This document shows, piece after piece, positions 1 through 64,000 of a stretch of 64,000 bases of DNA. The stretch spans positions 33,412 through 97,411 of IMG/VR virus record IMGVR_UViG_3300036670_000258; one strand, given 5' to 3'. The notes beneath the pieces are model-generated. The model saw only the letters and a list, made by a program, of their open reading frames with translations, ran no database searches and had not been told where the DNA came from. Each line of letters starts with the position of its first letter. Within the stretch, counting starts at the first letter, position 1. Source of the DNA: a virus. Its lineage: Duplodnaviria > Heunggongvirae > Uroviricota > Caudoviricetes. The position numbers and the translations under genes were made by a program.

Positions 1-1
1 C

Positions 2-181
2 CATAACAGCTAAGTGTTCTACCATTATTTGGCGGTAGCTTAATGTATATGCGCTTACATCCTGTAGATTGTTACCTAATTTTAAATCTTCAGTTAATTC
101 TTTGATTTTTAAAGTCCAATCTTCTCGCTGTTTGTTTAAATATTCATCTAACTGCTGAATTTTATCTTTAGCCTCTATCAT
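2..181 (-). CDS. hypothetical helical protein, 3' end runs off the window
   Basis: Manual translation from ATG at 181: MIEAKDKIQQLDEYLNKQREDWTLKIK..., open to the window edge; not in the ORF track. Confidence 0.7.
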   Translation of the reverse strand, partial: MIEAKDKIQQLDEYLNKQREDWTLKIKELTEDLKLGNNLQDVSAYTLSYRQIMVEHLAVM

Positions 182-192
182 TGTGTTTTATT

Positions 193-411
193 TTAAAAAA
201 GTGAGTTTCCTTTGTTGTTTTTCTTAATATAGACAGAACTAGTAAACTTTGCTTTAAGCTTTGGCTTTGTCATTGTAAATTCCTTAGAGGAATGAATAAC
301 ATTATTAGAATTAAAATCGATAATCATTTTAATATTCTTTCTTTTGTTTTTTTCATTTTCGAATTCTTCGAATTCTTCGTCAATCATTTGTAAAAATTCT
401 TTTTTTATCAT
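193..411 (-). CDS. hypothetical protein
   Basis: 72-aa ORF in the operon strand; start overlaps the primase stop. Confidence 0.6.
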   Translation of the reverse strand: MIKKEFLQMIDEEFEEFENEKNKRKNIKMIIDFNSNNVIHSSKEFTMTKPKLKAKFTSSVYIKKNNKGNSLF

Positions 412-1532
412 AGGTAATATGCATCAAGTTTAGAATCTGAAAAATATTTATCTAAGTTAGACAAGCATTTGTTTTGTGTTAACCATGCTGCAATGACTAA
501 ATCATTTAAATCACCTATTTGTTTAGGATATTTATCTCTTTCATTTTTATCAGTATTTTTAAGGAATTTTTCTAGGTGTAAATCTATTTTTGTTTCTTTA
601 AGGAATTTTTCCCATGTAAATATTTTTTTACCTCTTTTTAACTTTTCCATCATTTTACGTTTACCTGTACTATCATTATCGAACATATATCTAATAGTTG
701 GTATTTCATCAAATTCCGTTGTTGATCTTCCAGCAGTTGCAAGTCCTATAGAATTTGAAATAAACATAGCATCGATAGGTCCTTCGAACATTGTTACTTC
801 TCTTTGAAAATCAACAAGCATTACTCCGAATAGTGTTGATAATTTCTTAACACTAACAAGTTCTTCTTCACTCAGGATCATCTCACGTTTAGTCTCTTGA
901 TATATCTTTTCTAAATCGTATGTTAAATACCTTGAGTTAGATTGTTTATTAAGTGACCTTGTTTGAAATCCAATAACCTTATCCTTAGGTGCTAAATTTA
1001 ATACTACAATTCTTTTATCCTTAGGAGAATACATAAATCTGTCGAGGCGATGTGAAAGCAATCTATTTTTTAAATAAAAGTACGCTGAATCTCCTGGTAC
1101 TATTTCTTTAAAACCAAACATTTGTGATAATTCAATGCGTGTAGGGGATAAATCATATGTTAATTTAAAAATATCATGTTCTAATACTTCAATATCATTG
1201 ACTTCCATCTTATGTTCTTGGATATAGTCTATGATTTGAATAGAGTCATCTGTATTTTTAAATTTAACATGATGGTCTTTAAGTAATTGATATGCATTTG
1301 AGTGAATGCCGCAATTAAAACAGTGATATTGTAATGTGTCCCAATATAAATTACCTCTCTTCTTTTTAAGATCTGTAGTAGAGTCACCACAATATGGGCA
1401 TGCGATCGTTATTCGACCTGGCATTTCCTTAATCATTTGTTTACTAGAGTCATGATGCGCCTTTAACACTACTTGCTTAAATAGGCTTCTGATTTTAGAC
1501 TTTAGTTCTTCTGTTATTTTTTGACCTTTCAT
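408..1532 (-). CDS. DNA primase, T4 gp61/DnaG-like
   Basis: Zn-finger CPYCGD...YHCFNC; TOPRIM FEGPIDA and MFDNDSTG. The ORF-track start (1559) lies inside the terminator palindrome, so ATG at 1532 (MKGQK) is preferred. Confidence 0.9.
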   Translation of the reverse strand: MKGQKITEELKSKIRSLFKQVVLKAHHDSSKQMIKEMPGRITIACPYCGDSTTDLKKKRGNLYWDTLQYHCFNCGIHSNAYQLLKDHHVKFKNTDDSIQIIDYIQEHKMEVNDIEVLEHDIFKLTYDLSPTRIELSQMFGFKEIVPGDSAYFYLKNRLLSHRLDRFMYSPKDKRIVVLNLAPKDKVIGFQTRSLNKQSNSRYLTYDLEKIYQETKREMILSEEELVSVKKLSTLFGVMLVDFQREVTMFEGPIDAMFISNSIGLATAGRSTTEFDEIPTIRYMFDNDSTGKRKMMEKLKRGKKIFTWEKFLKETKIDLHLEKFLKNTDKNERDKYPKQIGDLNDLVIAAWLTQNKCLSNLDKYFSDSKLDAYYL

Positions 1533-1550
1533 ATGTATTATATACGAAAA

Positions 1551-1578
1551 AAAGGCCAAGTTTTAAAACTTGGCCTTT
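1551..1578 (-). terminator. 28-bp perfect palindrome, probable intrinsic terminator after ssb
   Basis: AAAGGCCAAGTTTT/AAAACTTGGCCTTT followed by a T-run on the minus strand. Confidence 0.75.
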
Positions 1579-1599
1579 AATTTTATTAATTATTTAATA

Positions 1600-2508
1600 C
1601 TATAGTTCAAGATCATTCAAGAATGAGTCTAAGTCATCTGAAGAATCTACATTGCTTGGAGTTCCTACCATTTCTTTTGGAAATTCAAAATCTACTGCTT
1701 GTTCTGATTTTGCTGGTACTTTTTTAGCAGCTTGTTTTGAAGTAACGGAGTTCATAGAATCGCCAGGGTTTAAATAGCTTCTAAGAATACCGTTTACAAA
1801 ATCAAGCATTTCTCCATCCCATGGCTTATATTCATAAGGTGTTAAACTAGGTGCAGTATCTAATTCTGCCTTAATAGCAGTCATTGTATCTGCGTCTCGC
1901 TTAGCTGGAGTACCTTTCATATCAATTGAACTAGTACTTGAAGAAAACTTTGACTTATCATAGTTATTGAATTCTCCTTGTCTTGTTATAATTAGTTCAA
2001 AGTTTTTCCCTTCGAATAAATCAAAAACTTGAGTTGGCTCTCCAAACGCTGGTTTTAATTCTTCATCAATTTTTTCTTTGATTTTATAACCAAACTTAAA
2101 TACCTTATATTGTCCTTCTAATTCTGGACTTTGAGGGTCTTTAATAATTTTTACTAATGCAAAATATTGCTCGCGTCTTTTTAGTTTTTCGCTCATTTTA
2201 CGATCAACTGCTGAATCACTTTTACGTAATTTGAAAAATACATCGGCGATTGGGCATTTTTCTCCAATAGTGGATGGTGAATCTACCATCTTGCCATCTC
2301 CACTTGCATTAGTTAGCCAGTGTACGTATTTTTTTACCAGTGAGTTCCTAGGGTTAGTTGGGTTCGGTACAAAGCGAATCATTGCTTTATATGTTCCATC
2401 TTTTCCATCATCTGCTGTCGGTTTAAATAAATCACTTCCGGTTGAAGCTTGTGTTTCATGTGTTTCAACGTCAGATACTCCTAAGTTAAAAATGTCAAAA
2501 TTTTCCAT
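1600..2508 (-). CDS. single-stranded DNA-binding protein, T4 gp32-like
   Basis: AMIRFVP, CPI, KVFKFGYKIKEKI, FNNYDKSKF motifs and acidic tail SSDDLDSFLNDLEL; next to primase. Confidence 0.88.
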   Translation of the reverse strand: MENFDIFNLGVSDVETHETQASTGSDLFKPTADDGKDGTYKAMIRFVPNPTNPRNSLVKKYVHWLTNASGDGKMVDSPSTIGEKCPIADVFFKLRKSDSAVDRKMSEKLKRREQYFALVKIIKDPQSPELEGQYKVFKFGYKIKEKIDEELKPAFGEPTQVFDLFEGKNFELIITRQGEFNNYDKSKFSSSTSSIDMKGTPAKRDADTMTAIKAELDTAPSLTPYEYKPWDGEMLDFVNGILRSYLNPGDSMNSVTSKQAAKKVPAKSEQAVDFEFPKEMVGTPSNVDSSDDLDSFLNDLEL

Positions 2509-2510
2509 GT

Positions 2511-2555
2511 CTTTAATGTTTGTTAATTTCTTTAATGTTTGTTAATTTCTTTAAT
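2511..2555. repeat. 19-bp tandem repeat (2 copies plus 7 bp) in the ssb leader
   Basis: CTTTAATGTTTGTTAATTT at 2511-2529 and 2530-2548; CTTTAAT at 2549-2555. Confidence 0.95.
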
Positions 2556-2593
2556 TGCTTTGATTTACTAAGCTGTTAATTATATAATAATAT

Positions 2594-2785
2594 TTAATAA
2601 TGTTTCAGTTTTTTCATATTTAATTGTGAACCTGTTTCGTCTAGATATATGTGGTCTTTAACTAAATGAAGACCCGCTTTAGACAATAGAATTTCCATAT
2701 CCTCTTTGGATAGTTTTTCTAAAGTAACTAATTTACTTAGCAAAGTATGTAAGTTGAAATGTTCAGTTGTTGTAAATATACTCAT
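2594..2785 (-). CDS. hypothetical protein
   Basis: 63-aa ORF preceded by GATATATA motif. Confidence 0.6.
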   Translation of the reverse strand: MSIFTTTEHFNLHTLLSKLVTLEKLSKEDMEILLSKAGLHLVKDHIYLDETGSQLNMKKLKHY

Positions 2786-3046
2786 TTTCTACATTTTAAA
2801 TATTAATATACTTATTATATATCTCTTTCAATTTAGTTTCATTAATTACTTCTTTATTTGTTTATTAAGGTACATTAAAACTATTTACAAATATTTTATC
2901 AGATTGCTGAAACATTCCAGTCAACTGTCAATATAACTAAAGTATTTAAGCCTTTGGGTAAGATTAGGTTGCAAGCTTAAAGATATCAAAGATAAGATTT
3001 GGTTAACATTAATAAAAATAAGTTCACCTTATAACAAAAAAGAAAG

Positions 3047-3700
3047 TTACTTATTGTAATACAAAAATCTTGATAAATGATTTAGAAAGTATGCATCTAC
3101 AAGATCGTCCATTGGCTTTGGCACCTTTGAAACTATTCCAATTGAAGATTTACAGAATGAGAGCAAAGACGAGTCATTTAGATATTCATCTTCTAGGTAA
3201 TTTTCAAGGAATTTAACCCAAAGTTCATCTTTCTTAAGGCGACCTGAACCTGCGTGTTTTTTAATTGATGAAGGAGCAACTGTTAACATATTTATAACAT
3301 TAAGTCTAGACATCATTTCCATCTTTAGTATTGCGGCTCCTGCTGCCATGTCAATTATATTATTAGTTCCGGAAGATGATCCAAATGATGTACCTTCAAA
3401 TGCAATTATAAAGGAATCATCATTACCTGTAATTTCTATAATAATGTCAATAATGTCTTTAGCAGTTTGAGTGTGTCTTTGTATTTTAATCATCTCACTC
3501 CTAGAATAATCCTCGTTATTCGTCCAATCTGGTTGCTGAAGAATTTGTGTGTCTTCAAGTATATTAAGTTCTTCTTGTAGTTTTTGTTCCTTCTTTGTGC
3601 CTGTCTTTGGTTTTAAGTATCCAACGAAACTATATTTATTATCTTTAAATATACAAATTCCTGGTGAATTTAAAGAAAAGTCAATTGTTACAAAATTCAT
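3047..3700 (-). CDS. RuvC-like Holliday junction resolvase
   Basis: RNase H-fold acidic motifs TIDFSLNSPG, IAFEG, PSSIKK, DDLVDAYFL. Confidence 0.8.
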   Translation of the reverse strand: MNFVTIDFSLNSPGICIFKDNKYSFVGYLKPKTGTKKEQKLQEELNILEDTQILQQPDWTNNEDYSRSEMIKIQRHTQTAKDIIDIIIEITGNDDSFIIAFEGTSFGSSSGTNNIIDMAAGAAILKMEMMSRLNVINMLTVAPSSIKKHAGSGRLKKDELWVKFLENYLEDEYLNDSSLLSFCKSSIGIVSKVPKPMDDLVDAYFLNHLSRFLYYNK

Positions 3701-3710
3701 TTATAGTGAT

Positions 3711-4079
3711 TTATAGTGATTTACCAAGAGAAGCTCCTAAAGCAGCCCCTACGAGCCTACTCGTTAACATATCATACATTACGCCTGACTGGATTCCTAA
3801 TATTTTAGCAACTGTTTTTCCTATTGTTTTTCCAAGTGCAAAACCAGTAAGTCCACCAAAAATACTTCCTAGAATTCCCTCGTTAGTAAGTTCATTATTG
3901 AATTGATGAACATCATATGTTCCATCTTCTTTTAAATAGGTACTAGCAAATTGTTCTAATGCTGAATCTACTTTAAATTCTAAATCAGAAGTCCATTCCG
4001 ATTGTAAAGATTCATTTAAAGTTAAAAGATCTGATTCAGAAGTATTTTGTTCTTTCATGTAATCTACGAATGTTTTCAT
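3711..4079 (-). CDS. hypothetical protein with C-terminal glycine-zipper helices
   Basis: GSIFGGLTGFALG and LVGAALGASLG GxxxG arrays. Confidence 0.65.
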   Translation of the reverse strand: MKTFVDYMKEQNTSESDLLTLNESLQSEWTSDLEFKVDSALEQFASTYLKEDGTYDVHQFNNELTNEGILGSIFGGLTGFALGKTIGKTVAKILGIQSGVMYDMLTSRLVGAALGASLGKSL

Positions 4080-4097
4080 ATTTTATATATACGTTTT

Positions 4098-4649
4098 TTA
4101 ATCTATTTCTAATACTAAATTGAACTTATTATAAAAAAAGTTCAATTCAAATGTTGTAAATTCTGCAATATTAGAACTCATATTTAAATCTAACTCAGAA
4201 ATTTCATGAAGTATTGGCTTTTCAAACACAATACTAATTACATGAATTCCCTGTGCATCCATTATTTGTAATTTAATATCATTTAAAAATGGGTTTTTAA
4301 CACCCTTTGAATAATAATACAATAAAGTGTCTTGCATTATCCAATAGTTTATATAACCATCTAACAGCTGCATTGTAATCGAAAATTGACGCTGTATTGT
4401 ATTTTGTATTGGAATAGAACCTCTATGATATGTTATCGTTCCATCATTTTGCGATGTTGATATTGGATCAAAACTAATTCCAGGAATAGCACATCCTTGT
4501 ATAGAATAATTAATAAAATCAATAGGCTCTGTTATTAAGTTGCCTGGAATTCTATTTAAATATTTTTTATACTTATCAGCGACCTCCTTTGGAATAAAAG
4601 TCCTTGGAAATCTTATATTAAATAAATTATTTCTACTGTTTATTATCAT
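4098..4649 (-). CDS. tail tube-fold protein (gp19/gp3-like)
   Basis: YSIQGCAIPGISF, FSITMQLLDGYINYW and FTTFELNFFY pattern; ~180 aa; structural block. Confidence 0.55.
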   Translation of the reverse strand: MIINSRNNLFNIRFPRTFIPKEVADKYKKYLNRIPGNLITEPIDFINYSIQGCAIPGISFDPISTSQNDGTITYHRGSIPIQNTIQRQFSITMQLLDGYINYWIMQDTLLYYYSKGVKNPFLNDIKLQIMDAQGIHVISIVFEKPILHEISELDLNMSSNIAEFTTFELNFFYNKFNLVLEID

Positions 4650-6706
4650 TATATTATGTTAACGTTTCCGAAATATAGAAGTGATTCCGTATTTCCATTT
4701 TTAATATTTATATAAAACATATCTTTGTTTTGATTTGTATCAGTCTGATCAAATCTAACAGCTATTGCCTTTGAAACTTTAAAAAATATCTCGCCGGCTC
4801 CCATGTCTATTCCCGGAAAAGAAGGATCATGTGATATTCTTTCTTCAATTTTCCCACTCTTAATAATTAAAATCATATCTTCAGCATTAACTAAACTTAT
4901 TGATTTGTAATTATCTCCATCAGGCTGTACTACTTTAAATTTTATAAAGTTATCAGATACTTTTGATATATTTATTATTGCAACTCCTTCTGGTTCATAT
5001 ATAAAATTAGATGTTGAGTTTACAATAGCACCGTCAACTGTTACCTTGGTATTTGCTCCTAATATTCCATATGTGTCTAATGCAACTGGAACATATTTAG
5101 TTTCACCTATAGCAGGTCTAATTGAGTTAATAAATTGATTTAATTCCCTATTGACTGATGTATTTGGTAACTTATTATATACTATTGTTGGAGAAAAACT
5201 AGAGTTTAAATTTAACTTTAATAGTTTTTTTCCATATTTTTTAGGCTGATTATATATTAACGATGCTACTTTAACTATTTGTGTATTATCAGTTTCATTA
5301 TAAACCCGCATATTAACCGTAATTAAAAAATTGCTTGATATAGAAGAGTTCATAATAACAGGTCTAAATATAATAGGCTCATCAAACTGACTTGTTTGTG
5401 TAAATGTATTGTTAAATGTGTTAATATAATTAAGTCCTAATTGTTCGCTCACTTGTACCTCATAAAAAACAAGTATGTCATCACTTGAATTTCTAATTCT
5501 TCCATTAATATATCCTTCGAATCCAGTAAGTGATCCATCTTTCGTTCCATATATTTTAAAGTAGTCTCCGTCTGTTGCATGCTCTATATTGACAGAAAGA
5601 TCTATAAATTCATCTTCCTGTGAAAGAACTATGGATTTTCCAGTATCTAGGTTAATGTATTGATATCCATTATCTTCAAATAGTGAGTTAATTAGTTTAA
5701 AATCAAATTCATAATTAATAGAGTTATTGATGGCATTAATAGTTCCTGTTGCTCCAAAAAAACTTTCTTGAAAATCAAGGTTTAAGGAATACATATCGAC
5801 TAAGGAAGGAACTTTAATTTCGATATACTTAGAGTATGATGATTCTCCTAAAATAAATGGATTTGGATTTTGTATTTCAAAATTTGAAAAATTTAAATAA
5901 ACAGTTGAATTAAAATAGTTATAGATTCCCGAGCTTCTTTTAATCTTTGTTTGAAATAAAAATCCATCATATCCTCTTGCACTAAATGAATAACCTGTTC
6001 TTAAATGTAACTTAATAGTATCGTATATTACGGATTCAACATCGCCAACAGGTACTACAATTAAATCAGAAGAAGATGTTCCATTCCATTCAGGTGAATC
6101 TAAATAATTAAGCGAATTAGTTAAAAGTGCTAATGTATTTTCAACACCGGTTGGAACTGCATAATATCTTCCTACCTCACCTGGCGCTGTTTTAATATCG
6201 TTTCCGGTTTGTGCTTCCGGTACTGAAAAAAGAGAATTAGCATTGTTAGAAACTTCTATATTTCCACCAATTGATGCCGTATTTGATAAATCAACATAAG
6301 TGTACTTGTATTTTCCATTAGTAGTTGGAGTGTATATATATGTAAATCCTATAAGGTATCCGTTTCCGTTTGGAATATTAAATCCCTGTATATTATTTAT
6401 TGATGCATCACTTAAATTGAATTTATATGTTTTTCCATTTCTTAAAAGAAGTTGACGTGATGCAAAATTATTAATAACCACATAACCGCTTGCGATTTTA
6501 ACATCAAATTCAACAACGTCTGCGCCTAATTCATGAATTAAAAATCTAGAAGCATTTCCATCACCGTCAACTGTATCTAAATACTTTAATTGACTTCCGT
6601 TGTTGTCATTTTCTATCCTAGCCAATACTGGATTTGATTGATCGTGATATATAAATTCCAGTAAAATGTCTTCGTCTATTTTAAGGAATCTTGATGATTT
6701 TGCCAT
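4649..6706 (-). CDS. putative virion structural protein
   Basis: 685-aa N/S/I-rich beta-rich ORF; TAATG-coupled to the next gene. Confidence 0.55.
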   Translation of the reverse strand: MAKSSRFLKIDEDILLEFIYHDQSNPVLARIENDNNGSQLKYLDTVDGDGNASRFLIHELGADVVEFDVKIASGYVVINNFASRQLLLRNGKTYKFNLSDASINNIQGFNIPNGNGYLIGFTYIYTPTTNGKYKYTYVDLSNTASIGGNIEVSNNANSLFSVPEAQTGNDIKTAPGEVGRYYAVPTGVENTLALLTNSLNYLDSPEWNGTSSSDLIVVPVGDVESVIYDTIKLHLRTGYSFSARGYDGFLFQTKIKRSSGIYNYFNSTVYLNFSNFEIQNPNPFILGESSYSKYIEIKVPSLVDMYSLNLDFQESFFGATGTINAINNSINYEFDFKLINSLFEDNGYQYINLDTGKSIVLSQEDEFIDLSVNIEHATDGDYFKIYGTKDGSLTGFEGYINGRIRNSSDDILVFYEVQVSEQLGLNYINTFNNTFTQTSQFDEPIIFRPVIMNSSISSNFLITVNMRVYNETDNTQIVKVASLIYNQPKKYGKKLLKLNLNSSFSPTIVYNKLPNTSVNRELNQFINSIRPAIGETKYVPVALDTYGILGANTKVTVDGAIVNSTSNFIYEPEGVAIINISKVSDNFIKFKVVQPDGDNYKSISLVNAEDMILIIKSGKIEERISHDPSFPGIDMGAGEIFFKVSKAIAVRFDQTDTNQNKDMFYINIKNGNTESLLYFGNVNII

Positions 6707-6721
6707 TTCTTTATAATTTTA

Positions 6722-7534
6722 TTAAAATCTAAGCCATTTCGGAGACCACTGTATACCTATATTAATAGAAGGACCTACTGTTATTATTTGATCTGTATTT
6801 AAATTTAATCCATATCCGATACCTACCCCTAGTGACCAATGTTTTACTCTTTCTTTGTTATTAAGTTTATCGTTTACTAAATTAATATTTTCTATATTTG
6901 TAAACTCTAATCCAGGATAAGGTGTTGTTATTTTTAATGAATTAACACCCTTTTCATTAACTATTGCTGCTTTTAATTCTATTCCTTGACTAAAATTAAA
7001 CCTACTAGAAGTTAATGAAATTTCATTTATAGATTTATTTCTTAAAAGATTTACAGTTCCATCAAAACGTCTCCAATTGTATTTATCCCAGTTTTTTTCG
7101 TCGACAAATGTTATAACATATGTTGAATCGCTTATACTCACAATATCACCACCGGAATTAATGATAGAATCCTTAATCCTGATTTCAGCTCTTAATAGAG
7201 AATTAATATTTCTAATATCTTTAGTTAAATTAAGAGCACGTTGATAATCTGCAACCTCCCTTTTCGTCATGTTAGATAGAGAATTAACGTCATACTCATA
7301 TGAAAGTTTAGAAGATACTAATTCTCCTTTTTTGTTTCTTTCGTTTTTTATAGTATCTTGACTTGCTTTATAATTATTTAGGGCCCTATCTGCAACAACT
7401 TTCGTTAATTCTAATTCATTTTTAAGATCAGATGTTGTGTTACATTGTCTTAAAAACAATAAAGTAAATAAAATAACTCCAATGAACACTAAGGTATTTT
7501 TATTTGTAGGTATGTATTTTTTATAATCTATCAT
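6722..7534 (-). CDS. membrane/lipoprotein, putative spanin-like lysis protein
   Basis: N-terminal hydrophobic segment ending LFLRQC, coiled coil, C-terminal amphipathic beta pair WSLGVGIGYG...VGPSINIGIQW. Confidence 0.45.
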   Translation of the reverse strand: MIDYKKYIPTNKNTLVFIGVILFTLLFLRQCNTTSDLKNELELTKVVADRALNNYKASQDTIKNERNKKGELVSSKLSYEYDVNSLSNMTKREVADYQRALNLTKDIRNINSLLRAEIRIKDSIINSGGDIVSISDSTYVITFVDEKNWDKYNWRRFDGTVNLLRNKSINEISLTSSRFNFSQGIELKAAIVNEKGVNSLKITTPYPGLEFTNIENINLVNDKLNNKERVKHWSLGVGIGYGLNLNTDQIITVGPSINIGIQWSPKWLRF

Positions 7535-7563
7535 GTTTTATATATTTAAATTATTTTTAATGA

Positions 7564-9864
7564 TTAACTGCATATCATGTAATCTGGAGGATTAATTGAT
7601 GTAATTGCAATATACTCTCTGTATTGTAGTTCACATTGTCCCTGTCCACAATCAACGTAGTCTGATGATAGGTTACTATATTGTACTGACGTGCTTCCTG
7701 CAGGAATAGTTAACACAACATAATCGGTACTCGGCGTTGAACAACCGGCTTCAGATATTTCAATCGTAATATCTACATCTTCATTAGTGATGGCTGACAA
7801 TTGTAACGTTAAAGTACTATATGATGCATTTGTTGAATTTCCAAGACATTCTCCTATGAAATTCGTTGTATCTAAACTTGCAGTAACACATGGGATTGCA
7901 ATAGGGCCTCCTATGACATTATATTCGAATTGGCTTCCAATAGGTGTGCCGTTTGGAACTGTTATTGTTATATTTTTAGTAAGTCTTGTGTTTGAATTAG
8001 ATAATGATTGACTATTCACTGTAAATGTAGAACCCTGTGGAACATTTGATCCTGACGTATCAACATTACTAACATCATTAAATTTATATCCACTAATAGC
8101 ATCTATCACTATGTTAAACGTATATCCTGCAGTATAGTCATATATTATATTTTCATCCTGTACTGGAGTTAATGTTGAATTAATTGGATTAGAATTTCTA
8201 TGCAATATTAAATTATTCTGGAGAGAAGGTGACATTGCATCAGATGTATCAACGCTTAATGGAATAATAGTATTATTGGCAGGTTGAGAGCTAACATATA
8301 TTGCTAAGTTTAACACACTAGGATACGCACCGCTACCTAAAGTTCCAACGACATCTGAAATATAAGAAGGAAACCCTATTACAGGTACAGATACCCAGTA
8401 ATATCCAGAAGGTGCATTAACAATAGAGTTGACTTGATATGATGAACCCTGTGGGTTGTTCGTAGACACTATATCCTGTGGATTAGGGCTTATGCTATCT
8501 GGCGATGAATTAGTATCTGTTAATCTAAACGTTGTGTTAGAAATAGAAGCCTGTCCATCACCAGCTGACATCCAGTATAAATCAACCTCATCTAAATATA
8601 TAATCTGAGGAAGTCTTTTTATTTTATATATAGTACCACCCTGTATTATTCCTACTAAATCATCATTAGTACTAATAACTGAATTGACATCGTAAATTCC
8701 ATTATTTGAATCACTAGCCACCATTGTAGTATCTGCACCTCCTATTAAATTCACAAAGGTGTTTGTACTAAATGAATATCCTTGACCGCTCGGTTCATTC
8801 GATATTGAATTATCTTCTATACTGTAACTGAATGAATTTAAATTTGGAACAATATGACTTTCAGTATCTCCAATCCATTGTTGTCCATTACATAAATACC
8901 ATCCTTTATATCTACCAACACCTGAACCTACTCTGATTCGAATTGGAAGATCAGGAAACTGTGTGGTATCTATTACTTCATTATTTATAAATTTAGTACT
9001 ATCACTAAAAATAGAAGGAAGTACTGAAATAATAGTACCAAATGGAACGGTTCCTCCTAGTTCTTTAACACTTTTATATATTACTGTTCCTTCTGAATCA
9101 GCAGATACTGCTACTTTATCGGTCGATGCCGGATACTCTGTTGTTCCTTTTATAATTAATATGTTGTTAAATGTTACCTTTGAATTAAATATAGTATCTG
9201 TATTATATTCAGTAATACTTTGTCCTATTTTAAGTAAAATAGCACTATTTATATTAGATTTAAATATATGGTCTTCTGCATATAATATAAATGAAGTATT
9301 TTCTATATTTGCATCTTGAGATTTAAACTCCATAGTAAATTCATTCACAGAATTTAAACTATTAAGTTTCATTGTGAAATCAACCCAATGATCCGGAACA
9401 TCATCACTTGTGAATCTTAAATTAGAGGAAAATTGATTTTTTCTGTTTATAATCCACTGATATGGAAGATTTCCATTTAAAAAATTAGGTGTTGAATCAT
9501 ATTGAACATCTCCTGGTAAAAAACCAACACTTATTATTGGTGGATATGTATTTTCAGGTGAATTATTAGGTCCATTATATATCGGAACTAAAGTGTCAGT
9601 AGTTGGCACGGTAGGATCTCCTTGTATATTTTTCCAAAATACTTCATTATTATCACCTGAAGGCCCTTGGGTTCCTTGAAATCCTCTATCTCCTTGAAAT
9701 CCTCTTTTGCCAGTGACACCTTGTGGGCCCAGTTCACCCTTAATTCCCCTTGGACCCTGTGGACCTCCTCCGTTTGCAACTAGTTGATCAAAATTATAAT
9801 TAATTTTGTCTAGTTTAATATTGTCAGCGTCCGCATTACTTACTTGCTTTAGATTTATTATCAT
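7564..9864 (-). CDS. tail fiber-like protein with short collagen segment and collar domain
   Basis: GPQGPRGIKGELGPQG... near the N-terminus; collar-like PFGTIISV...GWYLCNG...PNLNSF; Cys-rich C-terminus. Confidence 0.7.
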   Translation of the reverse strand: MIINLKQVSNADADNIKLDKINYNFDQLVANGGGPQGPRGIKGELGPQGVTGKRGFQGDRGFQGTQGPSGDNNEVFWKNIQGDPTVPTTDTLVPIYNGPNNSPENTYPPIISVGFLPGDVQYDSTPNFLNGNLPYQWIINRKNQFSSNLRFTSDDVPDHWVDFTMKLNSLNSVNEFTMEFKSQDANIENTSFILYAEDHIFKSNINSAILLKIGQSITEYNTDTIFNSKVTFNNILIIKGTTEYPASTDKVAVSADSEGTVIYKSVKELGGTVPFGTIISVLPSIFSDSTKFINNEVIDTTQFPDLPIRIRVGSGVGRYKGWYLCNGQQWIGDTESHIVPNLNSFSYSIEDNSISNEPSGQGYSFSTNTFVNLIGGADTTMVASDSNNGIYDVNSVISTNDDLVGIIQGGTIYKIKRLPQIIYLDEVDLYWMSAGDGQASISNTTFRLTDTNSSPDSISPNPQDIVSTNNPQGSSYQVNSIVNAPSGYYWVSVPVIGFPSYISDVVGTLGSGAYPSVLNLAIYVSSQPANNTIIPLSVDTSDAMSPSLQNNLILHRNSNPINSTLTPVQDENIIYDYTAGYTFNIVIDAISGYKFNDVSNVDTSGSNVPQGSTFTVNSQSLSNSNTRLTKNITITVPNGTPIGSQFEYNVIGGPIAIPCVTASLDTTNFIGECLGNSTNASYSTLTLQLSAITNEDVDITIEISEAGCSTPSTDYVVLTIPAGSTSVQYSNLSSDYVDCGQGQCELQYREYIAITSINPPDYMICS

Positions 9865-9902
9865 TTACATGTACTATATTTATATTCTATATATTACTAT
9901 TA

Positions 9903-12170
9903 TTAACGTGTGCTTTCTTGATTAGGTACACACTCATTAGGAAAATTAATAGTACCATTGAATGCGTTAATTAATGCATTCTTATTTTCTAAATCACTAT
10001 TAATCATTTCATTTAAATAAATTCTTTTAAATGGATAACTGCTTCCAGGTGCCGGTTGACTAATTACGCTAACTAGTCCAGGTGTTTCATTTAATATCCT
10101 GGCATAATTTATAGGAACATATACTAATAATGAGTTATCATGTACAAATACAAGATCAGCTATTATACTAGTATCATACTCTACAAATGATTCTCTAGAC
10201 AATATAGAAGCACCACATGCTGACGGGGTATTAGTAACATTATTAAATCCAGTTACTCCATTTCCCACTGATATTGAAATAATAAAATTTTTAGTAAAAA
10301 TAACACCTTCGAATTGACTTCCGTTCCAATATCTTCTTTTTCCAGTAGAAGTGCTACGATACCATCCCCTGTCCGCATTTAATAAAGAATCATTATTATC
10401 ACGCAAAACTGTGGCGTTTTCAAATAAAACAGTATCTATAGAATAATTTAATCCAGGAAGAAAAGAATAATTACCATTAATTCCATCAACTCTCATTGAA
10501 TATCCTAAAGAAGTAGTTTCATATTGTTCAAAGGCACAATATACTTCACCTGAAAATGTAAGACTTCTAGGATTCCAAAATCGCACGGAGTTATCTGTTA
10601 AATCTATATAGTATCCGAGGGGTGCAAGATTTGTTGTTCCTGCATTATATAGATATGTTTCTTCTAATGTTTCGCGAAACGTACTCCATGTACCTGGTTC
10701 TCCGTTCCATGTGTATTCAATAGATGAGCTTACTTTACATATTTCACCCGAATCATTATTAAAACTATATCCTAATGATATACTATTAGTAACAGGTGGC
10801 TCCGATACATTATCTGACACTGACCATATTAAATTATCATTTTCTAAATAAACAATATGAATCATTTTACTAACGTATGCATTTACGTTTGTACTTCCAT
10901 CTTGAAGTCCAAACGTAAAGGTGTCATTTGCTGAAATAGCATCATCATTACTCTGAAACACATTATCAAAAGAAACATTATATACTCCATTGGATTCAAC
11001 TGCTGCTAATGATATATCATACCCTGCCATAATAATAGAAGTACCGTCTCCGCCTAATACAATCTCGTTTTGATCTCCTTCATTAGAAGATATAGTATAT
11101 TGAAAAGAATTTAGATTTGGTGTTGAATATGAGTTAACACCATTTTCTATTTCCCATGATAATCCATTGCACAAATACCATCCAGCGTATTGTGTATTAG
11201 GAATTCCTCTTCCATACCTATTACGCAATACCGGTAATGGATTCCCACTCTGTGATATTACTTCATTAAGATAAAAATTAGATGAGTTAAACTCATTTTC
11301 TCTAATTGAAATAATAGATCCTATTGGAAAACTACCAAACAGAGAGTTTTTATCTTTCCATGTAACGGTACCATTTGCATCGCCTGAAACTAATACATCT
11401 CCTTCAGTTGCGTTTACATTAAACTGAAACTCAGCGTTTGCCCTTGACAATTTATCAGGAAATCTACTTAATTCAGCAAAACTTTCACGAATAGTATTAC
11501 CGATTACTATATTTAAATCACATATACTATGACTTAATGCGTTTAGAATATCAAGAGTATCTCCTACTGATTTAATTATAGTACTATTAGATATTATAAT
11601 CTGCTTAAATCCGGCGTCTGCTGTTACTATTTTTCCAATATGTAGCGTTTGACGTTCAATGTTGTCTATTACTTGAACATCCAGTTTAAAGTCAGAAACT
11701 TTAGTTTCGCTCTGTAATCTTAAATTAATTTTTGAAGGACTTGAAGATGCCACATTACCAATTACAACATATTCTCTAGAAGATGTTGCGGTATTATATT
11801 CTGCATTGTTTATATCAAATCCAATCTTAAGTGTTACCGGACTTATGTTTTGAATACTGTTTACATTATATTTAGGTATTAAATAAGAAATTCCACTATT
11901 TGCCTCTAATCTATATGTCCATACATCCTCTGTTGAATATCCTTTAACCCCTTGATATCCATCAACACCTTGATATCCTTTAACCCCTTGCATTCCTAAA
12001 GGTCCGGGATTACCGTCATATCCTAATATACCCCGGGGTCCTGCAACCCCTCCACCTGTCATTTGACTAAAATTATAATTAATCTTACTAATTTTATCAA
12101 TTGACCACCACGTGGCCTCATTTGGATTCAAGTCACTTGCAAATAATTCTTTAATATTAATAGTAGCCAT
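9903..12170 (-). CDS. tail fiber-like protein, paralog of 7564..9864
   Basis: KINYNFSQ N-motif, GPRGILGYDG... collagen segment, PIGSIISI...GWYLCNG...PNLNSF collar. Confidence 0.7.
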   Translation of the reverse strand: MATINIKELFASDLNPNEATWWSIDKISKINYNFSQMTGGGVAGPRGILGYDGNPGPLGMQGVKGYQGVDGYQGVKGYSTEDVWTYRLEANSGISYLIPKYNVNSIQNISPVTLKIGFDINNAEYNTATSSREYVVIGNVASSSPSKINLRLQSETKVSDFKLDVQVIDNIERQTLHIGKIVTADAGFKQIIISNSTIIKSVGDTLDILNALSHSICDLNIVIGNTIRESFAELSRFPDKLSRANAEFQFNVNATEGDVLVSGDANGTVTWKDKNSLFGSFPIGSIISIRENEFNSSNFYLNEVISQSGNPLPVLRNRYGRGIPNTQYAGWYLCNGLSWEIENGVNSYSTPNLNSFQYTISSNEGDQNEIVLGGDGTSIIMAGYDISLAAVESNGVYNVSFDNVFQSNDDAISANDTFTFGLQDGSTNVNAYVSKMIHIVYLENDNLIWSVSDNVSEPPVTNSISLGYSFNNDSGEICKVSSSIEYTWNGEPGTWSTFRETLEETYLYNAGTTNLAPLGYYIDLTDNSVRFWNPRSLTFSGEVYCAFEQYETTSLGYSMRVDGINGNYSFLPGLNYSIDTVLFENATVLRDNNDSLLNADRGWYRSTSTGKRRYWNGSQFEGVIFTKNFIISISVGNGVTGFNNVTNTPSACGASILSRESFVEYDTSIIADLVFVHDNSLLVYVPINYARILNETPGLVSVISQPAPGSSYPFKRIYLNEMINSDLENKNALINAFNGTINFPNECVPNQESTR

Positions 12171-12173
12171 TAA

Positions 12174-15100
12174 TTATGATTGTATTTTAACATGGATTTT
12201 AAAATTATATGAATATCCAATTATTTTATTATATATTAATCTAAAACTTAAACCGTCCTTTTGATAACTTAAAATGTTAAAATTAGTAAGTTTAACAAAT
12301 CCGTTTTTATTTAAATCATCAACATTATCGACCGATACGAATGATGTTGATAAATCCTTTCCCTTAGTTCCATAAATATCTATTAAATCTATGATGAAAC
12401 GTGGAATTATGTTTCCATCGGTATATACCTTTAAATCGTCATCTATGGTAGTTTCATTACCATATGATAATGAAGGCACGACATACTTTCCAAAACTCTC
12501 TTGAATTCCATCTTCTATTAATTCCTGCAAAATAGCAAAAGGCAAATAAACGTCCATTAACACTTGCGCATTATCCTCATACCAATGAATTGAATTTGTA
12601 TTTAGACTATTTAATCTAATGTTATCAAGTATCTCAATTGTATTTTCCTTTTTATTAGTATATCGAGTAATATCATATGATTCTTTAACTTTCATAATAG
12701 TTGAAGCCATAAAGTTCTTTTTTTCTATTGGACTTAGAGTTCCGCTTACTAATTTTATAAATCCACCCGGCAACGCCTTCGTAAAAAAATTGCTTGAATA
12801 CTTAGATTTAAAAAGGTTAAGCTTCTTTTTATCAATTGCTATTTCTCCAATTAAAGGATATATTGGCAACTTATCAGAAGTACGTGACAATTTTAATATG
12901 TTTTTAGAATTTTCATCATTCACTTTGTGATAAAAATAGTTATTTATAAATCCATAATCTTCTCTATTGTTTTTATATGAATCAAATGCTATTCCAAGAT
13001 CATTGAATTTTTTATACATTAATATATTTCTTTCGGTTGAATTAATATTAACTTTATTAAAAGAATATCCATCCCCGAATGTAATTACACTATTAAATAA
13101 AGGATCATATTCACCGTTCATTCTTCGCAATATGGTAAGATATCCTCCATCCTTTCTATTTGATATTATGCTTCCAATTTCACCTGAGAATAATTGATAC
13201 GCCCTTGGTTTGTCAGGGTCGCTTGTGGCGGTAACTATTGACGGTTTAATTATGTTAACACCTGATTCTATTGACAATGAGTATGCGTTGTTAATTATAT
13301 TACCTTTTTCTTCTATCGTAATATACTCTATGTTTTCAAATTTATTAAACTTGTTAGCAAATTTATAAGCATTAATTTCATTTAATAGAACATTAAATCC
13401 ATTTTTTCCTCCTTTATAATATTTAAAATTAGTAAGAGGAATTAGTTGAATATCTTCTACATTCATTCTAATACCTTCAGCCTGTCCTGTTTGTGTATTA
13501 AATTTCCATGGAATACCAGCTATCGTTATTTGGGTATCATCAATTACATTTATCACCTTTACTGCATAGGTATCCCCTTCGGCTTTGAAATAAATCCAAG
13601 AAAAATCTCCATTTTCGTCAACAGTTATGTATTTTGTAAATTCAGCAGGAAATGGTGTAATTTCAGAAGATCTAATAACAGTAGGTTGGTTAGGATAACT
13701 ATTACTAAATTCAGCATGATTTAGTGAAAAATCAATCCAAAATGGAATTTCGTTGTCTATAATTTCTTCTTCTAACTTAATATCATTTAATGTATATAAT
13801 AAATGTCTATCAATATCCGATACGTCATTATCTACTACATTTACTGTTATATAAATACATATAAACTCAAACTTTTCATTTTTAATAGACTTAATGTTTA
13901 CAGAATTATTAGTGATAAGGTTGTCATCGACATCTCTGTCTTTATAATATGATAACACAACTCCAAACTTATAATTATTAATATTTGAATCATTTATGAA
14001 CTCTGTTGGAAATTCACTTACATTTTCTTTTCTTTTTAAATATTCATATCTAAGCCCTCTAAACACAGTAGAAGAATTCTTTTCTAAATTTCCTATATTA
14101 AATTTGCTCCATAAAACCTTCATGGCATTGTCATGCCATATTTGATCAGCTGAGTTGTAATATCCGTTCCAATTAAAATGACTTTTAAAATAATCAAAAT
14201 CTGTACTTTTTAATTTTTCAATAGTCAATCCTCCATCATCAGCAAAGTCAACATAATTATTAAAATCAAACCCATTTTCTACTAGATTATTTCGCAGACT
14301 ACTAGGTATTTTATTAATTAAAAAATGCTCCATATTCATGAATTCAACATTTCTATTTGAATCTATTTCAATATTAGGCGATAAATTGTCTTCACCAAAC
14401 GCTTCATATGCGTTTAATATATATGGCAAGTTTCTTGCGTTTAATGCGTCTTTTAATTTAAACTTATTAATAGTTGGAACTATTCTACTTCTTAAAGAAG
14501 TCTCTTTCAAACTATTTTCTCGTAGTCTGTCATATTCATTATTTACATAATTTTCTAAAATAGTTTCATCCGTGATTAATTCATTTCCTAGAACAGAGTT
14601 TAGTCCAGCATACGTTGTTTGTTTTTCATTAGGATGCGAATAAACATCTAAAGATAAATCACCTAGATCTGAATTACGTGTAGAATAAAAATCAAAATCA
14701 AAGTCTTTAAAGTCATACGCAGCAAATCTTCCATGTGAAGTTTTATAGACATCATATATTTCAAAAACGTTATCATTTGAAACAGAAACTACCGAATTTA
14801 AAATAATTCTATAAAAGTCTTTAATGATAGGATCTTTTTCAATTTCAATAATCTGTATATAATTATCCTTATTTTTTTGCTTTACCCATTCTCCGACATT
14901 TACGTTTCCGATTTCACTTGATTTCACTAGGATGGATTGACCTTCCCTGGAACCACCTACCATTGAGTATATATCCCATTCACTAAATATAGTATCTTGA
15001 AAAGAAGAAGAGTCGGTAGCAAAAACCCTATACATATACTCACCATACACTTGACGGTATATATTATCTCCAATAATTACTAATGTAGAATTAGGAACCG

Positions 15101-17678
15101 TATTAGCAAAAAATACAGTACCGTCTCTATTTAGTACTATGGTTCTATATGACATTATCCCATTATATTCACTATATATTCCAGTAACTAGTAATTTATC
15201 ATCGAATACAATTGACATCGCATATACATTACCGTTAAATCCAGTTCCTGTATTAAACGACATGTCAACATCTCCATTATCTTGTAATTTTATAGCTCTA
15301 TTATGGATAACATCATTATATGTTGTAAAATATCCAAATGCATAGAAAGAAGATTCTCCTTTTATTCTATCTATAAGAATAGGTTTTATATTACCTACAT
15401 TAAAACCAGTTCCTCCATTAAAAGATAAATCTATTTCACCATTATCCAGTAGTTTTGTTATTCCAGTAGGAACTGTTATCCCCTTGTACTTTGTAAAATA
15501 TCCTGTTACAAACATACTGTTGTCAGGATTGCTAAGGACATCGATGGTAAACTTATCAAATCCATCACCTACATTAAATGTTGGATCAAACGCACCATTA
15601 GGCGTTAACCTTATTAACTTATTAGAATAATTTCCATTATATGTACTAAACGTACCTGTAACTATTATTCTGCCTACACTATCTATTTCTGATTTTGTTG
15701 TATAGCTATTAAACCCACTACCCTGTATAAACGAATTATCTATCGATCCATCTGTATTAATTCTTACTATATTTTTCACTGTATTTCCACCGAAAGATGA
15801 AAACAATCCACACACTATTATTTTTTTATCAAGTTGCTCTGTTATAGAAAATGTACTATATACCGTTGCAACTATACCACTTCCAATATTAAAACTACTA
15901 TCTATTGATAGATCCTTATTAACTTTAATTAAGTTACTACTGTCAAATGAATTAGTACTATCACTATATCCATTAAATCCTCCATAAAAATAAGAATAAG
16001 AAGAATTGCCAATGGTGTCTGTGAAATAAAAACTATTTAGAGGCAAAAATCCATAATCAGTTGGTAATATATCGTCTTGGGATGGAACTATTGAATCTAT
16101 TAACCCAATATTATTTAGTTCACCTGCCGTAACTTCAATAAAATCAACTAAATTAGAATTATATACACCCAATGCATTTTGCATTCTATCATTACCCGCT
16201 GCATAATCCTCTATTGTAATAGAATTACCTGAAACATAAACATTATATGTTATAATTTCTCCGTTCTTAATTGCCTGTGCCATGGCAATTGCAATTTGCT
16301 GAAAACTCCCTACACTAGAGAATTTATTTTTAATGGCTCTCCCTGCTGGAATTGCCGAACTAGCTATTATTAAATAATCACCTAAATTATAATCAGATAT
16401 TTTTATTTCGTTTTTATCTCCTATAAAAATCTTATCATTATCGCTAGGTGTATCTGTGATTGTTATCTTGTAAAATCCTCTTGGATTTGGAATAATAGAT
16501 TCAGATATAATTTTTTTGCCGTTTCTAGAAAATCCATTAAACAGTGATTCTTTACTTTTATTTAATTCGACTAGCATTCTATAATTCGGAATTGATTTAC
16601 TTCCATTTAAGTTATAATACTGACCTTCTTTATCCTTAATGTATCTTAAAAAAGGTATATTGAAATCATTTCCAGAAGGTATCATATCGAATGGAACTAA
16701 TGATGTGTCATTTAAATTATATGTAGTTTCATAACTATTATCTTTAATAAATACTTCTCCTCTATTTGTTATACTGTCTATTTTGAATGTTCCTTCATCT
16801 ATATCGTCTACATATATTCCAAAATATCTGTATATCTTATAATCATCGGCAACATTATCGTCAAACAAGAACTCCAGATTTATTATATTGGCAGAAATCA
16901 AACCGTTTCTTTCAAACCCATTTGTTATAATTTCATTACTAAAAATTTCAGGATAATCTACTTGTGTGTAATATTTATCAAGTTGTTCATTTTTAGTAGC
17001 AAATCCTCCATTAACAATGTCTATTCCATTAAAAGAAGACATCGAACCTTCACCGAAATTAATACTAATTGAAGATCTAGGAAAGAGTTTTTCGTTAACA
17101 TGATTATTTAAATACTCTCCTATTTTTGAAGAATTTCCTAAATCAAATGTTTTAACAATTGATGCCTTTTTTAAAAGTTCCAAAATTCTAGAATTTTGAC
17201 CTACTGTATTTTCTTCGTAGTTTGAATTATAATCAACATCTTCTACTCGGTATATTACGAACTTACTAGGCACTTTTTTCTCTAACCATATTGGAGCAAA
17301 TATTTTGTATTGTTCGTCATATAGTTTAGTAGAATTAAAAGCAGCGCCATAATTATATTGATCCTCATACTGAAATTCATAGCTTGAATAAACAGCATTG
17401 TCGTCAAATAATCTAAGAGTTTGGTATATTGAAGTAGTGGCTAAGTCTCTAAAGAATTTAGAGATATCATATGAATATTTACCAAATGAAGAAACTTCGA
17501 ACTTTTGATACTCTATGCTTGAAAGTTCCTTGTTCGCTTTAAATGCACTCAAGTACAAATCACCAATAGAGTTAACAAGTAGCTTTACATTACTTGTTAA
17601 CTTTGGATTAGTTCTTAATATAGCAAAGGATTTGCTATCTACTGAATTGTTTTCAATATTTGTATTTATAGTAGACAT
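12174..17678 (-). CDS. very large putative virion protein with internal beta-propeller (delta-60-like) repeats
   Basis: 1834 aa; structural block; repeated IDxSF-xGxGF units in the middle. Confidence 0.6.
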   Translation of the reverse strand: MSTINTNIENNSVDSKSFAILRTNPKLTSNVKLLVNSIGDLYLSAFKANKELSSIEYQKFEVSSFGKYSYDISKFFRDLATTSIYQTLRLFDDNAVYSSYEFQYEDQYNYGAAFNSTKLYDEQYKIFAPIWLEKKVPSKFVIYRVEDVDYNSNYEENTVGQNSRILELLKKASIVKTFDLGNSSKIGEYLNNHVNEKLFPRSSISINFGEGSMSSFNGIDIVNGGFATKNEQLDKYYTQVDYPEIFSNEIITNGFERNGLISANIINLEFLFDDNVADDYKIYRYFGIYVDDIDEGTFKIDSITNRGEVFIKDNSYETTYNLNDTSLVPFDMIPSGNDFNIPFLRYIKDKEGQYYNLNGSKSIPNYRMLVELNKSKESLFNGFSRNGKKIISESIIPNPRGFYKITITDTPSDNDKIFIGDKNEIKISDYNLGDYLIIASSAIPAGRAIKNKFSSVGSFQQIAIAMAQAIKNGEIITYNVYVSGNSITIEDYAAGNDRMQNALGVYNSNLVDFIEVTAGELNNIGLIDSIVPSQDDILPTDYGFLPLNSFYFTDTIGNSSYSYFYGGFNGYSDSTNSFDSSNLIKVNKDLSIDSSFNIGSGIVATVYSTFSITEQLDKKIIVCGLFSSFGGNTVKNIVRINTDGSIDNSFIQGSGFNSYTTKSEIDSVGRIIVTGTFSTYNGNYSNKLIRLTPNGAFDPTFNVGDGFDKFTIDVLSNPDNSMFVTGYFTKYKGITVPTGITKLLDNGEIDLSFNGGTGFNVGNIKPILIDRIKGESSFYAFGYFTTYNDVIHNRAIKLQDNGDVDMSFNTGTGFNGNVYAMSIVFDDKLLVTGIYSEYNGIMSYRTIVLNRDGTVFFANTVPNSTLVIIGDNIYRQVYGEYMYRVFATDSSSFQDTIFSEWDIYSMVGGSREGQSILVKSSEIGNVNVGEWVKQKNKDNYIQIIEIEKDPIIKDFYRIILNSVVSVSNDNVFEIYDVYKTSHGRFAAYDFKDFDFDFYSTRNSDLGDLSLDVYSHPNEKQTTYAGLNSVLGNELITDETILENYVNNEYDRLRENSLKETSLRSRIVPTINKFKLKDALNARNLPYILNAYEAFGEDNLSPNIEIDSNRNVEFMNMEHFLINKIPSSLRNNLVENGFDFNNYVDFADDGGLTIEKLKSTDFDYFKSHFNWNGYYNSADQIWHDNAMKVLWSKFNIGNLEKNSSTVFRGLRYEYLKRKENVSEFPTEFINDSNINNYKFGVVLSYYKDRDVDDNLITNNSVNIKSIKNEKFEFICIYITVNVVDNDVSDIDRHLLYTLNDIKLEEEIIDNEIPFWIDFSLNHAEFSNSYPNQPTVIRSSEITPFPAEFTKYITVDENGDFSWIYFKAEGDTYAVKVINVIDDTQITIAGIPWKFNTQTGQAEGIRMNVEDIQLIPLTNFKYYKGGKNGFNVLLNEINAYKFANKFNKFENIEYITIEEKGNIINNAYSLSIESGVNIIKPSIVTATSDPDKPRAYQLFSGEIGSIISNRKDGGYLTILRRMNGEYDPLFNSVITFGDGYSFNKVNINSTERNILMYKKFNDLGIAFDSYKNNREDYGFINNYFYHKVNDENSKNILKLSRTSDKLPIYPLIGEIAIDKKKLNLFKSKYSSNFFTKALPGGFIKLVSGTLSPIEKKNFMASTIMKVKESYDITRYTNKKENTIEILDNIRLNSLNTNSIHWYEDNAQVLMDVYLPFAILQELIEDGIQESFGKYVVPSLSYGNETTIDDDLKVYTDGNIIPRFIIDLIDIYGTKGKDLSTSFVSVDNVDDLNKNGFVKLTNFNILSYQKDGLSFRLIYNKIIGYSYNFKIHVKIQS
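15100..15930 (-). repeat. delta-60-like beta-propeller repeats (about 5 clear plus 1 degenerate)
   Basis: DLSIDSSFNIGSG, DGSIDNSFIQGSGF, NGAFDPTFNVGDGF, NGEIDLSFNGGTGF, NGDVDMSFNTGTGF at ~55-60-aa period; boundaries approximate. Confidence 0.75.
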
Positions 17679-17746
17679 GTATGATATTCTTTTGTTTAGA
17701 TTATATATCCTAATTATAAGAATATCTAATCAAAAAATATCTTATA

Positions 17747-20700
17747 CTATTGTATTTCCGGATATGCGAAATTTGTAGTATTATCGGTCAAGTACTTTCT
17801 TCTTCCTGAATTAGTAGAAGACGAACTATTATCAAAATTTGTATTATAATTAGATAACATAGAACTCGTTATATTGTTTATATTTTTACCCTGTGTTGTA
17901 TATTTAGAATAAACTTCAATATCAAATTGAAAGCTATTTCCTCCGAAATCTAAGATATCTATACCTATTTTTTTAGAGTATGTTAGATTTGTAAAAATAG
18001 AAGATATAACTCCAGCAATTCTACCAGTTCCATTATCTCCGGCTCCATAATAATCTGTCATTCTGTATTGAAAAATCAAATCAACAACAACAGAATTAGC
18101 CTTTCCACCTGGTATTATTTTTTTACCTCTCTTATTATCCGCATCAACTATTAGTGAATCTACATTAAGAGGAGAAACATATAGAAAAGATCCACATGAC
18201 TTTCCACCTAATAGATATTGATCATCTGGCGAAAATCCAGTAATAGCAGTCGATCTAAGTCCTAATGTATTTAAATTATTCTTTGTCTCTATTATTCTTA
18301 ATGGTGTTTGTTTTTTACCATTAGCATCTGTTGATTTTAGAGGAGCTGTTTTTGGCATTCCTACCATTCCATTGCTAATAATACTAATAGCAGATATGTT
18401 ACCATTTAATAATAATGGATGATTAATATGCATAAATATACCGTTACTATATATCGCATTAGTTACATTAAAAACCGAAGTTCTTTTTGCTAATTGATTT
18501 CCATCAAAATCTCCAGTCCATATAAAATCATCAGGACTTACTGTACTTGGCCATGGTGTAATAGTTGAGCTGTTAAAATTAGTAATTTTAGAAACTCCAC
18601 TGATTGTTGGAACCGTATTATAATTAAATGAAAGTCCATACTCGTACGAATCATATCCATATCCATATCCTTCGCCAGAAGAATCCGGATTAATGTCTCC
18701 ATTATCACCTTCGTTGATTACATATAGGTTTTCATCATTTGCTAGGTTTTTAAATCTAGAATAAATAAATTGTCCCTTTAATTGGGTAGATTGGCTTGGC
18801 CCAATATTAAAATATGTTTTATCATAAGCGGACCCTGCTATATTTGGAACGTTCTGATACATTACCGGAACTAAATCGTATTTAGCTTCTCCAGTATAAT
18901 ATGAATCGTTACTATATGATTCTTCAGGAGTTCCGTCCCCTAGTCCAAATATCACATTACTAGAAGATACTGGCAATGCTTTAGAAGTATCTCCAATTAT
19001 TCTAGCAATTAATTCAAGATTAGTTGCCTTTGTATTTGAAAGTTCTATTTTAAAATTCTTTGAGACAATAAATCCCTTTCCACCTGTTGTAGGAATTTCA
19101 TTTACATAATATCCAGCAAACAATTGAACCGTCGTGTTATTCGTAACCTGTGTTACATTACCTGATTCGTCAATAATTCTTACTAATAATTCCCCCAGTG
19201 TTCCCTCTATCACTGCACGTAAACTCAGCACTTCGTTTTGAAGTTCAAGTAGTTTTTCGTATACTGATATAGGATTTTGTTGAGATGTTAAAAAACCAGA
19301 TGCAAGTGAGTTAGCACTATGTGCATATGTTTTCTCATCTACTTTAAATGATTCAGCAACGTGTGAATATACTCCTATGGAATCTAAGTCTTGTTGAATT
19401 TGAACCCGCAGTGCATCCATTTCGTTAGTCTTAATAACTGAAGCCATTTCGTCAGTGTTAACTTCTCCTTGTGGAAATTCAAATTTATAAATTTCTGACC
19501 AAGATGATTCAATTGGATTTGCAGGAAATCCTGCCTCAGAAACCGACTTAATCATAAATTCAACAACTTCTCCTGGATTAATTGAAACATCAATCGAGTT
19601 AAAGTTTACTGCGTCAGCATCCTCTTCACTTTCTATAATCCAGGAATAAATTCCCAAACTATTTAATTTTCTTTTTCTAACTGGACCTAATACTTCTACC
19701 CAATTCGAAAAGGCAGCTGTTTTTTCAGTAGAATTAGTTTCATCTTTAAATTTAATCTGATCGATTATTGCAGTCTTACCCGAAGTAGATGCATATCTAT
19801 ATCTAATTCTAAATTGTACAACTTCTTGTGAAACTTCATTTCCTATTTTCTTAGGCTCAGGTATTGACCAGAAACCCCTCATTCTATATTTAGGTGATAC
19901 TGTTTGCAAGTCAGAAGATTCTGCTGAAGATTTAATTTCAGTAATTATAGATGAAAATAACTTAGATTCAGTTTCCTTTTGTAATACTAAAGAGCTAAGC
20001 TCGTTCATGTTAACATCCTTTTCCGCAGATGAATTAAACTTCTTTGTGTTAATTAAAGATTTTTTTTGTTTAATAGATTCATCTAATCTTTTTAAAGATT
20101 GCTCTGTTGAAATTTTATCAGATTTCAACTGCTTAATTTTATCAGTAGTTGAGTTATCAGTAAGGTGTTTATTAACCTGAACTACTTTAAAATTTGAAGT
20201 AGTAATAACAGGTGAATTCGGTACTATTCCGACAGATGAAGGTGGAATGTAATCTACCTTTAATGATTTAATAAATTGACCAAAATCAGAAACTTCATTT
20301 TTATAGTATGCAGCGAGTGTCATACTATTTCCTGTAGAATTTACTATCTCTAATTCATTTGAATAGAAAGAAACACCAGGTGAAAAGTATTCTGCCGGAA
20401 TTTTTGAAGTAGGATCGATTGGCTTAACAAAAATTATTTGTCTTTCATTAAATCCTACCTTTATTTCTATATTAAGATTTGTATCTACGTCCTTATAGAT
20501 TCCTAACTGATTAGCTCCTAATTTAATAGATTCAAAACCTTCTAATAATAAAAGTTCTAATTGTGAAGTTGCACTGTCAATAGAAACAACTTGATATCTT
20601 GTTCTGTATTTTCCAGAATTAACAATTAATGAATCATTTATCTTTAGTGTCTCTGTGTCCTTTAGCACCTTATTGGTATCTGTATATGATAATTTGTTAA

Positions 20701-21418
20701 CTGTAAATAATTTAACAGTTTTTGTTGAAGTTACACCATTAACGATAAAGTTCTTTTCAATATTTTCTACCCTAATAACATCAAACAATCCTGCGTATTG
20801 AATCATTCTCATTGGCATGTTTAATACCTCAGAATCTATAGTGTATACATATGCATTGTCTATTAATTGAGTTTTAAAAAGTGAGTAATCTATTTCACTC
20901 TCTCCTTTATATATTTCATCGAAATCTGTAACAGTTCTTAAATCACTTTCATTAAAAATATATCTTTCAACATATACTTTTTCGGTTTCAACTGGAATTT
21001 GTCCAGTAACATCTAAGTTAATTACAAGCAAAGGATTTAAAAAATCTTCGAAAAAAGCGTTTAACTTTGTATTAAATGTAGTCGGAGAGTCAAGTGATGT
21101 TATAGAAGGAGATGGTCCTTTTAATCTAGAGGTATGGACGGCTCTAATTGAACCATCTTTAAGTCTAATATTAGCATTAGATCCCTCTAATCCACTTAGT
21201 GAATTAAGATTAATATTTAAACGTTCAATTTCTCTCTTTAAATATCCAAAAGCGGGTATTTGAATAGTTTGTGTTTTATTAGTGCTAGGATTAAACAAGT
21301 CAATAACCACGGTTTCTTTGTCTGTGGTTATTGCTTCATTAATTCTATTGAAAGTTTCTAGTGAATTTGTATTCAGTTCTAGAAATTGTTCAAGTAACTG
21401 TGATATTGAATTGCTCAT
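17747..21418 (-). CDS. large putative virion protein with coiled coil and Fn3-like segment
   Basis: 1223 aa; central coiled coil (KIKQLKSDK...), YRMRGFWSIP...VVQFRIRYRY; structural context. Confidence 0.5.
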   Translation of the reverse strand: MSNSISQLLEQFLELNTNSLETFNRINEAITTDKETVVIDLFNPSTNKTQTIQIPAFGYLKREIERLNINLNSLSGLEGSNANIRLKDGSIRAVHTSRLKGPSPSITSLDSPTTFNTKLNAFFEDFLNPLLVINLDVTGQIPVETEKVYVERYIFNESDLRTVTDFDEIYKGESEIDYSLFKTQLIDNAYVYTIDSEVLNMPMRMIQYAGLFDVIRVENIEKNFIVNGVTSTKTVKLFTVNKLSYTDTNKVLKDTETLKINDSLIVNSGKYRTRYQVVSIDSATSQLELLLLEGFESIKLGANQLGIYKDVDTNLNIEIKVGFNERQIIFVKPIDPTSKIPAEYFSPGVSFYSNELEIVNSTGNSMTLAAYYKNEVSDFGQFIKSLKVDYIPPSSVGIVPNSPVITTSNFKVVQVNKHLTDNSTTDKIKQLKSDKISTEQSLKRLDESIKQKKSLINTKKFNSSAEKDVNMNELSSLVLQKETESKLFSSIITEIKSSAESSDLQTVSPKYRMRGFWSIPEPKKIGNEVSQEVVQFRIRYRYASTSGKTAIIDQIKFKDETNSTEKTAAFSNWVEVLGPVRKRKLNSLGIYSWIIESEEDADAVNFNSIDVSINPGEVVEFMIKSVSEAGFPANPIESSWSEIYKFEFPQGEVNTDEMASVIKTNEMDALRVQIQQDLDSIGVYSHVAESFKVDEKTYAHSANSLASGFLTSQQNPISVYEKLLELQNEVLSLRAVIEGTLGELLVRIIDESGNVTQVTNNTTVQLFAGYYVNEIPTTGGKGFIVSKNFKIELSNTKATNLELIARIIGDTSKALPVSSSNVIFGLGDGTPEESYSNDSYYTGEAKYDLVPVMYQNVPNIAGSAYDKTYFNIGPSQSTQLKGQFIYSRFKNLANDENLYVINEGDNGDINPDSSGEGYGYGYDSYEYGLSFNYNTVPTISGVSKITNFNSSTITPWPSTVSPDDFIWTGDFDGNQLAKRTSVFNVTNAIYSNGIFMHINHPLLLNGNISAISIISNGMVGMPKTAPLKSTDANGKKQTPLRIIETKNNLNTLGLRSTAITGFSPDDQYLLGGKSCGSFLYVSPLNVDSLIVDADNKRGKKIIPGGKANSVVVDLIFQYRMTDYYGAGDNGTGRIAGVISSIFTNLTYSKKIGIDILDFGGNSFQFDIEVYSKYTTQGKNINNITSSMLSNYNTNFDNSSSSTNSGRRKYLTDNTTNFAYPEIQ

Positions 21419-21419
21419 A

Positions 21420-23351
21420 TTATCTTATAATTTCAAGTTCAAACGTCTTGTTTATTTCATCAACACATATTAGTTCAATGTATGGTGATATGCTTAATAG
21501 ATTAGATGTACCTATTACTGCCTTTAATTTCCATCCATCATTCCGGTCTGTGTAGAAATTTATTTTATTATTTCCTATATTTAATAATGCATCTTTAAAT
21601 GAAATTTTAATGGTTTGTCCCTTTTTCCATTGATTAATGCTATCATCCAAATATATATTTAAATCTCCAGAGGGTATACCACCATCAGTGTGAATTCTCA
21701 ATAAGTTATCAAATGGTCTAATTCTAGTAATTATTCCATTAGCAGCTGCCAATGTCATATTAAACTTATTTGTTAAGTTGATTATGGTTCCTGTTGTCAT
21801 TGAAATAAAATCAAATTCAAATAAATCGTTTAGATTATATCCATTATTATTATTTACTATTTTTATTTTAGATGGATTAGTTTTATCAATTAAAATTCCA
21901 TTTCCAGGGGATAGTACATCCGTATTATATTGAATCTCACTTGGGATTACACCACTAATTACTTGATTTAATCTATTATTAATAGAAGATATCATGTCGA
22001 CAATAGAGCTTGAATTTGAATAGTTTAATATTGCATTTTCGAGCATAATTTCTATTTCATTAAGTCTAGATTTAACGCCATTTGATTCATTTGTTGTTAA
22101 TAAAAGATCTTCAACTGCAACGAGTCTATCAAAAATAGATGTAAATCTACTGTTAGCTTCTATCATTAATTTAGCAGCATTTTCCAAGGCAGTCGTCGTG
22201 TCTAGAAAAATGTCCATCGAAAACGTAGTGTAATCGTTTATATTAGATTCAACACCTACATTATCAAGTGAAGAGTTAAATTTAACATTTAACTTTAATG
22301 CAAATGCATTACCATTTAATCCTGTAACTTCATTTGGCTTATACTTAGTTAATTCAGGTATATATGATCCAGTCGAAGCTGCATCATTTTTAAAATTATC
22401 AAGTATTATAACACCATACAGATTCGTAGATCTATTAACACTATTTGACTTTGAATATAAATCATAATAAACAAGTATTGCATTAAACCTAAAGTCTCCA
22501 CCTCTCTTAGAATAATCTAATAAATTATTTAATAAAGGATCATTTATTATTCTAGCGTACGATGAAGCATCAAAATCTATTCCATAATTATATGAGTCAA
22601 CCGGATTAAGGCTAATTGCACCATCAGATTTCCTGTCACCTAATGATCCTAATGTTAAATTTGCGTCAGGATGGGTTTGACCCTGTCTACCATTAATAAA
22701 ATCAGTAGGCAAATATGATGTTGCTGTTGTATTATAATTAGATGACTTAAATAAAACATCAGGTGTAAATCCAACCGAAGATGGAACGTTTATGAATATT
22801 TCATTGTAAGTGTTTCCTTGATAGTTCTTATCATTGGAAACATCAATATTTCCAATATATTTTACTAATCTATTATAATTACTTCCTGTTTCTGCAATTT
22901 CTTCAAGTTCTATTGCTCTAGAAATACCACCAGCAGCGTATTGAGATGACGCATTTTTTAAATCAAGAGCGCCAATGTGATTCATCCATTTAAAAAAGAT
23001 CTTTTCAGAATCCGCTAAAAATAAAGAAGGATCAAAATCATCGTCACTTAATATAAAGTTTTCTAGATTTAATGCATAGTTTTGAAATGTTTCTGCAAAT
23101 TCAATATTAGCATCTCCACTTGGAATATAAGGTGTATCCTGTGCACCTCCTTCAAAAAGATTTTCAAATTGAATATAGTTTTCACTATTACCTGGAGTTG
23201 CAACGGCCGGAATATCTATTAACGCAAATTTAGAATACTCAAAATTAATGTCTGGATTATTATATGCTCTTGTCAAATCTCTAGCAGCACTTGAAAACGC
23301 ATACATGGTTCCTCCTTGTTCTTGTGGTATTCTTATTAATGGTGTAGCCAT
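21420..23351 (-). CDS. putative virion structural protein
   Basis: 643-aa ORF with C-terminal coiled coil, tightly packed in the structural operon. Confidence 0.5.
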   Translation of the reverse strand: MATPLIRIPQEQGGTMYAFSSAARDLTRAYNNPDINFEYSKFALIDIPAVATPGNSENYIQFENLFEGGAQDTPYIPSGDANIEFAETFQNYALNLENFILSDDDFDPSLFLADSEKIFFKWMNHIGALDLKNASSQYAAGGISRAIELEEIAETGSNYNRLVKYIGNIDVSNDKNYQGNTYNEIFINVPSSVGFTPDVLFKSSNYNTTATSYLPTDFINGRQGQTHPDANLTLGSLGDRKSDGAISLNPVDSYNYGIDFDASSYARIINDPLLNNLLDYSKRGGDFRFNAILVYYDLYSKSNSVNRSTNLYGVIILDNFKNDAASTGSYIPELTKYKPNEVTGLNGNAFALKLNVKFNSSLDNVGVESNINDYTTFSMDIFLDTTTALENAAKLMIEANSRFTSIFDRLVAVEDLLLTTNESNGVKSRLNEIEIMLENAILNYSNSSSIVDMISSINNRLNQVISGVIPSEIQYNTDVLSPGNGILIDKTNPSKIKIVNNNNGYNLNDLFEFDFISMTTGTIINLTNKFNMTLAAANGIITRIRPFDNLLRIHTDGGIPSGDLNIYLDDSINQWKKGQTIKISFKDALLNIGNNKINFYTDRNDGWKLKAVIGTSNLLSISPYIELICVDEINKTFELEIIR

Positions 23352-23367
23352 TTATGCTTTTTTATTT

Positions 23368-23934
23368 TTATGAATATACTATAGTAGTATTTGATGTATT
23401 TGATACAATATAGAACGCTCCTCCTACCATAGTAAGCGTAATAGAACCTGCGACAGGCACAGTTACTGAAGATACTCCATTTATATTTGTAGTATTAAAT
23501 GTAACTTCTTCTTCATCAACAATAAATGTTAATGTTTGGCCTTCAATTGCATCAGTGAGCAATATAGGATTAGGAAACAATTGACCTCTTAACACATAGG
23601 TTGCACTCTGATATGAATTGGCGGCAGGTAAAGATGATACATCTGCTTCAATATTACATATTAGCGCATTGTTTAATGTAACACTTTCATTTGCTACTAT
23701 TGGTAAATTAGCAACAATATCTGCATTATTTACTAGTAATGTATCGATAGTTCCATTATTAATACGCAATAGTGATGCTGTAATTCTGCCAGAAAGTATA
23801 AGTGTTTGTTGTTCTGTGTTAAATAGAGCAGCAATAGCCGCTAATTCTTCATTTAGCGATGTAAAATTGTTGTTAATTACAAGTCTAGAAGATGAAACAC
23901 TATCGGTTCCCTGTATTAATGTTATATTTGCCAT
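23368..23934 (-). CDS. short fiber-like structural protein
   Basis: N-terminal TD...RLVINNNFTSL motif similar to the fiber N-termini; beta-rich C-terminus. Confidence 0.5.
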   Translation of the reverse strand: MANITLIQGTDSVSSSRLVINNNFTSLNEELAAIAALFNTEQQTLILSGRITASLLRINNGTIDTLLVNNADIVANLPIVANESVTLNNALICNIEADVSSLPAANSYQSATYVLRGQLFPNPILLTDAIEGQTLTFIVDEEEVTFNTTNINGVSSVTVPVAGSITLTMVGGAFYIVSNTSNTTIVYS

Positions 23935-23935
23935 T

Positions 23936-26692
23936 TTATATAATTTTTAATATATTTTTGTTTATTTTGTTTTTATTTCCATTAGAGTCTGTTAATTCTA
24001 GTTCCAAACTATAGTCTCCTTTGTGTTTAAATAAATATGTAAGCCATTGATTATTATAATATATATCATCTACATTTTTGCTATTGTTTTTTAAAGTCCA
24101 TTTTTGCAAAATAATGCCTGGCATTCTTGTATTATCATATGAGAATGTAACATGGTTTAACATATTAACATTTACGTGTGTGTCTATTACATATAAATTA
24201 TTAAAATTAGGATTATAACTTTCAAAGTGAACTTCGGAATTTATAATTATATTACCACCTAATATGTTAGAAAAACCTACTTCCGAATAGTCATGTGTTC
24301 TCGACGGTATTTCTGCGACAATTAACATAAAGTTACATTGGTCTAATGCTCCATTTCCATTACTATCAGTTATAATAGGATTATAATTAAACTTTGAAAA
24401 TAATGGATGTTCATTTGGATCTAAGTTTGAAAGTTCAGTAGCAATATTATTCCATGCCGTTATATCTGATCTATTTATTGGATATGTACTTAGTATTTTA
24501 TATTCGTCTAATACCTCGATATTAGTTAATGTATCTATTTGCTTGATAAAAAATGTATGTCCGTTTGTTTTTTGATTAAGGTTTATTTTAAATGATGAAT
24601 TAATATCGGCTCCAATTCTCATCATTTCCCAATTAATGGTAACTCCATCATTCCAAGTGTGTTCTCTTAATTCTTTCCATTGATAAGGTCCTGCTGTTTC
24701 GCTAAATCCAGTTGGACTACTATTATTGACATATCTACTGACTGTTGAAAATTCGATTCCATCGTCACCATCATGCACATAATTTGCCCTATCTAGTGTT
24801 AAGTAGTACGTTGCAATAATACTATCTAAATCTGCAACGTTTTCCCTAGACCAATTCCAGTCACTTCCTGCTACGTCCCAATTATATTTATATTTGCTCC
24901 AGTCTAATTCAGGAACCATCTTTTGATAAATTCCATATATCTCAACATTTTTATTTTTAACGTTAATAAAATCTTTTTTTCGACATACACTACGGACATT
25001 ATATAGATCATAAAGTGCTAGCTCTACTTGATAGTTTCCCTCATATGGCAATACTATTGGAAATTCCTGATACTCTGGTTTAAAATCATCATTATTATCC
25101 CAATATCCAACAAGACCGCGATATGTTTTTTCATAATTATTTGGACCCTTTACATTCCATTCTATTTCATAAACGCCATGATTCCACCATGTATTCCATG
25201 TCAACATATGATCTCCGGTGTCTTCTGCATCCATATATGAAAAATCAGCAGAATCCCATGATGTCATGAATGAATCTGATTTCAATATAACGGGGCATCC
25301 GATTGGAATTCCACTAAGAGTATTGTAGGTTGACATGTCAGCTGTGTAATATCCATCATAAAATCCTGTAATAGACTCACATATTTCAATTCTGTCGTCA
25401 CTTGACAACATGTTAAGATCTTGATTAATTCCAGTTAATCTGTAATCCACCTTTCTAAGATCTTCTATAAATAATTGACGAGTCTCTGGAAATTTAATAA
25501 ATTCAACGTTTACACCTGCTTGTTGGTATTTAATAAGATGTTGATTATTCCAAACATTTAAATTAAATTGTGAAAAGTAATCCCCTTCCCCTGTAATATC
25601 TACTATTTTTGCATGTAATGGTAAAAAATCACTTTGTAATTTATTTTTTAAGCCATACAATTTAATTAAGACTTCTTCTGGAGAATAATCAAAGGCCTCT
25701 TTAACGGTTGGGATATCCCACTCGTCAATTCCACCATCTACATCATTTAATCGATATACTAAAGAAAATCTGCTTGTCTTTTTTAAATTAGAGCTAGGAA
25801 GTACGATCTCTTTATCTTTATTTGCTAAAAATCCAACGACATCTTGACCTGGAACAGGAACTGCCTTTAATTTACCAAAATTTTCAGACTGATCATTAAT
25901 ATACAACCAATATTCCTTTAAAGTTAACTTATCATAACCGAAAAAATCAATAGCGTTTAATATTGCCTTGTATGTTCCAATAAAGGGTTTGATTTTGCTT
26001 GCTTCTAATAATAATTCCTTTCTTTTTTGATTCATTAGAATCCAATCAGGAGACAATTCATTTATGTTAGAATCCTTAAGTATAATAAATTCACTAGGTG
26101 ATAATGTCATTCCAATATTTGAAAGTAATACACCTAATCTCTCATCTTCTTCTTCTGTTTCTCCGTAAATTCTAATAGTTGCGATTAAAGTCTCAACTCC
26201 ATTATTAATTTCAGTAATATCAAGAAGTCTTGTATGATAATTGTCGATCATACTCATTAACGCAACATTACACTTAATAGGCTCAAACGGTAATGTTGAT
26301 TCTATTATCTTTAATCCTGTTGATTCTTCTATTGAATTACTATTATTCGAATCAAGTAAATTAAATATTTGAAATTCATCTTTTTGAATTTCTAAATCTC
26401 CATTAACATTAGAGGCACTGTACATAAATATATCTTCACTAAATTCATATCCACTAAAGAATTTAAATTTAAAAGTAGAGTTGCCTGCATTCTCGGAAAT
26501 AGGAGTAATATATTTAGTATTTCCTAATATTCCCTTTACCTCTTCAAGTATGTAAATTGTAAGTGTTTCATATAAACCTACAGATACTTTAGGCAAATAG
26601 CAAACACCTTCCCATATATTTGTATCGGAATTATATATAAGGTTTATGTCATTCGATTCACTATCAAAAAATCTTAAATTTTTATATGCCAT
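23936..26692 (-). CDS. putative baseplate protein with PKD-like domains
   Basis: EGNYQVELALYD and GDYSLELELTDSNGN PKD-type strands; upstream of the gp6-like gene. Confidence 0.5.
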   Translation of the reverse strand: MAYKNLRFFDSESNDINLIYNSDTNIWEGVCYLPKVSVGLYETLTIYILEEVKGILGNTKYITPISENAGNSTFKFKFFSGYEFSEDIFMYSASNVNGDLEIQKDEFQIFNLLDSNNSNSIEESTGLKIIESTLPFEPIKCNVALMSMIDNYHTRLLDITEINNGVETLIATIRIYGETEEEDERLGVLLSNIGMTLSPSEFIILKDSNINELSPDWILMNQKRKELLLEASKIKPFIGTYKAILNAIDFFGYDKLTLKEYWLYINDQSENFGKLKAVPVPGQDVVGFLANKDKEIVLPSSNLKKTSRFSLVYRLNDVDGGIDEWDIPTVKEAFDYSPEEVLIKLYGLKNKLQSDFLPLHAKIVDITGEGDYFSQFNLNVWNNQHLIKYQQAGVNVEFIKFPETRQLFIEDLRKVDYRLTGINQDLNMLSSDDRIEICESITGFYDGYYTADMSTYNTLSGIPIGCPVILKSDSFMTSWDSADFSYMDAEDTGDHMLTWNTWWNHGVYEIEWNVKGPNNYEKTYRGLVGYWDNNDDFKPEYQEFPIVLPYEGNYQVELALYDLYNVRSVCRKKDFINVKNKNVEIYGIYQKMVPELDWSKYKYNWDVAGSDWNWSRENVADLDSIIATYYLTLDRANYVHDGDDGIEFSTVSRYVNNSSPTGFSETAGPYQWKELREHTWNDGVTINWEMMRIGADINSSFKINLNQKTNGHTFFIKQIDTLTNIEVLDEYKILSTYPINRSDITAWNNIATELSNLDPNEHPLFSKFNYNPIITDSNGNGALDQCNFMLIVAEIPSRTHDYSEVGFSNILGGNIIINSEVHFESYNPNFNNLYVIDTHVNVNMLNHVTFSYDNTRMPGIILQKWTLKNNSKNVDDIYYNNQWLTYLFKHKGDYSLELELTDSNGNKNKINKNILKII

Positions 26693-26693
26693 T

Positions 26694-26963
26694 TTATTTA
26701 ACTTTTTTATCGTCCTTTTTGATTGTAAAAGATTTATATGCCTTTAAGTATGATACTGAATCAACGAAATCTGCAACAACATGCTGAATCATGATTACAA
26801 AATCATTCATAGTATCGTTTCTTTGAATATACTTTGATAATGAATTAACTAATATGTTATTTCTATAGTCATTTCCTACATGTAATCTTTTGTCCATTAT
26901 CGACAAACGAGAACTGTATCCTTTTACTTTACGTACTTTAAATAAATTACTAAATAAATCCAT
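26694..26963 (-). CDS. hypothetical baseplate-region protein
   Basis: 89-aa ORF translationally coupled on both sides. Confidence 0.6.
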   Translation of the reverse strand: MDLFSNLFKVRKVKGYSSRLSIMDKRLHVGNDYRNNILVNSLSKYIQRNDTMNDFVIMIQHVVADFVDSVSYLKAYKSFTIKKDDKKVK

Positions 26964-28783
26964 TATAATGTTCTTCTATTTTGTGATTGTATTCTAGAAA
27001 AAACCGTGTTTTTAACAGCTGGCTCGTCAAAATAAATAGAAAGTGCTGCCATTTCTCCCATTTTCACATCATCTAATACTACAATTCCATCTCTATCCAT
27101 CCACCCACCTCTAAAAAGTGCAACCTCTTCTTTATCTAATAAGATATCTCCAAATGAATCAAGATTGATTACATTCTCAGGCAATGCTGCACCTTTTTCA
27201 AAGGTAATGTTAGTAGAATTTACTGTTCTTTTAAAGAAAACATATTTTTGTTTTCCGTTTCCAATATCCTCAAGTAATGGAATACTCGGTGTTACTGTAA
27301 TTGTTTCACTAGCATAATATCCAAGTCTTCTTGCATTTTCTTCAGTCTCTGAAACAAATCTAACATTTACTGAATCGATTCCATCAACACCCTCTAGTAA
27401 TGCAATAATATCAGATTTAGGTAATCTATCTCTACGTGTAATATTAATTAAATAATTAGATATTTTTGAACGAATTACATTACTTAAATTTGTCTTATCA
27501 AATCCTTCAAAATATCTAACCTTAATATCCATTCTAAAATATTGAACTTTAGGTTCAACTATTTTAACTTCAGTTGTTAACATCTGTTGCCCGGATTCTT
27601 CGAGAACTCGTAAAATTCCATTTTTTTCATTTTCAGAAAAGAAAAACTCTTCTAAATTTAAATTAAAATAGTCATTATTTTTTGTAAGTTTTCTTAAAAC
27701 ATCAGGTAACATAAATAAATAAATAACATTATCGTCGTCTAAATATCCATCATCTGTTGTGTTGTATGCTTCTAAATACGAGAACATACCATATTTAGAT
27801 AAAAATGCTTCGTAATTCTTTGGAGTTGCTAAAACAAATGAATGACTCTGTAGGGGTGCTATTAACTTGGTAAGTTCAATTGGCTCTGGATCTGCTCCCA
27901 TTACAGGTGCTACTGTGAATGAAGCCTCTAATAATTTATTTAAATCATAAAAATTTCCTAATGAATCAAATCCTTCTGTTTTAAACTTAAAATTAAGATC
28001 GTTAGAACCTGATAAATTACCAATGGAACCGGAAGTAATAATATAGTCAATTCCAATAGTAGCTCCTTCTGTTGGAATATTTCCAAATGATCCATTTCCG
28101 AAATAAATATCTAATCCCCCTGAAATTCCAGTCTTTACAATATATCCTTTAGTACCAACTTTCATATCATATAAAGAATCATACTTAGTCCATAGTTCAC
28201 TATTAACAGTAACTCTTACTGAATCATGATCTGTATTCTTTTTAATAATTATGTTGAATGATTGAAGTTTTTCACCAGTACCTGTTACTTCCTGGCTCTC
28301 TACCTTTCCCTGTATTATTGGTATATAAATATAGTCTGCGTTGTTTTTATCAATTCTAAATTGATCAGCACTTGTTCTTAATACATACTCGAGTCCATTT
28401 TTAGTTGAAGTTATAATCGAGTTAGAAGATATATTAATAGCATCACCTCCTATTTCATTAAACGCACTTGTATTTAATCTTACTTTAATTTCACCAATAG
28501 ATGAAGAACCCCTAAACGCATCATGTCCAGCTAACCTGGCCAAACCATATATAGATTCTTTATGTTGAGCAGTTAATATGTTTTGTTCAACCGTTGCATC
28601 TTCGATATAAAAAAAAATTAGGTTTGAAATCTCAGCTAATACTTGTAATATTTGAGAAAAAGGAGAAGCTGTTGTAAATAGCTCTCCACCTCTTCCATAT
28701 AATCTACTGATATATGTTCGAGTGTCTGCTATCATCTCGGTAGCCTTTATTCTTGTTTTTGATAAAAATTTAAGTTCTTCCAT
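26963..28783 (-). CDS. baseplate wedge protein, gp6/baseplate J-like
   Basis: EQNILTAQ..SIYGLARLAG, IQGK, IYFGNGSFG, GADPE, LATPKNYEAF motifs; next to gp25-like gene. Confidence 0.8.
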   Translation of the reverse strand: MEELKFLSKTRIKATEMIADTRTYISRLYGRGGELFTTASPFSQILQVLAEISNLIFFYIEDATVEQNILTAQHKESIYGLARLAGHDAFRGSSSIGEIKVRLNTSAFNEIGGDAINISSNSIITSTKNGLEYVLRTSADQFRIDKNNADYIYIPIIQGKVESQEVTGTGEKLQSFNIIIKKNTDHDSVRVTVNSELWTKYDSLYDMKVGTKGYIVKTGISGGLDIYFGNGSFGNIPTEGATIGIDYIITSGSIGNLSGSNDLNFKFKTEGFDSLGNFYDLNKLLEASFTVAPVMGADPEPIELTKLIAPLQSHSFVLATPKNYEAFLSKYGMFSYLEAYNTTDDGYLDDDNVIYLFMLPDVLRKLTKNNDYFNLNLEEFFFSENEKNGILRVLEESGQQMLTTEVKIVEPKVQYFRMDIKVRYFEGFDKTNLSNVIRSKISNYLINITRRDRLPKSDIIALLEGVDGIDSVNVRFVSETEENARRLGYYASETITVTPSIPLLEDIGNGKQKYVFFKRTVNSTNITFEKGAALPENVINLDSFGDILLDKEEVALFRGGWMDRDGIVVLDDVKMGEMAALSIYFDEPAVKNTVFSRIQSQNRRTL

Positions 28784-28795
28784 TTTTATTATATT

Positions 28796-29149
28796 TTATA
28801 GTGAAATTTGAATTCCGAAAGTGTTGTCAATCACGATATCAACAAATACCAAATTTCTTTCTGTTTCTGTTGCAAATTCAACATTAACATTAACATTGTA
28901 TTTTGATGCTAGCGGAATATATGTTGATATGCTTTTTTCAATATATCCCTTTAGCATATTATCATTATAACTAAATGAATATACATAGTCTTCGAGATTT
29001 AATCCAAAATCAGCATCACCTAATACATCACCTCTTTTTGTAAAAATAAGATTTTCTATTTGGGTTAACAACATTTGAACCTCTGAGCCTACTTCTAATT
29101 GATTTGTAGTGTAATTAGGGTCCTCGATTGTTTTTATATATATTTCCAT
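28796..29149 (-). CDS. baseplate wedge gp25/GPW-like protein
   Basis: IENLIFTKRGDVLGDADFGLNLEDY signature. Confidence 0.8.
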   Translation of the reverse strand: MEIYIKTIEDPNYTTNQLEVGSEVQMLLTQIENLIFTKRGDVLGDADFGLNLEDYVYSFSYNDNMLKGYIEKSISTYIPLASKYNVNVNVEFATETERNLVFVDIVIDNTFGIQISL

Positions 29150-29165
29150 TATTGTATATATTTGT

Positions 29166-29996
29166 TTAAGAATGCATCATCCAATCGGTTCCTTCGTCAC
29201 TTTTAATCTCTTCAATGATTGCTTCTAATTCCTCTGTACCTAGATCTTTAATTAAATCTGGATTTATTTGAATATTTCCTGGAAGAGCAAATCCAAATAT
29301 TCCTAGCTTTTGACCTAAGGATATTTTAATCTTGGCTGCACAATATCTGAAAAAAGCTTCGTCCTGGAAGAGAGCACATTCTGGAATAGTTTCATATATT
29401 TCTAATATAACATCCCTTCTAGGGGTCTCTCCCATTATTCTAAGTTCATGTGTAAGCTGATTATAATGAAAAGATATTGGATTTTGAATAATCTGTCGAG
29501 CTAAATCAAAAAAACTTTCATTAATAACATATGCTTGTAAATTTTCAGCAGCTGCTCCGGTACCAGATCCACCATACATTCCACCCATTAACATTCTTTC
29601 AACTGCAAAATCGCCTTGTATAAAGTTAACATCAGTAGTACCTCCCCAATTAGAACCTACTTCAAATAAACCATATACTGAATATACTTCATTTCCTCCA
29701 GTAGTTATATTCATTCCTGGTAAAAGAAAACTTCTTGTCTTTTTAAAATGCTCACTTTTAAATAATGCGTATGGCAATACCATAAAGCCTTCCCTAACAG
29801 AGTATTCATAATTCTTGTAGAACCATTTCTTTGCACGTTTTACTATATTTTGAACTTCTTTTTTTGGAAGATTCATAGGAATCATACATGAACCTGTAAC
29901 CTCATCTGCCAATTCATCTACAAAGTTATTAAAACATGCAGTATCCCATTCCGGATTTTGTAGTGAATCATCATTTCCTACTATCGTTTCGCTCAT
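29166..29996 (-). CDS. neck/head-completion protein, gp13-like
   Basis: C-terminal YCAAKIK..LG..LG.F..ALPGNIQIN...IK..G.EEL pattern. Confidence 0.65.
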   Translation of the reverse strand: MSETIVGNDDSLQNPEWDTACFNNFVDELADEVTGSCMIPMNLPKKEVQNIVKRAKKWFYKNYEYSVREGFMVLPYALFKSEHFKKTRSFLLPGMNITTGGNEVYSVYGLFEVGSNWGGTTDVNFIQGDFAVERMLMGGMYGGSGTGAAAENLQAYVINESFFDLARQIIQNPISFHYNQLTHELRIMGETPRRDVILEIYETIPECALFQDEAFFRYCAAKIKISLGQKLGIFGFALPGNIQINPDLIKDLGTEELEAIIEEIKSDEGTDWMMHS

Positions 29997-30013
29997 AATG
30001 TTTATTTATTTTT

Positions 30014-31306
30014 TTATATTGTTTTTGATTTAATAATTTCAACATCATTAAATTTTGCTAGTTTTTTATCGTAGGTTCCTTCTCTGAATATTCCTCCATT
30101 CATTGTTCCTTTAAATGTTCCTTTACCATACACATAACAATCCTTAGCGACACATGACCCATGAACATATGATCCGTCAATTTTAGAATCATTAATCTGA
30201 GTACCTGAATAAAAATTGCAATAATGGATATCCGACCCATTTACATCAGAACCATATATATCACATTCTGTAAATTCTCCTCTAAGAAAACAATTAACAA
30301 ATTCATAGTTTCTAATATCTACACAATATTCGAGTCTTCCGTTTGCAATTTGAATTCTTCCACTATCTGAATCATAATTAATATGTCCCTTTGATAGGTC
30401 ACCGTGTGTAAATAATCGCATTACTCTGTCCTTTACAACAGGCCAATATATATCTACTATTTTTGGATTTTCGTTTAAATCAACTGTAAATTTAACATCT
30501 TTCCAGTTTTCCTTAATGGTTTTCCAATCCTTTCTAGCATCAATAATCCTTTGATTACTAGCAACTATACGCCTAAGCTCTAATGCATTTAAATTACTAA
30601 ATTCATTATTTTCAGTAGACTTCCAAACTTGTAATAGAAAACGGTCTACTAAATATAGAATAGTTGTAGTTTTCTTTTGCCAGTCAGCACCTCCAACATA
30701 TCTAAATTCAAGATAGTTTTTGTGTCTTTTGTCAAAATTGATTCCATAATATTTAGTATCTGGAAATATAAAGTTATGTGAATTAATATGGTGTCCATCA
30801 AAGAAGTAAGTATCTTCCTTTGGTAAAACAAATTTTATTGATTTAGCGTATGCTGAATTTTCTCTTTTAGGAAAGAACTTAAAGACCTGATCTTCATTAA
30901 AATCTAAAATAAATTTAAGAACATTCATTTTAGAAATCCTATACTTGTTATCTATTTTTGATTTATCAAATGATAAATTTAAGTGAATAGATGTTCTGTC
31001 ATTTGTATATCCATTTTCATCAATCCAAGCGCACATGTTAATTATCATTAAACGTGCTGCATAATAAGGAAGTGCACCGGTTACTAATTCAAGAAGTTTT
31101 GCTCCACCTGACATGTCAGGTTCTATTTTAAATACATCCTGTGTTACTTCAAACGCACTGTGCGCCTTTATTTCAACATGAATTTTTTTGCCTAAAAGAA
31201 CTTCTATTTTTTTAGCTGTTTCTTCGGCACTAAAATTTGAATAGAATTCAAATTCAACACCAACTAGGGCATTTTTCAAGATATTGGAATCATCGATATT
31301 ATTCAT
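30014..31306 (-). CDS. amidoligase-family (COOH-NH2 ligase fold) protein with C-terminal beta-helix-like repeats
   Basis: GVEFEF, IEPD, ELVTG, TSIHLNLS, KYYGINF, LEFRYVGG; then short GxF/CxxY repeats. Confidence 0.7.
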   Translation of the reverse strand: MNNIDDSNILKNALVGVEFEFYSNFSAEETAKKIEVLLGKKIHVEIKAHSAFEVTQDVFKIEPDMSGGAKLLELVTGALPYYAARLMIINMCAWIDENGYTNDRTSIHLNLSFDKSKIDNKYRISKMNVLKFILDFNEDQVFKFFPKRENSAYAKSIKFVLPKEDTYFFDGHHINSHNFIFPDTKYYGINFDKRHKNYLEFRYVGGADWQKKTTTILYLVDRFLLQVWKSTENNEFSNLNALELRRIVASNQRIIDARKDWKTIKENWKDVKFTVDLNENPKIVDIYWPVVKDRVMRLFTHGDLSKGHINYDSDSGRIQIANGRLEYCVDIRNYEFVNCFLRGEFTECDIYGSDVNGSDIHYCNFYSGTQINDSKIDGSYVHGSCVAKDCYVYGKGTFKGTMNGGIFREGTYDKKLAKFNDVEIIKSKTI

Positions 31307-31388
31307 TTACTATTAATATATTACTTATGTTAGTTATATATCTTTAATAAATAAATTGATGTCAGATACTCTACATCATATAAACAAA

Positions 31389-31414
31389 AAACTCCATATT
31401 TAAATATGGAGTTT
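31389..31414 (-). terminator. 26-bp perfect palindrome downstream of the S1-like gene
   Basis: AAACTCCATATTT/AAATATGGAGTTT with minus-strand T-run. Confidence 0.75.
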
Positions 31415-31436
31415 AATGGTGTATATATATATTTGT

Positions 31437-32648
31437 TTATAAATTCAAGAAAACTTTTCTAGTATCTACATCTATTCTAATAACCTGAACTGTCATTGGA
31501 TCATTTTTTCTAAGGGAATTAATATCGAATCCAATTGGCAATTCTGAAATGTGAAGTAATCCAACAATACCATCCCCTATATCGACAAACACTCCGTAAT
31601 CCTTAACTGATTTAATAGCACCTACTACTTCAACTGGAAATGTAGGATATTTTAACAAAATATCTTTCCAATTATCGACAGTTTCAACTACCTCTAATTG
31701 AGTTAATGTAATTTTAGAATCACTAATGATTTCCTTTACCATAAATTCAATAGTATCCCCTGGCATAATTTCTCTAGATTTGTGTTTCTTAGTCATTTCT
31801 ACATTTAGATCATTGATATGAATCATTCCCGTTAAACATTCATCAAATTCAACAAACACACCATATTTCGCTGAACCTGTAACTTTACCTGTTTTTGTTT
31901 CTCCAATACTTTCCTTAAGATCTTCTACTTTATTTGGAATAAGAGCTTGCAAGTATTTTCTATGAGATACTATAACCGTTCCTCTTTCAGGAGAAAAGCT
32001 CATAGGTACTACATACATTGTAGTGTTTAACACTGATTCAAAATCAGCTAGCTTATTAATTCCAGCTAAAGATCCTGGCATAAAGCACTCAATTCCTTGG
32101 ATGTTTACGAAGTATCCACCATTTGGAATCATTCCAGTAACAATTCCACTATATGCTGTATTTCCATCTTCTGCAGCTTGCAATATTTCCCTAAGAGTAG
32201 CTGCCTTAATTCCTGCTTCAACTGATCCTAATACAAAGCCTCTGGAATTTGAACCTCTATCTGCTGTTATTTCTATATCTACATTTGCGCCTATGATTAG
32301 TCCATCTTTAGAAAATTTAGATTCTCTTGACATATCAACATATATCATTTCTCTATAACCCACATCAATCGAAGCCCATTCATTGTCGATTGCATATACC
32401 TTTCCGGTATGCATTTCTCCGATAACAACATTAGAAATAGATGGTGAAAGCGATTCATGATTTCTCATTAAATCAAATAATTCTTGAGCATAAGTATCCC
32501 TTGAGTAAACCTTCTCTGTGGTATTATTTTTAATATGTGGATTTGGTTTTCTAAAGATAGTTGGGCAATCAACCGTGTGTTCTGACCAATTAAAGTCAAG
32601 TAATTGAATTGATAAATCTTGCGGAGTTGTAACGTCGTTTGACATCAT
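31437..32648 (-). CDS. rpsA: ribosomal protein S1 homolog, four S1 domains
   Basis: GGYFVNIQGIECFMPGSL, VIVSHRKYL, YGVFVEFDECLTGMIHINDL, DYGVFVDIGDGIVGLLHISEL are colinear with bS1 D2-D4; degenerate D1 upstream. Confidence 0.85.
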   Translation of the reverse strand: MMSNDVTTPQDLSIQLLDFNWSEHTVDCPTIFRKPNPHIKNNTTEKVYSRDTYAQELFDLMRNHESLSPSISNVVIGEMHTGKVYAIDNEWASIDVGYREMIYVDMSRESKFSKDGLIIGANVDIEITADRGSNSRGFVLGSVEAGIKAATLREILQAAEDGNTAYSGIVTGMIPNGGYFVNIQGIECFMPGSLAGINKLADFESVLNTTMYVVPMSFSPERGTVIVSHRKYLQALIPNKVEDLKESIGETKTGKVTGSAKYGVFVEFDECLTGMIHINDLNVEMTKKHKSREIMPGDTIEFMVKEIISDSKITLTQLEVVETVDNWKDILLKYPTFPVEVVGAIKSVKDYGVFVDIGDGIVGLLHISELPIGFDINSLRKNDPMTVQVIRIDVDTRKVFLNL

Positions 32649-32707
32649 GTTTTTTGTTTGTTAGTTAATAAATTATTAAGTTATATATTATATTTTCTAG
32701 GATACAC

Positions 32708-33271
32708 TTAAACAGGAAGAGCATCAAGTTTATTTTTAATAATGGCAAGCACACCTATCATTGCTAAAATAGAATCGGGTATTTCAAACTGAATTTTAAG
32801 AGATGAAGACAACATTCCGGAAAATATAACACTTATTGTATTTAATATTGATGATATTGTGTTAACTTTCTCTTTAGTTGATATGGCTATCTGTGGAACG
32901 TTAGGCACTGCTGCCGGTACTGCTATTACTGATGGTAATAATGCGGAAGATACTATTGAGCTTATACTAATTGGTAATTGTTTTATAGTATTAGTTGCCA
33001 TTTTAAAAGAAGATTTAATATTGTTTATTTCTGCATTTATCATAGTTTTTACATGCGGAGAATCATAATATTCCTCGAGTTGTTTTTTCATTTCTTTGGA
33101 TTCAGCATCGGCTTGCTCTTCACTATCACTTACTTCTTTAATTTTGCTTTCAACTGACTTTACTTGCTTATCGATGATATTTTTAACTACCTCATCGTAG
33201 CTTAAGCCGGGTATTCCTCCTTCTTTGTTTAAGTCGTCTAGTGACTTTGATATTTCTATAGATGATGCCAT
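32708..33271 (-). CDS. hypothetical helical protein downstream of gp5-like gene
   Basis: 187-aa ORF in the operon. Confidence 0.6.
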   Translation of the reverse strand: MASSIEISKSLDDLNKEGGIPGLSYDEVVKNIIDKQVKSVESKIKEVSDSEEQADAESKEMKKQLEEYYDSPHVKTMINAEINNIKSSFKMATNTIKQLPISISSIVSSALLPSVIAVPAAVPNVPQIAISTKEKVNTISSILNTISVIFSGMLSSSLKIQFEIPDSILAMIGVLAIIKNKLDALPV

Positions 33272-33273
33272 TT

Positions 33274-33993
33274 TTATTTGTTTTGTTGTTGATATTTAAT
33301 ATGTGTCTTCTTTAATTTCGAAATAATAACAGGCGTTGTTGCGGTAGGAGGACCTGATGGTCCCATGGGTGTTGGATGAAAATGATTTTTATAGTCATCT
33401 AATAACATATCTAGCCATTTTTGTAAAGAAACACCACGAACTGCCGGCTCTGTTGCATCTTCACCTGGCTCTCCAGTATTACTTAAAAATATATTTCCAG
33501 AATCTAAAAAAATTTGATTATCAGTTGATATTTTAATATTTCCATTTTCATCAATTTGTATAAGAGGTCTTTCTTTTGCCCCTCTTCCTCTTGTGATAAC
33601 AAGACCGTCCTCCGGGGAATGATATATTCTAATATTACGTACCTCATCATATACTAACGAAACTACATTATGTGCTTCAGCTGAGTTATCTAGGATGTCA
33701 TTCTTTAATGATTTACTTTGATTAATCTGAAACCAATACTCTGGATGATATATGTTACCATTATCAAATCTAACCGCCACGATTGTTCCTATATTCGGAA
33801 CACTATGGAAACCAACACTATCTCTATTCATAGGTGTTGCCCATGGAATTGAATCAATAGGAAGCTTATCAAACTTTCCATATACTTTAATTCTACATCG
33901 ACCTAGAGAAACAGGATCAATATTATCTACTACCTCACCTATCCAGTGAGTTTCTCTAATGTTATCTTTTTCTAATTCTTTATCAGTTGCCAT
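33274..33993 (-). CDS. baseplate central spike, gp5/gpV-like
   Basis: GEVVDNIDP..LGRCRIKVYG...IPWA...VPNIG..VAVRF OB-fold; C-terminal HFHPT metal-binding tip motif. Confidence 0.85.
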   Translation of the reverse strand: MATDKELEKDNIRETHWIGEVVDNIDPVSLGRCRIKVYGKFDKLPIDSIPWATPMNRDSVGFHSVPNIGTIVAVRFDNGNIYHPEYWFQINQSKSLKNDILDNSAEAHNVVSLVYDEVRNIRIYHSPEDGLVITRGRGAKERPLIQIDENGNIKISTDNQIFLDSGNIFLSNTGEPGEDATEPAVRGVSLQKWLDMLLDDYKNHFHPTPMGPSGPPTATTPVIISKLKKTHIKYQQQNK

Positions 33994-35183
33994 TAATCAT
34001 TTACATTTCCTAAGTTATTTATTGCGCCCTGTGTTAATCCTTGACCAATAGTTGCACCTGGCGGAATTCCATGTACGTTCTGCTGGATTGCTATCCCTAT
34101 ATTTCTAGTTTGTTGAGTAACATCAGTTGCCCTATCTACTCCTCTGACAAAATTTGAAAATATATTGTCAAATGATGGTATTCTATTTATTGTAAGGTCG
34201 CGTGCCTTCTGTGTTAGTTGATTCTTCTTTGCAATCGCAAGGTTATTAAGTGCTTCCTTTCCTTTTCTAGATACCTCATCAATTTTCCCATCAATTTTTT
34301 CTCTAGCCAATTCTGCCGCGTTTGTTGCTGTTGAGAATATTTCAGAATCAGGAGAAGGCGATAATTGAGGTTGAGTATATGGTAACGGAAGAATAATTCC
34401 ATTTAATACTCTCGCTTCTATTCTTTCTAACTTTTCATACTTGATTGCAATACTATTAGTGGCAACATCAGTTGGGCTTTTTGAAAGATCTGCAAAAATA
34501 TTAGTTCCCGATGTTAAATCAAATTCACAGTATCCTAATCCTATCATAAAATAAGGTCTTGCTCCCGTGCCCGCTATATTTGAATTGCTGTTTTCAACGC
34601 CTAATTTAGGTTTAAAATTTTCAGGAAATCCACTTATAGCATCTTTATTTAATTTAGTAGGAATTCCATTTACAACTATTTTTGTATTGATTTGTATACT
34701 TCTAACTTCAGTCACATATACATACATTCTAAATTGACGCAAATTAATAGGTAGTATATAATTCCATTTACGTTCATCAAATACGGCTCTTCTATATAAA
34801 TGCATTAAACCTGCAATTGGAAGATTTAAAGATTCTAATGTTTCGATTTCTATCTTAGCATCATCTCCTCCCATGTATGCATTCATTGGATTATATTGTT
34901 GTAACCTTTCTAAACCTTTCAATGATTGCCAGTACCATGGTAATTCATTGTTAATCGTTTGTAATGCAGACTTGAATGCCTTTAAATCAGCAAGTCTTTC
35001 GGCATAATATGGATCACTTGAAATATTTTCTAGAAAAGCCTCTGCCGGTCCTGCCAATAATGGAGAACTTTCAGGAGAGTAGAAATCAAAAAGAAGCGCA
35101 AACGAAAGATACGTAGGGTCTTGGTATGGAAATCTCTGATATGACCCTTTTCTAAAGTCATCGGGTGTTTTAAAATCTGACAT
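33993..35183 (-). CDS. tube-fold baseplate/tail protein
   Basis: IEIETLESL, MYVYVTEVR, FDLTS strands; baseplate-hub context. Confidence 0.45.
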   Translation of the reverse strand: MSDFKTPDDFRKGSYQRFPYQDPTYLSFALLFDFYSPESSPLLAGPAEAFLENISSDPYYAERLADLKAFKSALQTINNELPWYWQSLKGLERLQQYNPMNAYMGGDDAKIEIETLESLNLPIAGLMHLYRRAVFDERKWNYILPINLRQFRMYVYVTEVRSIQINTKIVVNGIPTKLNKDAISGFPENFKPKLGVENSNSNIAGTGARPYFMIGLGYCEFDLTSGTNIFADLSKSPTDVATNSIAIKYEKLERIEARVLNGIILPLPYTQPQLSPSPDSEIFSTATNAAELAREKIDGKIDEVSRKGKEALNNLAIAKKNQLTQKARDLTINRIPSFDNIFSNFVRGVDRATDVTQQTRNIGIAIQQNVHGIPPGATIGQGLTQGAINNLGNVND

Positions 35184-35196
35184 ATCTTATATATTT

Positions 35197-36699
35197 TTAT
35201 TTTTTAGCAGTAGTATTTTTATTTATATTATTAACTCTACTTGGCCATTCTCTTCTTAAAAGATTTATTTTTTGCTTCACTGCATTAAATCCGGCCTTAT
35301 AGTAATATGACATACCACCTACTATGTAATATCCACTTAAAAATTCATCAACAACATATTCACTTGGATCAACTCTATTTCTTTCATCAGGTACTATTAC
35401 ATCAAAACCATCCTTTTCTTTTTTCTCTTTTACGACCTTATCAGCTCCTACCTTTCCCTGTTCATTATTGTATATTATTACTGGCAACTTATGATATCGA
35501 TGTATCGCTGGATTAAACACGTTTAGTTCGATATCCAGCGACATCTTTTTAACTTCGTCCATATTGTATGCATTATTTACAGCAGAATATTCGTAATTTA
35601 AATGAGTATTAGATGTTTCATTACTTCCACCCTTTCTTCCAACATACTTATACTTTATTTCATTTTTGTATCTGTCTTCATCTCTTCTTCCCTTTAAAGG
35701 CTCTTCGATATCCGTCATTAATTTACCAACAGCAGCCTCAATTTCATGAGAAACCAATCCTTCTTCTGAGTCATTTTCAAAATATTGCAGAACTCTTTTA
35801 TATCCATTTTTTTTCATAGAAGCACCTGTCTTATTTTTAATAGACTGTTTTTCAATGTATAAATTAGTACCTATATTTCTTTTATGATTACTTAATAGTA
35901 ATAGTGTAGTAGCTTTGTTTATTGCAGCATCGACCTCATCCGAATCAGGTCGATCTGCCATTTCATTTTCCCATGCAAGAATCACTGATTCGAAGCGTTC
36001 TTCTGAATTCATTAATTTATTTACGTTAACATAATTAATGTAATAAAATGGATCGATACTGTATGTCTGGAAGCTATTTTCATCAATATACGAGTGTCTA
36101 ACTAAATCGTTTAATGTATCAATGACTGAATTAAAGGGCAACACTAGATTCATTGAATCGTCAGTGGCGTCAATGTTAGTAGCTACTCCTAACTTTAAAT
36201 CATTTGCAATTAATTCGATATGTTCTAATGAAGTTCCTATACCATATGACTTACAATCCTCTGAATACATTCCAGGGATTTTCATCCTACCCATAAATAT
36301 ATATTTTCCTCCAGTGAAACTATCACTCTTTTGAAAAGGAGTTTCAACATAAATAATATCAAAATCTATTCGTAAATCCTTATATGCTACCTTGTCCTGT
36401 GCTGCCATTCTTACATTTATAACATCACCATCTCTTGGAAACATATCAACATCAAATAATCCAAGACTGTCTATTATTGTAATATCGATAGTTGGAATTA
36501 CGCCATGGCAATCTATTATCATGTTAGATATATCACTATCTCTAAACACATATCCATTAATAGAAATCATAAGATCATATCCTAATGATGTATTTGCCCT
36601 CTTATTTCCTTCATTCTCACCTAATGATGCAAATTTAACCTCATCTAGTTTTATAGTAGGTTCCGTTATTGTAAGAATATGATTGTTAATTGATGCCAT
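35197..36699 (-). CDS. baseplate hub protein (gp27/gpD-like)
   Basis: PTIDITIIDS, PRDGDVINV, FLSGYYIVGG..Y pattern; next to gp5- and gp53-like genes. Confidence 0.55.
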   Translation of the reverse strand: MASINNHILTITEPTIKLDEVKFASLGENEGNKRANTSLGYDLMISINGYVFRDSDISNMIIDCHGVIPTIDITIIDSLGLFDVDMFPRDGDVINVRMAAQDKVAYKDLRIDFDIIYVETPFQKSDSFTGGKYIFMGRMKIPGMYSEDCKSYGIGTSLEHIELIANDLKLGVATNIDATDDSMNLVLPFNSVIDTLNDLVRHSYIDENSFQTYSIDPFYYINYVNVNKLMNSEERFESVILAWENEMADRPDSDEVDAAINKATTLLLLSNHKRNIGTNLYIEKQSIKNKTGASMKKNGYKRVLQYFENDSEEGLVSHEIEAAVGKLMTDIEEPLKGRRDEDRYKNEIKYKYVGRKGGSNETSNTHLNYEYSAVNNAYNMDEVKKMSLDIELNVFNPAIHRYHKLPVIIYNNEQGKVGADKVVKEKKEKDGFDVIVPDERNRVDPSEYVVDEFLSGYYIVGGMSYYYKAGFNAVKQKINLLRREWPSRVNNINKNTTAKK

Positions 36700-37200
36700 T
36701 TATATAGTAATTATACCGTTTGATATTATAATATTAGTATCTCCTTCTTTTAAAAGATTTGGAGGTAATATTTGTCTTGATCCATTATATTTCAGAGATG
36801 CCTTTCTTTGTAAATATGCAATACGTGATGCGTCAATCGCCGGGATTCTTTTAGTATCAATAAATTGATCTCTAATAGAAATAGAATTTGTAGTTCTATT
36901 AATCATAATTATTGGGATAATTGAAGCAAGGGCAGCAACCTTGTCCGGGATTTCTAATTCATCACCTTCGGCTAATATAAATGGGTTTGAAATATTATTC
37001 CATTTTAAAATGTAATCACAATAGTTTGAATTGCCATAATACATTAAAGAAATTAGGTCTATTCTACCTACTTGATCTTGCGTTACCATATGAACAGCAG
37101 TAATTTCAGTAGTAGACGCAAAGATAACAGTAGGTATTGTTATATTTATTTTAGTCTTATCATTTGATAGTACCTTTCGGTCTAGTGTTTCAAAATTCAT
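36700..37200 (-). CDS. baseplate gp53-like (LysM-related) protein
   Basis: RIDLISLMYYGNSNYCDYILKWNNISNPF...GDELEIP. Confidence 0.8.
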   Translation of the reverse strand: MNFETLDRKVLSNDKTKINITIPTVIFASTTEITAVHMVTQDQVGRIDLISLMYYGNSNYCDYILKWNNISNPFILAEGDELEIPDKVAALASIIPIIMINRTTNSISIRDQFIDTKRIPAIDASRIAYLQRKASLKYNGSRQILPPNLLKEGDTNIIISNGIITI

Positions 37201-39065
37201 TATCCGTTGCTTATTTTTCTAAAAGTATTTATAAAATCATTAGTTTTAGGCCTTTCTCCTCTAAGATCTTTATTACCATATGCTGAAACATCAATTGTTT
37301 GGTTAATGTCGGCTGTATCATGTGGTTGTACGTAAAATCTACCTCTTCCTGAGTTAAACATTGATTCTATTTCAGCTTTATCACGGGGTCTACCTGGTTT
37401 TAATTTAATAACAACTACCATTTTTTCCGGAAAGTCCTGAAGAGTGTTAACACCTTCAAAATTAATTTCACAATCAGTCATACATAGATTACCAATAACC
37501 ATTATTGGATTTAAAGGATTTCCAACAGTAAGATGCCATTGCCCAGTAGGATCTCCAGTTAGTAACGAGTTAACCGCCTGTGCTCCTTGGGGTGTGTTAA
37601 ACATCTCCATCGCACTTCCACCTATTAGATTATTAAGAAGCTTATTGCCCTTAAGTGCAGCTAAACCACCTTCAATATCCCCTGATAATAACATTTTAGC
37701 GGAATTACCTACGCCTGAAGTTGAACCTTTAAACATGCTTCCGATGTCTTTTATTATACTTCCCATAAATGCAGCATAATCTCCTCCTCTTAATAGATTT
37801 AAGTTACCCAGTGGTTTTGTTATTGCTCCATCTGAAATATATCGGACAGAACCACCCCAAAATGGAGCGTTGTTATATGTTAACGCTAATATATTTGATA
37901 ACTGATCTAACATCATTATTTTCGGATTAGCTCCTTCAAAACTTCTTAATTCATATTCAAATTTAAGTGAGAATTCTTGTTCAAATTTAAGCCCAGGCTG
38001 TCTAACCAAAACATCTTTAATAACATTAAGTGGGCCGAATACATGATTCGGATATGTTTCTTTAAATGAATCATAACCTGCATTTTGTTTTCTAGAATTA
38101 GATGCAAGTGCATCTCTGCCTGCGGCAGTATTCGCTAATGCAGACAAAACCGTACTGTTTTCTACAAAACTTCCAAACTTACCAGTTGACTCTTTAGTTT
38201 TTGCTGTAATTTCCTGTACGCCTGCTGAAGCTGTTTCAAAGCTAAAACCATGCGAAAATTTTAGTATTTCAGCAAGAGTATTTCCCGTTGATTCTCCGAG
38301 CCATGTCACTGCTCTAGCAATGTCAGGCTGTTGGATTTTTACCATTCCAGTTCCATCGGCAGCAAGTCCAGCTGGTGTTATAATATCGTCTTTAGTTGGA
38401 TATGCAAATCTACGTAAAGTGATTAGCATATTATTAGGAATTCTTCCAAAATATTTCGCCAATGCAAAATCTGAATATTGATATATGTATGCAGAATTAC
38501 CAGGAAGAGAACTTGTAATTTCAATAATTTTAGTCACTGTAGGATTAATTAAAGAAGTTTGATCTATTTTTTGATATATGTTGCCTTTGTCTCCTTTGTC
38601 TCCTTTGTCTCCTATCCCAAATCCATTTTCAGATATATCGAGTGGATTGCCTCGATAGTTTATTAAAGAATATTTGTTAAATGCAGAATAAGGCTTTTTG
38701 CCGACTGTTATTGTTTTTTTAGTATCGCCAGCTCCGGTCGAAACGTATTTTTCTGATTCAAATTCAGTGTTATAATATCGTGAAGTACCTTTACCGTCTA
38801 CTACTGTAAAAGGTTCATCGGTTTTAGATGCGGCAGCTAATGTTCCATCAGGTGGCTTTTGTGATTTTATAATTCTTCCTGTTCTTACTATTGTAAGAAC
38901 CCCATCAGAAACTTCACCATTAATTGTATTAAGATTTACTCCAAATATATTGTTAATTGCACTAATTGTACCCTTAGCTAGTGAACCTTTCTTTGCTATA
39001 TTAAAGTTAGCAGAAATAGTTGACTTAAGTCGTGCGGTATAATCTTTAGGTATGCTATCTTCCAT
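37200..39065 (-). CDS. baseplate/tube-initiator (gp48/gp54-like) protein
   Basis: ITLRRFAYP, FSLKFEYELRS, WHLTVGNPLNPIMVIGNL...CEINF tube-fold segment; context. Confidence 0.5.
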   Translation of the reverse strand: MEDSIPKDYTARLKSTISANFNIAKKGSLAKGTISAINNIFGVNLNTINGEVSDGVLTIVRTGRIIKSQKPPDGTLAAASKTDEPFTVVDGKGTSRYYNTEFESEKYVSTGAGDTKKTITVGKKPYSAFNKYSLINYRGNPLDISENGFGIGDKGDKGDKGNIYQKIDQTSLINPTVTKIIEITSSLPGNSAYIYQYSDFALAKYFGRIPNNMLITLRRFAYPTKDDIITPAGLAADGTGMVKIQQPDIARAVTWLGESTGNTLAEILKFSHGFSFETASAGVQEITAKTKESTGKFGSFVENSTVLSALANTAAGRDALASNSRKQNAGYDSFKETYPNHVFGPLNVIKDVLVRQPGLKFEQEFSLKFEYELRSFEGANPKIMMLDQLSNILALTYNNAPFWGGSVRYISDGAITKPLGNLNLLRGGDYAAFMGSIIKDIGSMFKGSTSGVGNSAKMLLSGDIEGGLAALKGNKLLNNLIGGSAMEMFNTPQGAQAVNSLLTGDPTGQWHLTVGNPLNPIMVIGNLCMTDCEINFEGVNTLQDFPEKMVVVIKLKPGRPRDKAEIESMFNSGRGRFYVQPHDTADINQTIDVSAYGNKDLRGERPKTNDFINTFRKISNG

Positions 39066-39115
39066 TAATAATTAGATATTTTTATTTTAATATTATATAT
39101 ATCTAATTATATTGA

Positions 39116-39703
39116 CTACTCTAAATTATCATAGTCTACTGACTTGGGTCTAAATAATAATTTATCAAAATAATCATGAGAAGTGCCAGCTCTACTGTCA
39201 AGCATTTTTTTCAAATGAGCTTCGAATACTCCTCTGCTTTCATAATAATATTTACCCTTTGAATATGTTGACCTAAGTGTGAGTTCGTATAGGTCCCTTA
39301 TCGTCTTTTCAATAATAAAGTCTTGTATATTATTGTATAACAATATAACTTCAGCATGGGTTTTAACACACATAACCGAGTCAACTATTATTAGGTATGA
39401 TTCCCATTTTGAATCTATATAATTTTGAAAATCCTTTAGGTTTGAAAATCGTTGGCGAGCTACTCTAAATGAAGTTGAACCTCCACTAAATGCTTTATCA
39501 AATTTCATATCAAACATATACTTTTTAAGAAAGTCTAAGTCATCGTAGAATTTAAGTATTCTAATTTGATATCTTGGCATTTTTTCATCAAATTCAACGT
39601 CATGAATGATTGCCTTAATCGGAAACACTATATTACTGTATCTATTATTTGATATAAGTACATTTATAAGTTCTCCTTTTGAAAAAAGTTTATGTCTAAC
39701 CAT
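39116..39703 (-). CDS. hypothetical protein
   Basis: 195-aa ORF in the coding strand. Confidence 0.7.
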   Translation of the reverse strand: MVRHKLFSKGELINVLISNNRYSNIVFPIKAIIHDVEFDEKMPRYQIRILKFYDDLDFLKKYMFDMKFDKAFSGGSTSFRVARQRFSNLKDFQNYIDSKWESYLIIVDSVMCVKTHAEVILLYNNIQDFIIEKTIRDLYELTLRSTYSKGKYYYESRGVFEAHLKKMLDSRAGTSHDYFDKLLFRPKSVDYDNLE

Positions 39704-40098
39704 TACTTTGTTTTATTTATATAATCAAATAAATCTACAACTCTTTTTTCGATAAAAATATTACTGTTTATTATGGTTAAAGAAAACTCAAAATTGTCAG
39801 TGTTAGCATAAATTAAATTTTTAAAATTGCTCACTACCTCATAATCTATATTTCTAAATAAATAGATTACTCGATTATTTGTATTGTCGTTGCACAAAAT
39901 TCGAGTAATCTCATTAACAATTGCTAATCCAATTATCGAGTCACATGGTTCTTCTGCCTTAGGATCAGATTTAATTAATTTATTTTTTATTAAAAAATAG
40001 TCTATAATTTTTACATTACCTTTTTCGATATTTCTAATGAATCTATTAAAATCTCTACGAGAAGGACTCCATATGCATTCGATCGATGTTTTATTCAT
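39703..40098 (-). CDS. hypothetical protein
   Basis: 131-aa ORF, coupled to neighbours. Confidence 0.65.
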   Translation of the reverse strand: MNKTSIECIWSPSRRDFNRFIRNIEKGNVKIIDYFLIKNKLIKSDPKAEEPCDSIIGLAIVNEITRILCNDNTNNRVIYLFRNIDYEVVSNFKNLIYANTDNFEFSLTIINSNIFIEKRVVDLFDYINKTK

Positions 40099-40407
40099 TT
40101 ATTTAGTTCCTACTAAGGTATTTAGTGCATCTTGTAGGTTTTTTATTTTTTCTTTTTTGGCAGAATCCGAAGGAATATAATCAACTCCCCATTCCTCTAT
40201 TATTTTAATTTGTTGTTTGTTTCTAGAATTACCGAAAGACAATCCGATGTCCAAGCATAACTCATTTATAAATTTTATTTTAGTAGCTTGATTTTCAAAT
40301 TCATATACCGTAGTTGATTCAAATGATTCTCCACCTGAATTAATATTATCATCAAAAACTGTTTTGATAACTCCATTATCGGCTAGTGTTATTTTAACTG
40401 TTTGCAT
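40099..40407 (-). CDS. hypothetical protein
   Basis: 102-aa ORF abutting neighbours. Confidence 0.65.
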   Translation of the reverse strand: MQTVKITLADNGVIKTVFDDNINSGGESFESTTVYEFENQATKIKFINELCLDIGLSFGNSRNKQQIKIIEEWGVDYIPSDSAKKEKIKNLQDALNTLVGTK

Positions 40408-40786
40408 TTGTTCTGTTTTTTAAAGAATTAGAAGCTTCTTTCATTAATAATTTAGCTCTTTTATTATCTTCCTTTCTGTTTTCTTTGTTCTTAATATTGT
40501 TTATGAAAAAAGCCTCTTCTAGCATTTTAATCTCTGCTTCGTTATATCCTGATTTTATCCATGTTTCCTTTACAAGGTTTACTCTACATTGTAATTCGTC
40601 TTCAATTTCATCTTTAATCCGGTTAGTATTATTCTCATGTACTAGCTTGCCCTGTTCTCTCATTTGATTTGACCATGCAATACCCTTAGGCGACAGTCTA
40701 CCAAACATATTCTTTATCTTTAAGTAGTTTGCATCTTGAAACTGCTTTCTTTTTTCTTTACGTGGGCCAGTTGCTCCTTTACTCAT
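40394..40786 (-). CDS. hypothetical charged helical protein
   Basis: 130-aa ORF with short overlaps at both ends. Confidence 0.65.
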   Translation of the reverse strand: MSKGATGPRKEKRKQFQDANYLKIKNMFGRLSPKGIAWSNQMREQGKLVHENNTNRIKDEIEDELQCRVNLVKETWIKSGYNEAEIKMLEEAFFINNIKNKENRKEDNKRAKLLMKEASNSLKNRTNANS

Positions 40787-41318
40787 TATAATAATTAGTT
40801 ATAAATGTTGATACTTCTTTAGTTAAATATTCTTGTAGTTTATTTATCTCTATCTGTGAGATTGCAACCTTGATAACGGTTTTAATTAATTCATCTCGAT
40901 CTTCATCTGCACTTTCAATTAACATATCAAATACTGATCGGTTTAATATATTAAGATTAATAGTTGCTTGTAACGGTTCTATATTTTTTTTAGAAAGACG
41001 TGCAACTAATTCTTCTATTGGACTATTTACTTCCTTTTTAGGAGATGCTACATTTTTAACATCTTCCTGTTGTTTCGAATTAGAAACAACAGGAACGCCT
41101 ATTGCTAATTGTGATATATCATCGCTCATTGGAAACGGAATTTCATTTCCAATTATTTCTTCTAAAAATTCTTCGATTACATTATTATACATTTTAGTAC
41201 CGTCTGTAAAATATGTAAAATCCAAGTCAGTATAATCTACTGTTATAATATTTCCAAAAGAATCTCCTTTTTTCCATTGATATCTTTTAACTTCCACTTT
41301 CTCTTTTATTATTTCCAT
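40779..41318 (-). CDS. hypothetical protein
   Basis: ORF-track start 41429 overlaps the upstream gene; ATG at 41318 (MEIIKEK) preferred. Confidence 0.65.
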   Translation of the reverse strand: MEIIKEKVEVKRYQWKKGDSFGNIITVDYTDLDFTYFTDGTKMYNNVIEEFLEEIIGNEIPFPMSDDISQLAIGVPVVSNSKQQEDVKNVASPKKEVNSPIEELVARLSKKNIEPLQATINLNILNRSVFDMLIESADEDRDELIKTVIKVAISQIEINKLQEYLTKEVSTFITNYYNE

Positions 41319-41370
41319 TACTTTTAATTTTTTCTGATGATTCAGGTGAACTTTATTGAAAAAAAAATGA

Positions 41371-41577
41371 TTAATCCAATTTATAAAAAACTTCATTTGA
41401 CATAGTTTTTTTATGATACTTCTTTTCAAATTTTTCTATAAAATCTACGTCATCATCTTCTCCGATTAATACATCTATTTTGTTTACATACTTTTTAAAA
41501 AAAATAATACTTCCATTTATTTCTAGAAATGAAGAAAGTAATTTAATGTCAGGTGCTATTAATTTGTTAATACTCAT
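41371..41577 (-). CDS. hypothetical protein
   Basis: 68-aa ORF overlapping the deaminase stop by 11 nt. Confidence 0.55.
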   Translation of the reverse strand: MSINKLIAPDIKLLSSFLEINGSIIFFKKYVNKIDVLIGEDDDVDFIEKFEKKYHKKTMSNEVFYKLD

Positions 41578-42028
41578 CTGTCACTGATATCTTTTCAACA
41601 GGTATGCCTGCTGCTTTAAGTAATTCAACCCCACTCATATCCCTGTAATCTTCAGTATAATATACACTCACAATTCCAGCCTGAATAATCAATTTGGCGC
41701 AATCAAAACATGGACATGTCGTTGTGTATAGTTGTGCCATATCACAACTCATTGTTGATTTAGCAACCTTCGTGATTGCGTTTGATTCAGCATGCAAAAC
41801 TTCTCTCTTAGTAATGGTTGTCATTTCAGGATGTTCAATTGTACAATTACCATGTGTATTATCTTCACATATATTATTAAATCCATATGGCATGCCATTA
41901 TATCCGAATGATATAACTTGATTTTCCTTCACTATAATGCAACCTACCTTTCTTCTCATAGCATAGCTGAGTTGCGCAAATTGATATGCAACTTGCATAT
42001 ATACTGTTTCGATTTCAATTCTAGGCAT
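41567..42028 (-). CDS. dCMP deaminase
   Basis: RRKVGCIIV, GYNG, HAESNAI and PCFDCAK zinc-binding motifs. Confidence 0.93.
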   Translation of the reverse strand: MPRIEIETVYMQVAYQFAQLSYAMRRKVGCIIVKENQVISFGYNGMPYGFNNICEDNTHGNCTIEHPEMTTITKREVLHAESNAITKVAKSTMSCDMAQLYTTTCPCFDCAKLIIQAGIVSVYYTEDYRDMSGVELLKAAGIPVEKISVTDEY

Positions 42029-42052
42029 ATTTTTACTGTTATTAATGTAATA

Positions 42053-42090
42053 AAAAAGTCTATATGTTGTTAATTATATATAGACTTTTT
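42053..42090 (-). terminator. 13-bp-arm inverted repeat, probable terminator
   Basis: AAAAAGTCTATAT (42053-42065) / ATATAGACTTTTT (42078-42090). Confidence 0.65.
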
Positions 42091-42172
42091 ATTTAGTAGA
42101 TTTTTAAATTATTATGATTGCTCTTCTATGAATTCAGCAATATCCTTTGCCTTTAGCATCTCAACTGACGGA

Positions 42173-42598
42173 TTAATCTACGTCGTCAGTGTCAACTGCA
42201 TGTTTCATTTCTTTTACTTCATTCATTTTCTTAGAGTAAGCCTCTGACATTCTATTTAAACAAGCTTCGTATGCCTCTGTTTCCATGTCTTCTTTCATTT
42301 GAGTCAAGCAACTAGATGATAAACCTGCGACTAATGACGCATTTTCAATCATATACGTTTCTATAGTATGATCGTCATGTGCATCTTCCTGATACATTTT
42401 TGCCTCAGATAACATTGCCTCATAACACTTCTCTAGCATTTCTGAAACGGGAATAACTTTATCTTCTACCTTTGCATTAAGATCAGCTTCTCCTTCTTCA
42501 TTGATTGTTGATTCAACTACCACAGTTTCTTCCACCTTTTTTAAATTTACATTTACTGTTTCTGAAACAAAAGTTTCAAATGATTTAATACTTGCCAT
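42173..42598 (-). CDS. hypothetical acidic protein
   Basis: 141-aa E/M-rich ORF; IKSFETFVSE N-terminus. Confidence 0.7.
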   Translation of the reverse strand: MASIKSFETFVSETVNVNLKKVEETVVVESTINEEGEADLNAKVEDKVIPVSEMLEKCYEAMLSEAKMYQEDAHDDHTIETYMIENASLVAGLSSSCLTQMKEDMETEAYEACLNRMSEAYSKKMNEVKEMKHAVDTDDVD

Positions 42599-42615
42599 AC
42601 TTATTTTATTTTATT

Positions 42616-42921
42616 TTATATATCTTTTTTAAAATAAGAGAAACTGTTCGGTATAATATATCTAGAGATTTTAAAAAAATAAATAAGAAAAAAAATAACT
42701 GAACCTCCGGGTAAGATAAATATCGTAACTAGCAATATTGTCTTTAACATATTCTTTAGTTGATTTGACACTTGGTTTTTTTCAACTAGAGATAATTTAG
42801 TATTATTTAGGAACGATGTATTAACTAATGTTAATACTTTTACAGTTTCAATCCATTCATTATTTAGTGCTCTTGTAAAAAGTATAGTATTTGTTTTTAA
42901 TTTAACAAAAGATTCATTCAC
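42616..42921 (-). CDS. hypothetical membrane protein (GTG start)
   Basis: C-terminal hydrophobic TILLVTIFILPGGSVIFFLIYFF (LETM1-like LPGG motif). Confidence 0.6.
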   Translation of the reverse strand: MNESFVKLKTNTILFTRALNNEWIETVKVLTLVNTSFLNNTKLSLVEKNQVSNQLKNMLKTILLVTIFILPGGSVIFFLIYFFKISRYIIPNSFSYFKKDI

Positions 42922-42945
42922 CGTTTTATATGTTTATGATATATA

Positions 42946-43866
42946 TTACCATTTTGAATCACTAATAAATTGTTTGTGATATTTTATTAAAGCTAATTCC
43001 TTTGCCTTGGCCTCTATCTCAATATCTAATGACATATCGTACGTTTCAATAAGATCATACAAATAATCAGCATGTGCCCTTAGGATTGATGTAGTATCTT
43101 CATACAATTGCTTAGATGAAGAGTAGTGGCATAATTGTCTTATACCTTTAGGCCATGTTAACGCTGCTAATTTAAGACCTTCTTCTTCAGAAATAACATC
43201 ATCATAGCAAAAATGGTGATGATAATCAAATGTAATTGGAGTGCCACATAGCTCATAGATTTTATAGAGATCTTTTACACCATATTGACTTGGCTTATCA
43301 TCATTCTCTAAAACTAGACGGGATGTTACATTTACAGGAAGTAGTTTAAAGTTTTTTGCAAATCTTTGAATAGCAGAATCCTTATCGCCATAACTACCAC
43401 CGACATGTATATTCATAGCAGCATAATGGGTTCTTGGTAAACCCATAAGATCCATAACATCGCCATGTTGTGATAGCTCTTGAATAGCACTATCAACTAC
43501 CCTTTGTGTAGGACTTGCTAACACATTAAAAGGACCTGGATGGAATGTTAAACGTTGGCTTGTTTTCTTTGCATAATCACCTGCCCTTTTTAACAAAACC
43601 TTGATTGCTTCGTAATTTGGAAGATCTGATAAATCGTATTCTGAACTCCATGGAAACATACTTGATGACATTCTATACATTGTAATTCCTTGTGCATAAT
43701 TCCATTCTAATATCTTAATCATATCAGTTAAATTTGCCTCTGCCAATTCACTTGCATATTTAATTCCCTTTGCATCGAATGTTCTTTTAATCATTCCTCT
43801 TCCAATCTTAACACCTGTTTTATCAAGAGTTAGATTAATACAACAATATCCAAAATCTGCACTCAT
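42946..43866 (-). CDS. uvsE: UV-damage endonuclease UvsE/UVDE
   Basis: GYCCIN, RLTFHPGPFNVLAS, NIHVGG, RLVLENDDK, FDYHHH, HADY, EIEAKAKELA; start moved to MSADF because ATG 43893 sits in the promoter motif. Confidence 0.92.
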   Translation of the reverse strand: MSADFGYCCINLTLDKTGVKIGRGMIKRTFDAKGIKYASELAEANLTDMIKILEWNYAQGITMYRMSSSMFPWSSEYDLSDLPNYEAIKVLLKRAGDYAKKTSQRLTFHPGPFNVLASPTQRVVDSAIQELSQHGDVMDLMGLPRTHYAAMNIHVGGSYGDKDSAIQRFAKNFKLLPVNVTSRLVLENDDKPSQYGVKDLYKIYELCGTPITFDYHHHFCYDDVISEEEGLKLAALTWPKGIRQLCHYSSSKQLYEDTTSILRAHADYLYDLIETYDMSLDIEIEAKAKELALIKYHKQFISDSKW

Positions 43867-43891
43867 CCTTTTATTTTTTTGTGTTTTTATC

Positions 43892-43952
43892 ATATGTAAA
43901 TATAATCAATATATAAGTTTTTTGAAAATTTAATGTGTTAATTTTTTGTTAA
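43892..43952 (-). promoter_or_regulatory. bipartite motif copy 1: TTAACA-N5-TTAACA-N29-ATTATATTTACATAT
   Basis: Upstream of uvsE; identical architecture at four other sites. Confidence 0.8.
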
Positions 43953-43953
43953 A

Positions 43954-44184
43954 TTATTTAGAGGATAAAAATGTTCTTATACTCATTAGCGCCCTTTCAG
44001 CAGAGTATGCCTCGTTTGCAGTTAGAACTTCTATATCTTGAAATAGTAATCCTCTGCCAACATTAGCAAATATAGTTCCTCCAATATGATCGATCGAATT
44101 AATACGATAAACACTAGAAGTATCTAATGTTACGATATAATCCGCTTTAATTAATCTTTCAATTCGTTCTTCAATTGATATCAT
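43954..44184 (-). CDS. hypothetical protein
   Basis: 76-aa ORF. Confidence 0.6.
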   Translation of the reverse strand: MISIEERIERLIKADYIVTLDTSSVYRINSIDHIGGTIFANVGRGLLFQDIEVLTANEAYSAERALMSIRTFLSSK

Positions 44185-44587
44185 TAATTGTTTTTGTTTT
44201 ATATGCTAATAAATAATCAGTGACTGCACATTGCCTTAATCCCTCTAATATAATGACATCCATTCCTTTACCTCCTATCTTACTAATAAAAGAAGAAATA
44301 TATTGAGCTGTGCTAATATTTTCATCATTATTTGTCATAATATCCTTTTGATTTAAAACGCCATTGATAGCCATTGAAACTAATCCACTGCATATCGCGT
44401 CAGTGACAGTACTATCATCTAAAAATCTTAATCCTGAATAATAATTTCCGGACTTTGGAAATTTTAAAATGATTTCCTCTTTTGTTTTTCGCATCCTAAA
44501 TAATGACACTGCGGTTAATAGTGTATTCCTTACATTTTCACACAGAGAAATATTACTAGTCGTTAGTTTAAAATTTTCACTCTTCAT
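44171..44587 (-). CDS. hypothetical protein
   Basis: ATG at 44587 (MKSENF) avoids overlap with the upstream gene. Confidence 0.6.
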   Translation of the reverse strand: MKSENFKLTTSNISLCENVRNTLLTAVSLFRMRKTKEEIILKFPKSGNYYSGLRFLDDSTVTDAICSGLVSMAINGVLNQKDIMTNNDENISTAQYISSFISKIGGKGMDVIILEGLRQCAVTDYLLAYKTKTINDIN

Positions 44588-44598
44588 TTTTTTGTTTT

Positions 44599-44916
44599 TT
44601 AAAATCGTGGCATGCCAATGTTTTGCATTAATTGACAATAAAATACTAAAGCGATTACATTAGTCGAGTCAGCTCGTCCGAATGCATTTCTAAGATCATT
44701 ATTTACAACTGCCTGTACAAAACCACCCCCAGCATATCCGATTTCCCATTTAGTGCATAGGATTGAAGTACCTATACCTATAATGTGATTTGCCTGGAGT
44801 TCGGTAATTCCGTTTAACCCCGTGTAATCTTTATTTTTAGATAAATAATCAGATACTACTTCTCTTATTTTTTCTATTTTTTCTAAAATAGAAATTTGTG
44901 TTGTATTTTTTTCCAT
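44599..44916 (-). CDS. hypothetical protein
   Basis: 105-aa ORF; GGGFVQAVVNNDL...RAD motif. Confidence 0.65.
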   Translation of the reverse strand: MEKNTTQISILEKIEKIREVVSDYLSKNKDYTGLNGITELQANHIIGIGTSILCTKWEIGYAGGGFVQAVVNNDLRNAFGRADSTNVIALVFYCQLMQNIGMPRF

Positions 44917-44927
44917 GTTTAAATATT

Positions 44928-45185
44928 TTAAAGTTTAGGATATTGGTTACATGTATCGAAGATTCTTGTAACTCTGGATGCTAGTTTAGTTTGTAGGTGA
45001 AGAGCCATTATTTGAAGATCTTCGTATAAATATCCATCGAATAAGCCGTATAGTAAATTTTGAAGATTAAACGATAAAGAATCTTCAATCTCATCAGAAT
45101 AACTAATTTCTTTTATAATTGAGATAATTTCATACCGTGTATCTTCTATCATGCATTCGTGCCTATTAAAAATTGAATAATTCAT
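44928..45185 (-). CDS. hypothetical protein
   Basis: 85-aa ORF directly downstream of two tandem motif copies. Confidence 0.65.
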   Translation of the reverse strand: MNYSIFNRHECMIEDTRYEIISIIKEISYSDEIEDSLSFNLQNLLYGLFDGYLYEDLQIMALHLQTKLASRVTRIFDTCNQYPKL

Positions 45186-45215
45186 ATTGATGGTGTTTAA
45201 GATTGATTAATTATT

Positions 45216-45276
45216 ATATATAAATCTAATCATTTTCTGATTAAAAAAGAAATAATTAGTGTTAATCTTTTGTTAA
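45216..45276 (-). promoter_or_regulatory. bipartite motif copy 2 (downstream box variant ATTAGATTTATATAT)
   Basis: TTAACA-N5-TTAACA at 45260-45276; 29-nt spacer. Confidence 0.75.
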
Positions 45277-45305
45277 TATACACATTACATTTGTTTTAAT
45301 TTGTT

Positions 45306-45366
45306 ATATGTAAATATAAACAAAAAAACCCTGATTTTTCAATCAGGGTTGTTAAAATTGTGTTAA
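45306..45366 (-). promoter_or_regulatory. bipartite motif copy 3
   Basis: TTAACA-N5-TTAACA at 45350-45366; 29-nt spacer containing a hairpin; TTTATATTTACATAT. Confidence 0.8.
45327..45350 (-). terminator. hairpin terminator inside the motif spacer
   Basis: AACCCTGATT-tttc-AATCAGGGTT with minus-strand T-run. Confidence 0.75.
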
Positions 45367-45370
45367 ATTT

Positions 45371-45715
45371 TTATTTCCAAAAGAGCTGAACACATAAGAT
45401 ACATATTGCCAATCCTAGTGATATTATCGTTTTAGTAGTTAATCCCTCATTCAGCATGAAATAAGTCAAGAAAGTAAATGTGAGCATGCCACACGAAAAT
45501 CCTATAAATCTGCTTGGCCAAACAATTCCACCATAATATTCTGCAATTAACTTAGTAGCAAATATAAACAAATAACTAATAATGGATCCTCCTATCATGG
45601 CAACTAAAACTGGATTCCTTTTAAACCATGGCCATATAAATTGACCATTAGTTTGTACCCAAACTAATGATTGTCCGACTATAAAAATAGATATTCCTAT
45701 TATTAAATTTTTCAT
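45371..45715 (-). CDS. small multi-TM membrane protein (DMT/SMR-like size)
   Basis: Four hydrophobic segments in 114 aa. Confidence 0.65.
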   Translation of the reverse strand: MKNLIIGISIFIVGQSLVWVQTNGQFIWPWFKRNPVLVAMIGGSIISYLFIFATKLIAEYYGGIVWPSRFIGFSCGMLTFTFLTYFMLNEGLTTKTIISLGLAICILCVQLFWK

Positions 45716-45717
45716 TT

Positions 45718-46350
45718 TTAAAAAAGAGATGAGGTTGAAGTTAACATGTGTGATATAAAACTTGGTCTGTGTACTTCACATGGACCTAATGTCTTAATGG
45801 CATTAATATGAGCTGAAGTTCCATATCCTTTATTCGAGTTCCAACCATATCCTGGATTTTCAATATCTAATTGTTTCATCATACTGTCTCTTTCGGTTTT
45901 TGCTAAAATACTAGCAGCTGCGATTGAAATATATTTATTGTCTCCTCCTACTATTGTTTCAAACGGCTTTCCTTCAAATCCATGGAATTGATCTCCGTCT
46001 ACTAGTATAAAATCAAACTTTACTTTTTTCTGAACTTCTTCTAAGCATCTCTGCATTCCCCTTAAGGTTGCTCTTAAAATATTAGTTGATTCTATTTCTG
46101 CAGGATATATATGTTCAATATGATATGCAATTGCGTTTTCTTCTACTATTAATCGAGCGTCTTTACGTTGCTGTTCGTTTAATAATTTTGAATCTTTAAT
46201 CAATACGTTTTCAAATCCAAATGGCATAATACATGCCGATACTGTTACGGGTCCTGAAAGAGCACCTCTTCCTGCCTCGTCAAGTCCTATTTCTATAATC
46301 GAAGAATCCCCTGAGTAGGAATGTTTAAGTAATATATTTCTAGTTTCCAT
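45718..46350 (-). CDS. rnhB: ribonuclease HII
   Basis: GLDEAGRG..SGPV, DSK, LVDG, IAAASILAKTERD, NKGYGT..H, HR.SF. Confidence 0.95.
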   Translation of the reverse strand: METRNILLKHSYSGDSSIIEIGLDEAGRGALSGPVTVSACIMPFGFENVLIKDSKLLNEQQRKDARLIVEENAIAYHIEHIYPAEIESTNILRATLRGMQRCLEEVQKKVKFDFILVDGDQFHGFEGKPFETIVGGDNKYISIAAASILAKTERDSMMKQLDIENPGYGWNSNKGYGTSAHINAIKTLGPCEVHRPSFISHMLTSTSSLF

Positions 46351-46396
46351 CTATATGTTTTATATAAGTTATATAGATGGATAGTATAATGTTTCT

Positions 46397-47110
46397 TTAT
46401 TTATTTGGATTTTCAAGCTTCCATTTATCATATCGTTTAACAACATCTTGTAAAATTTTTGCTCTTACAATATCTTTAATTTCAAATTGATGATGGCCTA
46501 CTCCATTTATTCCTTCCATTAATTTAATAAATCCAGGTAAACCTGCGTTTGCTTTAGGAATATCGTATTGACTGATATCTCCACTCACTAGTACTTTGGA
46601 AGTTTTACCCATTCTTGTAACAAAGAGAGTTAGTTGAGAAAAGGATGCGTTTTGTGCTTCATCTAAAATCATAAATGAGTCATCAAATGTATCTCCTCTC
46701 ATAAATGCAAGCGGTTTAAATTCAATTATGCCATGGTGAATTAAACTTTCAGTTAATTCATTACCAACAATTTTTTTAAAATTAGAAATATATGATTGCA
46801 TATATGGGTCTATTTTATCTGCAATATCACCTGGTAAAAATCCTAATTTCTCACCAGATTCCTGTATTGGTTTACAAAGGATTATTTTTTTTACTTTTTT
46901 TTCTGCAAGTAACATTAATGAAGAGTAGCATGCTGTATATGTTTTTGAAGTTCCAGCAGGACCTGAACAAAATGTGATTTGATTTTTTAAAATCTGTTGG
47001 ACGTATTCTCGCTGGCTATCTTTTAAATTAACACCTTTGATGTCATCTAATTTAACCGATATTCTTTTAACACCCGATGGTGATTCCGAAGTAGTCTTCT
47101 TTTGTTGCAT
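46397..47110 (-). CDS. phoH: PhoH-family ATPase
   Basis: GPAGTSKT, LGFLPGD..DKIDPY, MRG, ILDEAQN, LTR-like FVTRMG, SGDISQYD. Confidence 0.92.
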   Translation of the reverse strand: MQQKKTTSESPSGVKRISVKLDDIKGVNLKDSQREYVQQILKNQITFCSGPAGTSKTYTACYSSLMLLAEKKVKKIILCKPIQESGEKLGFLPGDIADKIDPYMQSYISNFKKIVGNELTESLIHHGIIEFKPLAFMRGDTFDDSFMILDEAQNASFSQLTLFVTRMGKTSKVLVSGDISQYDIPKANAGLPGFIKLMEGINGVGHHQFEIKDIVRAKILQDVVKRYDKWKLENPNK

Positions 47111-47123
47111 GGTTATGTTATAT

Positions 47124-47381
47124 TTAATCGCCTGTCATTATTACCAGGTCTTTTAATTTTTTTAAGATATCACATTTTTCATATTCTTCAGTTTCTATAA
47201 AATAAGCAAGCAAAACATCTATGAACATGCTTCTTTGTCCCTTTCCATGTGGAATGTCTATTGTGTTTTTACCGTCTTGATATACTATGAATCTGTTAAC
47301 TGTTTTTGTAAAGCTTTTAGTAATTATATTGTAGCTGGATCTCATCAGAGAGTCTCTTTCTTCTCCACTTACATTTTCCAT
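47124..47381 (-). CDS. small protein with C-terminal UVR-like helix (family member 1)
   Basis: YFIETEEYEKCDILKKLKD. Confidence 0.7.
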   Translation of the reverse strand: MENVSGEERDSLMRSSYNIITKSFTKTVNRFIVYQDGKNTIDIPHGKGQRSMFIDVLLAYFIETEEYEKCDILKKLKDLVIMTGD

Positions 47382-47473
47382 TATTGAATATTGTTTTTAA
47401 TAGTGGAAATAACTCCACCTACATTATATATTTATATGGTAACATGTTAAATATCCAGAAGTCTAAAAGGTTA

Positions 47474-47740
47474 TTATATTATAGCGGTAGTTTTTAGTTT
47501 AATTATTATTTTTTTAAGTTCTAGACATTTCTCATATGCCTCTCTTTCTAAAAAGAAATTTAATACACTTTGCACCCCTTCTATTTTATCGTTAATAGTT
47601 CCGTTATGCTTTAACGCACCCATTTTACTTTCTACTATTGAATTGTATATTAGCTCCATCATATCTTCCTTTGAAGAATTTTGTAGTTTTTTTAAAAATT
47701 GATTGCTATTTATGCTGTTGTATTCCTCTAATTCATCCAT
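47474..47740 (-). CDS. small protein with C-terminal UVR-like helix (family member 2)
   Basis: FFLEREAYEKCLELKKIII. Confidence 0.7.
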   Translation of the reverse strand: MDELEEYNSINSNQFLKKLQNSSKEDMMELIYNSIVESKMGALKHNGTINDKIEGVQSVLNFFLEREAYEKCLELKKIIIKLKTTAII

Positions 47741-47793
47741 CTCTGGTTTAAATTTTTTTAATAATATAATTTAGGCTTTAAAATCATTATAAA

Positions 47794-48597
47794 TTATATA
47801 TCGTATTTTATCTTATTTAATAGCTCTATTTGCTTATTGTTTAAAATGATATTACGCGTTCTTAATTTGACAAATAAGTTTCCAAATCCTTCATTATTAT
47901 ATATTGGCATTCCCTTACCAACTATTCTAAGGAGTTTAGAATCATAAGATCCTTGAGGAACCTTAATAATTACATTTTGTAGTTTATTTTTAATTTTAAA
48001 GTCACCTCCTAATATTAAATCAATCCAATCTAATTGGAGGTCTATATGTATATCGCTGCCGTTTATTATAATGTCTAAATCGTAAAGAACATTTACTGTT
48101 AAAATAATATCCCCTGGTGTTGAGCTAATACCATTAGTAGGGAGCGCACCTTTTCCACTTACTTTAAGTTTTGTGCCATTTGGAATTCCTTTAGGTATAT
48201 TAATATTAAATCCACCCGTGCCTACATCAATGTGTCTTAATGCTCCATAATAACATTCTTCCAATGAGATCGATATTGAAACCTTAATGTCAGCACCCTT
48301 TGTTACACCACCACTAAATGCGGTATTGAACATTTGTGAAAAATCATCACTAGAAAAAAAGTTAGTCCAATCGTATTGCGTATTTGGAGCTGACTTGTAT
48401 GTTGCTTCAGTATAGCCCTTTGTTTTACCTTCGATGCCTGTTAATGTATCATACGCATGTGCAATTTTTTTAAACTCAGTATCATCACCATTATTTACAT
48501 CAGGATGATGTAATTTTACAAGCTTGCGGTATGCCCTTTTAATATCCTCAGATGTGGCTTCACGAGATATGCCTAGTACTTTATAGTGATCTATCAT
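47794..48597 (-). CDS. dnaJ: DnaJ-family co-chaperone (type II, no zinc finger)
   Basis: J-domain HYKVLG...IKRAYRKL..LHHPD; C-terminal IPKG...LKVSGKG...PGDIIL and GKGMP...GNLFV. Confidence 0.9.
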   Translation of the reverse strand: MIDHYKVLGISREATSEDIKRAYRKLVKLHHPDVNNGDDTEFKKIAHAYDTLTGIEGKTKGYTEATYKSAPNTQYDWTNFFSSDDFSQMFNTAFSGGVTKGADIKVSISISLEECYYGALRHIDVGTGGFNINIPKGIPNGTKLKVSGKGALPTNGISSTPGDIILTVNVLYDLDIIINGSDIHIDLQLDWIDLILGGDFKIKNKLQNVIIKVPQGSYDSKLLRIVGKGMPIYNNEGFGNLFVKLRTRNIILNNKQIELLNKIKYDI

Positions 48598-48607
48598 ATC
48601 TTGTCAA

Positions 48608-48793
48608 TTAAACCTGTGTATTTAAAGTAGTTTTTGATTTTAAAGATTTTAAAGATTCCCTGGATAATTCTCTAGATTCTTTTATTTTTTTAGAATTTAA
48701 TGCTATTTCCCTTGATTGAGCATTTTGCATACAGGTCGCAATTATCAATAGAGCATCTGCGATTTTTTCTAAACTTTCTGCCTCTGTTTTCAT
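48608..48793 (-). CDS. hypothetical protein
   Basis: 61-aa ORF. Confidence 0.55.
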   Translation of the reverse strand: MKTEAESLEKIADALLIIATCMQNAQSREIALNSKKIKESRELSRESLKSLKSKTTLNTQV

Positions 48794-48807
48794 ATTAGTG
48801 TGTTTAT

Positions 48808-49065
48808 TTATTGTAGATGATATTCATATTCATCTATGATTTGTTTAATATTTTGACATTTTTCATACTCTTCAACTTCTAGAAATAATAAAATCATTTC
48901 GTGTAATGTATTAATAACAGGGGTGACGTCCATCCCTCTTTCTTTCATTTCATCGAGATCGATTCCCTTTGAAATTAACATATCGTAATTATCATTACAT
49001 AACTTAAACTTTAAGTTGTTAATTAATTCTGCTGTTGGTGGGTTAAATGCATCAAAATTTTCCAT
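48808..49065 (-). CDS. small protein with C-terminal UVR-like helix (family member 3)
   Basis: LFLEVEEYEKCQNIKQIID. Confidence 0.7.
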   Translation of the reverse strand: MENFDAFNPPTAELINNLKFKLCNDNYDMLISKGIDLDEMKERGMDVTPVINTLHEMILLFLEVEEYEKCQNIKQIIDEYEYHLQ

Positions 49066-49082
49066 ATATTGTTTGTTTTACT

Positions 49083-49143
49083 ATATGTAAATATAATCAT
49101 TTTAAATGAAAATAAAAAAATATAAATGTTAACTTTTTGTTAA
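49083..49143 (-). promoter_or_regulatory. bipartite motif copy 4
   Basis: TTAACA-N5-TTAACA at 49127-49143; N29; ATTATATTTACATAT at 49083-49097. Confidence 0.8.
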
Positions 49144-49146
49144 AAG

Positions 49147-49320
49147 ATTATTGTCTTAGATAATGAATCAACTATTAGTTTATTTATCTGATTTTGAATA
49201 TTGTTATTTGTGATAGAATCCACATAACGTGTTACTATTCCATTTTCTAATTTCAACAATTAGATACGTACTAGCAATCATACGCGTGTCATCAGTTGAT
49301 TCATTATCTAAGACAATAAT
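49147..49320. repeat. perfect 27-bp inverted repeat with 120-bp spacer
   Basis: ATTATTGTCTTAGATAATGAATCAACT (49147-49173) is the exact reverse complement of 49294-49320. Confidence 0.95.
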
Positions 49321-49407
49321 ATTTTCACAAAATTGTTAATAATGCCTTAGATAGTATGAAATCATCTCTTGCTCATTCCATAATGTAACGTATGCCCATA
49401 TTTTCAT
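49204..49407 (-). pseudogene. truncated GT2-like glycosyltransferase remnant with in-frame TAA
   Basis: Manual translation MKIWAYVTLWNEQEMISYYLRHY*QFCENIIVLDNESTDDTRMIA...; TAA at 49336-49338; GT-A N-terminal NE...DNxSTD pattern. Confidence 0.75.
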
Positions 49408-49409
49408 AA

Positions 49410-50135
49410 TTATACGATTATAGGCAAGTATGACATTTTTAAAAAAACATTTATAGTCGATTTAACATCAGACTCGCAATATGTTGCTATTTTTTCTAAA
49501 TTTCCATTCCAATATTCAAATGTAGTTTCATTTCCTCTCATTTCTGATTTAGGTGAAGGAATTTGAAGACACTCACATATTAAATCAAGTGAAGCACTAT
49601 TCCAACCTGCAAATTTCCAAATCTCATAACTATCTACTAAGCAGTTTTCCCATGGCTTCTTTTTTTGCAAGTGAAATTGAGATGGAGTTAACACATTGTT
49701 AATAATAGCCCTTTTAAGTAAAAACGGAAAGTCAAAGTTTTTTATATTATGACCTGTGAATTTTACATTAGGAATTTTATTAAATATAGAATTAGCAGTA
49801 CCCATGAATTCGGTTAATAATATCGATTCGTCATGACCGCTGAATGTTTTAATCCTTGCCATGTTTGGCATTTCGTTTTCATCAAATTGAATATGACCAA
49901 TTGATATAGTTACAATTTTAGCAAATTCGGGATTAAGAGCAGCCTTATCTATGTATATTTGATCATCCCTTAAACCGACACATGATTTTTCAGTGTCTCT
50001 ATAGAAATTTGCCTTTTTTTCCCACATTTTAGTTGCTCCGGGTCTTTTTTCTATAAATTCTTCGTATGTATGATATTCTGATACCGTTTCAATATCAATA
50101 AACATCATTGCCTTTAGTTCTTGAATGTTATACAT
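49410..50135 (-). CDS. DEDDy 3'-5' exonuclease (PolB-exo-like)
   Basis: FIDIETV, GHNIKNFDFPFL, YCESDV. Confidence 0.85.
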   Translation of the reverse strand: MYNIQELKAMMFIDIETVSEYHTYEEFIEKRPGATKMWEKKANFYRDTEKSCVGLRDDQIYIDKAALNPEFAKIVTISIGHIQFDENEMPNMARIKTFSGHDESILLTEFMGTANSIFNKIPNVKFTGHNIKNFDFPFLLKRAIINNVLTPSQFHLQKKKPWENCLVDSYEIWKFAGWNSASLDLICECLQIPSPKSEMRGNETTFEYWNGNLEKIATYCESDVKSTINVFLKMSYLPIIV

Positions 50136-50376
50136 TTTGATTGATTTTAAAAATGTTATAAATTGATATTGGATATGTTGTTTTTTTGCCGTGCTTATTT
50201 AGTTTTTCACTGTCATCACTCATCCAATACCATGCATGACCGTATATTTTCGTTAATGGTTCATCCAATTCAATAATAGGACCATTGAATTGACTTCCTG
50301 CAAATTTAAAATAATATTTTTCACCTATTTTTGGGTTTGGAACGCTGATAGTCTGTACTTTTAAATTCTTTGCCAT
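50128..50376 (-). CDS. hypothetical protein
   Basis: ATG at 50376 (MAKNL) preferred; track start 50433 is inside the hairpin/motif. Confidence 0.6.
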   Translation of the reverse strand: MAKNLKVQTISVPNPKIGEKYYFKFAGSQFNGPIIELDEPLTKIYGHAWYWMSDDSEKLNKHGKKTTYPISIYNIFKINQNV

Positions 50377-50405
50377 ATTGTATATGTTTAGTTGTTTTAA
50401 TTTGT

Positions 50406-50466
50406 ATATGTAAATATAATCAAAAAACTCCATATTAAAAAATATGGAGTGTTAAAGTTTTGTTAA
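50406..50466 (-). promoter_or_regulatory. bipartite motif copy 5
   Basis: TTAACA-N5-TTAACA at 50450-50466; N29 containing a hairpin; ATTATATTTACATAT at 50406-50420. Confidence 0.8.
50427..50450 (-). terminator. hairpin terminator inside the motif spacer
   Basis: ACTCCATATT-aaaa-AATATGGAGT with minus-strand T-run; downstream of the GT gene. Confidence 0.75.
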
Positions 50467-50477
50467 ATTAAGTATTA

Positions 50478-52325
50478 CTATTCTTGATATATTATGTTTG
50501 CAGCCATTTCTTCAGCTCCATAACGAGATTCTGTATTTAATGGTGAGTTTGGATTTTCAGAATATGCCCAATCGTTTAACCCTAAATGAGTAAACCTATC
50601 ATTAATTTGTTCATTATAGTATGATGATATGGTTCCTACTCTACGTTGAATATCTGCTCTCGCTAAATCATGTGTATTTTGTCCATTTGAATTACTATAT
50701 AAAAATTGAATATATCCTAATTTAGGTATCTTACATGTAATTGTTTTCAAGAAGGTTCTAACTACTAATTCATAATCATCGGCAATAGCTAGGTTTCGGT
50801 TATGTCCTCCTATTTCAAAATATGTCGATCTTCTCCATGCTCTTACATGATTTGGAACCCCTACTATATGTCTAATTGTTTTTGGATTAATATTATGTTG
50901 AGTTGCGATAGACATAATATTTCCATTATATTCCTCAGATCTATATTTACCATATCCAAGTGCAAATCCTTCAGGATACGTTTGGGATTCCCATTGTTCA
51001 TTGACCTCGAGGGTATCATTAAAAAAGAAGCCGGCCTCAGGATGTTTCTTCGACGCCTTAAATAAATCCATAGTACATGATGGAACCAATAAATCGTCAT
51101 GATCTAATTCTGCAAGAAGATATCCCTTTGCCAATGTACAACATTTCCATTTAACGTCTCCAATATTCCCTCCGCTTTTTTCTCTAAAGTCATATACCTT
51201 AACCCTAGGATCTTTACTTGCGATCTTTTCAGCTACTTTCAGTGACCTACCCCCATCAGTTGAATCATTGACAATTACCCATTCCCAATTAGAATATGTC
51301 TGATTCAATAATGATTGATATGTATTATATAATTTGTTTCCAATATTATAGATCGGTGTAAAATAAGATATCATATCCGCATCTTCTAATCCATTGATGT
51401 CTAACATTGACAGCATGGCACATTGGTATGCAGCTTCTCCTACTTCTTGGTTTGTTTTTTCATGCGTCATATTAATCCACTTTCTTCTAAATTGTAAAGG
51501 TAGTTGAGATAGATTTTCGAAATCTTTCCAACTATTTCCTCGAGTTACAATACTATCTGGTTTAAATGAAGCAATTTGAGATATAATATCGTCGTCATTT
51601 TTTAGATATAATACATTTAAATTGTCTGCCTCATAATTTACATATTGAATAGACCGGAGCACTGGCATATCCTTTCCAATATATATTATCTTCGGAACAT
51701 TTGCCAATGGTTTTAATGATAAAGCATTATAATAACACAATTCTTTTTTTACAAAAAAGAAGATATCTGGTTTTTCATTATATACCTTTTCGATTAGTAT
51801 TCCATCTGCACAATAATCAGGTTCGAATGAGTATTCCACATTGTTATTATATACATTTGAATGTATAATATATTGTGCTAAATCGACTAAGCCAACTTTC
51901 ATAGCAGATGGAATAGCAATCCTACTTGTAAGTCCGCTATGATCTCTTTTATCTACCTTTTGTGAAAATACATAAACACTGTGATATGGGTGATGTTGAT
52001 TTGTTTCAAATATATTTTTATAGAATTGAGGATGTAATATGTTATCGTCATCTATAAAATATACCCACGTATCAGTGAATGATTTTATTAATTTACTACA
52101 CTGTGGAAATAACATACCCACTGAATCTCCTCTTTCAAAATGATATATTGTATTTTTATCCTTGATGTCAAATAGCAATTCAGCATCAATATCTTTAAGT
52201 GATGTTACATCAAACATGACATGCCATTTAATGTTAATATCTTCGGGTATATTATTAAATATTGATTTTTTAACTTCTTTTAAATTATGTAACCGTGTAC
52301 ATCTCGTTATTATACTAATATTCAT
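50478..52325 (-). CDS. glycosyltransferase with two GT2/GT-A domains
   Basis: Domain 1 MNISIITRC...YFIDDDNILHP; domain 2 ISYFTPIYN...WEWVIVNDS...AELDHDD...ADDYEL. Start set at MNISII. Confidence 0.85.
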   Translation of the reverse strand: MNISIITRCTRLHNLKEVKKSIFNNIPEDINIKWHVMFDVTSLKDIDAELLFDIKDKNTIYHFERGDSVGMLFPQCSKLIKSFTDTWVYFIDDDNILHPQFYKNIFETNQHHPYHSVYVFSQKVDKRDHSGLTSRIAIPSAMKVGLVDLAQYIIHSNVYNNNVEYSFEPDYCADGILIEKVYNEKPDIFFFVKKELCYYNALSLKPLANVPKIIYIGKDMPVLRSIQYVNYEADNLNVLYLKNDDDIISQIASFKPDSIVTRGNSWKDFENLSQLPLQFRRKWINMTHEKTNQEVGEAAYQCAMLSMLDINGLEDADMISYFTPIYNIGNKLYNTYQSLLNQTYSNWEWVIVNDSTDGGRSLKVAEKIASKDPRVKVYDFREKSGGNIGDVKWKCCTLAKGYLLAELDHDDLLVPSCTMDLFKASKKHPEAGFFFNDTLEVNEQWESQTYPEGFALGYGKYRSEEYNGNIMSIATQHNINPKTIRHIVGVPNHVRAWRRSTYFEIGGHNRNLAIADDYELVVRTFLKTITCKIPKLGYIQFLYSNSNGQNTHDLARADIQRRVGTISSYYNEQINDRFTHLGLNDWAYSENPNSPLNTESRYGAEEMAANIIYQE

Positions 52326-52341
52326 TGTATTTTTTATTAAA

Positions 52342-53274
52342 TTAAATGTCAAAAAAGAACATGTGAAATAGTCTTGCGTTTTCCTTTTTATCTCCAAAAT
52401 ATTGCGTGGCAGCGTGAATGTTTTTAGCGTCAAACAGGACTAGTCGATTATATTTGTTTCCTATTTCATCAATTTTTTCAAAGTGACTTCCATCATAGAA
52501 ATTCATTTCAGCATTACTTCCCTTAAATGCATTTACATAACTTTCAGTCATTCTTTTTTCATTATCAAAGGAATAATCGCCAGTTACTTTACTTCGATAA
52601 AATGTAGTTCCGGAATTAGCCGGAGCGTCTGGTGATAAAAATACCATACCTGCATAATTTTGATTGTCAACATGATAAACGATAGGCTGATCTGCTGTGC
52701 AGAATTGAAATATTCCGTTTGCGTAACTATCATCATTCCAATTATAAATAGGTTTACCTATTATTTTTTCAAGTTTTTCTTTCATACCAATAATAGAAAA
52801 CCTTTCAGTTGCCCTCTCTCCTTTATGATAACTTGATGGTGAAAAATATATTTCTTTGATTGCCCATTCACGTATAAAATCAGGGTCTGAATAAAAATCA
52901 TCTACTACAATTAATCCCTTTTCTTCAGATTTAAATCCAGAATGGTATGCGATCCACTTTGCCATAGAGCCAATATCTAATAGTTCCTTTTTCCCCTTTA
53001 CCTTTAATTGAATAGAATCAAATGCATTTGATTTTTTTAGATAAAAATTAATACCAGGATTTAAATCAGTTGGATTGTAATATAGCGTCACATCTTGCCT
53101 TGGAGTAAATATAGGTGAAACAGATTTTTTATCTATTAAAATATCTTCAATATTGTATTTAGTTGAACAGATCCATCCGTGGATATCATGGAGCGTGTCG
53201 GAATGGTCTGATATGCTGTCAATATACATGTATACTTCTGGCATATTAGTCTCATGTTTAATTATGTTTGCCAT
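52342..53274 (-). CDS. 2OG-Fe(II) dioxygenase (DUF6445-like) with N-terminal extra domain
   Basis: VVDDFYSDP, HxD (YHVD), YAGMVFL.P, GTTFY, YNRLVLFD...IHAA, RLF. Confidence 0.8.
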   Translation of the reverse strand: MANIIKHETNMPEVYMYIDSISDHSDTLHDIHGWICSTKYNIEDILIDKKSVSPIFTPRQDVTLYYNPTDLNPGINFYLKKSNAFDSIQLKVKGKKELLDIGSMAKWIAYHSGFKSEEKGLIVVDDFYSDPDFIREWAIKEIYFSPSSYHKGERATERFSIIGMKEKLEKIIGKPIYNWNDDSYANGIFQFCTADQPIVYHVDNQNYAGMVFLSPDAPANSGTTFYRSKVTGDYSFDNEKRMTESYVNAFKGSNAEMNFYDGSHFEKIDEIGNKYNRLVLFDAKNIHAATQYFGDKKENARLFHMFFFDI

Positions 53275-53326
53275 ACTAATTATTAGTTAAAGTTATTATT
53301 ATATTATATTATTATATATCGCTAAA

Positions 53327-53348
53327 AAAGATCCGATAAAGGATCTTT
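53327..53348 (-). terminator. probable terminator
   Basis: AAAGATCC-gataaa-GGATCTTT. Confidence 0.6.
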
Positions 53349-53387
53349 AAATAGCTGTTATTATTATATAAACAATGGTAGACTTGT

Positions 53388-53864
53388 TTATAGTAAGTCT
53401 TCAATATTAGATACTCCAAAAATTGATTCTAACTTTTCCTTTAATTTACCATACGCAAATGTAAATATATCAGATTCTGTTATAGGTAAAAAATCAGCTA
53501 CAGTAACTTGTATTGTTTCAGTTACTGTCTTTAAGATGTCTCGTATTTCGGTAACAATATTTCCATTCTCATCAGTATATGTGATTTCAGTAGGTACCAT
53601 TCTTTCAATAGATACCTCCTTGTCTATTTGCTTTGTTAAAGATAAAGTTAAAGTATCGCCGATCTGATTATTTCGGGTTGAAGTCATTGACCCTGGGGTA
53701 TATTGTCCATACACTGGCATTATTGAATTTTCTATATTTAAAAAAGTTTCAATATTAAGAGACATATTCCCTGTCTTTGATATAGTATAATTTGTAATTC
53801 TAATGTAGGCCTCATTTGTTATTCCATCAGATGTTCCCACTTGTGTATTAATTCTAAGTCCCAT
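53388..53864 (-). CDS. hypothetical protein, possible fiber assembly factor
   Basis: Directly downstream of a fiber gene; FAYGKLKE C-terminal helix. Confidence 0.4.
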   Translation of the reverse strand: MGLRINTQVGTSDGITNEAYIRITNYTISKTGNMSLNIETFLNIENSIMPVYGQYTPGSMTSTRNNQIGDTLTLSLTKQIDKEVSIERMVPTEITYTDENGNIVTEIRDILKTVTETIQVTVADFLPITESDIFTFAYGKLKEKLESIFGVSNIEDLL

Positions 53865-53887
53865 ACTCTATTGTTTTATATTTTTTA

Positions 53888-56158
53888 TTATTTATCTTTA
53901 TTTTTTAAAAGAAGTCTTACAAGTTCCTTTAATTCATCTATTTGTGATTGTTGTTCCTTTATAGCTTCAATGAAAAGACCCGCCATGTTACCATATGCGA
54001 CCGAGTACATTCCAGTTACGTCTGCTTTAACTAATTCTGGCATTACCTTTAAAACTTCCTGGGCAATAACACCAGATGATCGAGATATTTTATCATCTTT
54101 GTCATTTCTTGTAAATGTAACACCCCGGAGCGCTTTAATCTTTTCAATTGCATCTGGAATTACTTTAATGTTTTCTTTAACTCTAATATCCGAAAATGCA
54201 GTAATATCACCACTTGCTGTAATTGAGCCAGTAACAAGTAAATTGTAATTAACTCGTGTATTGTTATCTCCATTACCTACTGAGAAGGCTTCTACGTTCC
54301 TATACCCTCCGGTATAGAAAACATGTCCTCCATATCCTTGATGCGCGCTATATCTAACTCCTGTATAAAATGAAACATCTAAAGGTTGTGTCCAGTCACC
54401 TGCAGACTTTCCTATCCAGTAATTCATATCATTATTATTCAAATACATGCCTATTGCAGCTGAATTAGTAACACTACCTCCTCCTAATATAAAGGTGTTT
54501 CCTGAGATATTATTAGCAGTATTTGCATTACCATTCAATGCTCCATTAAACGTAGGTGCTGTTAATGCACCTGTTAAAGTTCCTCCACTAATAGGCAATG
54601 CATAACTTGCTACGTTTGAACTATTAAGATAATAAGCCCATCCTCCGAAAGTACCGCCTGACACACACCTTACTGCTAATTTATTAGCATTATCTTCCCA
54701 TCCCCATGCTATTTGAGTTCCCCATAAATTACCTCCGTTAGCGTGACGAAGAGTTTCATAGTTCCACCATGTTCCACCAGGACCATTAGAAATATTCGAA
54801 TTATCACCTGAGTATCTCTTAGTGCCAGCTTCTGTTGCACTAAATTCTGCGTTTGCATCAGTAAAAGATTTTCTCTGGAAAGCAGTAGCGTATGATGCAT
54901 TACCGCCAATACTTAATGAACCCGCATTCCCGGTTAATCCGCCGCCAGACCCATAATATGTTCCTGCAATACCTATGTTTCCTGATGATGCATTTAAAAA
55001 TATTCTTGAAGCACCGTTTGCTGCAACATACATTCCCCATCCAGATCCAGCACCCTGGGCACTTACACCTGCATTACCGCCAACATTAAATCCTATACCG
55101 TACATAATACCAAGGGATGTAAGGGCAGGATTATATGCACTACCGATAGTATATATGGGATTTGTGTGAGCGGCATTATCTCCGACATTATTATATGAGC
55201 CTTCGAGAAATCCGGTAATTGAAGATGTTCGTTTAATTGTACCCGATAAAGTACCTCCTGTTAATGGTAATTTACTACTGTCAGTTGCAGTGGTAGTTGG
55301 TGGTCCAACTGCACCTTGAGGTCCAACTAATCCTTGAGGTCCAATTAATCCCTGATCTCCAATAAATCCTTGAAACCCAACTAATCCCTGTTGTCCAATA
55401 AATCCTTGAAAACCTCGTAATCCTTGAGGTCCAACTAATCCTTGAGGTCCAATTAATCCCTGATCTCCTTTAAAACCCTGAGGTCCAACTAATCCTTGAG
55501 GTCCAATTAATCCCTGATCTCCAATAAATCCTTGAAACCCAACTAATCCCTGATCTCCTTTAAAACCTTGAAACCCAATTAATCCTTGAGGTCCAACTGA
55601 TCCTTGATTTCCAACTAATCCTTGAGGTCCAACTAATCCCTGTTGTCCAATAAATCCTTGAAAACCTCGTAATCCTTGATTTCCAATTAATCCTTGATTT
55701 CCAATTAATCCTTGAGGTCCAACTAATCCTTGAAACCCAACTAATCCTTGAGGTCCAGTAATACCTTGAAACCCAACTAATCCTTGAGGTCCAGTAATAC
55801 CTTGATTTCCAACTAATCCCTGTTGTCCAACTAATCCTTGAAAACCTTGTAATCCTTGATTTCCAACTAATCCTTGAGGTCCAACTAGCCCTTGAGGTCC
55901 AACTAATCCTTGAGGTCCAGTAATACCTTGATTTCCAACTAATCCCTGAGGTCCAGTAATACCTTGATTTCCAACTAATCCCTGTTGTCCAACTAATCCT
56001 TGAAAACCTTGTAATCCTTGATTTCCAACTAATCCTTGAGGTCCAACTAGCCCTTGAGCGCCTATAATACCCTGATTTCCTTGGTATCCTTGATTTCCAA
56101 TAGTAGATAACGCTTCTTCTAGCCCATCTATTTGTTTGATTTTAATTGGTGGAGGCAT
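53888..56158 (-). CDS. collagen-like fiber protein with C-terminal intramolecular chaperone (peptidase S74)
   Basis: 89 Gly-X-Y triplets; fiber-knob segment WGTQIAWG...LAVR...FGGW; FSDIRVKENI...LRGVTF...GVIAQEV...VAYGNM. Confidence 0.88.
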   Translation of the reverse strand: MPPPIKIKQIDGLEEALSTIGNQGYQGNQGIIGAQGLVGPQGLVGNQGLQGFQGLVGQQGLVGNQGITGPQGLVGNQGITGPQGLVGPQGLVGPQGLVGNQGLQGFQGLVGQQGLVGNQGITGPQGLVGFQGITGPQGLVGFQGLVGPQGLIGNQGLIGNQGLRGFQGFIGQQGLVGPQGLVGNQGSVGPQGLIGFQGFKGDQGLVGFQGFIGDQGLIGPQGLVGPQGFKGDQGLIGPQGLVGPQGLRGFQGFIGQQGLVGFQGFIGDQGLIGPQGLVGPQGAVGPPTTTATDSSKLPLTGGTLSGTIKRTSSITGFLEGSYNNVGDNAAHTNPIYTIGSAYNPALTSLGIMYGIGFNVGGNAGVSAQGAGSGWGMYVAANGASRIFLNASSGNIGIAGTYYGSGGGLTGNAGSLSIGGNASYATAFQRKSFTDANAEFSATEAGTKRYSGDNSNISNGPGGTWWNYETLRHANGGNLWGTQIAWGWEDNANKLAVRCVSGGTFGGWAYYLNSSNVASYALPISGGTLTGALTAPTFNGALNGNANTANNISGNTFILGGGSVTNSAAIGMYLNNNDMNYWIGKSAGDWTQPLDVSFYTGVRYSAHQGYGGHVFYTGGYRNVEAFSVGNGDNNTRVNYNLLVTGSITASGDITAFSDIRVKENIKVIPDAIEKIKALRGVTFTRNDKDDKISRSSGVIAQEVLKVMPELVKADVTGMYSVAYGNMAGLFIEAIKEQQSQIDELKELVRLLLKNKDK
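55298..56098 (-). repeat. uninterrupted (Gly-X-Y)89 with 18-bp/6-aa period
   Basis: Counted from the translation; typical DNA unit CCTTGAGGTCCAACTAAT on the plus strand. Confidence 0.95.
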
Positions 56159-56202
56159 ATGTGTTTACTTACTTTTTAATAATGATTGTAGTATTATATA
56201 TT

Positions 56203-57405
56203 TTATTTATATAGGTTAGTTTTCCAATTATACTTATATGTCTTTTTGTGTTTGTGTAAATCTGGCTCCCAGAGATTTCTTATTAACATTTCATATGTTT
56301 TGATTATTTCGGGATTTGTCGATATGTATCTATTTAAAACTTTATCACTTTTTTCTTTATATTCTTTAATTTGAGAATCATGTTTATTTATAGCAATGTC
56401 TAGTTGTTTCATTCCTCCTGAAATTTCAAAGTCCTTGTAATAATATCCAGCATCTTTAATAAAATCAGCATTGTGCACTACTGGATAATTAAAATAGAGC
56501 GCGTCTAAATATGAATAATTTAATGGATTTCCCCACTGATGAGCTAGCACTATATCTGTTTCCTCCGCAAGAAATGTAGTTACCGGATATCTTGGAATAA
56601 ACTTTATTAATGGACTTTTTGCATTAACTATATCCATTAATTTTAACATTCCCATAAAGTACTTGTTTTTTAGTAATCTATTACCACTTCCGACAAACAG
56701 TTGTTTAAATGAACCTTCTCCGAATTTTCTATAAAATGATTCAACAATCATAATCGGTATTAACGCGTATTTTACTACGTTTAAATTTGGTTCCATTACT
56801 GATATTTTCTTTTCAGAAATAGGACGAGGTTGATATTCTGGTATTTTTTTACCAAGTGACTGTAGTATTTTTTTGTTTTTTTCAATAAACATAGGGTCCC
56901 ATATAAATGGAACTACCTTAACCTTTCCAGGTTCATGTCTATATATTAATTCAAAATATTCTTTATTATGTAGTTCTTGCTGTGGAATTATCCATGTTTC
57001 GTCATGACCTTTATCCCATGCGGGTAATCCAGGTGCATCACTTTCTCCAAATAAAACTCTTTCCATGTCTATTACATAATTGTTGCCACATTGGTACTTT
57101 ACGACCCTTGCATTTGGATTATTTTTTCTAAGAGCTGCAGTATATATTTCAGGTAATGAGGTTCCAAGTGTTATCAATAAGTCTAATTCTTTCCATTTGT
57201 CCTTATATTTATAAGTCTTAAATATGTTAGTATCCCAAGTTACCTTCGATAGATCCTGTACAATGTTCGATGTGTCTAATATCCAAACGTCGTTGCCTTT
57301 GATTTGTAATAGGGTGTGCGCTAGATATAATGCATTGAGTTTTATCCCATTAATCCATAATGATTCGTTTTCTTGTGAAAGTCCTATAGTTATTCCTATT
57401 TTCAT
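56203..57405 (-). CDS. DUF2827-like putative glycosyltransferase
   Basis: SLWINGIK.NA, EPNLNVVK, TDIVLAHQWGNPLNYSYLDAL..NYPVVHN...GYYY pattern recalled for DUF2827; not database-verified. Confidence 0.7.
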   Translation of the reverse strand: MKIGITIGLSQENESLWINGIKLNALYLAHTLLQIKGNDVWILDTSNIVQDLSKVTWDTNIFKTYKYKDKWKELDLLITLGTSLPEIYTAALRKNNPNARVVKYQCGNNYVIDMERVLFGESDAPGLPAWDKGHDETWIIPQQELHNKEYFELIYRHEPGKVKVVPFIWDPMFIEKNKKILQSLGKKIPEYQPRPISEKKISVMEPNLNVVKYALIPIMIVESFYRKFGEGSFKQLFVGSGNRLLKNKYFMGMLKLMDIVNAKSPLIKFIPRYPVTTFLAEETDIVLAHQWGNPLNYSYLDALYFNYPVVHNADFIKDAGYYYKDFEISGGMKQLDIAINKHDSQIKEYKEKSDKVLNRYISTNPEIIKTYEMLIRNLWEPDLHKHKKTYKYNWKTNLYK

Positions 57406-57442
57406 ATAAGCATTAATTTTTATACTGTATATATTACATAAA

Positions 57443-57466
57443 AAAAGGACCTAAAAAGGTCCTTTT
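57443..57466 (-). terminator. probable terminator
   Basis: AAAAGGACCT-aaaa-AGGTCCTTTT. Confidence 0.75.
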
Positions 57467-57484
57467 AATACTATTTGCTGAAAA

Positions 57485-58621
57485 TTAAAATTGATAAGTA
57501 ATCACAACAACATCGTTCGCGTCTATTGCATATCCTGGATTTGCGATAACAACCGAGGTTCCACTCACAGAGGCTATTGACGTTTTAATACCATTCACAT
57601 ACGCTTGAGCCAAATACTTGTTATTGTCCTGTACTGGATTTATAAGAGAATATGTCAAAGATATCGTTCCAGTAAATGTTTCTTCAAACATTTCAAAGTC
57701 CTGCATAAGAGCACTTTCAATTGAAGTTACTTTCGTGGTTATTGATGTTTCGGCTGCGATAGCTCTTGCCTTTTCAATAGAGTCCTGTACCGATACAACC
57801 GCCTCAACTCTTACAAAGTCAGAATTGGTAGATGAAATTTCAGAACTTAAAGCTGATGTTAATAATGTTGCTCTAGTATTTATTGAAGTTACATCGCTAT
57901 TGGTAGCTACTATTTCCGAACTTAAGGCAGCTGCGAGAGCAGTTGCTCTAGCATCGATTGAAGTTACATCATTATTAGTAGATACAATTTCTGAACTTAA
58001 GGACGCTGCAAGTGCAGTTGCCCTGGTATCAATTGAAGTTACATCATTATTAGTAGATACAATTTCGGAACTTAAGGACGCTGCGAGCGCATTTGCTCTA
58101 GTATTTATTGAAGTTACATCTGAATTTGTAGCTGCAATTTCAGCGTTTAAGTTACCAACTACTACTGCTAGTGCGCCATCATTTGTCGTATCTACTGCGT
58201 TAATTAACGAAACTATTTCAACAAAAGAGTCTTTATCGGCGTCAGACGCTGTCAAAATCGCATCAATTCTCGATTTTTCAGTGTTAATATTTGCTGACAG
58301 ATTAGATTCTACCGAAGTAGCTCTATTAATTTCCGTAGTTAACCTATTAGTTATAGAAAGCTCACTTGAAGTTGCTCTAGTTATTTCGGCTGAAATAGAA
58401 CCATCAATTCGAGTAACATCGGAATTTGTTGAGTTTATTTCAGTAGAAAGCGCAACTTCTAATGAATCTATGGATGCGTTAATATTTCCAGTAATTTGAC
58501 CCGTAACTGAGTCGATATACGCCTTAGTAGCTACGGCTCCTGCTATTTTATTTTCGGTTACCGTTGCCCAGTTTACCGTTGCTAAAAAGTCTGCAATTTG
58601 CTTAGACCTAATTTGTGCCAT
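57485..58621 (-). CDS. coiled-coil fiber/stalk protein with 25-aa repeats
   Basis: EITRAT/EINRAT coil motifs, tandem 25-mers, C-terminal VNG...GYAIDAND.V.ITY domain. Confidence 0.65.
   Translation of the reverse strand: MAQIRSKQIADFLATVNWATVTENKIAGAVATKAYIDSVTGQITGNINASIDSLEVALSTEINSTNSDVTRIDGSISAEITRATSSELSITNRLTTEINRATSVESNLSANINTEKSRIDAILTASDADKDSFVEIVSLINAVDTTNDGALAVVVGNLNAEIAATNSDVTSINTRANALAASLSSEIVSTNNDVTSIDTRATALAASLSSEIVSTNNDVTSIDARATALAAALSSEIVATNSDVTSINTRATLLTSALSSEISSTNSDFVRVEAVVSVQDSIEKARAIAAETSITTKVTSIESALMQDFEMFEETFTGTISLTYSLINPVQDNNKYLAQAYVNGIKTSIASVSGTSVVIANPGYAIDANDVVVITYQF
57803..58150 (-). repeat. 75-bp (25-aa) tandem repeat, 4 full copies plus partial
   Basis: LSSEIVSTNNDVTSIDTRATALAAS-type units starting at 58150, 58075, 58000, 57925, 57850. 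Confidence 0.93.
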
Positions 58622-58690
58622 TTTCTTCTTTTTATTTTTAATTCACGTTATTCGTATTTATTATTATATATATTTAATAAATGTGTAGTA

Positions 58691-59914
58691 TTATCCTAAA
58701 TAGTCTATCTCATATATTAAGTTTATTTCATCACCTACTTCTAATTCGAATCCTGCGATATTGCCATTCCATATTAATTGATCTTCTCTTCGTATTTCTC
58801 CAATTAACATTGAAGTTTCACCATTGTTTCCTGAAAAGTAAACTGTCTTATTTTTAGCTCCATCGCCTACATCAACACTAATACCATTCACTTCTACCAT
58901 AACATAGGATTGTTTGTATGGAGAATATGTAATGTATATTCCTGTAGGAGAACCTGCACCATTAGTCGCAAACGCAACTCTTTTGTTCTTGTCAGTATAT
59001 GTTAATACTCCTTCTGGTTTAACTGTAATACCATGTGCATCTATACTGAATGCTACATTATCACCTACTTGCCATATTGATTTATTAACACCTGGTCCTC
59101 TTGAAAAATCTTCAAGAACAACCTTTAAACGAATTCCATCACTGTCAGCGTCAACACCATTTCCAGGAATAACATCAATTCTTTCAGATGTTAAAATTTT
59201 ATATATTGCATAAAATGATGGATTGTCTATACTGAATAATGTAATAATTCCGGTAATATTATCAACTCCCATTCGGTTAACAACAAAATTTTCAAGTGAC
59301 GCAGGTCTAATTAAATTTAAATCTAAATTTCTAAATGTCATTATGCTTATTTCAGAAGGATCCTGTGAATTAACTGACATATATCCATATCTAGAAGGTA
59401 TATCGGAATCTATGTATTCTATCATGTATTCAGAAGATCCAAATGGTTTTCTAGAAATAACCTGAACCGGTGATGGAATTATAACATCAGGGTCGTCTAC
59501 AAATTCTCCAGCGATAATGCGCCCTACTTTAAATAGTGGCATGATGTAAGTCTTTGCTGATGGAAAATAATTACTATAAACTATTCTAATCCTTGCAAAC
59601 AAATCACCAGGATCTAAGTATCTTGAAATGTTATCTATTATTTCAAACGAAATATTTCCTGCATTATTTGTGTTTACACTTCCAAGATTTAATTGCTGTG
59701 AAACTCCAGGAATTACCGGATTTCCAAATACAAGCTGTAAATCACCCGTTTCATTTAATATTTCCACCGAAATTGATGTTACATATTGCAGTGACACTGG
59801 ATTTCCAAGAAAGTCCCTATCTAATTGTATGTTATATGTTTGAGAATTTCCTTGAATCACATTGAATGTTTCTTCAATGCTCGCCAGGATATCTTCTTGA
59901 ATTACGTAAGCCAT
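58691..59914 (-). CDS. putative virion structural protein
   Basis: N-terminal BppU-like QGNSQT..IQL; C-terminal VEVNG...GFELEVGDEINLIY domain shared with 57485..58621. Confidence 0.5.
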   Translation of the reverse strand: MAYVIQEDILASIEETFNVIQGNSQTYNIQLDRDFLGNPVSLQYVTSISVEILNETGDLQLVFGNPVIPGVSQQLNLGSVNTNNAGNISFEIIDNISRYLDPGDLFARIRIVYSNYFPSAKTYIMPLFKVGRIIAGEFVDDPDVIIPSPVQVISRKPFGSSEYMIEYIDSDIPSRYGYMSVNSQDPSEISIMTFRNLDLNLIRPASLENFVVNRMGVDNITGIITLFSIDNPSFYAIYKILTSERIDVIPGNGVDADSDGIRLKVVLEDFSRGPGVNKSIWQVGDNVAFSIDAHGITVKPEGVLTYTDKNKRVAFATNGAGSPTGIYITYSPYKQSYVMVEVNGISVDVGDGAKNKTVYFSGNNGETSMLIGEIRREDQLIWNGNIAGFELEVGDEINLIYEIDYLG

Positions 59915-59956
59915 TTTTAAAATTTATTTTTAATAAGATATGATTGTGTATATATC

Positions 59957-60655
59957 TTAAATACCATGTTTAATTCTGTTAAATATGCAATATTGCATAA
60001 GTGGAATCATACATTCATCATGTGCAGGCATTTCACCTTTGATTTTTACGTCAAATCTAAAAAATCTAAATTTATTACTTTCTAATTCTTTCTCTGAAAT
60101 AAATTGAGCAATACTTTGTAAGTTATTTTTAATTACGAATTGCTTATTTACTTTAAAATTAATCCAATCTATTTTAAAACTCAAAGGTTCCTTATAAGAA
60201 TATACTTCAATATTTTCAAGTTTAGCATCAATATACATTATATAGCCTGTTGTATTTAATGTTCTTTTGTTTGGTATTTCAGTAATTATGCAATTTTTTT
60301 CTAGATTTCTCCATTTGTCTCTAACTAATCTATACATATCTTCTAATAGCTCAATTGCCATATCACATACTTTATAAATGATTTCGTGCTCAGTTTCGGA
60401 CTCATATTTATATTTTAAAGATAATGTGTCAGTGTCGATTCCGATGATCTTTCTAGAATTATTATCTATTATATCCCTGTTGTATTTTATATTATAAAGA
60501 ATTTCTAATTCTGTTTCAACTGTCGACATCGCAGAATAAAGGCTATTATCTAATATAAGGGATTTGATTTCCTTTATTCCAGATAATAGCCTATATTGTT
60601 TTAATTCGTAATCGTAAGGAGTTTCTGTTAACCAATTTTTATTAAAGATGTTCAT
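59957..60655 (-). CDS. hypothetical protein
   Basis: 232-aa ORF; NWL...DYELKQY.LL N-terminus. Confidence 0.7.
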   Translation of the reverse strand: MNIFNKNWLTETPYDYELKQYRLLSGIKEIKSLILDNSLYSAMSTVETELEILYNIKYNRDIIDNNSRKIIGIDTDTLSLKYKYESETEHEIIYKVCDMAIELLEDMYRLVRDKWRNLEKNCIITEIPNKRTLNTTGYIMYIDAKLENIEVYSYKEPLSFKIDWINFKVNKQFVIKNNLQSIAQFISEKELESNKFRFFRFDVKIKGEMPAHDECMIPLMQYCIFNRIKHGI

Positions 60656-60705
60656 ATACTATGTATCTCCATAGACATGCTAATATTTAACAAAAACTTA
60701 TTATA

Positions 60706-61020
60706 TTATAATATTCTTCTAGATTCTGTTGTGTTTTTACCTTTATGGATATCCATTTTATCTCCAGTTACAACAGGAAGTCCACATTGTAATATAAACC
60801 AACTTGCCTCAATCTCAGCTTCTTCTTTAGAAATTTTAAGAACATCTTTCATTCGAAGAACGCAATGATTAATAAAAACGTTTTCCTTTTCGGGTGTTGT
60901 TGTGTATTCCATATACCACATTGGATTTTCACTAACATCTTCAAACTTTACGTTATGATCGATTAATTGATAGTTTTTTAATTCAACGAGTAGATTTCTG
61001 TGTTTTTCTCTTTGTGTCAT
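60706..61020 (-). CDS. hypothetical protein
   Basis: 104-aa ORF, 4-nt overlap with the upstream gene. Confidence 0.65.
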   Translation of the reverse strand: MTQREKHRNLLVELKNYQLIDHNVKFEDVSENPMWYMEYTTTPEKENVFINHCVLRMKDVLKISKEEAEIEASWFILQCGLPVVTGDKMDIHKGKNTTESRRIL

Positions 61021-61244
61021 AATGAAAGTAAAGATATTAATAGTTCATTGTCATTTAGTCTAACATATTCGTCATGTGATATGTCTACCATATATGATCC
61101 TTTGAAGTAATTTGCAGCTATTTTAATAGGTTCACCTCCTGGCTCTATTCGTTCCTTCTCCAATAATTTATTTAAGACATAAATGTCGCTTTGTATTATG
61201 TAAAAGTGTACTCTCATATTATCTCTTGGCAGTAATGATTTCAT
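61017..61244 (-). CDS. hypothetical protein downstream of clpP
   Basis: 75-aa ORF overlapping the clpP end. Confidence 0.55.
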   Translation of the reverse strand: MKSLLPRDNMRVHFYIIQSDIYVLNKLLEKERIEPGGEPIKIAANYFKGSYMVDISHDEYVRLNDNELLISLLSL

Positions 61245-61890
61245 CTATAATTCCATATTTTAATGCCTCTTCGGCGTTTAACCATAAATCCCGAGTCGCA
61301 TCATTCATTACTTGTTCTGGTTTTTTACCACAATATTGTCCTAACAAATTAAATAATTCTTTGTTAACTTTTTTCCATTCAGCCCAATCAATTTCTGCGT
61401 CTTGAATGTTTCCACTAAATCCTCCAGAAGATTGATGTAACATAGTGGTAGAGTGTCTTAGAGAACTTCTCTTACCTTTAGTTCCAGCTCCTAATAATAC
61501 AGAACCCATCGACGCTGCCATTCCTGTGTTAACTGTTTTTATATCTGAGTTGATATATTCCATTACGTCAACCATAGAAAGACCTGATTTTACAGAACCT
61601 CCTCCAGAATCAATATGCATTGTTATATCTCTTTTATCGACAGAATCCAGAAACATTAATTGCGCCTGTACTATTGTTGACATATTATCATTCACAGTTC
61701 CGGCAACCCATAGAACGCGGTCCATCATAAGTCTTGAAAAAATATCCATCTGTGTTGCTCTCAATTCTCTCTCCTCTAAGATATAGGGGGTCATTGATCC
61801 TTGAATTTGTTTCTTATAATATTCCATAGACATTGAGCTTATATTGTGATCGCTCATTGCGTACTTGTTAAATTCTTTTTCGTGGTTCAT
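61219..61890 (-). CDS. clpP: ATP-dependent Clp protease proteolytic subunit
   Basis: DIFSRLMMDR, GGSV..GL, catalytic GMAASMG (Ser), MLHQ (His), RDLWL (Asp), ALKYGIIDEI. Confidence 0.96.
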   Translation of the reverse strand: MNHEKEFNKYAMSDHNISSMSMEYYKKQIQGSMTPYILEERELRATQMDIFSRLMMDRVLWVAGTVNDNMSTIVQAQLMFLDSVDKRDITMHIDSGGGSVKSGLSMVDVMEYINSDIKTVNTGMAASMGSVLLGAGTKGKRSSLRHSTTMLHQSSGGFSGNIQDAEIDWAEWKKVNKELFNLLGQYCGKKPEQVMNDATRDLWLNAEEALKYGIIDEIITAKR

Positions 61891-62187
61891 TTATAATTTT
61901 TCTAAAAGTTGTTTTACATTATTACATTTTTCATATTGTTCGTCTTCCACATAGAAATTAATGCTTCTTATAAGTGCCTGTTTGTATGCTTTCTTTGGAA
62001 GTTTTGCAACCATTATAGTTCCATCCTTTGTAATAAAATGACATAACACGATTTCATTAATTTCTCCACTTATATTTTTTGCAATAAAGTCTATAATGTT
62101 GTCATGGAATTGCGAAGTATCTGCTATTAACATTACGTCATCTACATCAATGCTAAAATTTGGAATTTTATACATGCTATCTATCAT
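61891..62187 (-). CDS. small protein with C-terminal UVR-like helix (family member 4)
   Basis: FYVEDEQYEKCNNVKQLLEKL; immediately upstream of clpP. Confidence 0.7.
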   Translation of the reverse strand: MIDSMYKIPNFSIDVDDVMLIADTSQFHDNIIDFIAKNISGEINEIVLCHFITKDGTIMVAKLPKKAYKQALIRSINFYVEDEQYEKCNNVKQLLEKL

Positions 62188-63038
62188 ACTTTATTTATAT
62201 TAAGATATTCACATAATATTTTATAATACTCGTGTTTATCTTTGTTATTGTTAACCGCTTCATTTATATTATTTATCATTTTAATACCATGATCAGTGAT
62301 TGTCATATTACCATTTTCAATGTTAAACAGTGGAGTAGTTAAATTCATAGTATATTGACTCACATGTGGATGATCCATTACTATCTTTTCGGCTAGCTCA
62401 TAATGCCTCTGATAAAAATGAATGTTATCCGAGTAGTGATGATATGTTCCTAATTCTAAGTCAGGATACGTTGGCTTAAGCCATAAGTGGACATGCTGCT
62501 GTACTAATGCAAAAAATGGAGCGTCAAACGTAAGACCATAAAAAATGTCATTGGATCTCATTTGCACCTTCATATCTAATACATTATCTCTAATCGAAAA
62601 ATTAAGATACATTGTGCACACAAAATCATTGTTTCCTTTTACCTGATATTTAGGTTGATTTAAGAATGCAATGGCTTGTCTTGAATTTTTATCTGATTTT
62701 AATGTGTCAACTACCCATTGTAGTTGATCTCCAAATAAAAGAGATCCGTAATTTGAATTAATTTCATTTGTTCCCGGATTTGTTATGTTTTTCCAGAATC
62801 CAGAAAATTGATTAATGTAGTCGACATTATTATCCTTGTTTAAATACCATACAAGCTCTCCTGCAAAATATTTAAAGTTAAATTCCCTGTCATTGAAATT
62901 TGCAATTGGAGAGGTTGGATCTACTTTATATCCTTTATACATTAGTTCGGCAACCTCTAATTCCCTTGGAGTAGAAAGCTTTCCATCTAATTTAATGTCG
63001 GAAATTATATTTTGAAATACTTTTGAAAAATTTCTCAT
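62184..63038 (-). CDS. thymidylate-synthase-fold enzyme, probable dCMP hydroxymethylase-type
   Basis: NSNYG, SRQAI, DFVCTMYLNFSIRD, MRSNDIFYGLTFD, HIFY-equivalent HFY; Asp at the TS Asn177 position. Confidence 0.8.
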   Translation of the reverse strand: MRNFSKVFQNIISDIKLDGKLSTPRELEVAELMYKGYKVDPTSPIANFNDREFNFKYFAGELVWYLNKDNNVDYINQFSGFWKNITNPGTNEINSNYGSLLFGDQLQWVVDTLKSDKNSRQAIAFLNQPKYQVKGNNDFVCTMYLNFSIRDNVLDMKVQMRSNDIFYGLTFDAPFFALVQQHVHLWLKPTYPDLELGTYHHYSDNIHFYQRHYELAEKIVMDHPHVSQYTMNLTTPLFNIENGNMTITDHGIKMINNINEAVNNNKDKHEYYKILCEYLNINKV

Positions 63039-63064
63039 TTATTTTATTGTTTATTATTATATCA

Positions 63065-64000
63065 TTATTTGATAAAAAGTTTACCATCACCTTTTTTGTG
63101 AGAAATATTATATACTTTATTTCCTTTAACCATAGTTCCTGCAATAATTGAATCAGCTAATAGATCTTCAATATACGTTTGTATTGCTCTCTTTAGGGGT
63201 CTTGCTCCATATTGTGAGTCATATCCATTTTCTGCAATATGTTGCATTGCAGTTTTAGATACTTTTATAAGATATCCTTGTGATTCCATTCTTTTAACAA
63301 CATTTGCAACTTCAATATCTGCAATTTTAATAACGCTTTCGATTGCTAGCGCATCAAATAAAACTATTTCATCAAGTCTGTTTAAGAACTCAGGAGCAAA
63401 CTTATTTTTAAGTTCTTTTCTAATAACTGTTTCCATTTCTAGTTTAAGAGAAGTATTTGAGCTGCTGAATCCAATTCCTCCACCAAATTCTGCAACTCGT
63501 TTTGCACCAACATTACTTGTCATAATGATAATAGTGTTAGTAAAATCTATTGTTCTACCAAGAGTGTCAGTTAATCTACCATCATCAAGAACTTGCAATA
63601 GTGTATTAAAAATATCCGGATGCGCTTTTTCAACTTCATCAAATAATATTACCGAATATGGCTTACGTCTAACTTGTTCTGTTAGTTGACCACCTTGTTC
63701 ATGTCCAATATATCCAGGAGGAGCTCCAATAAGTCGGCTCACATTGAACTTTTCTTGATATTCTGACATATCAATTCTTATGAGCGCATTTTCATTTCCA
63801 AAGTAATATTCAGTTAAAGCTTTAACTGTTTCGGTTTTACCAACGCCAGTTGGTCCAATAAACATAAATGATCCGATTGGTTTTTTAGGAGAGCTTACGC
63901 CTGTTCGACTTCTTTTAATAACCCGACAAAGACCTTCAACTGCTTTGTCTTGTCCAATAATCATCGACTTAAGTTCCTTTTCCATGTCGACTATAATTCG
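63065..64000 (-). CDS. ClpC/ClpB-family AAA+ ATPase, C-terminal (D2) part; 5' end outside the window
   Basis: IIGQDKAV, GPTGVGKTE, RIDMSEYQEK..VSRLIGAPPGYIG, LFDEVEKAHPD, IIMTSN, PEFLNRLDE, YGARPLKRAI; frame open to position 64000 (RIIVD-M). Confidence 0.93.
   Translation of the reverse strand, partial: RIIVDMEKELKSMIIGQDKAVEGLCRVIKRSRTGVSSPKKPIGSFMFIGPTGVGKTETVKALTEYYFGNENALIRIDMSEYQEKFNVSRLIGAPPGYIGHEQGGQLTEQVRRKPYSVILFDEVEKAHPDIFNTLLQVLDDGRLTDTLGRTIDFTNTIIIMTSNVGAKRVAEFGGGIGFSSSNTSLKLEMETVIRKELKNKFAPEFLNRLDEIVLFDALAIESVIKIADIEVANVVKRMESQGYLIKVSKTAMQHIAENGYDSQYGARPLKRAIQTYIEDLLADSIIAGTMVKGNKVYNISHKKGDGKLFIK

What the first reader, a model, noticed from the sequence alone, without database searches (positions are those of the whole stretch)
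47124..62187. Four small proteins with unrelated N-termini share a C-terminal UVR-like E-x-YEKC helix: a possible adaptor set for a phage Clp protease
Seen: 47124..47381 (FIETEEYEKCDILK), 47474..47740 (FLEREAYEKCLELK), 48808..49065 (FLEVEEYEKCQNIK) and 61891..62187 (YVEDEQYEKCNNVK) share the consensus [FY]-x-E-x-E-x-YEKC-x2-[LIV]K at their C-termini, and their N-terminal 50-70 aa look unrelated. One copy sits directly upstream of clpP and three flank dnaJ. Known: the UVR motif (E-x-YE-x-AA-x-LRD) forms the ClpC middle domain and occurs in McsA, where it mediates coiled-coil docking. Inference: constant docking helix plus variable substrate-binding head, i.e. a modular adaptor or anti-adaptor family steering phage or host ClpCP to different targets. 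The invariant Cys in place of Ala could be a redox or metal site.
Basis: partly seen in the sequence, partly recalled or inferred. Interest (0 to 1): 0.82.

Follow-up and report, generated by a model that had tools for sequence, protein, structure and literature searches.

The report
Cysteine-bearing UVR-like hairpin phage proteins
Four small genes of an uncultured large T4-like phage end in the same helical hairpin, a cysteine-bearing, virus-only cousin of the UVR pairing motif; they sit beside the phage's own DnaJ and ClpC-ClpP genes, so a helper role in protein quality control is plausible, but no binding has been shown.

Summary
Four minus-strand ORFs (85-98 aa) each end in [FY]-x-E-x-E-x-YEKC-x2-[LIV]K. 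These are the only in-ORF YEKC in the 161-kb contig (0.08 expected). One correction: Y1 and Y4 also share an N-terminal helix plus beta-hairpin.

The shared part is a ~33-residue helix-turn-helix hairpin that defines a large family (745 clusters at 50% identity). Almost all members are small proteins of uncultured phages, and the family has no Pfam or PHROG entry. It is UVR-like but not a UVR member. Pfam UVR misses all four window proteins and reaches its cut-off in 1 of 146 representatives. Profile-profile similarity to canonical UVR is modest (1 of 1000 permuted controls reaches it).

The Clp-adaptor idea is only partly supported.
- For: the order clpC-thyA-Y4-clpP is kept while Y4 diverges. 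Sister phages place a canonical double-UVR gene beside their N-domain-less clpC.
- Against: Y1-Y3 belong to a dnaJ operon. Four of five complete phage genomes with the hairpin have no Clp genes.

Binding is untested. This scan reached the same reading on other phage DNA (e1-5398282, e1-5366184, e1-5399705).

The parts
47124..47381 (-). Y1, 85 aa. Predicted helix 6-23, beta-hairpin 31-43, then the C-terminal hairpin (helices 49-63 and 67-82; DNA about 47136-47237) carrying EEYEKC.
   Evidence: ORF. 86 orthologues with invariant EEYEKC. AlphaFold2 model with pLDDT 80.
47474..47740 (-). Y2, 88 aa, all-helical (four helices). The hairpin is helices 49-65 and 69-87 (DNA about 47480-47596).
   Evidence: AlphaFold2 model with pLDDT 83, and 94-96 over the hairpin.
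48808..49065 (-). Y3, 85 aa, first gene of the Y3-orf61-dnaJ-Y2-Y1-phoH-rnhB unit. Hairpin at about residues 50-82 (DNA about 48820-48918).
   Evidence: Synteny in 20 related loci.
61891..62187 (-). Y4, 98 aa, between thyA and clpP. Its start overlaps the thyA stop by 4 nt and its stop abuts the clpP ATG. Same head as Y1 (helix plus beta-hairpin). Hairpin at about residues 66-98 (DNA 61894-61992).
47794..48597 (-). Phage DnaJ-like co-chaperone (J domain plus DnaJ_C), flanked by Y3 upstream and by Y2 and Y1 downstream.
   Evidence: Pfam DnaJ 64.5 bits and DnaJ_C 88.9 bits. The flanking arrangement is kept down to 30% DnaJ identity.
48608..48793 (-). orf61, a small predicted protein between Y3 and dnaJ, present in most relatives. 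It has no YEKC hairpin.
49072..49146 (.). Copy of the repeated promoter-like intergenic cassette, immediately upstream of Y3. The next copies lie at 45211-45369, downstream of the membrane-protein gene. This suggests that Y3 through that gene form one transcription unit.
   Evidence: Direct-repeat families D1 and D2. The transcription unit is an inference.
61219..61890 (-). Phage ClpP (223 aa).
   Evidence: Pfam CLP_protease 189 bits.
62184..63038 (-). Thymidylate synthase, lying between clpC and Y4.
   Evidence: Pfam Thymidylat_synt.
63065..64000 (-). C-terminal 311 residues of a 655-aa ClpC-type unfoldase (the whole gene is G000 96476-98443). It has no N-domain, a short M-domain with a genuine UVR motif (DYEKASKLRD), and a GIGF ClpP-docking loop.
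   Evidence: One search aligns it to S. aureus ClpC residues 157-796 in a single stretch.

Best explanation
Y1-Y4 are real small phage proteins built from different N-terminal parts (helix plus beta-hairpin in Y1 and Y4; all-helical in Y2 and probably Y3) and a common ~33-residue C-terminal helix-turn-helix hairpin, roughly [LIM]-x2-[LIM]-x-[YF]-[FY]-x-E-x-E-E-Y-E-K-C-x2-[LIV]-[KR]. This hairpin is a cysteine-bearing, essentially phage-only variant of the UVR type of pairing hairpin. Its most likely job is protein-protein docking by hairpin-to-hairpin packing, as UVR hairpins do in UvrB-UvrC and on the ClpC M-domain. In this phage lineage all four copies sit inside protein-quality-control gene groups (Y3-orf61-dnaJ-Y2-Y1, and clpC-thyA-Y4-clpP). 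I therefore read them as small accessory factors of the phage's own chaperone and protease set. Y4 is the best candidate for a partner of the N-domain-less phage ClpC, docking on the UVR hairpin of its M-domain, which is the only classical adaptor site that enzyme retains. On this reading Y4 would be the counterpart of the double-UVR protein encoded beside clpC in sister phages.

Shown: the genes, the family, the predicted hairpin, the weak UVR likeness and the gene-order facts. Inferred: docking as the function, ClpC as the partner, and any effect on substrate choice.
For: The genes are real and constrained: orthologues at 60-80% identity keep length and motif.

The hairpin is predicted with high confidence.

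The family is large and the hairpin is C-terminal: 745 clusters at E<=1e-3, typically 10-20 residues from the end, with Cys in all of the best 150 bona fide hits.

UVR likeness: Pfam UVR hits 9 of 146 representatives, best 22.2 bits against a cut-off of 21.5. Pfam UVR also gives 16 bits on a Y3 orthologue in a genome scan. hhalign against 16 canonical bacterial UVR segments aligns 32-34 columns in register, score 15.6, P 0.0013; 1000 column-permuted controls give mean 7.0, sd 1.55, and 1 reaches the real score. The nearest named Atlas cluster by language-model features is viral and has UVR in 13% of members.

Gene order: clpC-thyA-Y4-clpP is found in all 7 viral loci with ClpC >=68% identical and in 3 further relatives, while Y4 falls to 22-29% identity but keeps E-x-[YF]-E-x-C. 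Y3-dnaJ-Y2-Y1 is found in about 20 loci, down to 30% DnaJ identity.

The phage ClpC lacks the N-domain and keeps a UVR-bearing M-domain and the IGF loop.

Independent parallel: 37 of 66 N-domain-less phage clpC loci have a divergently transcribed 114-158 aa protein with two canonical UVR motifs (Pfam 57-77 bits). None of 14 N-domain-bearing loci has either this gene or a Y4-type gene. In other loci the same slot holds Hsp20 or Hsp70 genes.

The two kinds of gene are complementary in complete genomes. G001 has Y-type genes and no extra Pfam UVR; G042 and G044 have the double-UVR gene and no YEKC hairpin.

Literature precedent: several UVR-domain proteins and the adaptor CLPF co-purify with plastid CLPC1 (PMC8889267), and phage SPO1 Gp53 is an adaptor-like modulator of ClpC (PMC6873191).
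Against: Pfam UVR does not match any of the four window proteins. Against the phage's own ClpC UVR, only 9 columns align (P 0.0036, probability 9%).

Of 5 phage genomes that are >=90% complete and carry the hairpin, 4 have neither ClpP nor a Clp-type ATPase. Neighbours of the hairpin genes in about 50 unrelated phage loci are mostly unknown proteins, a sigma-like factor, SNase or DUF4326, not chaperones.

The conserved position of Y1-Y4 could be inherited gene order alone, because unrelated genes (thyA, phoH, rnhB) are just as syntenic and as tightly packed.

Fold searches return only generic helical bundles.

The N-domain correlation is not corrected for phylogeny and rests on 3-kb flanks.

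The similarity between Y4 and the double-UVR protein is weak (hhalign P 0.002, probability 13%).
Confidence: 0.42

Rival explanations
1. The hairpin is a general self-association module. Y proteins form homo- or hetero-oligomers with each other through a four-helix bundle, possibly locked by the invariant Cys through a disulfide or a shared metal. They have diverse functions unrelated to Clp, and their position next to dnaJ and clpP is inherited gene order only.
For: The family is spread over many phage lineages without Clp genes and in varied gene contexts. UVR hairpins are known to pair with like hairpins (established for the UvrB C-terminal domain; my own knowledge). Several paralogues per genome would allow hetero-pairs. 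Cys is found at this position in all of the best 150 bona fide family hits, while canonical UVR tolerates Ala or Ser there.
Against: It does not explain why, in this lineage, every copy lies in a chaperone or protease cluster. It does not explain why canonical double-UVR genes pair specifically with N-domain-less clpC. Oligomerisation was not tested here.
Confidence: 0.28
2. Host takeover: the hairpin mimics the UVR hairpin in order to dock on host UVR-bearing proteins (UvrB or UvrC of nucleotide excision repair, or the host's own ClpC), blocking or redirecting them during infection.
For: The hairpin occurs mostly in phages without their own Clp genes. The few cellular occurrences are mainly in Bacteroidota MAGs. 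Those genomes encode UvrB, UvrC, ClpC-type and DUF151-type proteins with canonical UVR. There is precedent for a phage protein acting on host ClpC (PMC6873191).
Against: There is no direct evidence. Sequence similarity to canonical UVR is weak. The host of this phage is not established. Conserved embedding among the phage's own clpC-clpP and dnaJ genes points to a phage-internal partner, at least for Y4.
Confidence: 0.12
3. One reading: all four are a modular set of adaptors or anti-adaptors that steer ClpCP to four different substrate classes through their variable heads, with the Cys acting as a redox or metal switch.
For: The evidence is the same as for the best explanation. In addition there are different heads on a constant hairpin and an invariant Cys.
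Against: Only Y4 is linked to clp genes. Y1 and Y4 share a head. The complete relative G001 carries only three copies, and none was found at the Y2 position. The family is mostly found outside Clp-encoding phages. No second conserved metal ligand is shared across the groups.
Confidence: 0.1

Closest known systems
UVR motif (Pfam PF02151) of UvrB, UvrC, the ClpC M-domain, McsA and DUF151-UVR proteins
   Same: Both are helix-turn-helix hairpins of about 35 residues. The core pattern is aromatic-E-x-small-x-x-[LIV]-basic at the turn (YEKC-x2-[LIV]K here, [YF]E-x-AA-x-LRD in UVR). The two align in register over 32-34 profile columns. A few family members reach or approach the Pfam cut-off.
   Different: Cys replaces the first, invariant Ala of UVR. 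The R-D pair of UVR becomes K-x. Helix 1 is hydrophobic ([LIM]-x2-[LIM]-x-[YF]-[FY]) rather than A/K-rich, and an acidic E-x-E-E run precedes the Tyr. The four window proteins do not match Pfam UVR. The distribution is almost entirely phage: 8 loci among 185,579 species genomes.
Small double-UVR proteins encoded divergently beside N-domain-less clpC in large freshwater and marine phages (alignment A11)
   Same: They are small phage-only proteins whose N-terminal helix and beta-hairpin with a D-G turn resemble those of Y1 and Y4, followed by UVR-type hairpin(s). They lie next to a phage clpC that lacks the N-domain. Their distribution in complete genomes is complementary to that of the Y-type genes.
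   Different: They carry two canonical UVR motifs (Pfam 57-77 bits) with Ala or Ser instead of Cys. They lie upstream of clpC rather than between thyA and clpP. Homology to Y4 is only suggestive (hhalign P 0.002). Their function is also untested.
ClpC adaptors: MecA and McsA/McsB (Bacillus, Staphylococcus), plastid CLPF (UVR plus YccV), and phage SPO1 Gp53
   Same: They are small proteins that bind ClpC and tune its activity or substrate choice. CLPF and McsA contain a UVR motif. Gp53 shows that phages do encode ClpC modulators.
   Different: There is no sequence or fold match to MecA, McsA, ClpS, CLPF or Gp53. The classical adaptors need the ClpC N-domain, which the phage enzyme lacks. Binding of Y proteins is not shown.

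Membership tests
UVR motif, Pfam PF02151 | Match to the Pfam profile at or above the curated cut-off (21.5 bits) | tested here: not met
   There is no UVR hit for Y1-Y4 at E<=10. A six-frame scan of the whole contig hits only the ClpC M-domain (27.3 bits). In the wider family, 9 of 146 representatives hit at E<0.1 and one reaches 22.2 bits.
UVR motif, Pfam PF02151 | Helix-turn-helix hairpin of about 35 residues | tested here: met
   The AlphaFold2 models give Y1 helices 49-63 and 67-82, and Y2 helices 49-65 and 69-87, with pLDDT 88-96 over the hairpin. This is prediction only.
UVR motif, Pfam PF02151 | Conserved core [YF]-E-x-A-A-x-[LIV]-R-D | tested here: inconclusive
   Y, E and [LIV] are kept. 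The first Ala is always Cys, Arg becomes Lys, and Asp is not kept.
UVR motif, Pfam PF02151 | Profile-profile similarity to bona fide UVR segments | tested here: inconclusive
   hhalign against 16 bacterial UVR segments gives score 15.6, P 0.0013 and probability 19%, and 1 of 1000 permuted controls reaches that score. Against phage ClpC UVR only 9 columns align.
Clp adaptor or regulator (MecA, McsA/B, ClpS, CLPF, Gp53 type) | Physical binding to a Clp ATPase and an effect on its activity | not testable with these tools
   This needs pull-down, ATPase and degradation assays.
Clp adaptor or regulator (MecA, McsA/B, ClpS, CLPF, Gp53 type) | Conserved gene linkage with clp genes | tested here: inconclusive
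   It is met for Y4: thyA-Y4-clpP in 7 of 7 close clpC loci plus 3 relatives. It is not met for Y1-Y3, which are linked to dnaJ.
Clp adaptor or regulator (MecA, McsA/B, ClpS, CLPF, Gp53 type) | Family occurs in genomes that encode the Clp partner | tested here: not met
   Four of 5 phage genomes that are >=90% complete and carry the hairpin lack ClpP and AAA_2. Host Clp proteins could still serve as partner, so the idea is weakened but not killed.
Clp adaptor or regulator (MecA, McsA/B, ClpS, CLPF, Gp53 type) | Sequence homology to a known adaptor family | tested here: not met
   There is no Pfam, PHROG or PDB sequence match to any adaptor.

The most novel reading that the evidence does not exclude
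The EEYEKC-hairpin proteins and the canonical double-UVR proteins together form a new class of regulators that dock on the M-domain. On this reading they took over adaptor duty in phage ClpC enzymes that have shed the N-domain. Their interchangeable heads would bring different clients, or link the DnaJ/Hsp70 system, to the unfoldase. Members in phages without Clp genes would hijack the host ClpC in the same way.
Probability: 0.18. Interest if true: 0.8.

Novelty: new variant of a known kind. Interest (0 to 1): 0.55.

Why it matters
Large phages of aquatic bacteria often carry their own ClpC-ClpP, DnaJ, Hsp20 or Hsp70 genes. How an N-domain-less ClpC is switched on and given substrates is unknown. 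A family of hundreds of clusters of small phage-only proteins sharing one invariant hairpin is a concrete, cheap-to-test candidate for that missing regulator. If instead it proves to be a general pairing module, it is still a recognisable tag for sorting many small phage ORFans. The invariant Cys, at a position where canonical UVR carries Ala or Ser, is an unexplained chemical feature worth a mutational test.

Tried and rejected
- Complex prediction of phage ClpC residues 1-345 with Y4, using alignments A9 and A10, gave no verdict (score 0.31, mark 0.32). It counts neither for nor against binding.
- Foldseek against the PDB for the Y1 and Y2 models found nothing at E<=0.001. The best hits were PipX at E 0.5 and INTS3/6 at E 1.
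- VIA-align wide search for Y1 returned only generic three-helix bundles with Z<=8.4, including BAG domains. This is within the background range for helical models.
- The Atlas shape search returned viral hypothetical proteins, PipX (TM 0.51) and one UvrB row (TM 0.45). It was not informative.
- A PDB sequence-profile search with the four paralogues found nothing relevant.
- No relative of Y1 or Y4 was found by tblastn in GenBank phage records, and no PHROG family matches.
- Looking for a shared neighbour family in about 50 non-clade loci found only lineage-specific unknown proteins, DUF6171 and a sigma-70-like protein.
- I considered a capsid-targeting or degron tag and rejected it as the primary reading, because the segment is a well-predicted folded hairpin packed against the rest of the protein.
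- I considered a TPR-like repeat. Only weak SHNi-TPR or DHR-2 sub-threshold hits appeared.

Full report
**Setting.** The window is bases 33412-97411 of a 161-kb IMG/VR virus record estimated at 67% complete. It has about 30% G+C and nearly all genes lie on the minus strand. The stretch in question encodes PhoH, RNase HII, a DnaJ-like protein, glycosyltransferases, fibre proteins, ClpP, thymidylate synthase and the C-terminal half of a Clp ATPase.

**Observation.** The four ORFs are at the stated coordinates and end as quoted.
- A six-frame scan of the window and of the whole contig finds YEKC inside real ORFs only in these four. Each lies 10-16 residues from the C-terminus and is preceded by [FY]-x-E-x-E.
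- From the composition of the minus-strand ORFs, 0.08 YEKC are expected, which gives Poisson P = 1.7e-6 for four.
- The hairpin-coding DNA of Y1, Y2 and Y3 is itself a 53-nt direct repeat at 66-74% identity (family D3).
- The genes are real. A word-indexed search found 136 relatives, 120 of them listed. Eighty-six are Y1-type and 31 are Y2-type at 59-99% identity, with the same lengths and invariant EEYEKC.

**What the shared part is.** AlphaFold2 with family alignments gave two models.
- Y1 (pLDDT 80) has helix 6-23, a beta-hairpin at 31-43, helix 49-63, a three-residue turn and helix 67-82.
- Y2 (pLDDT 83, and 94-96 over the C-terminal part) has four helices, the last two being 49-65 and 69-87.

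The constant element is therefore a helix-turn-helix hairpin of about 33 residues, with E-E-Y-E-K-C at and just after the turn.

The heads are not all unrelated. Profile comparison shows that Y1 and Y4 are related over 58 columns, including the beta-hairpin (probability 95%). Y2/Y3 and Y1/Y2 share only the hairpin.

**Size and range of the family.**
- An exhaustive HMMER search with a 40-column hairpin profile found 745 clusters (50% identity) at E<=1e-3.
- Among the best 150, nearly all are proteins of 40-250 aa with the hairpin at the very C-terminus. YEKC dominates (102 of the 118 motifs my pattern caught, the rest mostly YERC, YEEC or YEQC). Every bona fide motif has Cys. The profile was built from Cys sequences, so this count is biased towards Cys.
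- The pattern E[ED]YEKCxx[LI] matched at least 599 stretches in IMG/VR.
- Only 8 loci were found in one genome each of 185,579 prokaryote species. Most are Bacteroidota MAGs.
- No PHROG family and no GenBank phage record matches. No paper mentions the motif.
- Other architectures carry the same hairpin on unrelated N-terminal parts of 84-256 aa.

**Is it UVR?**
- Against: Pfam UVR does not hit Y1-Y4. In a six-frame scan of the contig it hits only the ClpC M-domain.
- For, from Pfam: across 146 family representatives UVR is the second most frequent Pfam hit. Nine match at E<0.1, the best at E 2.2e-5, and P0236 scores 22.2 bits against a cut-off of 21.5. A Y3 orthologue scores 16 bits in a genome scan.
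- For, from a profile comparison: I built a canonical UVR alignment from 16 UvrB, UvrC, ClpC-type and DUF151-type segments of five bacterial genomes. hhalign aligns the hairpin profile to it in register over 32-34 columns, with score 15.6, P 0.0013 and probability 19%. One thousand column-permuted controls give 7.0 +/- 1.55, and one reaches the real score.
- Weak point: against the UVR of phage ClpC proteins only nine columns align, YEKCA-x-LKK to YE-x-AA-x-LRD.
- Fold searches are uninformative for such small helical models.

My reading is that the hairpin is UVR-like and possibly a very divergent offshoot, but it is not a demonstrable member of that family.

**The cysteine.** The Cys occupies the position of the first, invariant Ala of UVR. 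In the phage double-UVR proteins described below, that position is Ala or Ser. The exclusive Cys is therefore unexplained. It may be tight packing fixed by history, or a chemical role. Neither was tested.

**The Clp connection.**
- The phage ATPase is 655 aa. It aligns to S. aureus and B. subtilis ClpC from residue about 155 to the end in one stretch, whereas ClpB needs two stretches.
- It has no Clp_N domain. It has UVR in a short M-domain and a GIGF loop. It is therefore a ClpC that has lost its N-domain, the usual adaptor and phospho-arginine site.
- The order clpC-thyA-Y4-clpP is found in all seven viral loci whose ClpC is >=68% identical, and in three further relatives. Y4 diverges to 22-29% identity yet keeps E-x-[YF]-E-x-C.
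- Overlapping or abutting start and stop codons link thyA, Y4 and clpP, but they also link the unrelated thyA, so this proves little.

**An independent parallel.** Among 80 phage clpC loci:
- 37 of the 66 N-domain-less ones have, divergently upstream, a 114-158 aa gene with two canonical UVR motifs (Pfam 57-77 bits). This gene has an N-terminal helix and a beta-hairpin with a D-G turn, reminiscent of Y1 and Y4.
- Seven of the 66 have Y4 instead, and 22 have neither.
- None of the 14 loci whose ClpC keeps an N-domain has either gene. Fisher's exact test gives P = 2.5e-6, not corrected for shared ancestry.
- Where neither gene is present, the upstream slot holds Hsp20, Hsp70 or a KTSC gene.
- In complete genomes the two kinds are complementary. 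G001 has Y-type genes and no extra Pfam UVR. G042 and G044 have the double-UVR gene and no YEKC hairpin.
- Direct similarity between Y4 and the double-UVR protein is only suggestive: 56 columns, P 0.002.

**What speaks against a Clp-specific role.**
- Y1-Y3 are not near clp genes. They belong to a conserved block, exonuclease-Y3-(orf61)-dnaJ-Y2-Y1-phoH-rnhB, seen in about 20 loci down to 30% DnaJ identity.
- In the window a copy of the phage's repeated promoter-like cassette lies just upstream of Y3. The next copies lie beyond the membrane-protein gene, which suggests one transcription unit.
- Of 25 longer viral records that carry the hairpin, only 4 have ClpP and a Clp-type ATPase. Of the 5 that are >=90% complete, 4 have neither.
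- Neighbours in unrelated phages give no common theme.
The caveat is that hosts such as Bacteroidota have their own UVR-bearing ClpC-type proteins.

**Conclusion.**
- The best-supported account is a phage-only, Cys-bearing, UVR-like pairing hairpin attached to different small heads.
- In this lineage all four copies lie in protein-quality-control gene groups.
- Y4 is a credible, untested partner of the N-domain-less ClpC.
- Literature gives precedent for UVR proteins and phage proteins acting on ClpC (PMC8889267, PMC6873191), but nothing on this family.
- Earlier notes of this scan on other phage genomes reached the same reading. I found the double-UVR pairing independently before reading them. 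I then tested their claim of exchange with small heat-shock genes.

Noticed in passing
L005:2780-4330 (IMGVR_UViG_3300037295_000360, a relative whose ClpC is 98% identical): The clpC gene is interrupted exactly after the D2 Walker A GPTGVGK. The upstream ORF continues with C-F-T-G-E-T-L-I..., which looks like an intein N-terminus. The downstream ORF ends its insert with ...S-H-N followed by T-E-T-V-K. The two halves are separate ORFs about 1.2 kb apart with a 96-aa ORF between them. This looks like an intein, possibly split or with a decayed endonuclease. The window's own clpC has no insert.
   Followed up: partly
window 49072-49146, 45211-45369, 43881-43955 and 50395-50469: Copies of a ~75-nt intergenic cassette (TATATGTAAATATAATCA ... 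TGTTAA-x6-TTGTTAAA), some with a hairpin in the middle. One copy sits directly upstream of Y3, so the Y3-dnaJ-Y2-Y1-phoH-rnhB block looks like one cassette-bounded transcription unit.
   Followed up: partly
L141:2394-2762 and 36 other loci (alignment A11): A small phage-only protein family with the conserved start MFG-x-R-K-x-N, a beta-hairpin and two canonical UVR motifs, divergently transcribed from N-domain-less clpC. Its N-terminal part resembles the start of the Hsp20 genes that occupy the same slot in sister phages.
   Followed up: partly
L125:819-2681, L126 and L150: Phage-encoded full-length Hsp70/DnaK (Pfam HSP70, 868 bits) directly upstream of the phage clpC in some sister phages.
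   Followed up: partly
L114, L119, L121-L123, L128, L143, L147, L162, L163 (downstream of clpC): In phages whose ClpC keeps an N-domain, clpC is followed by a very long collagen-like Gly-X-Y repeat gene. It is similar to the window's fibre gene at 53888-56158.
   Followed up: no
L032:6001-7078, L035:892-1972: Two 240-256 aa hairpin-bearing proteins from different samples are each followed by a DUF4326 gene. This may be a conserved pair.
   Followed up: no
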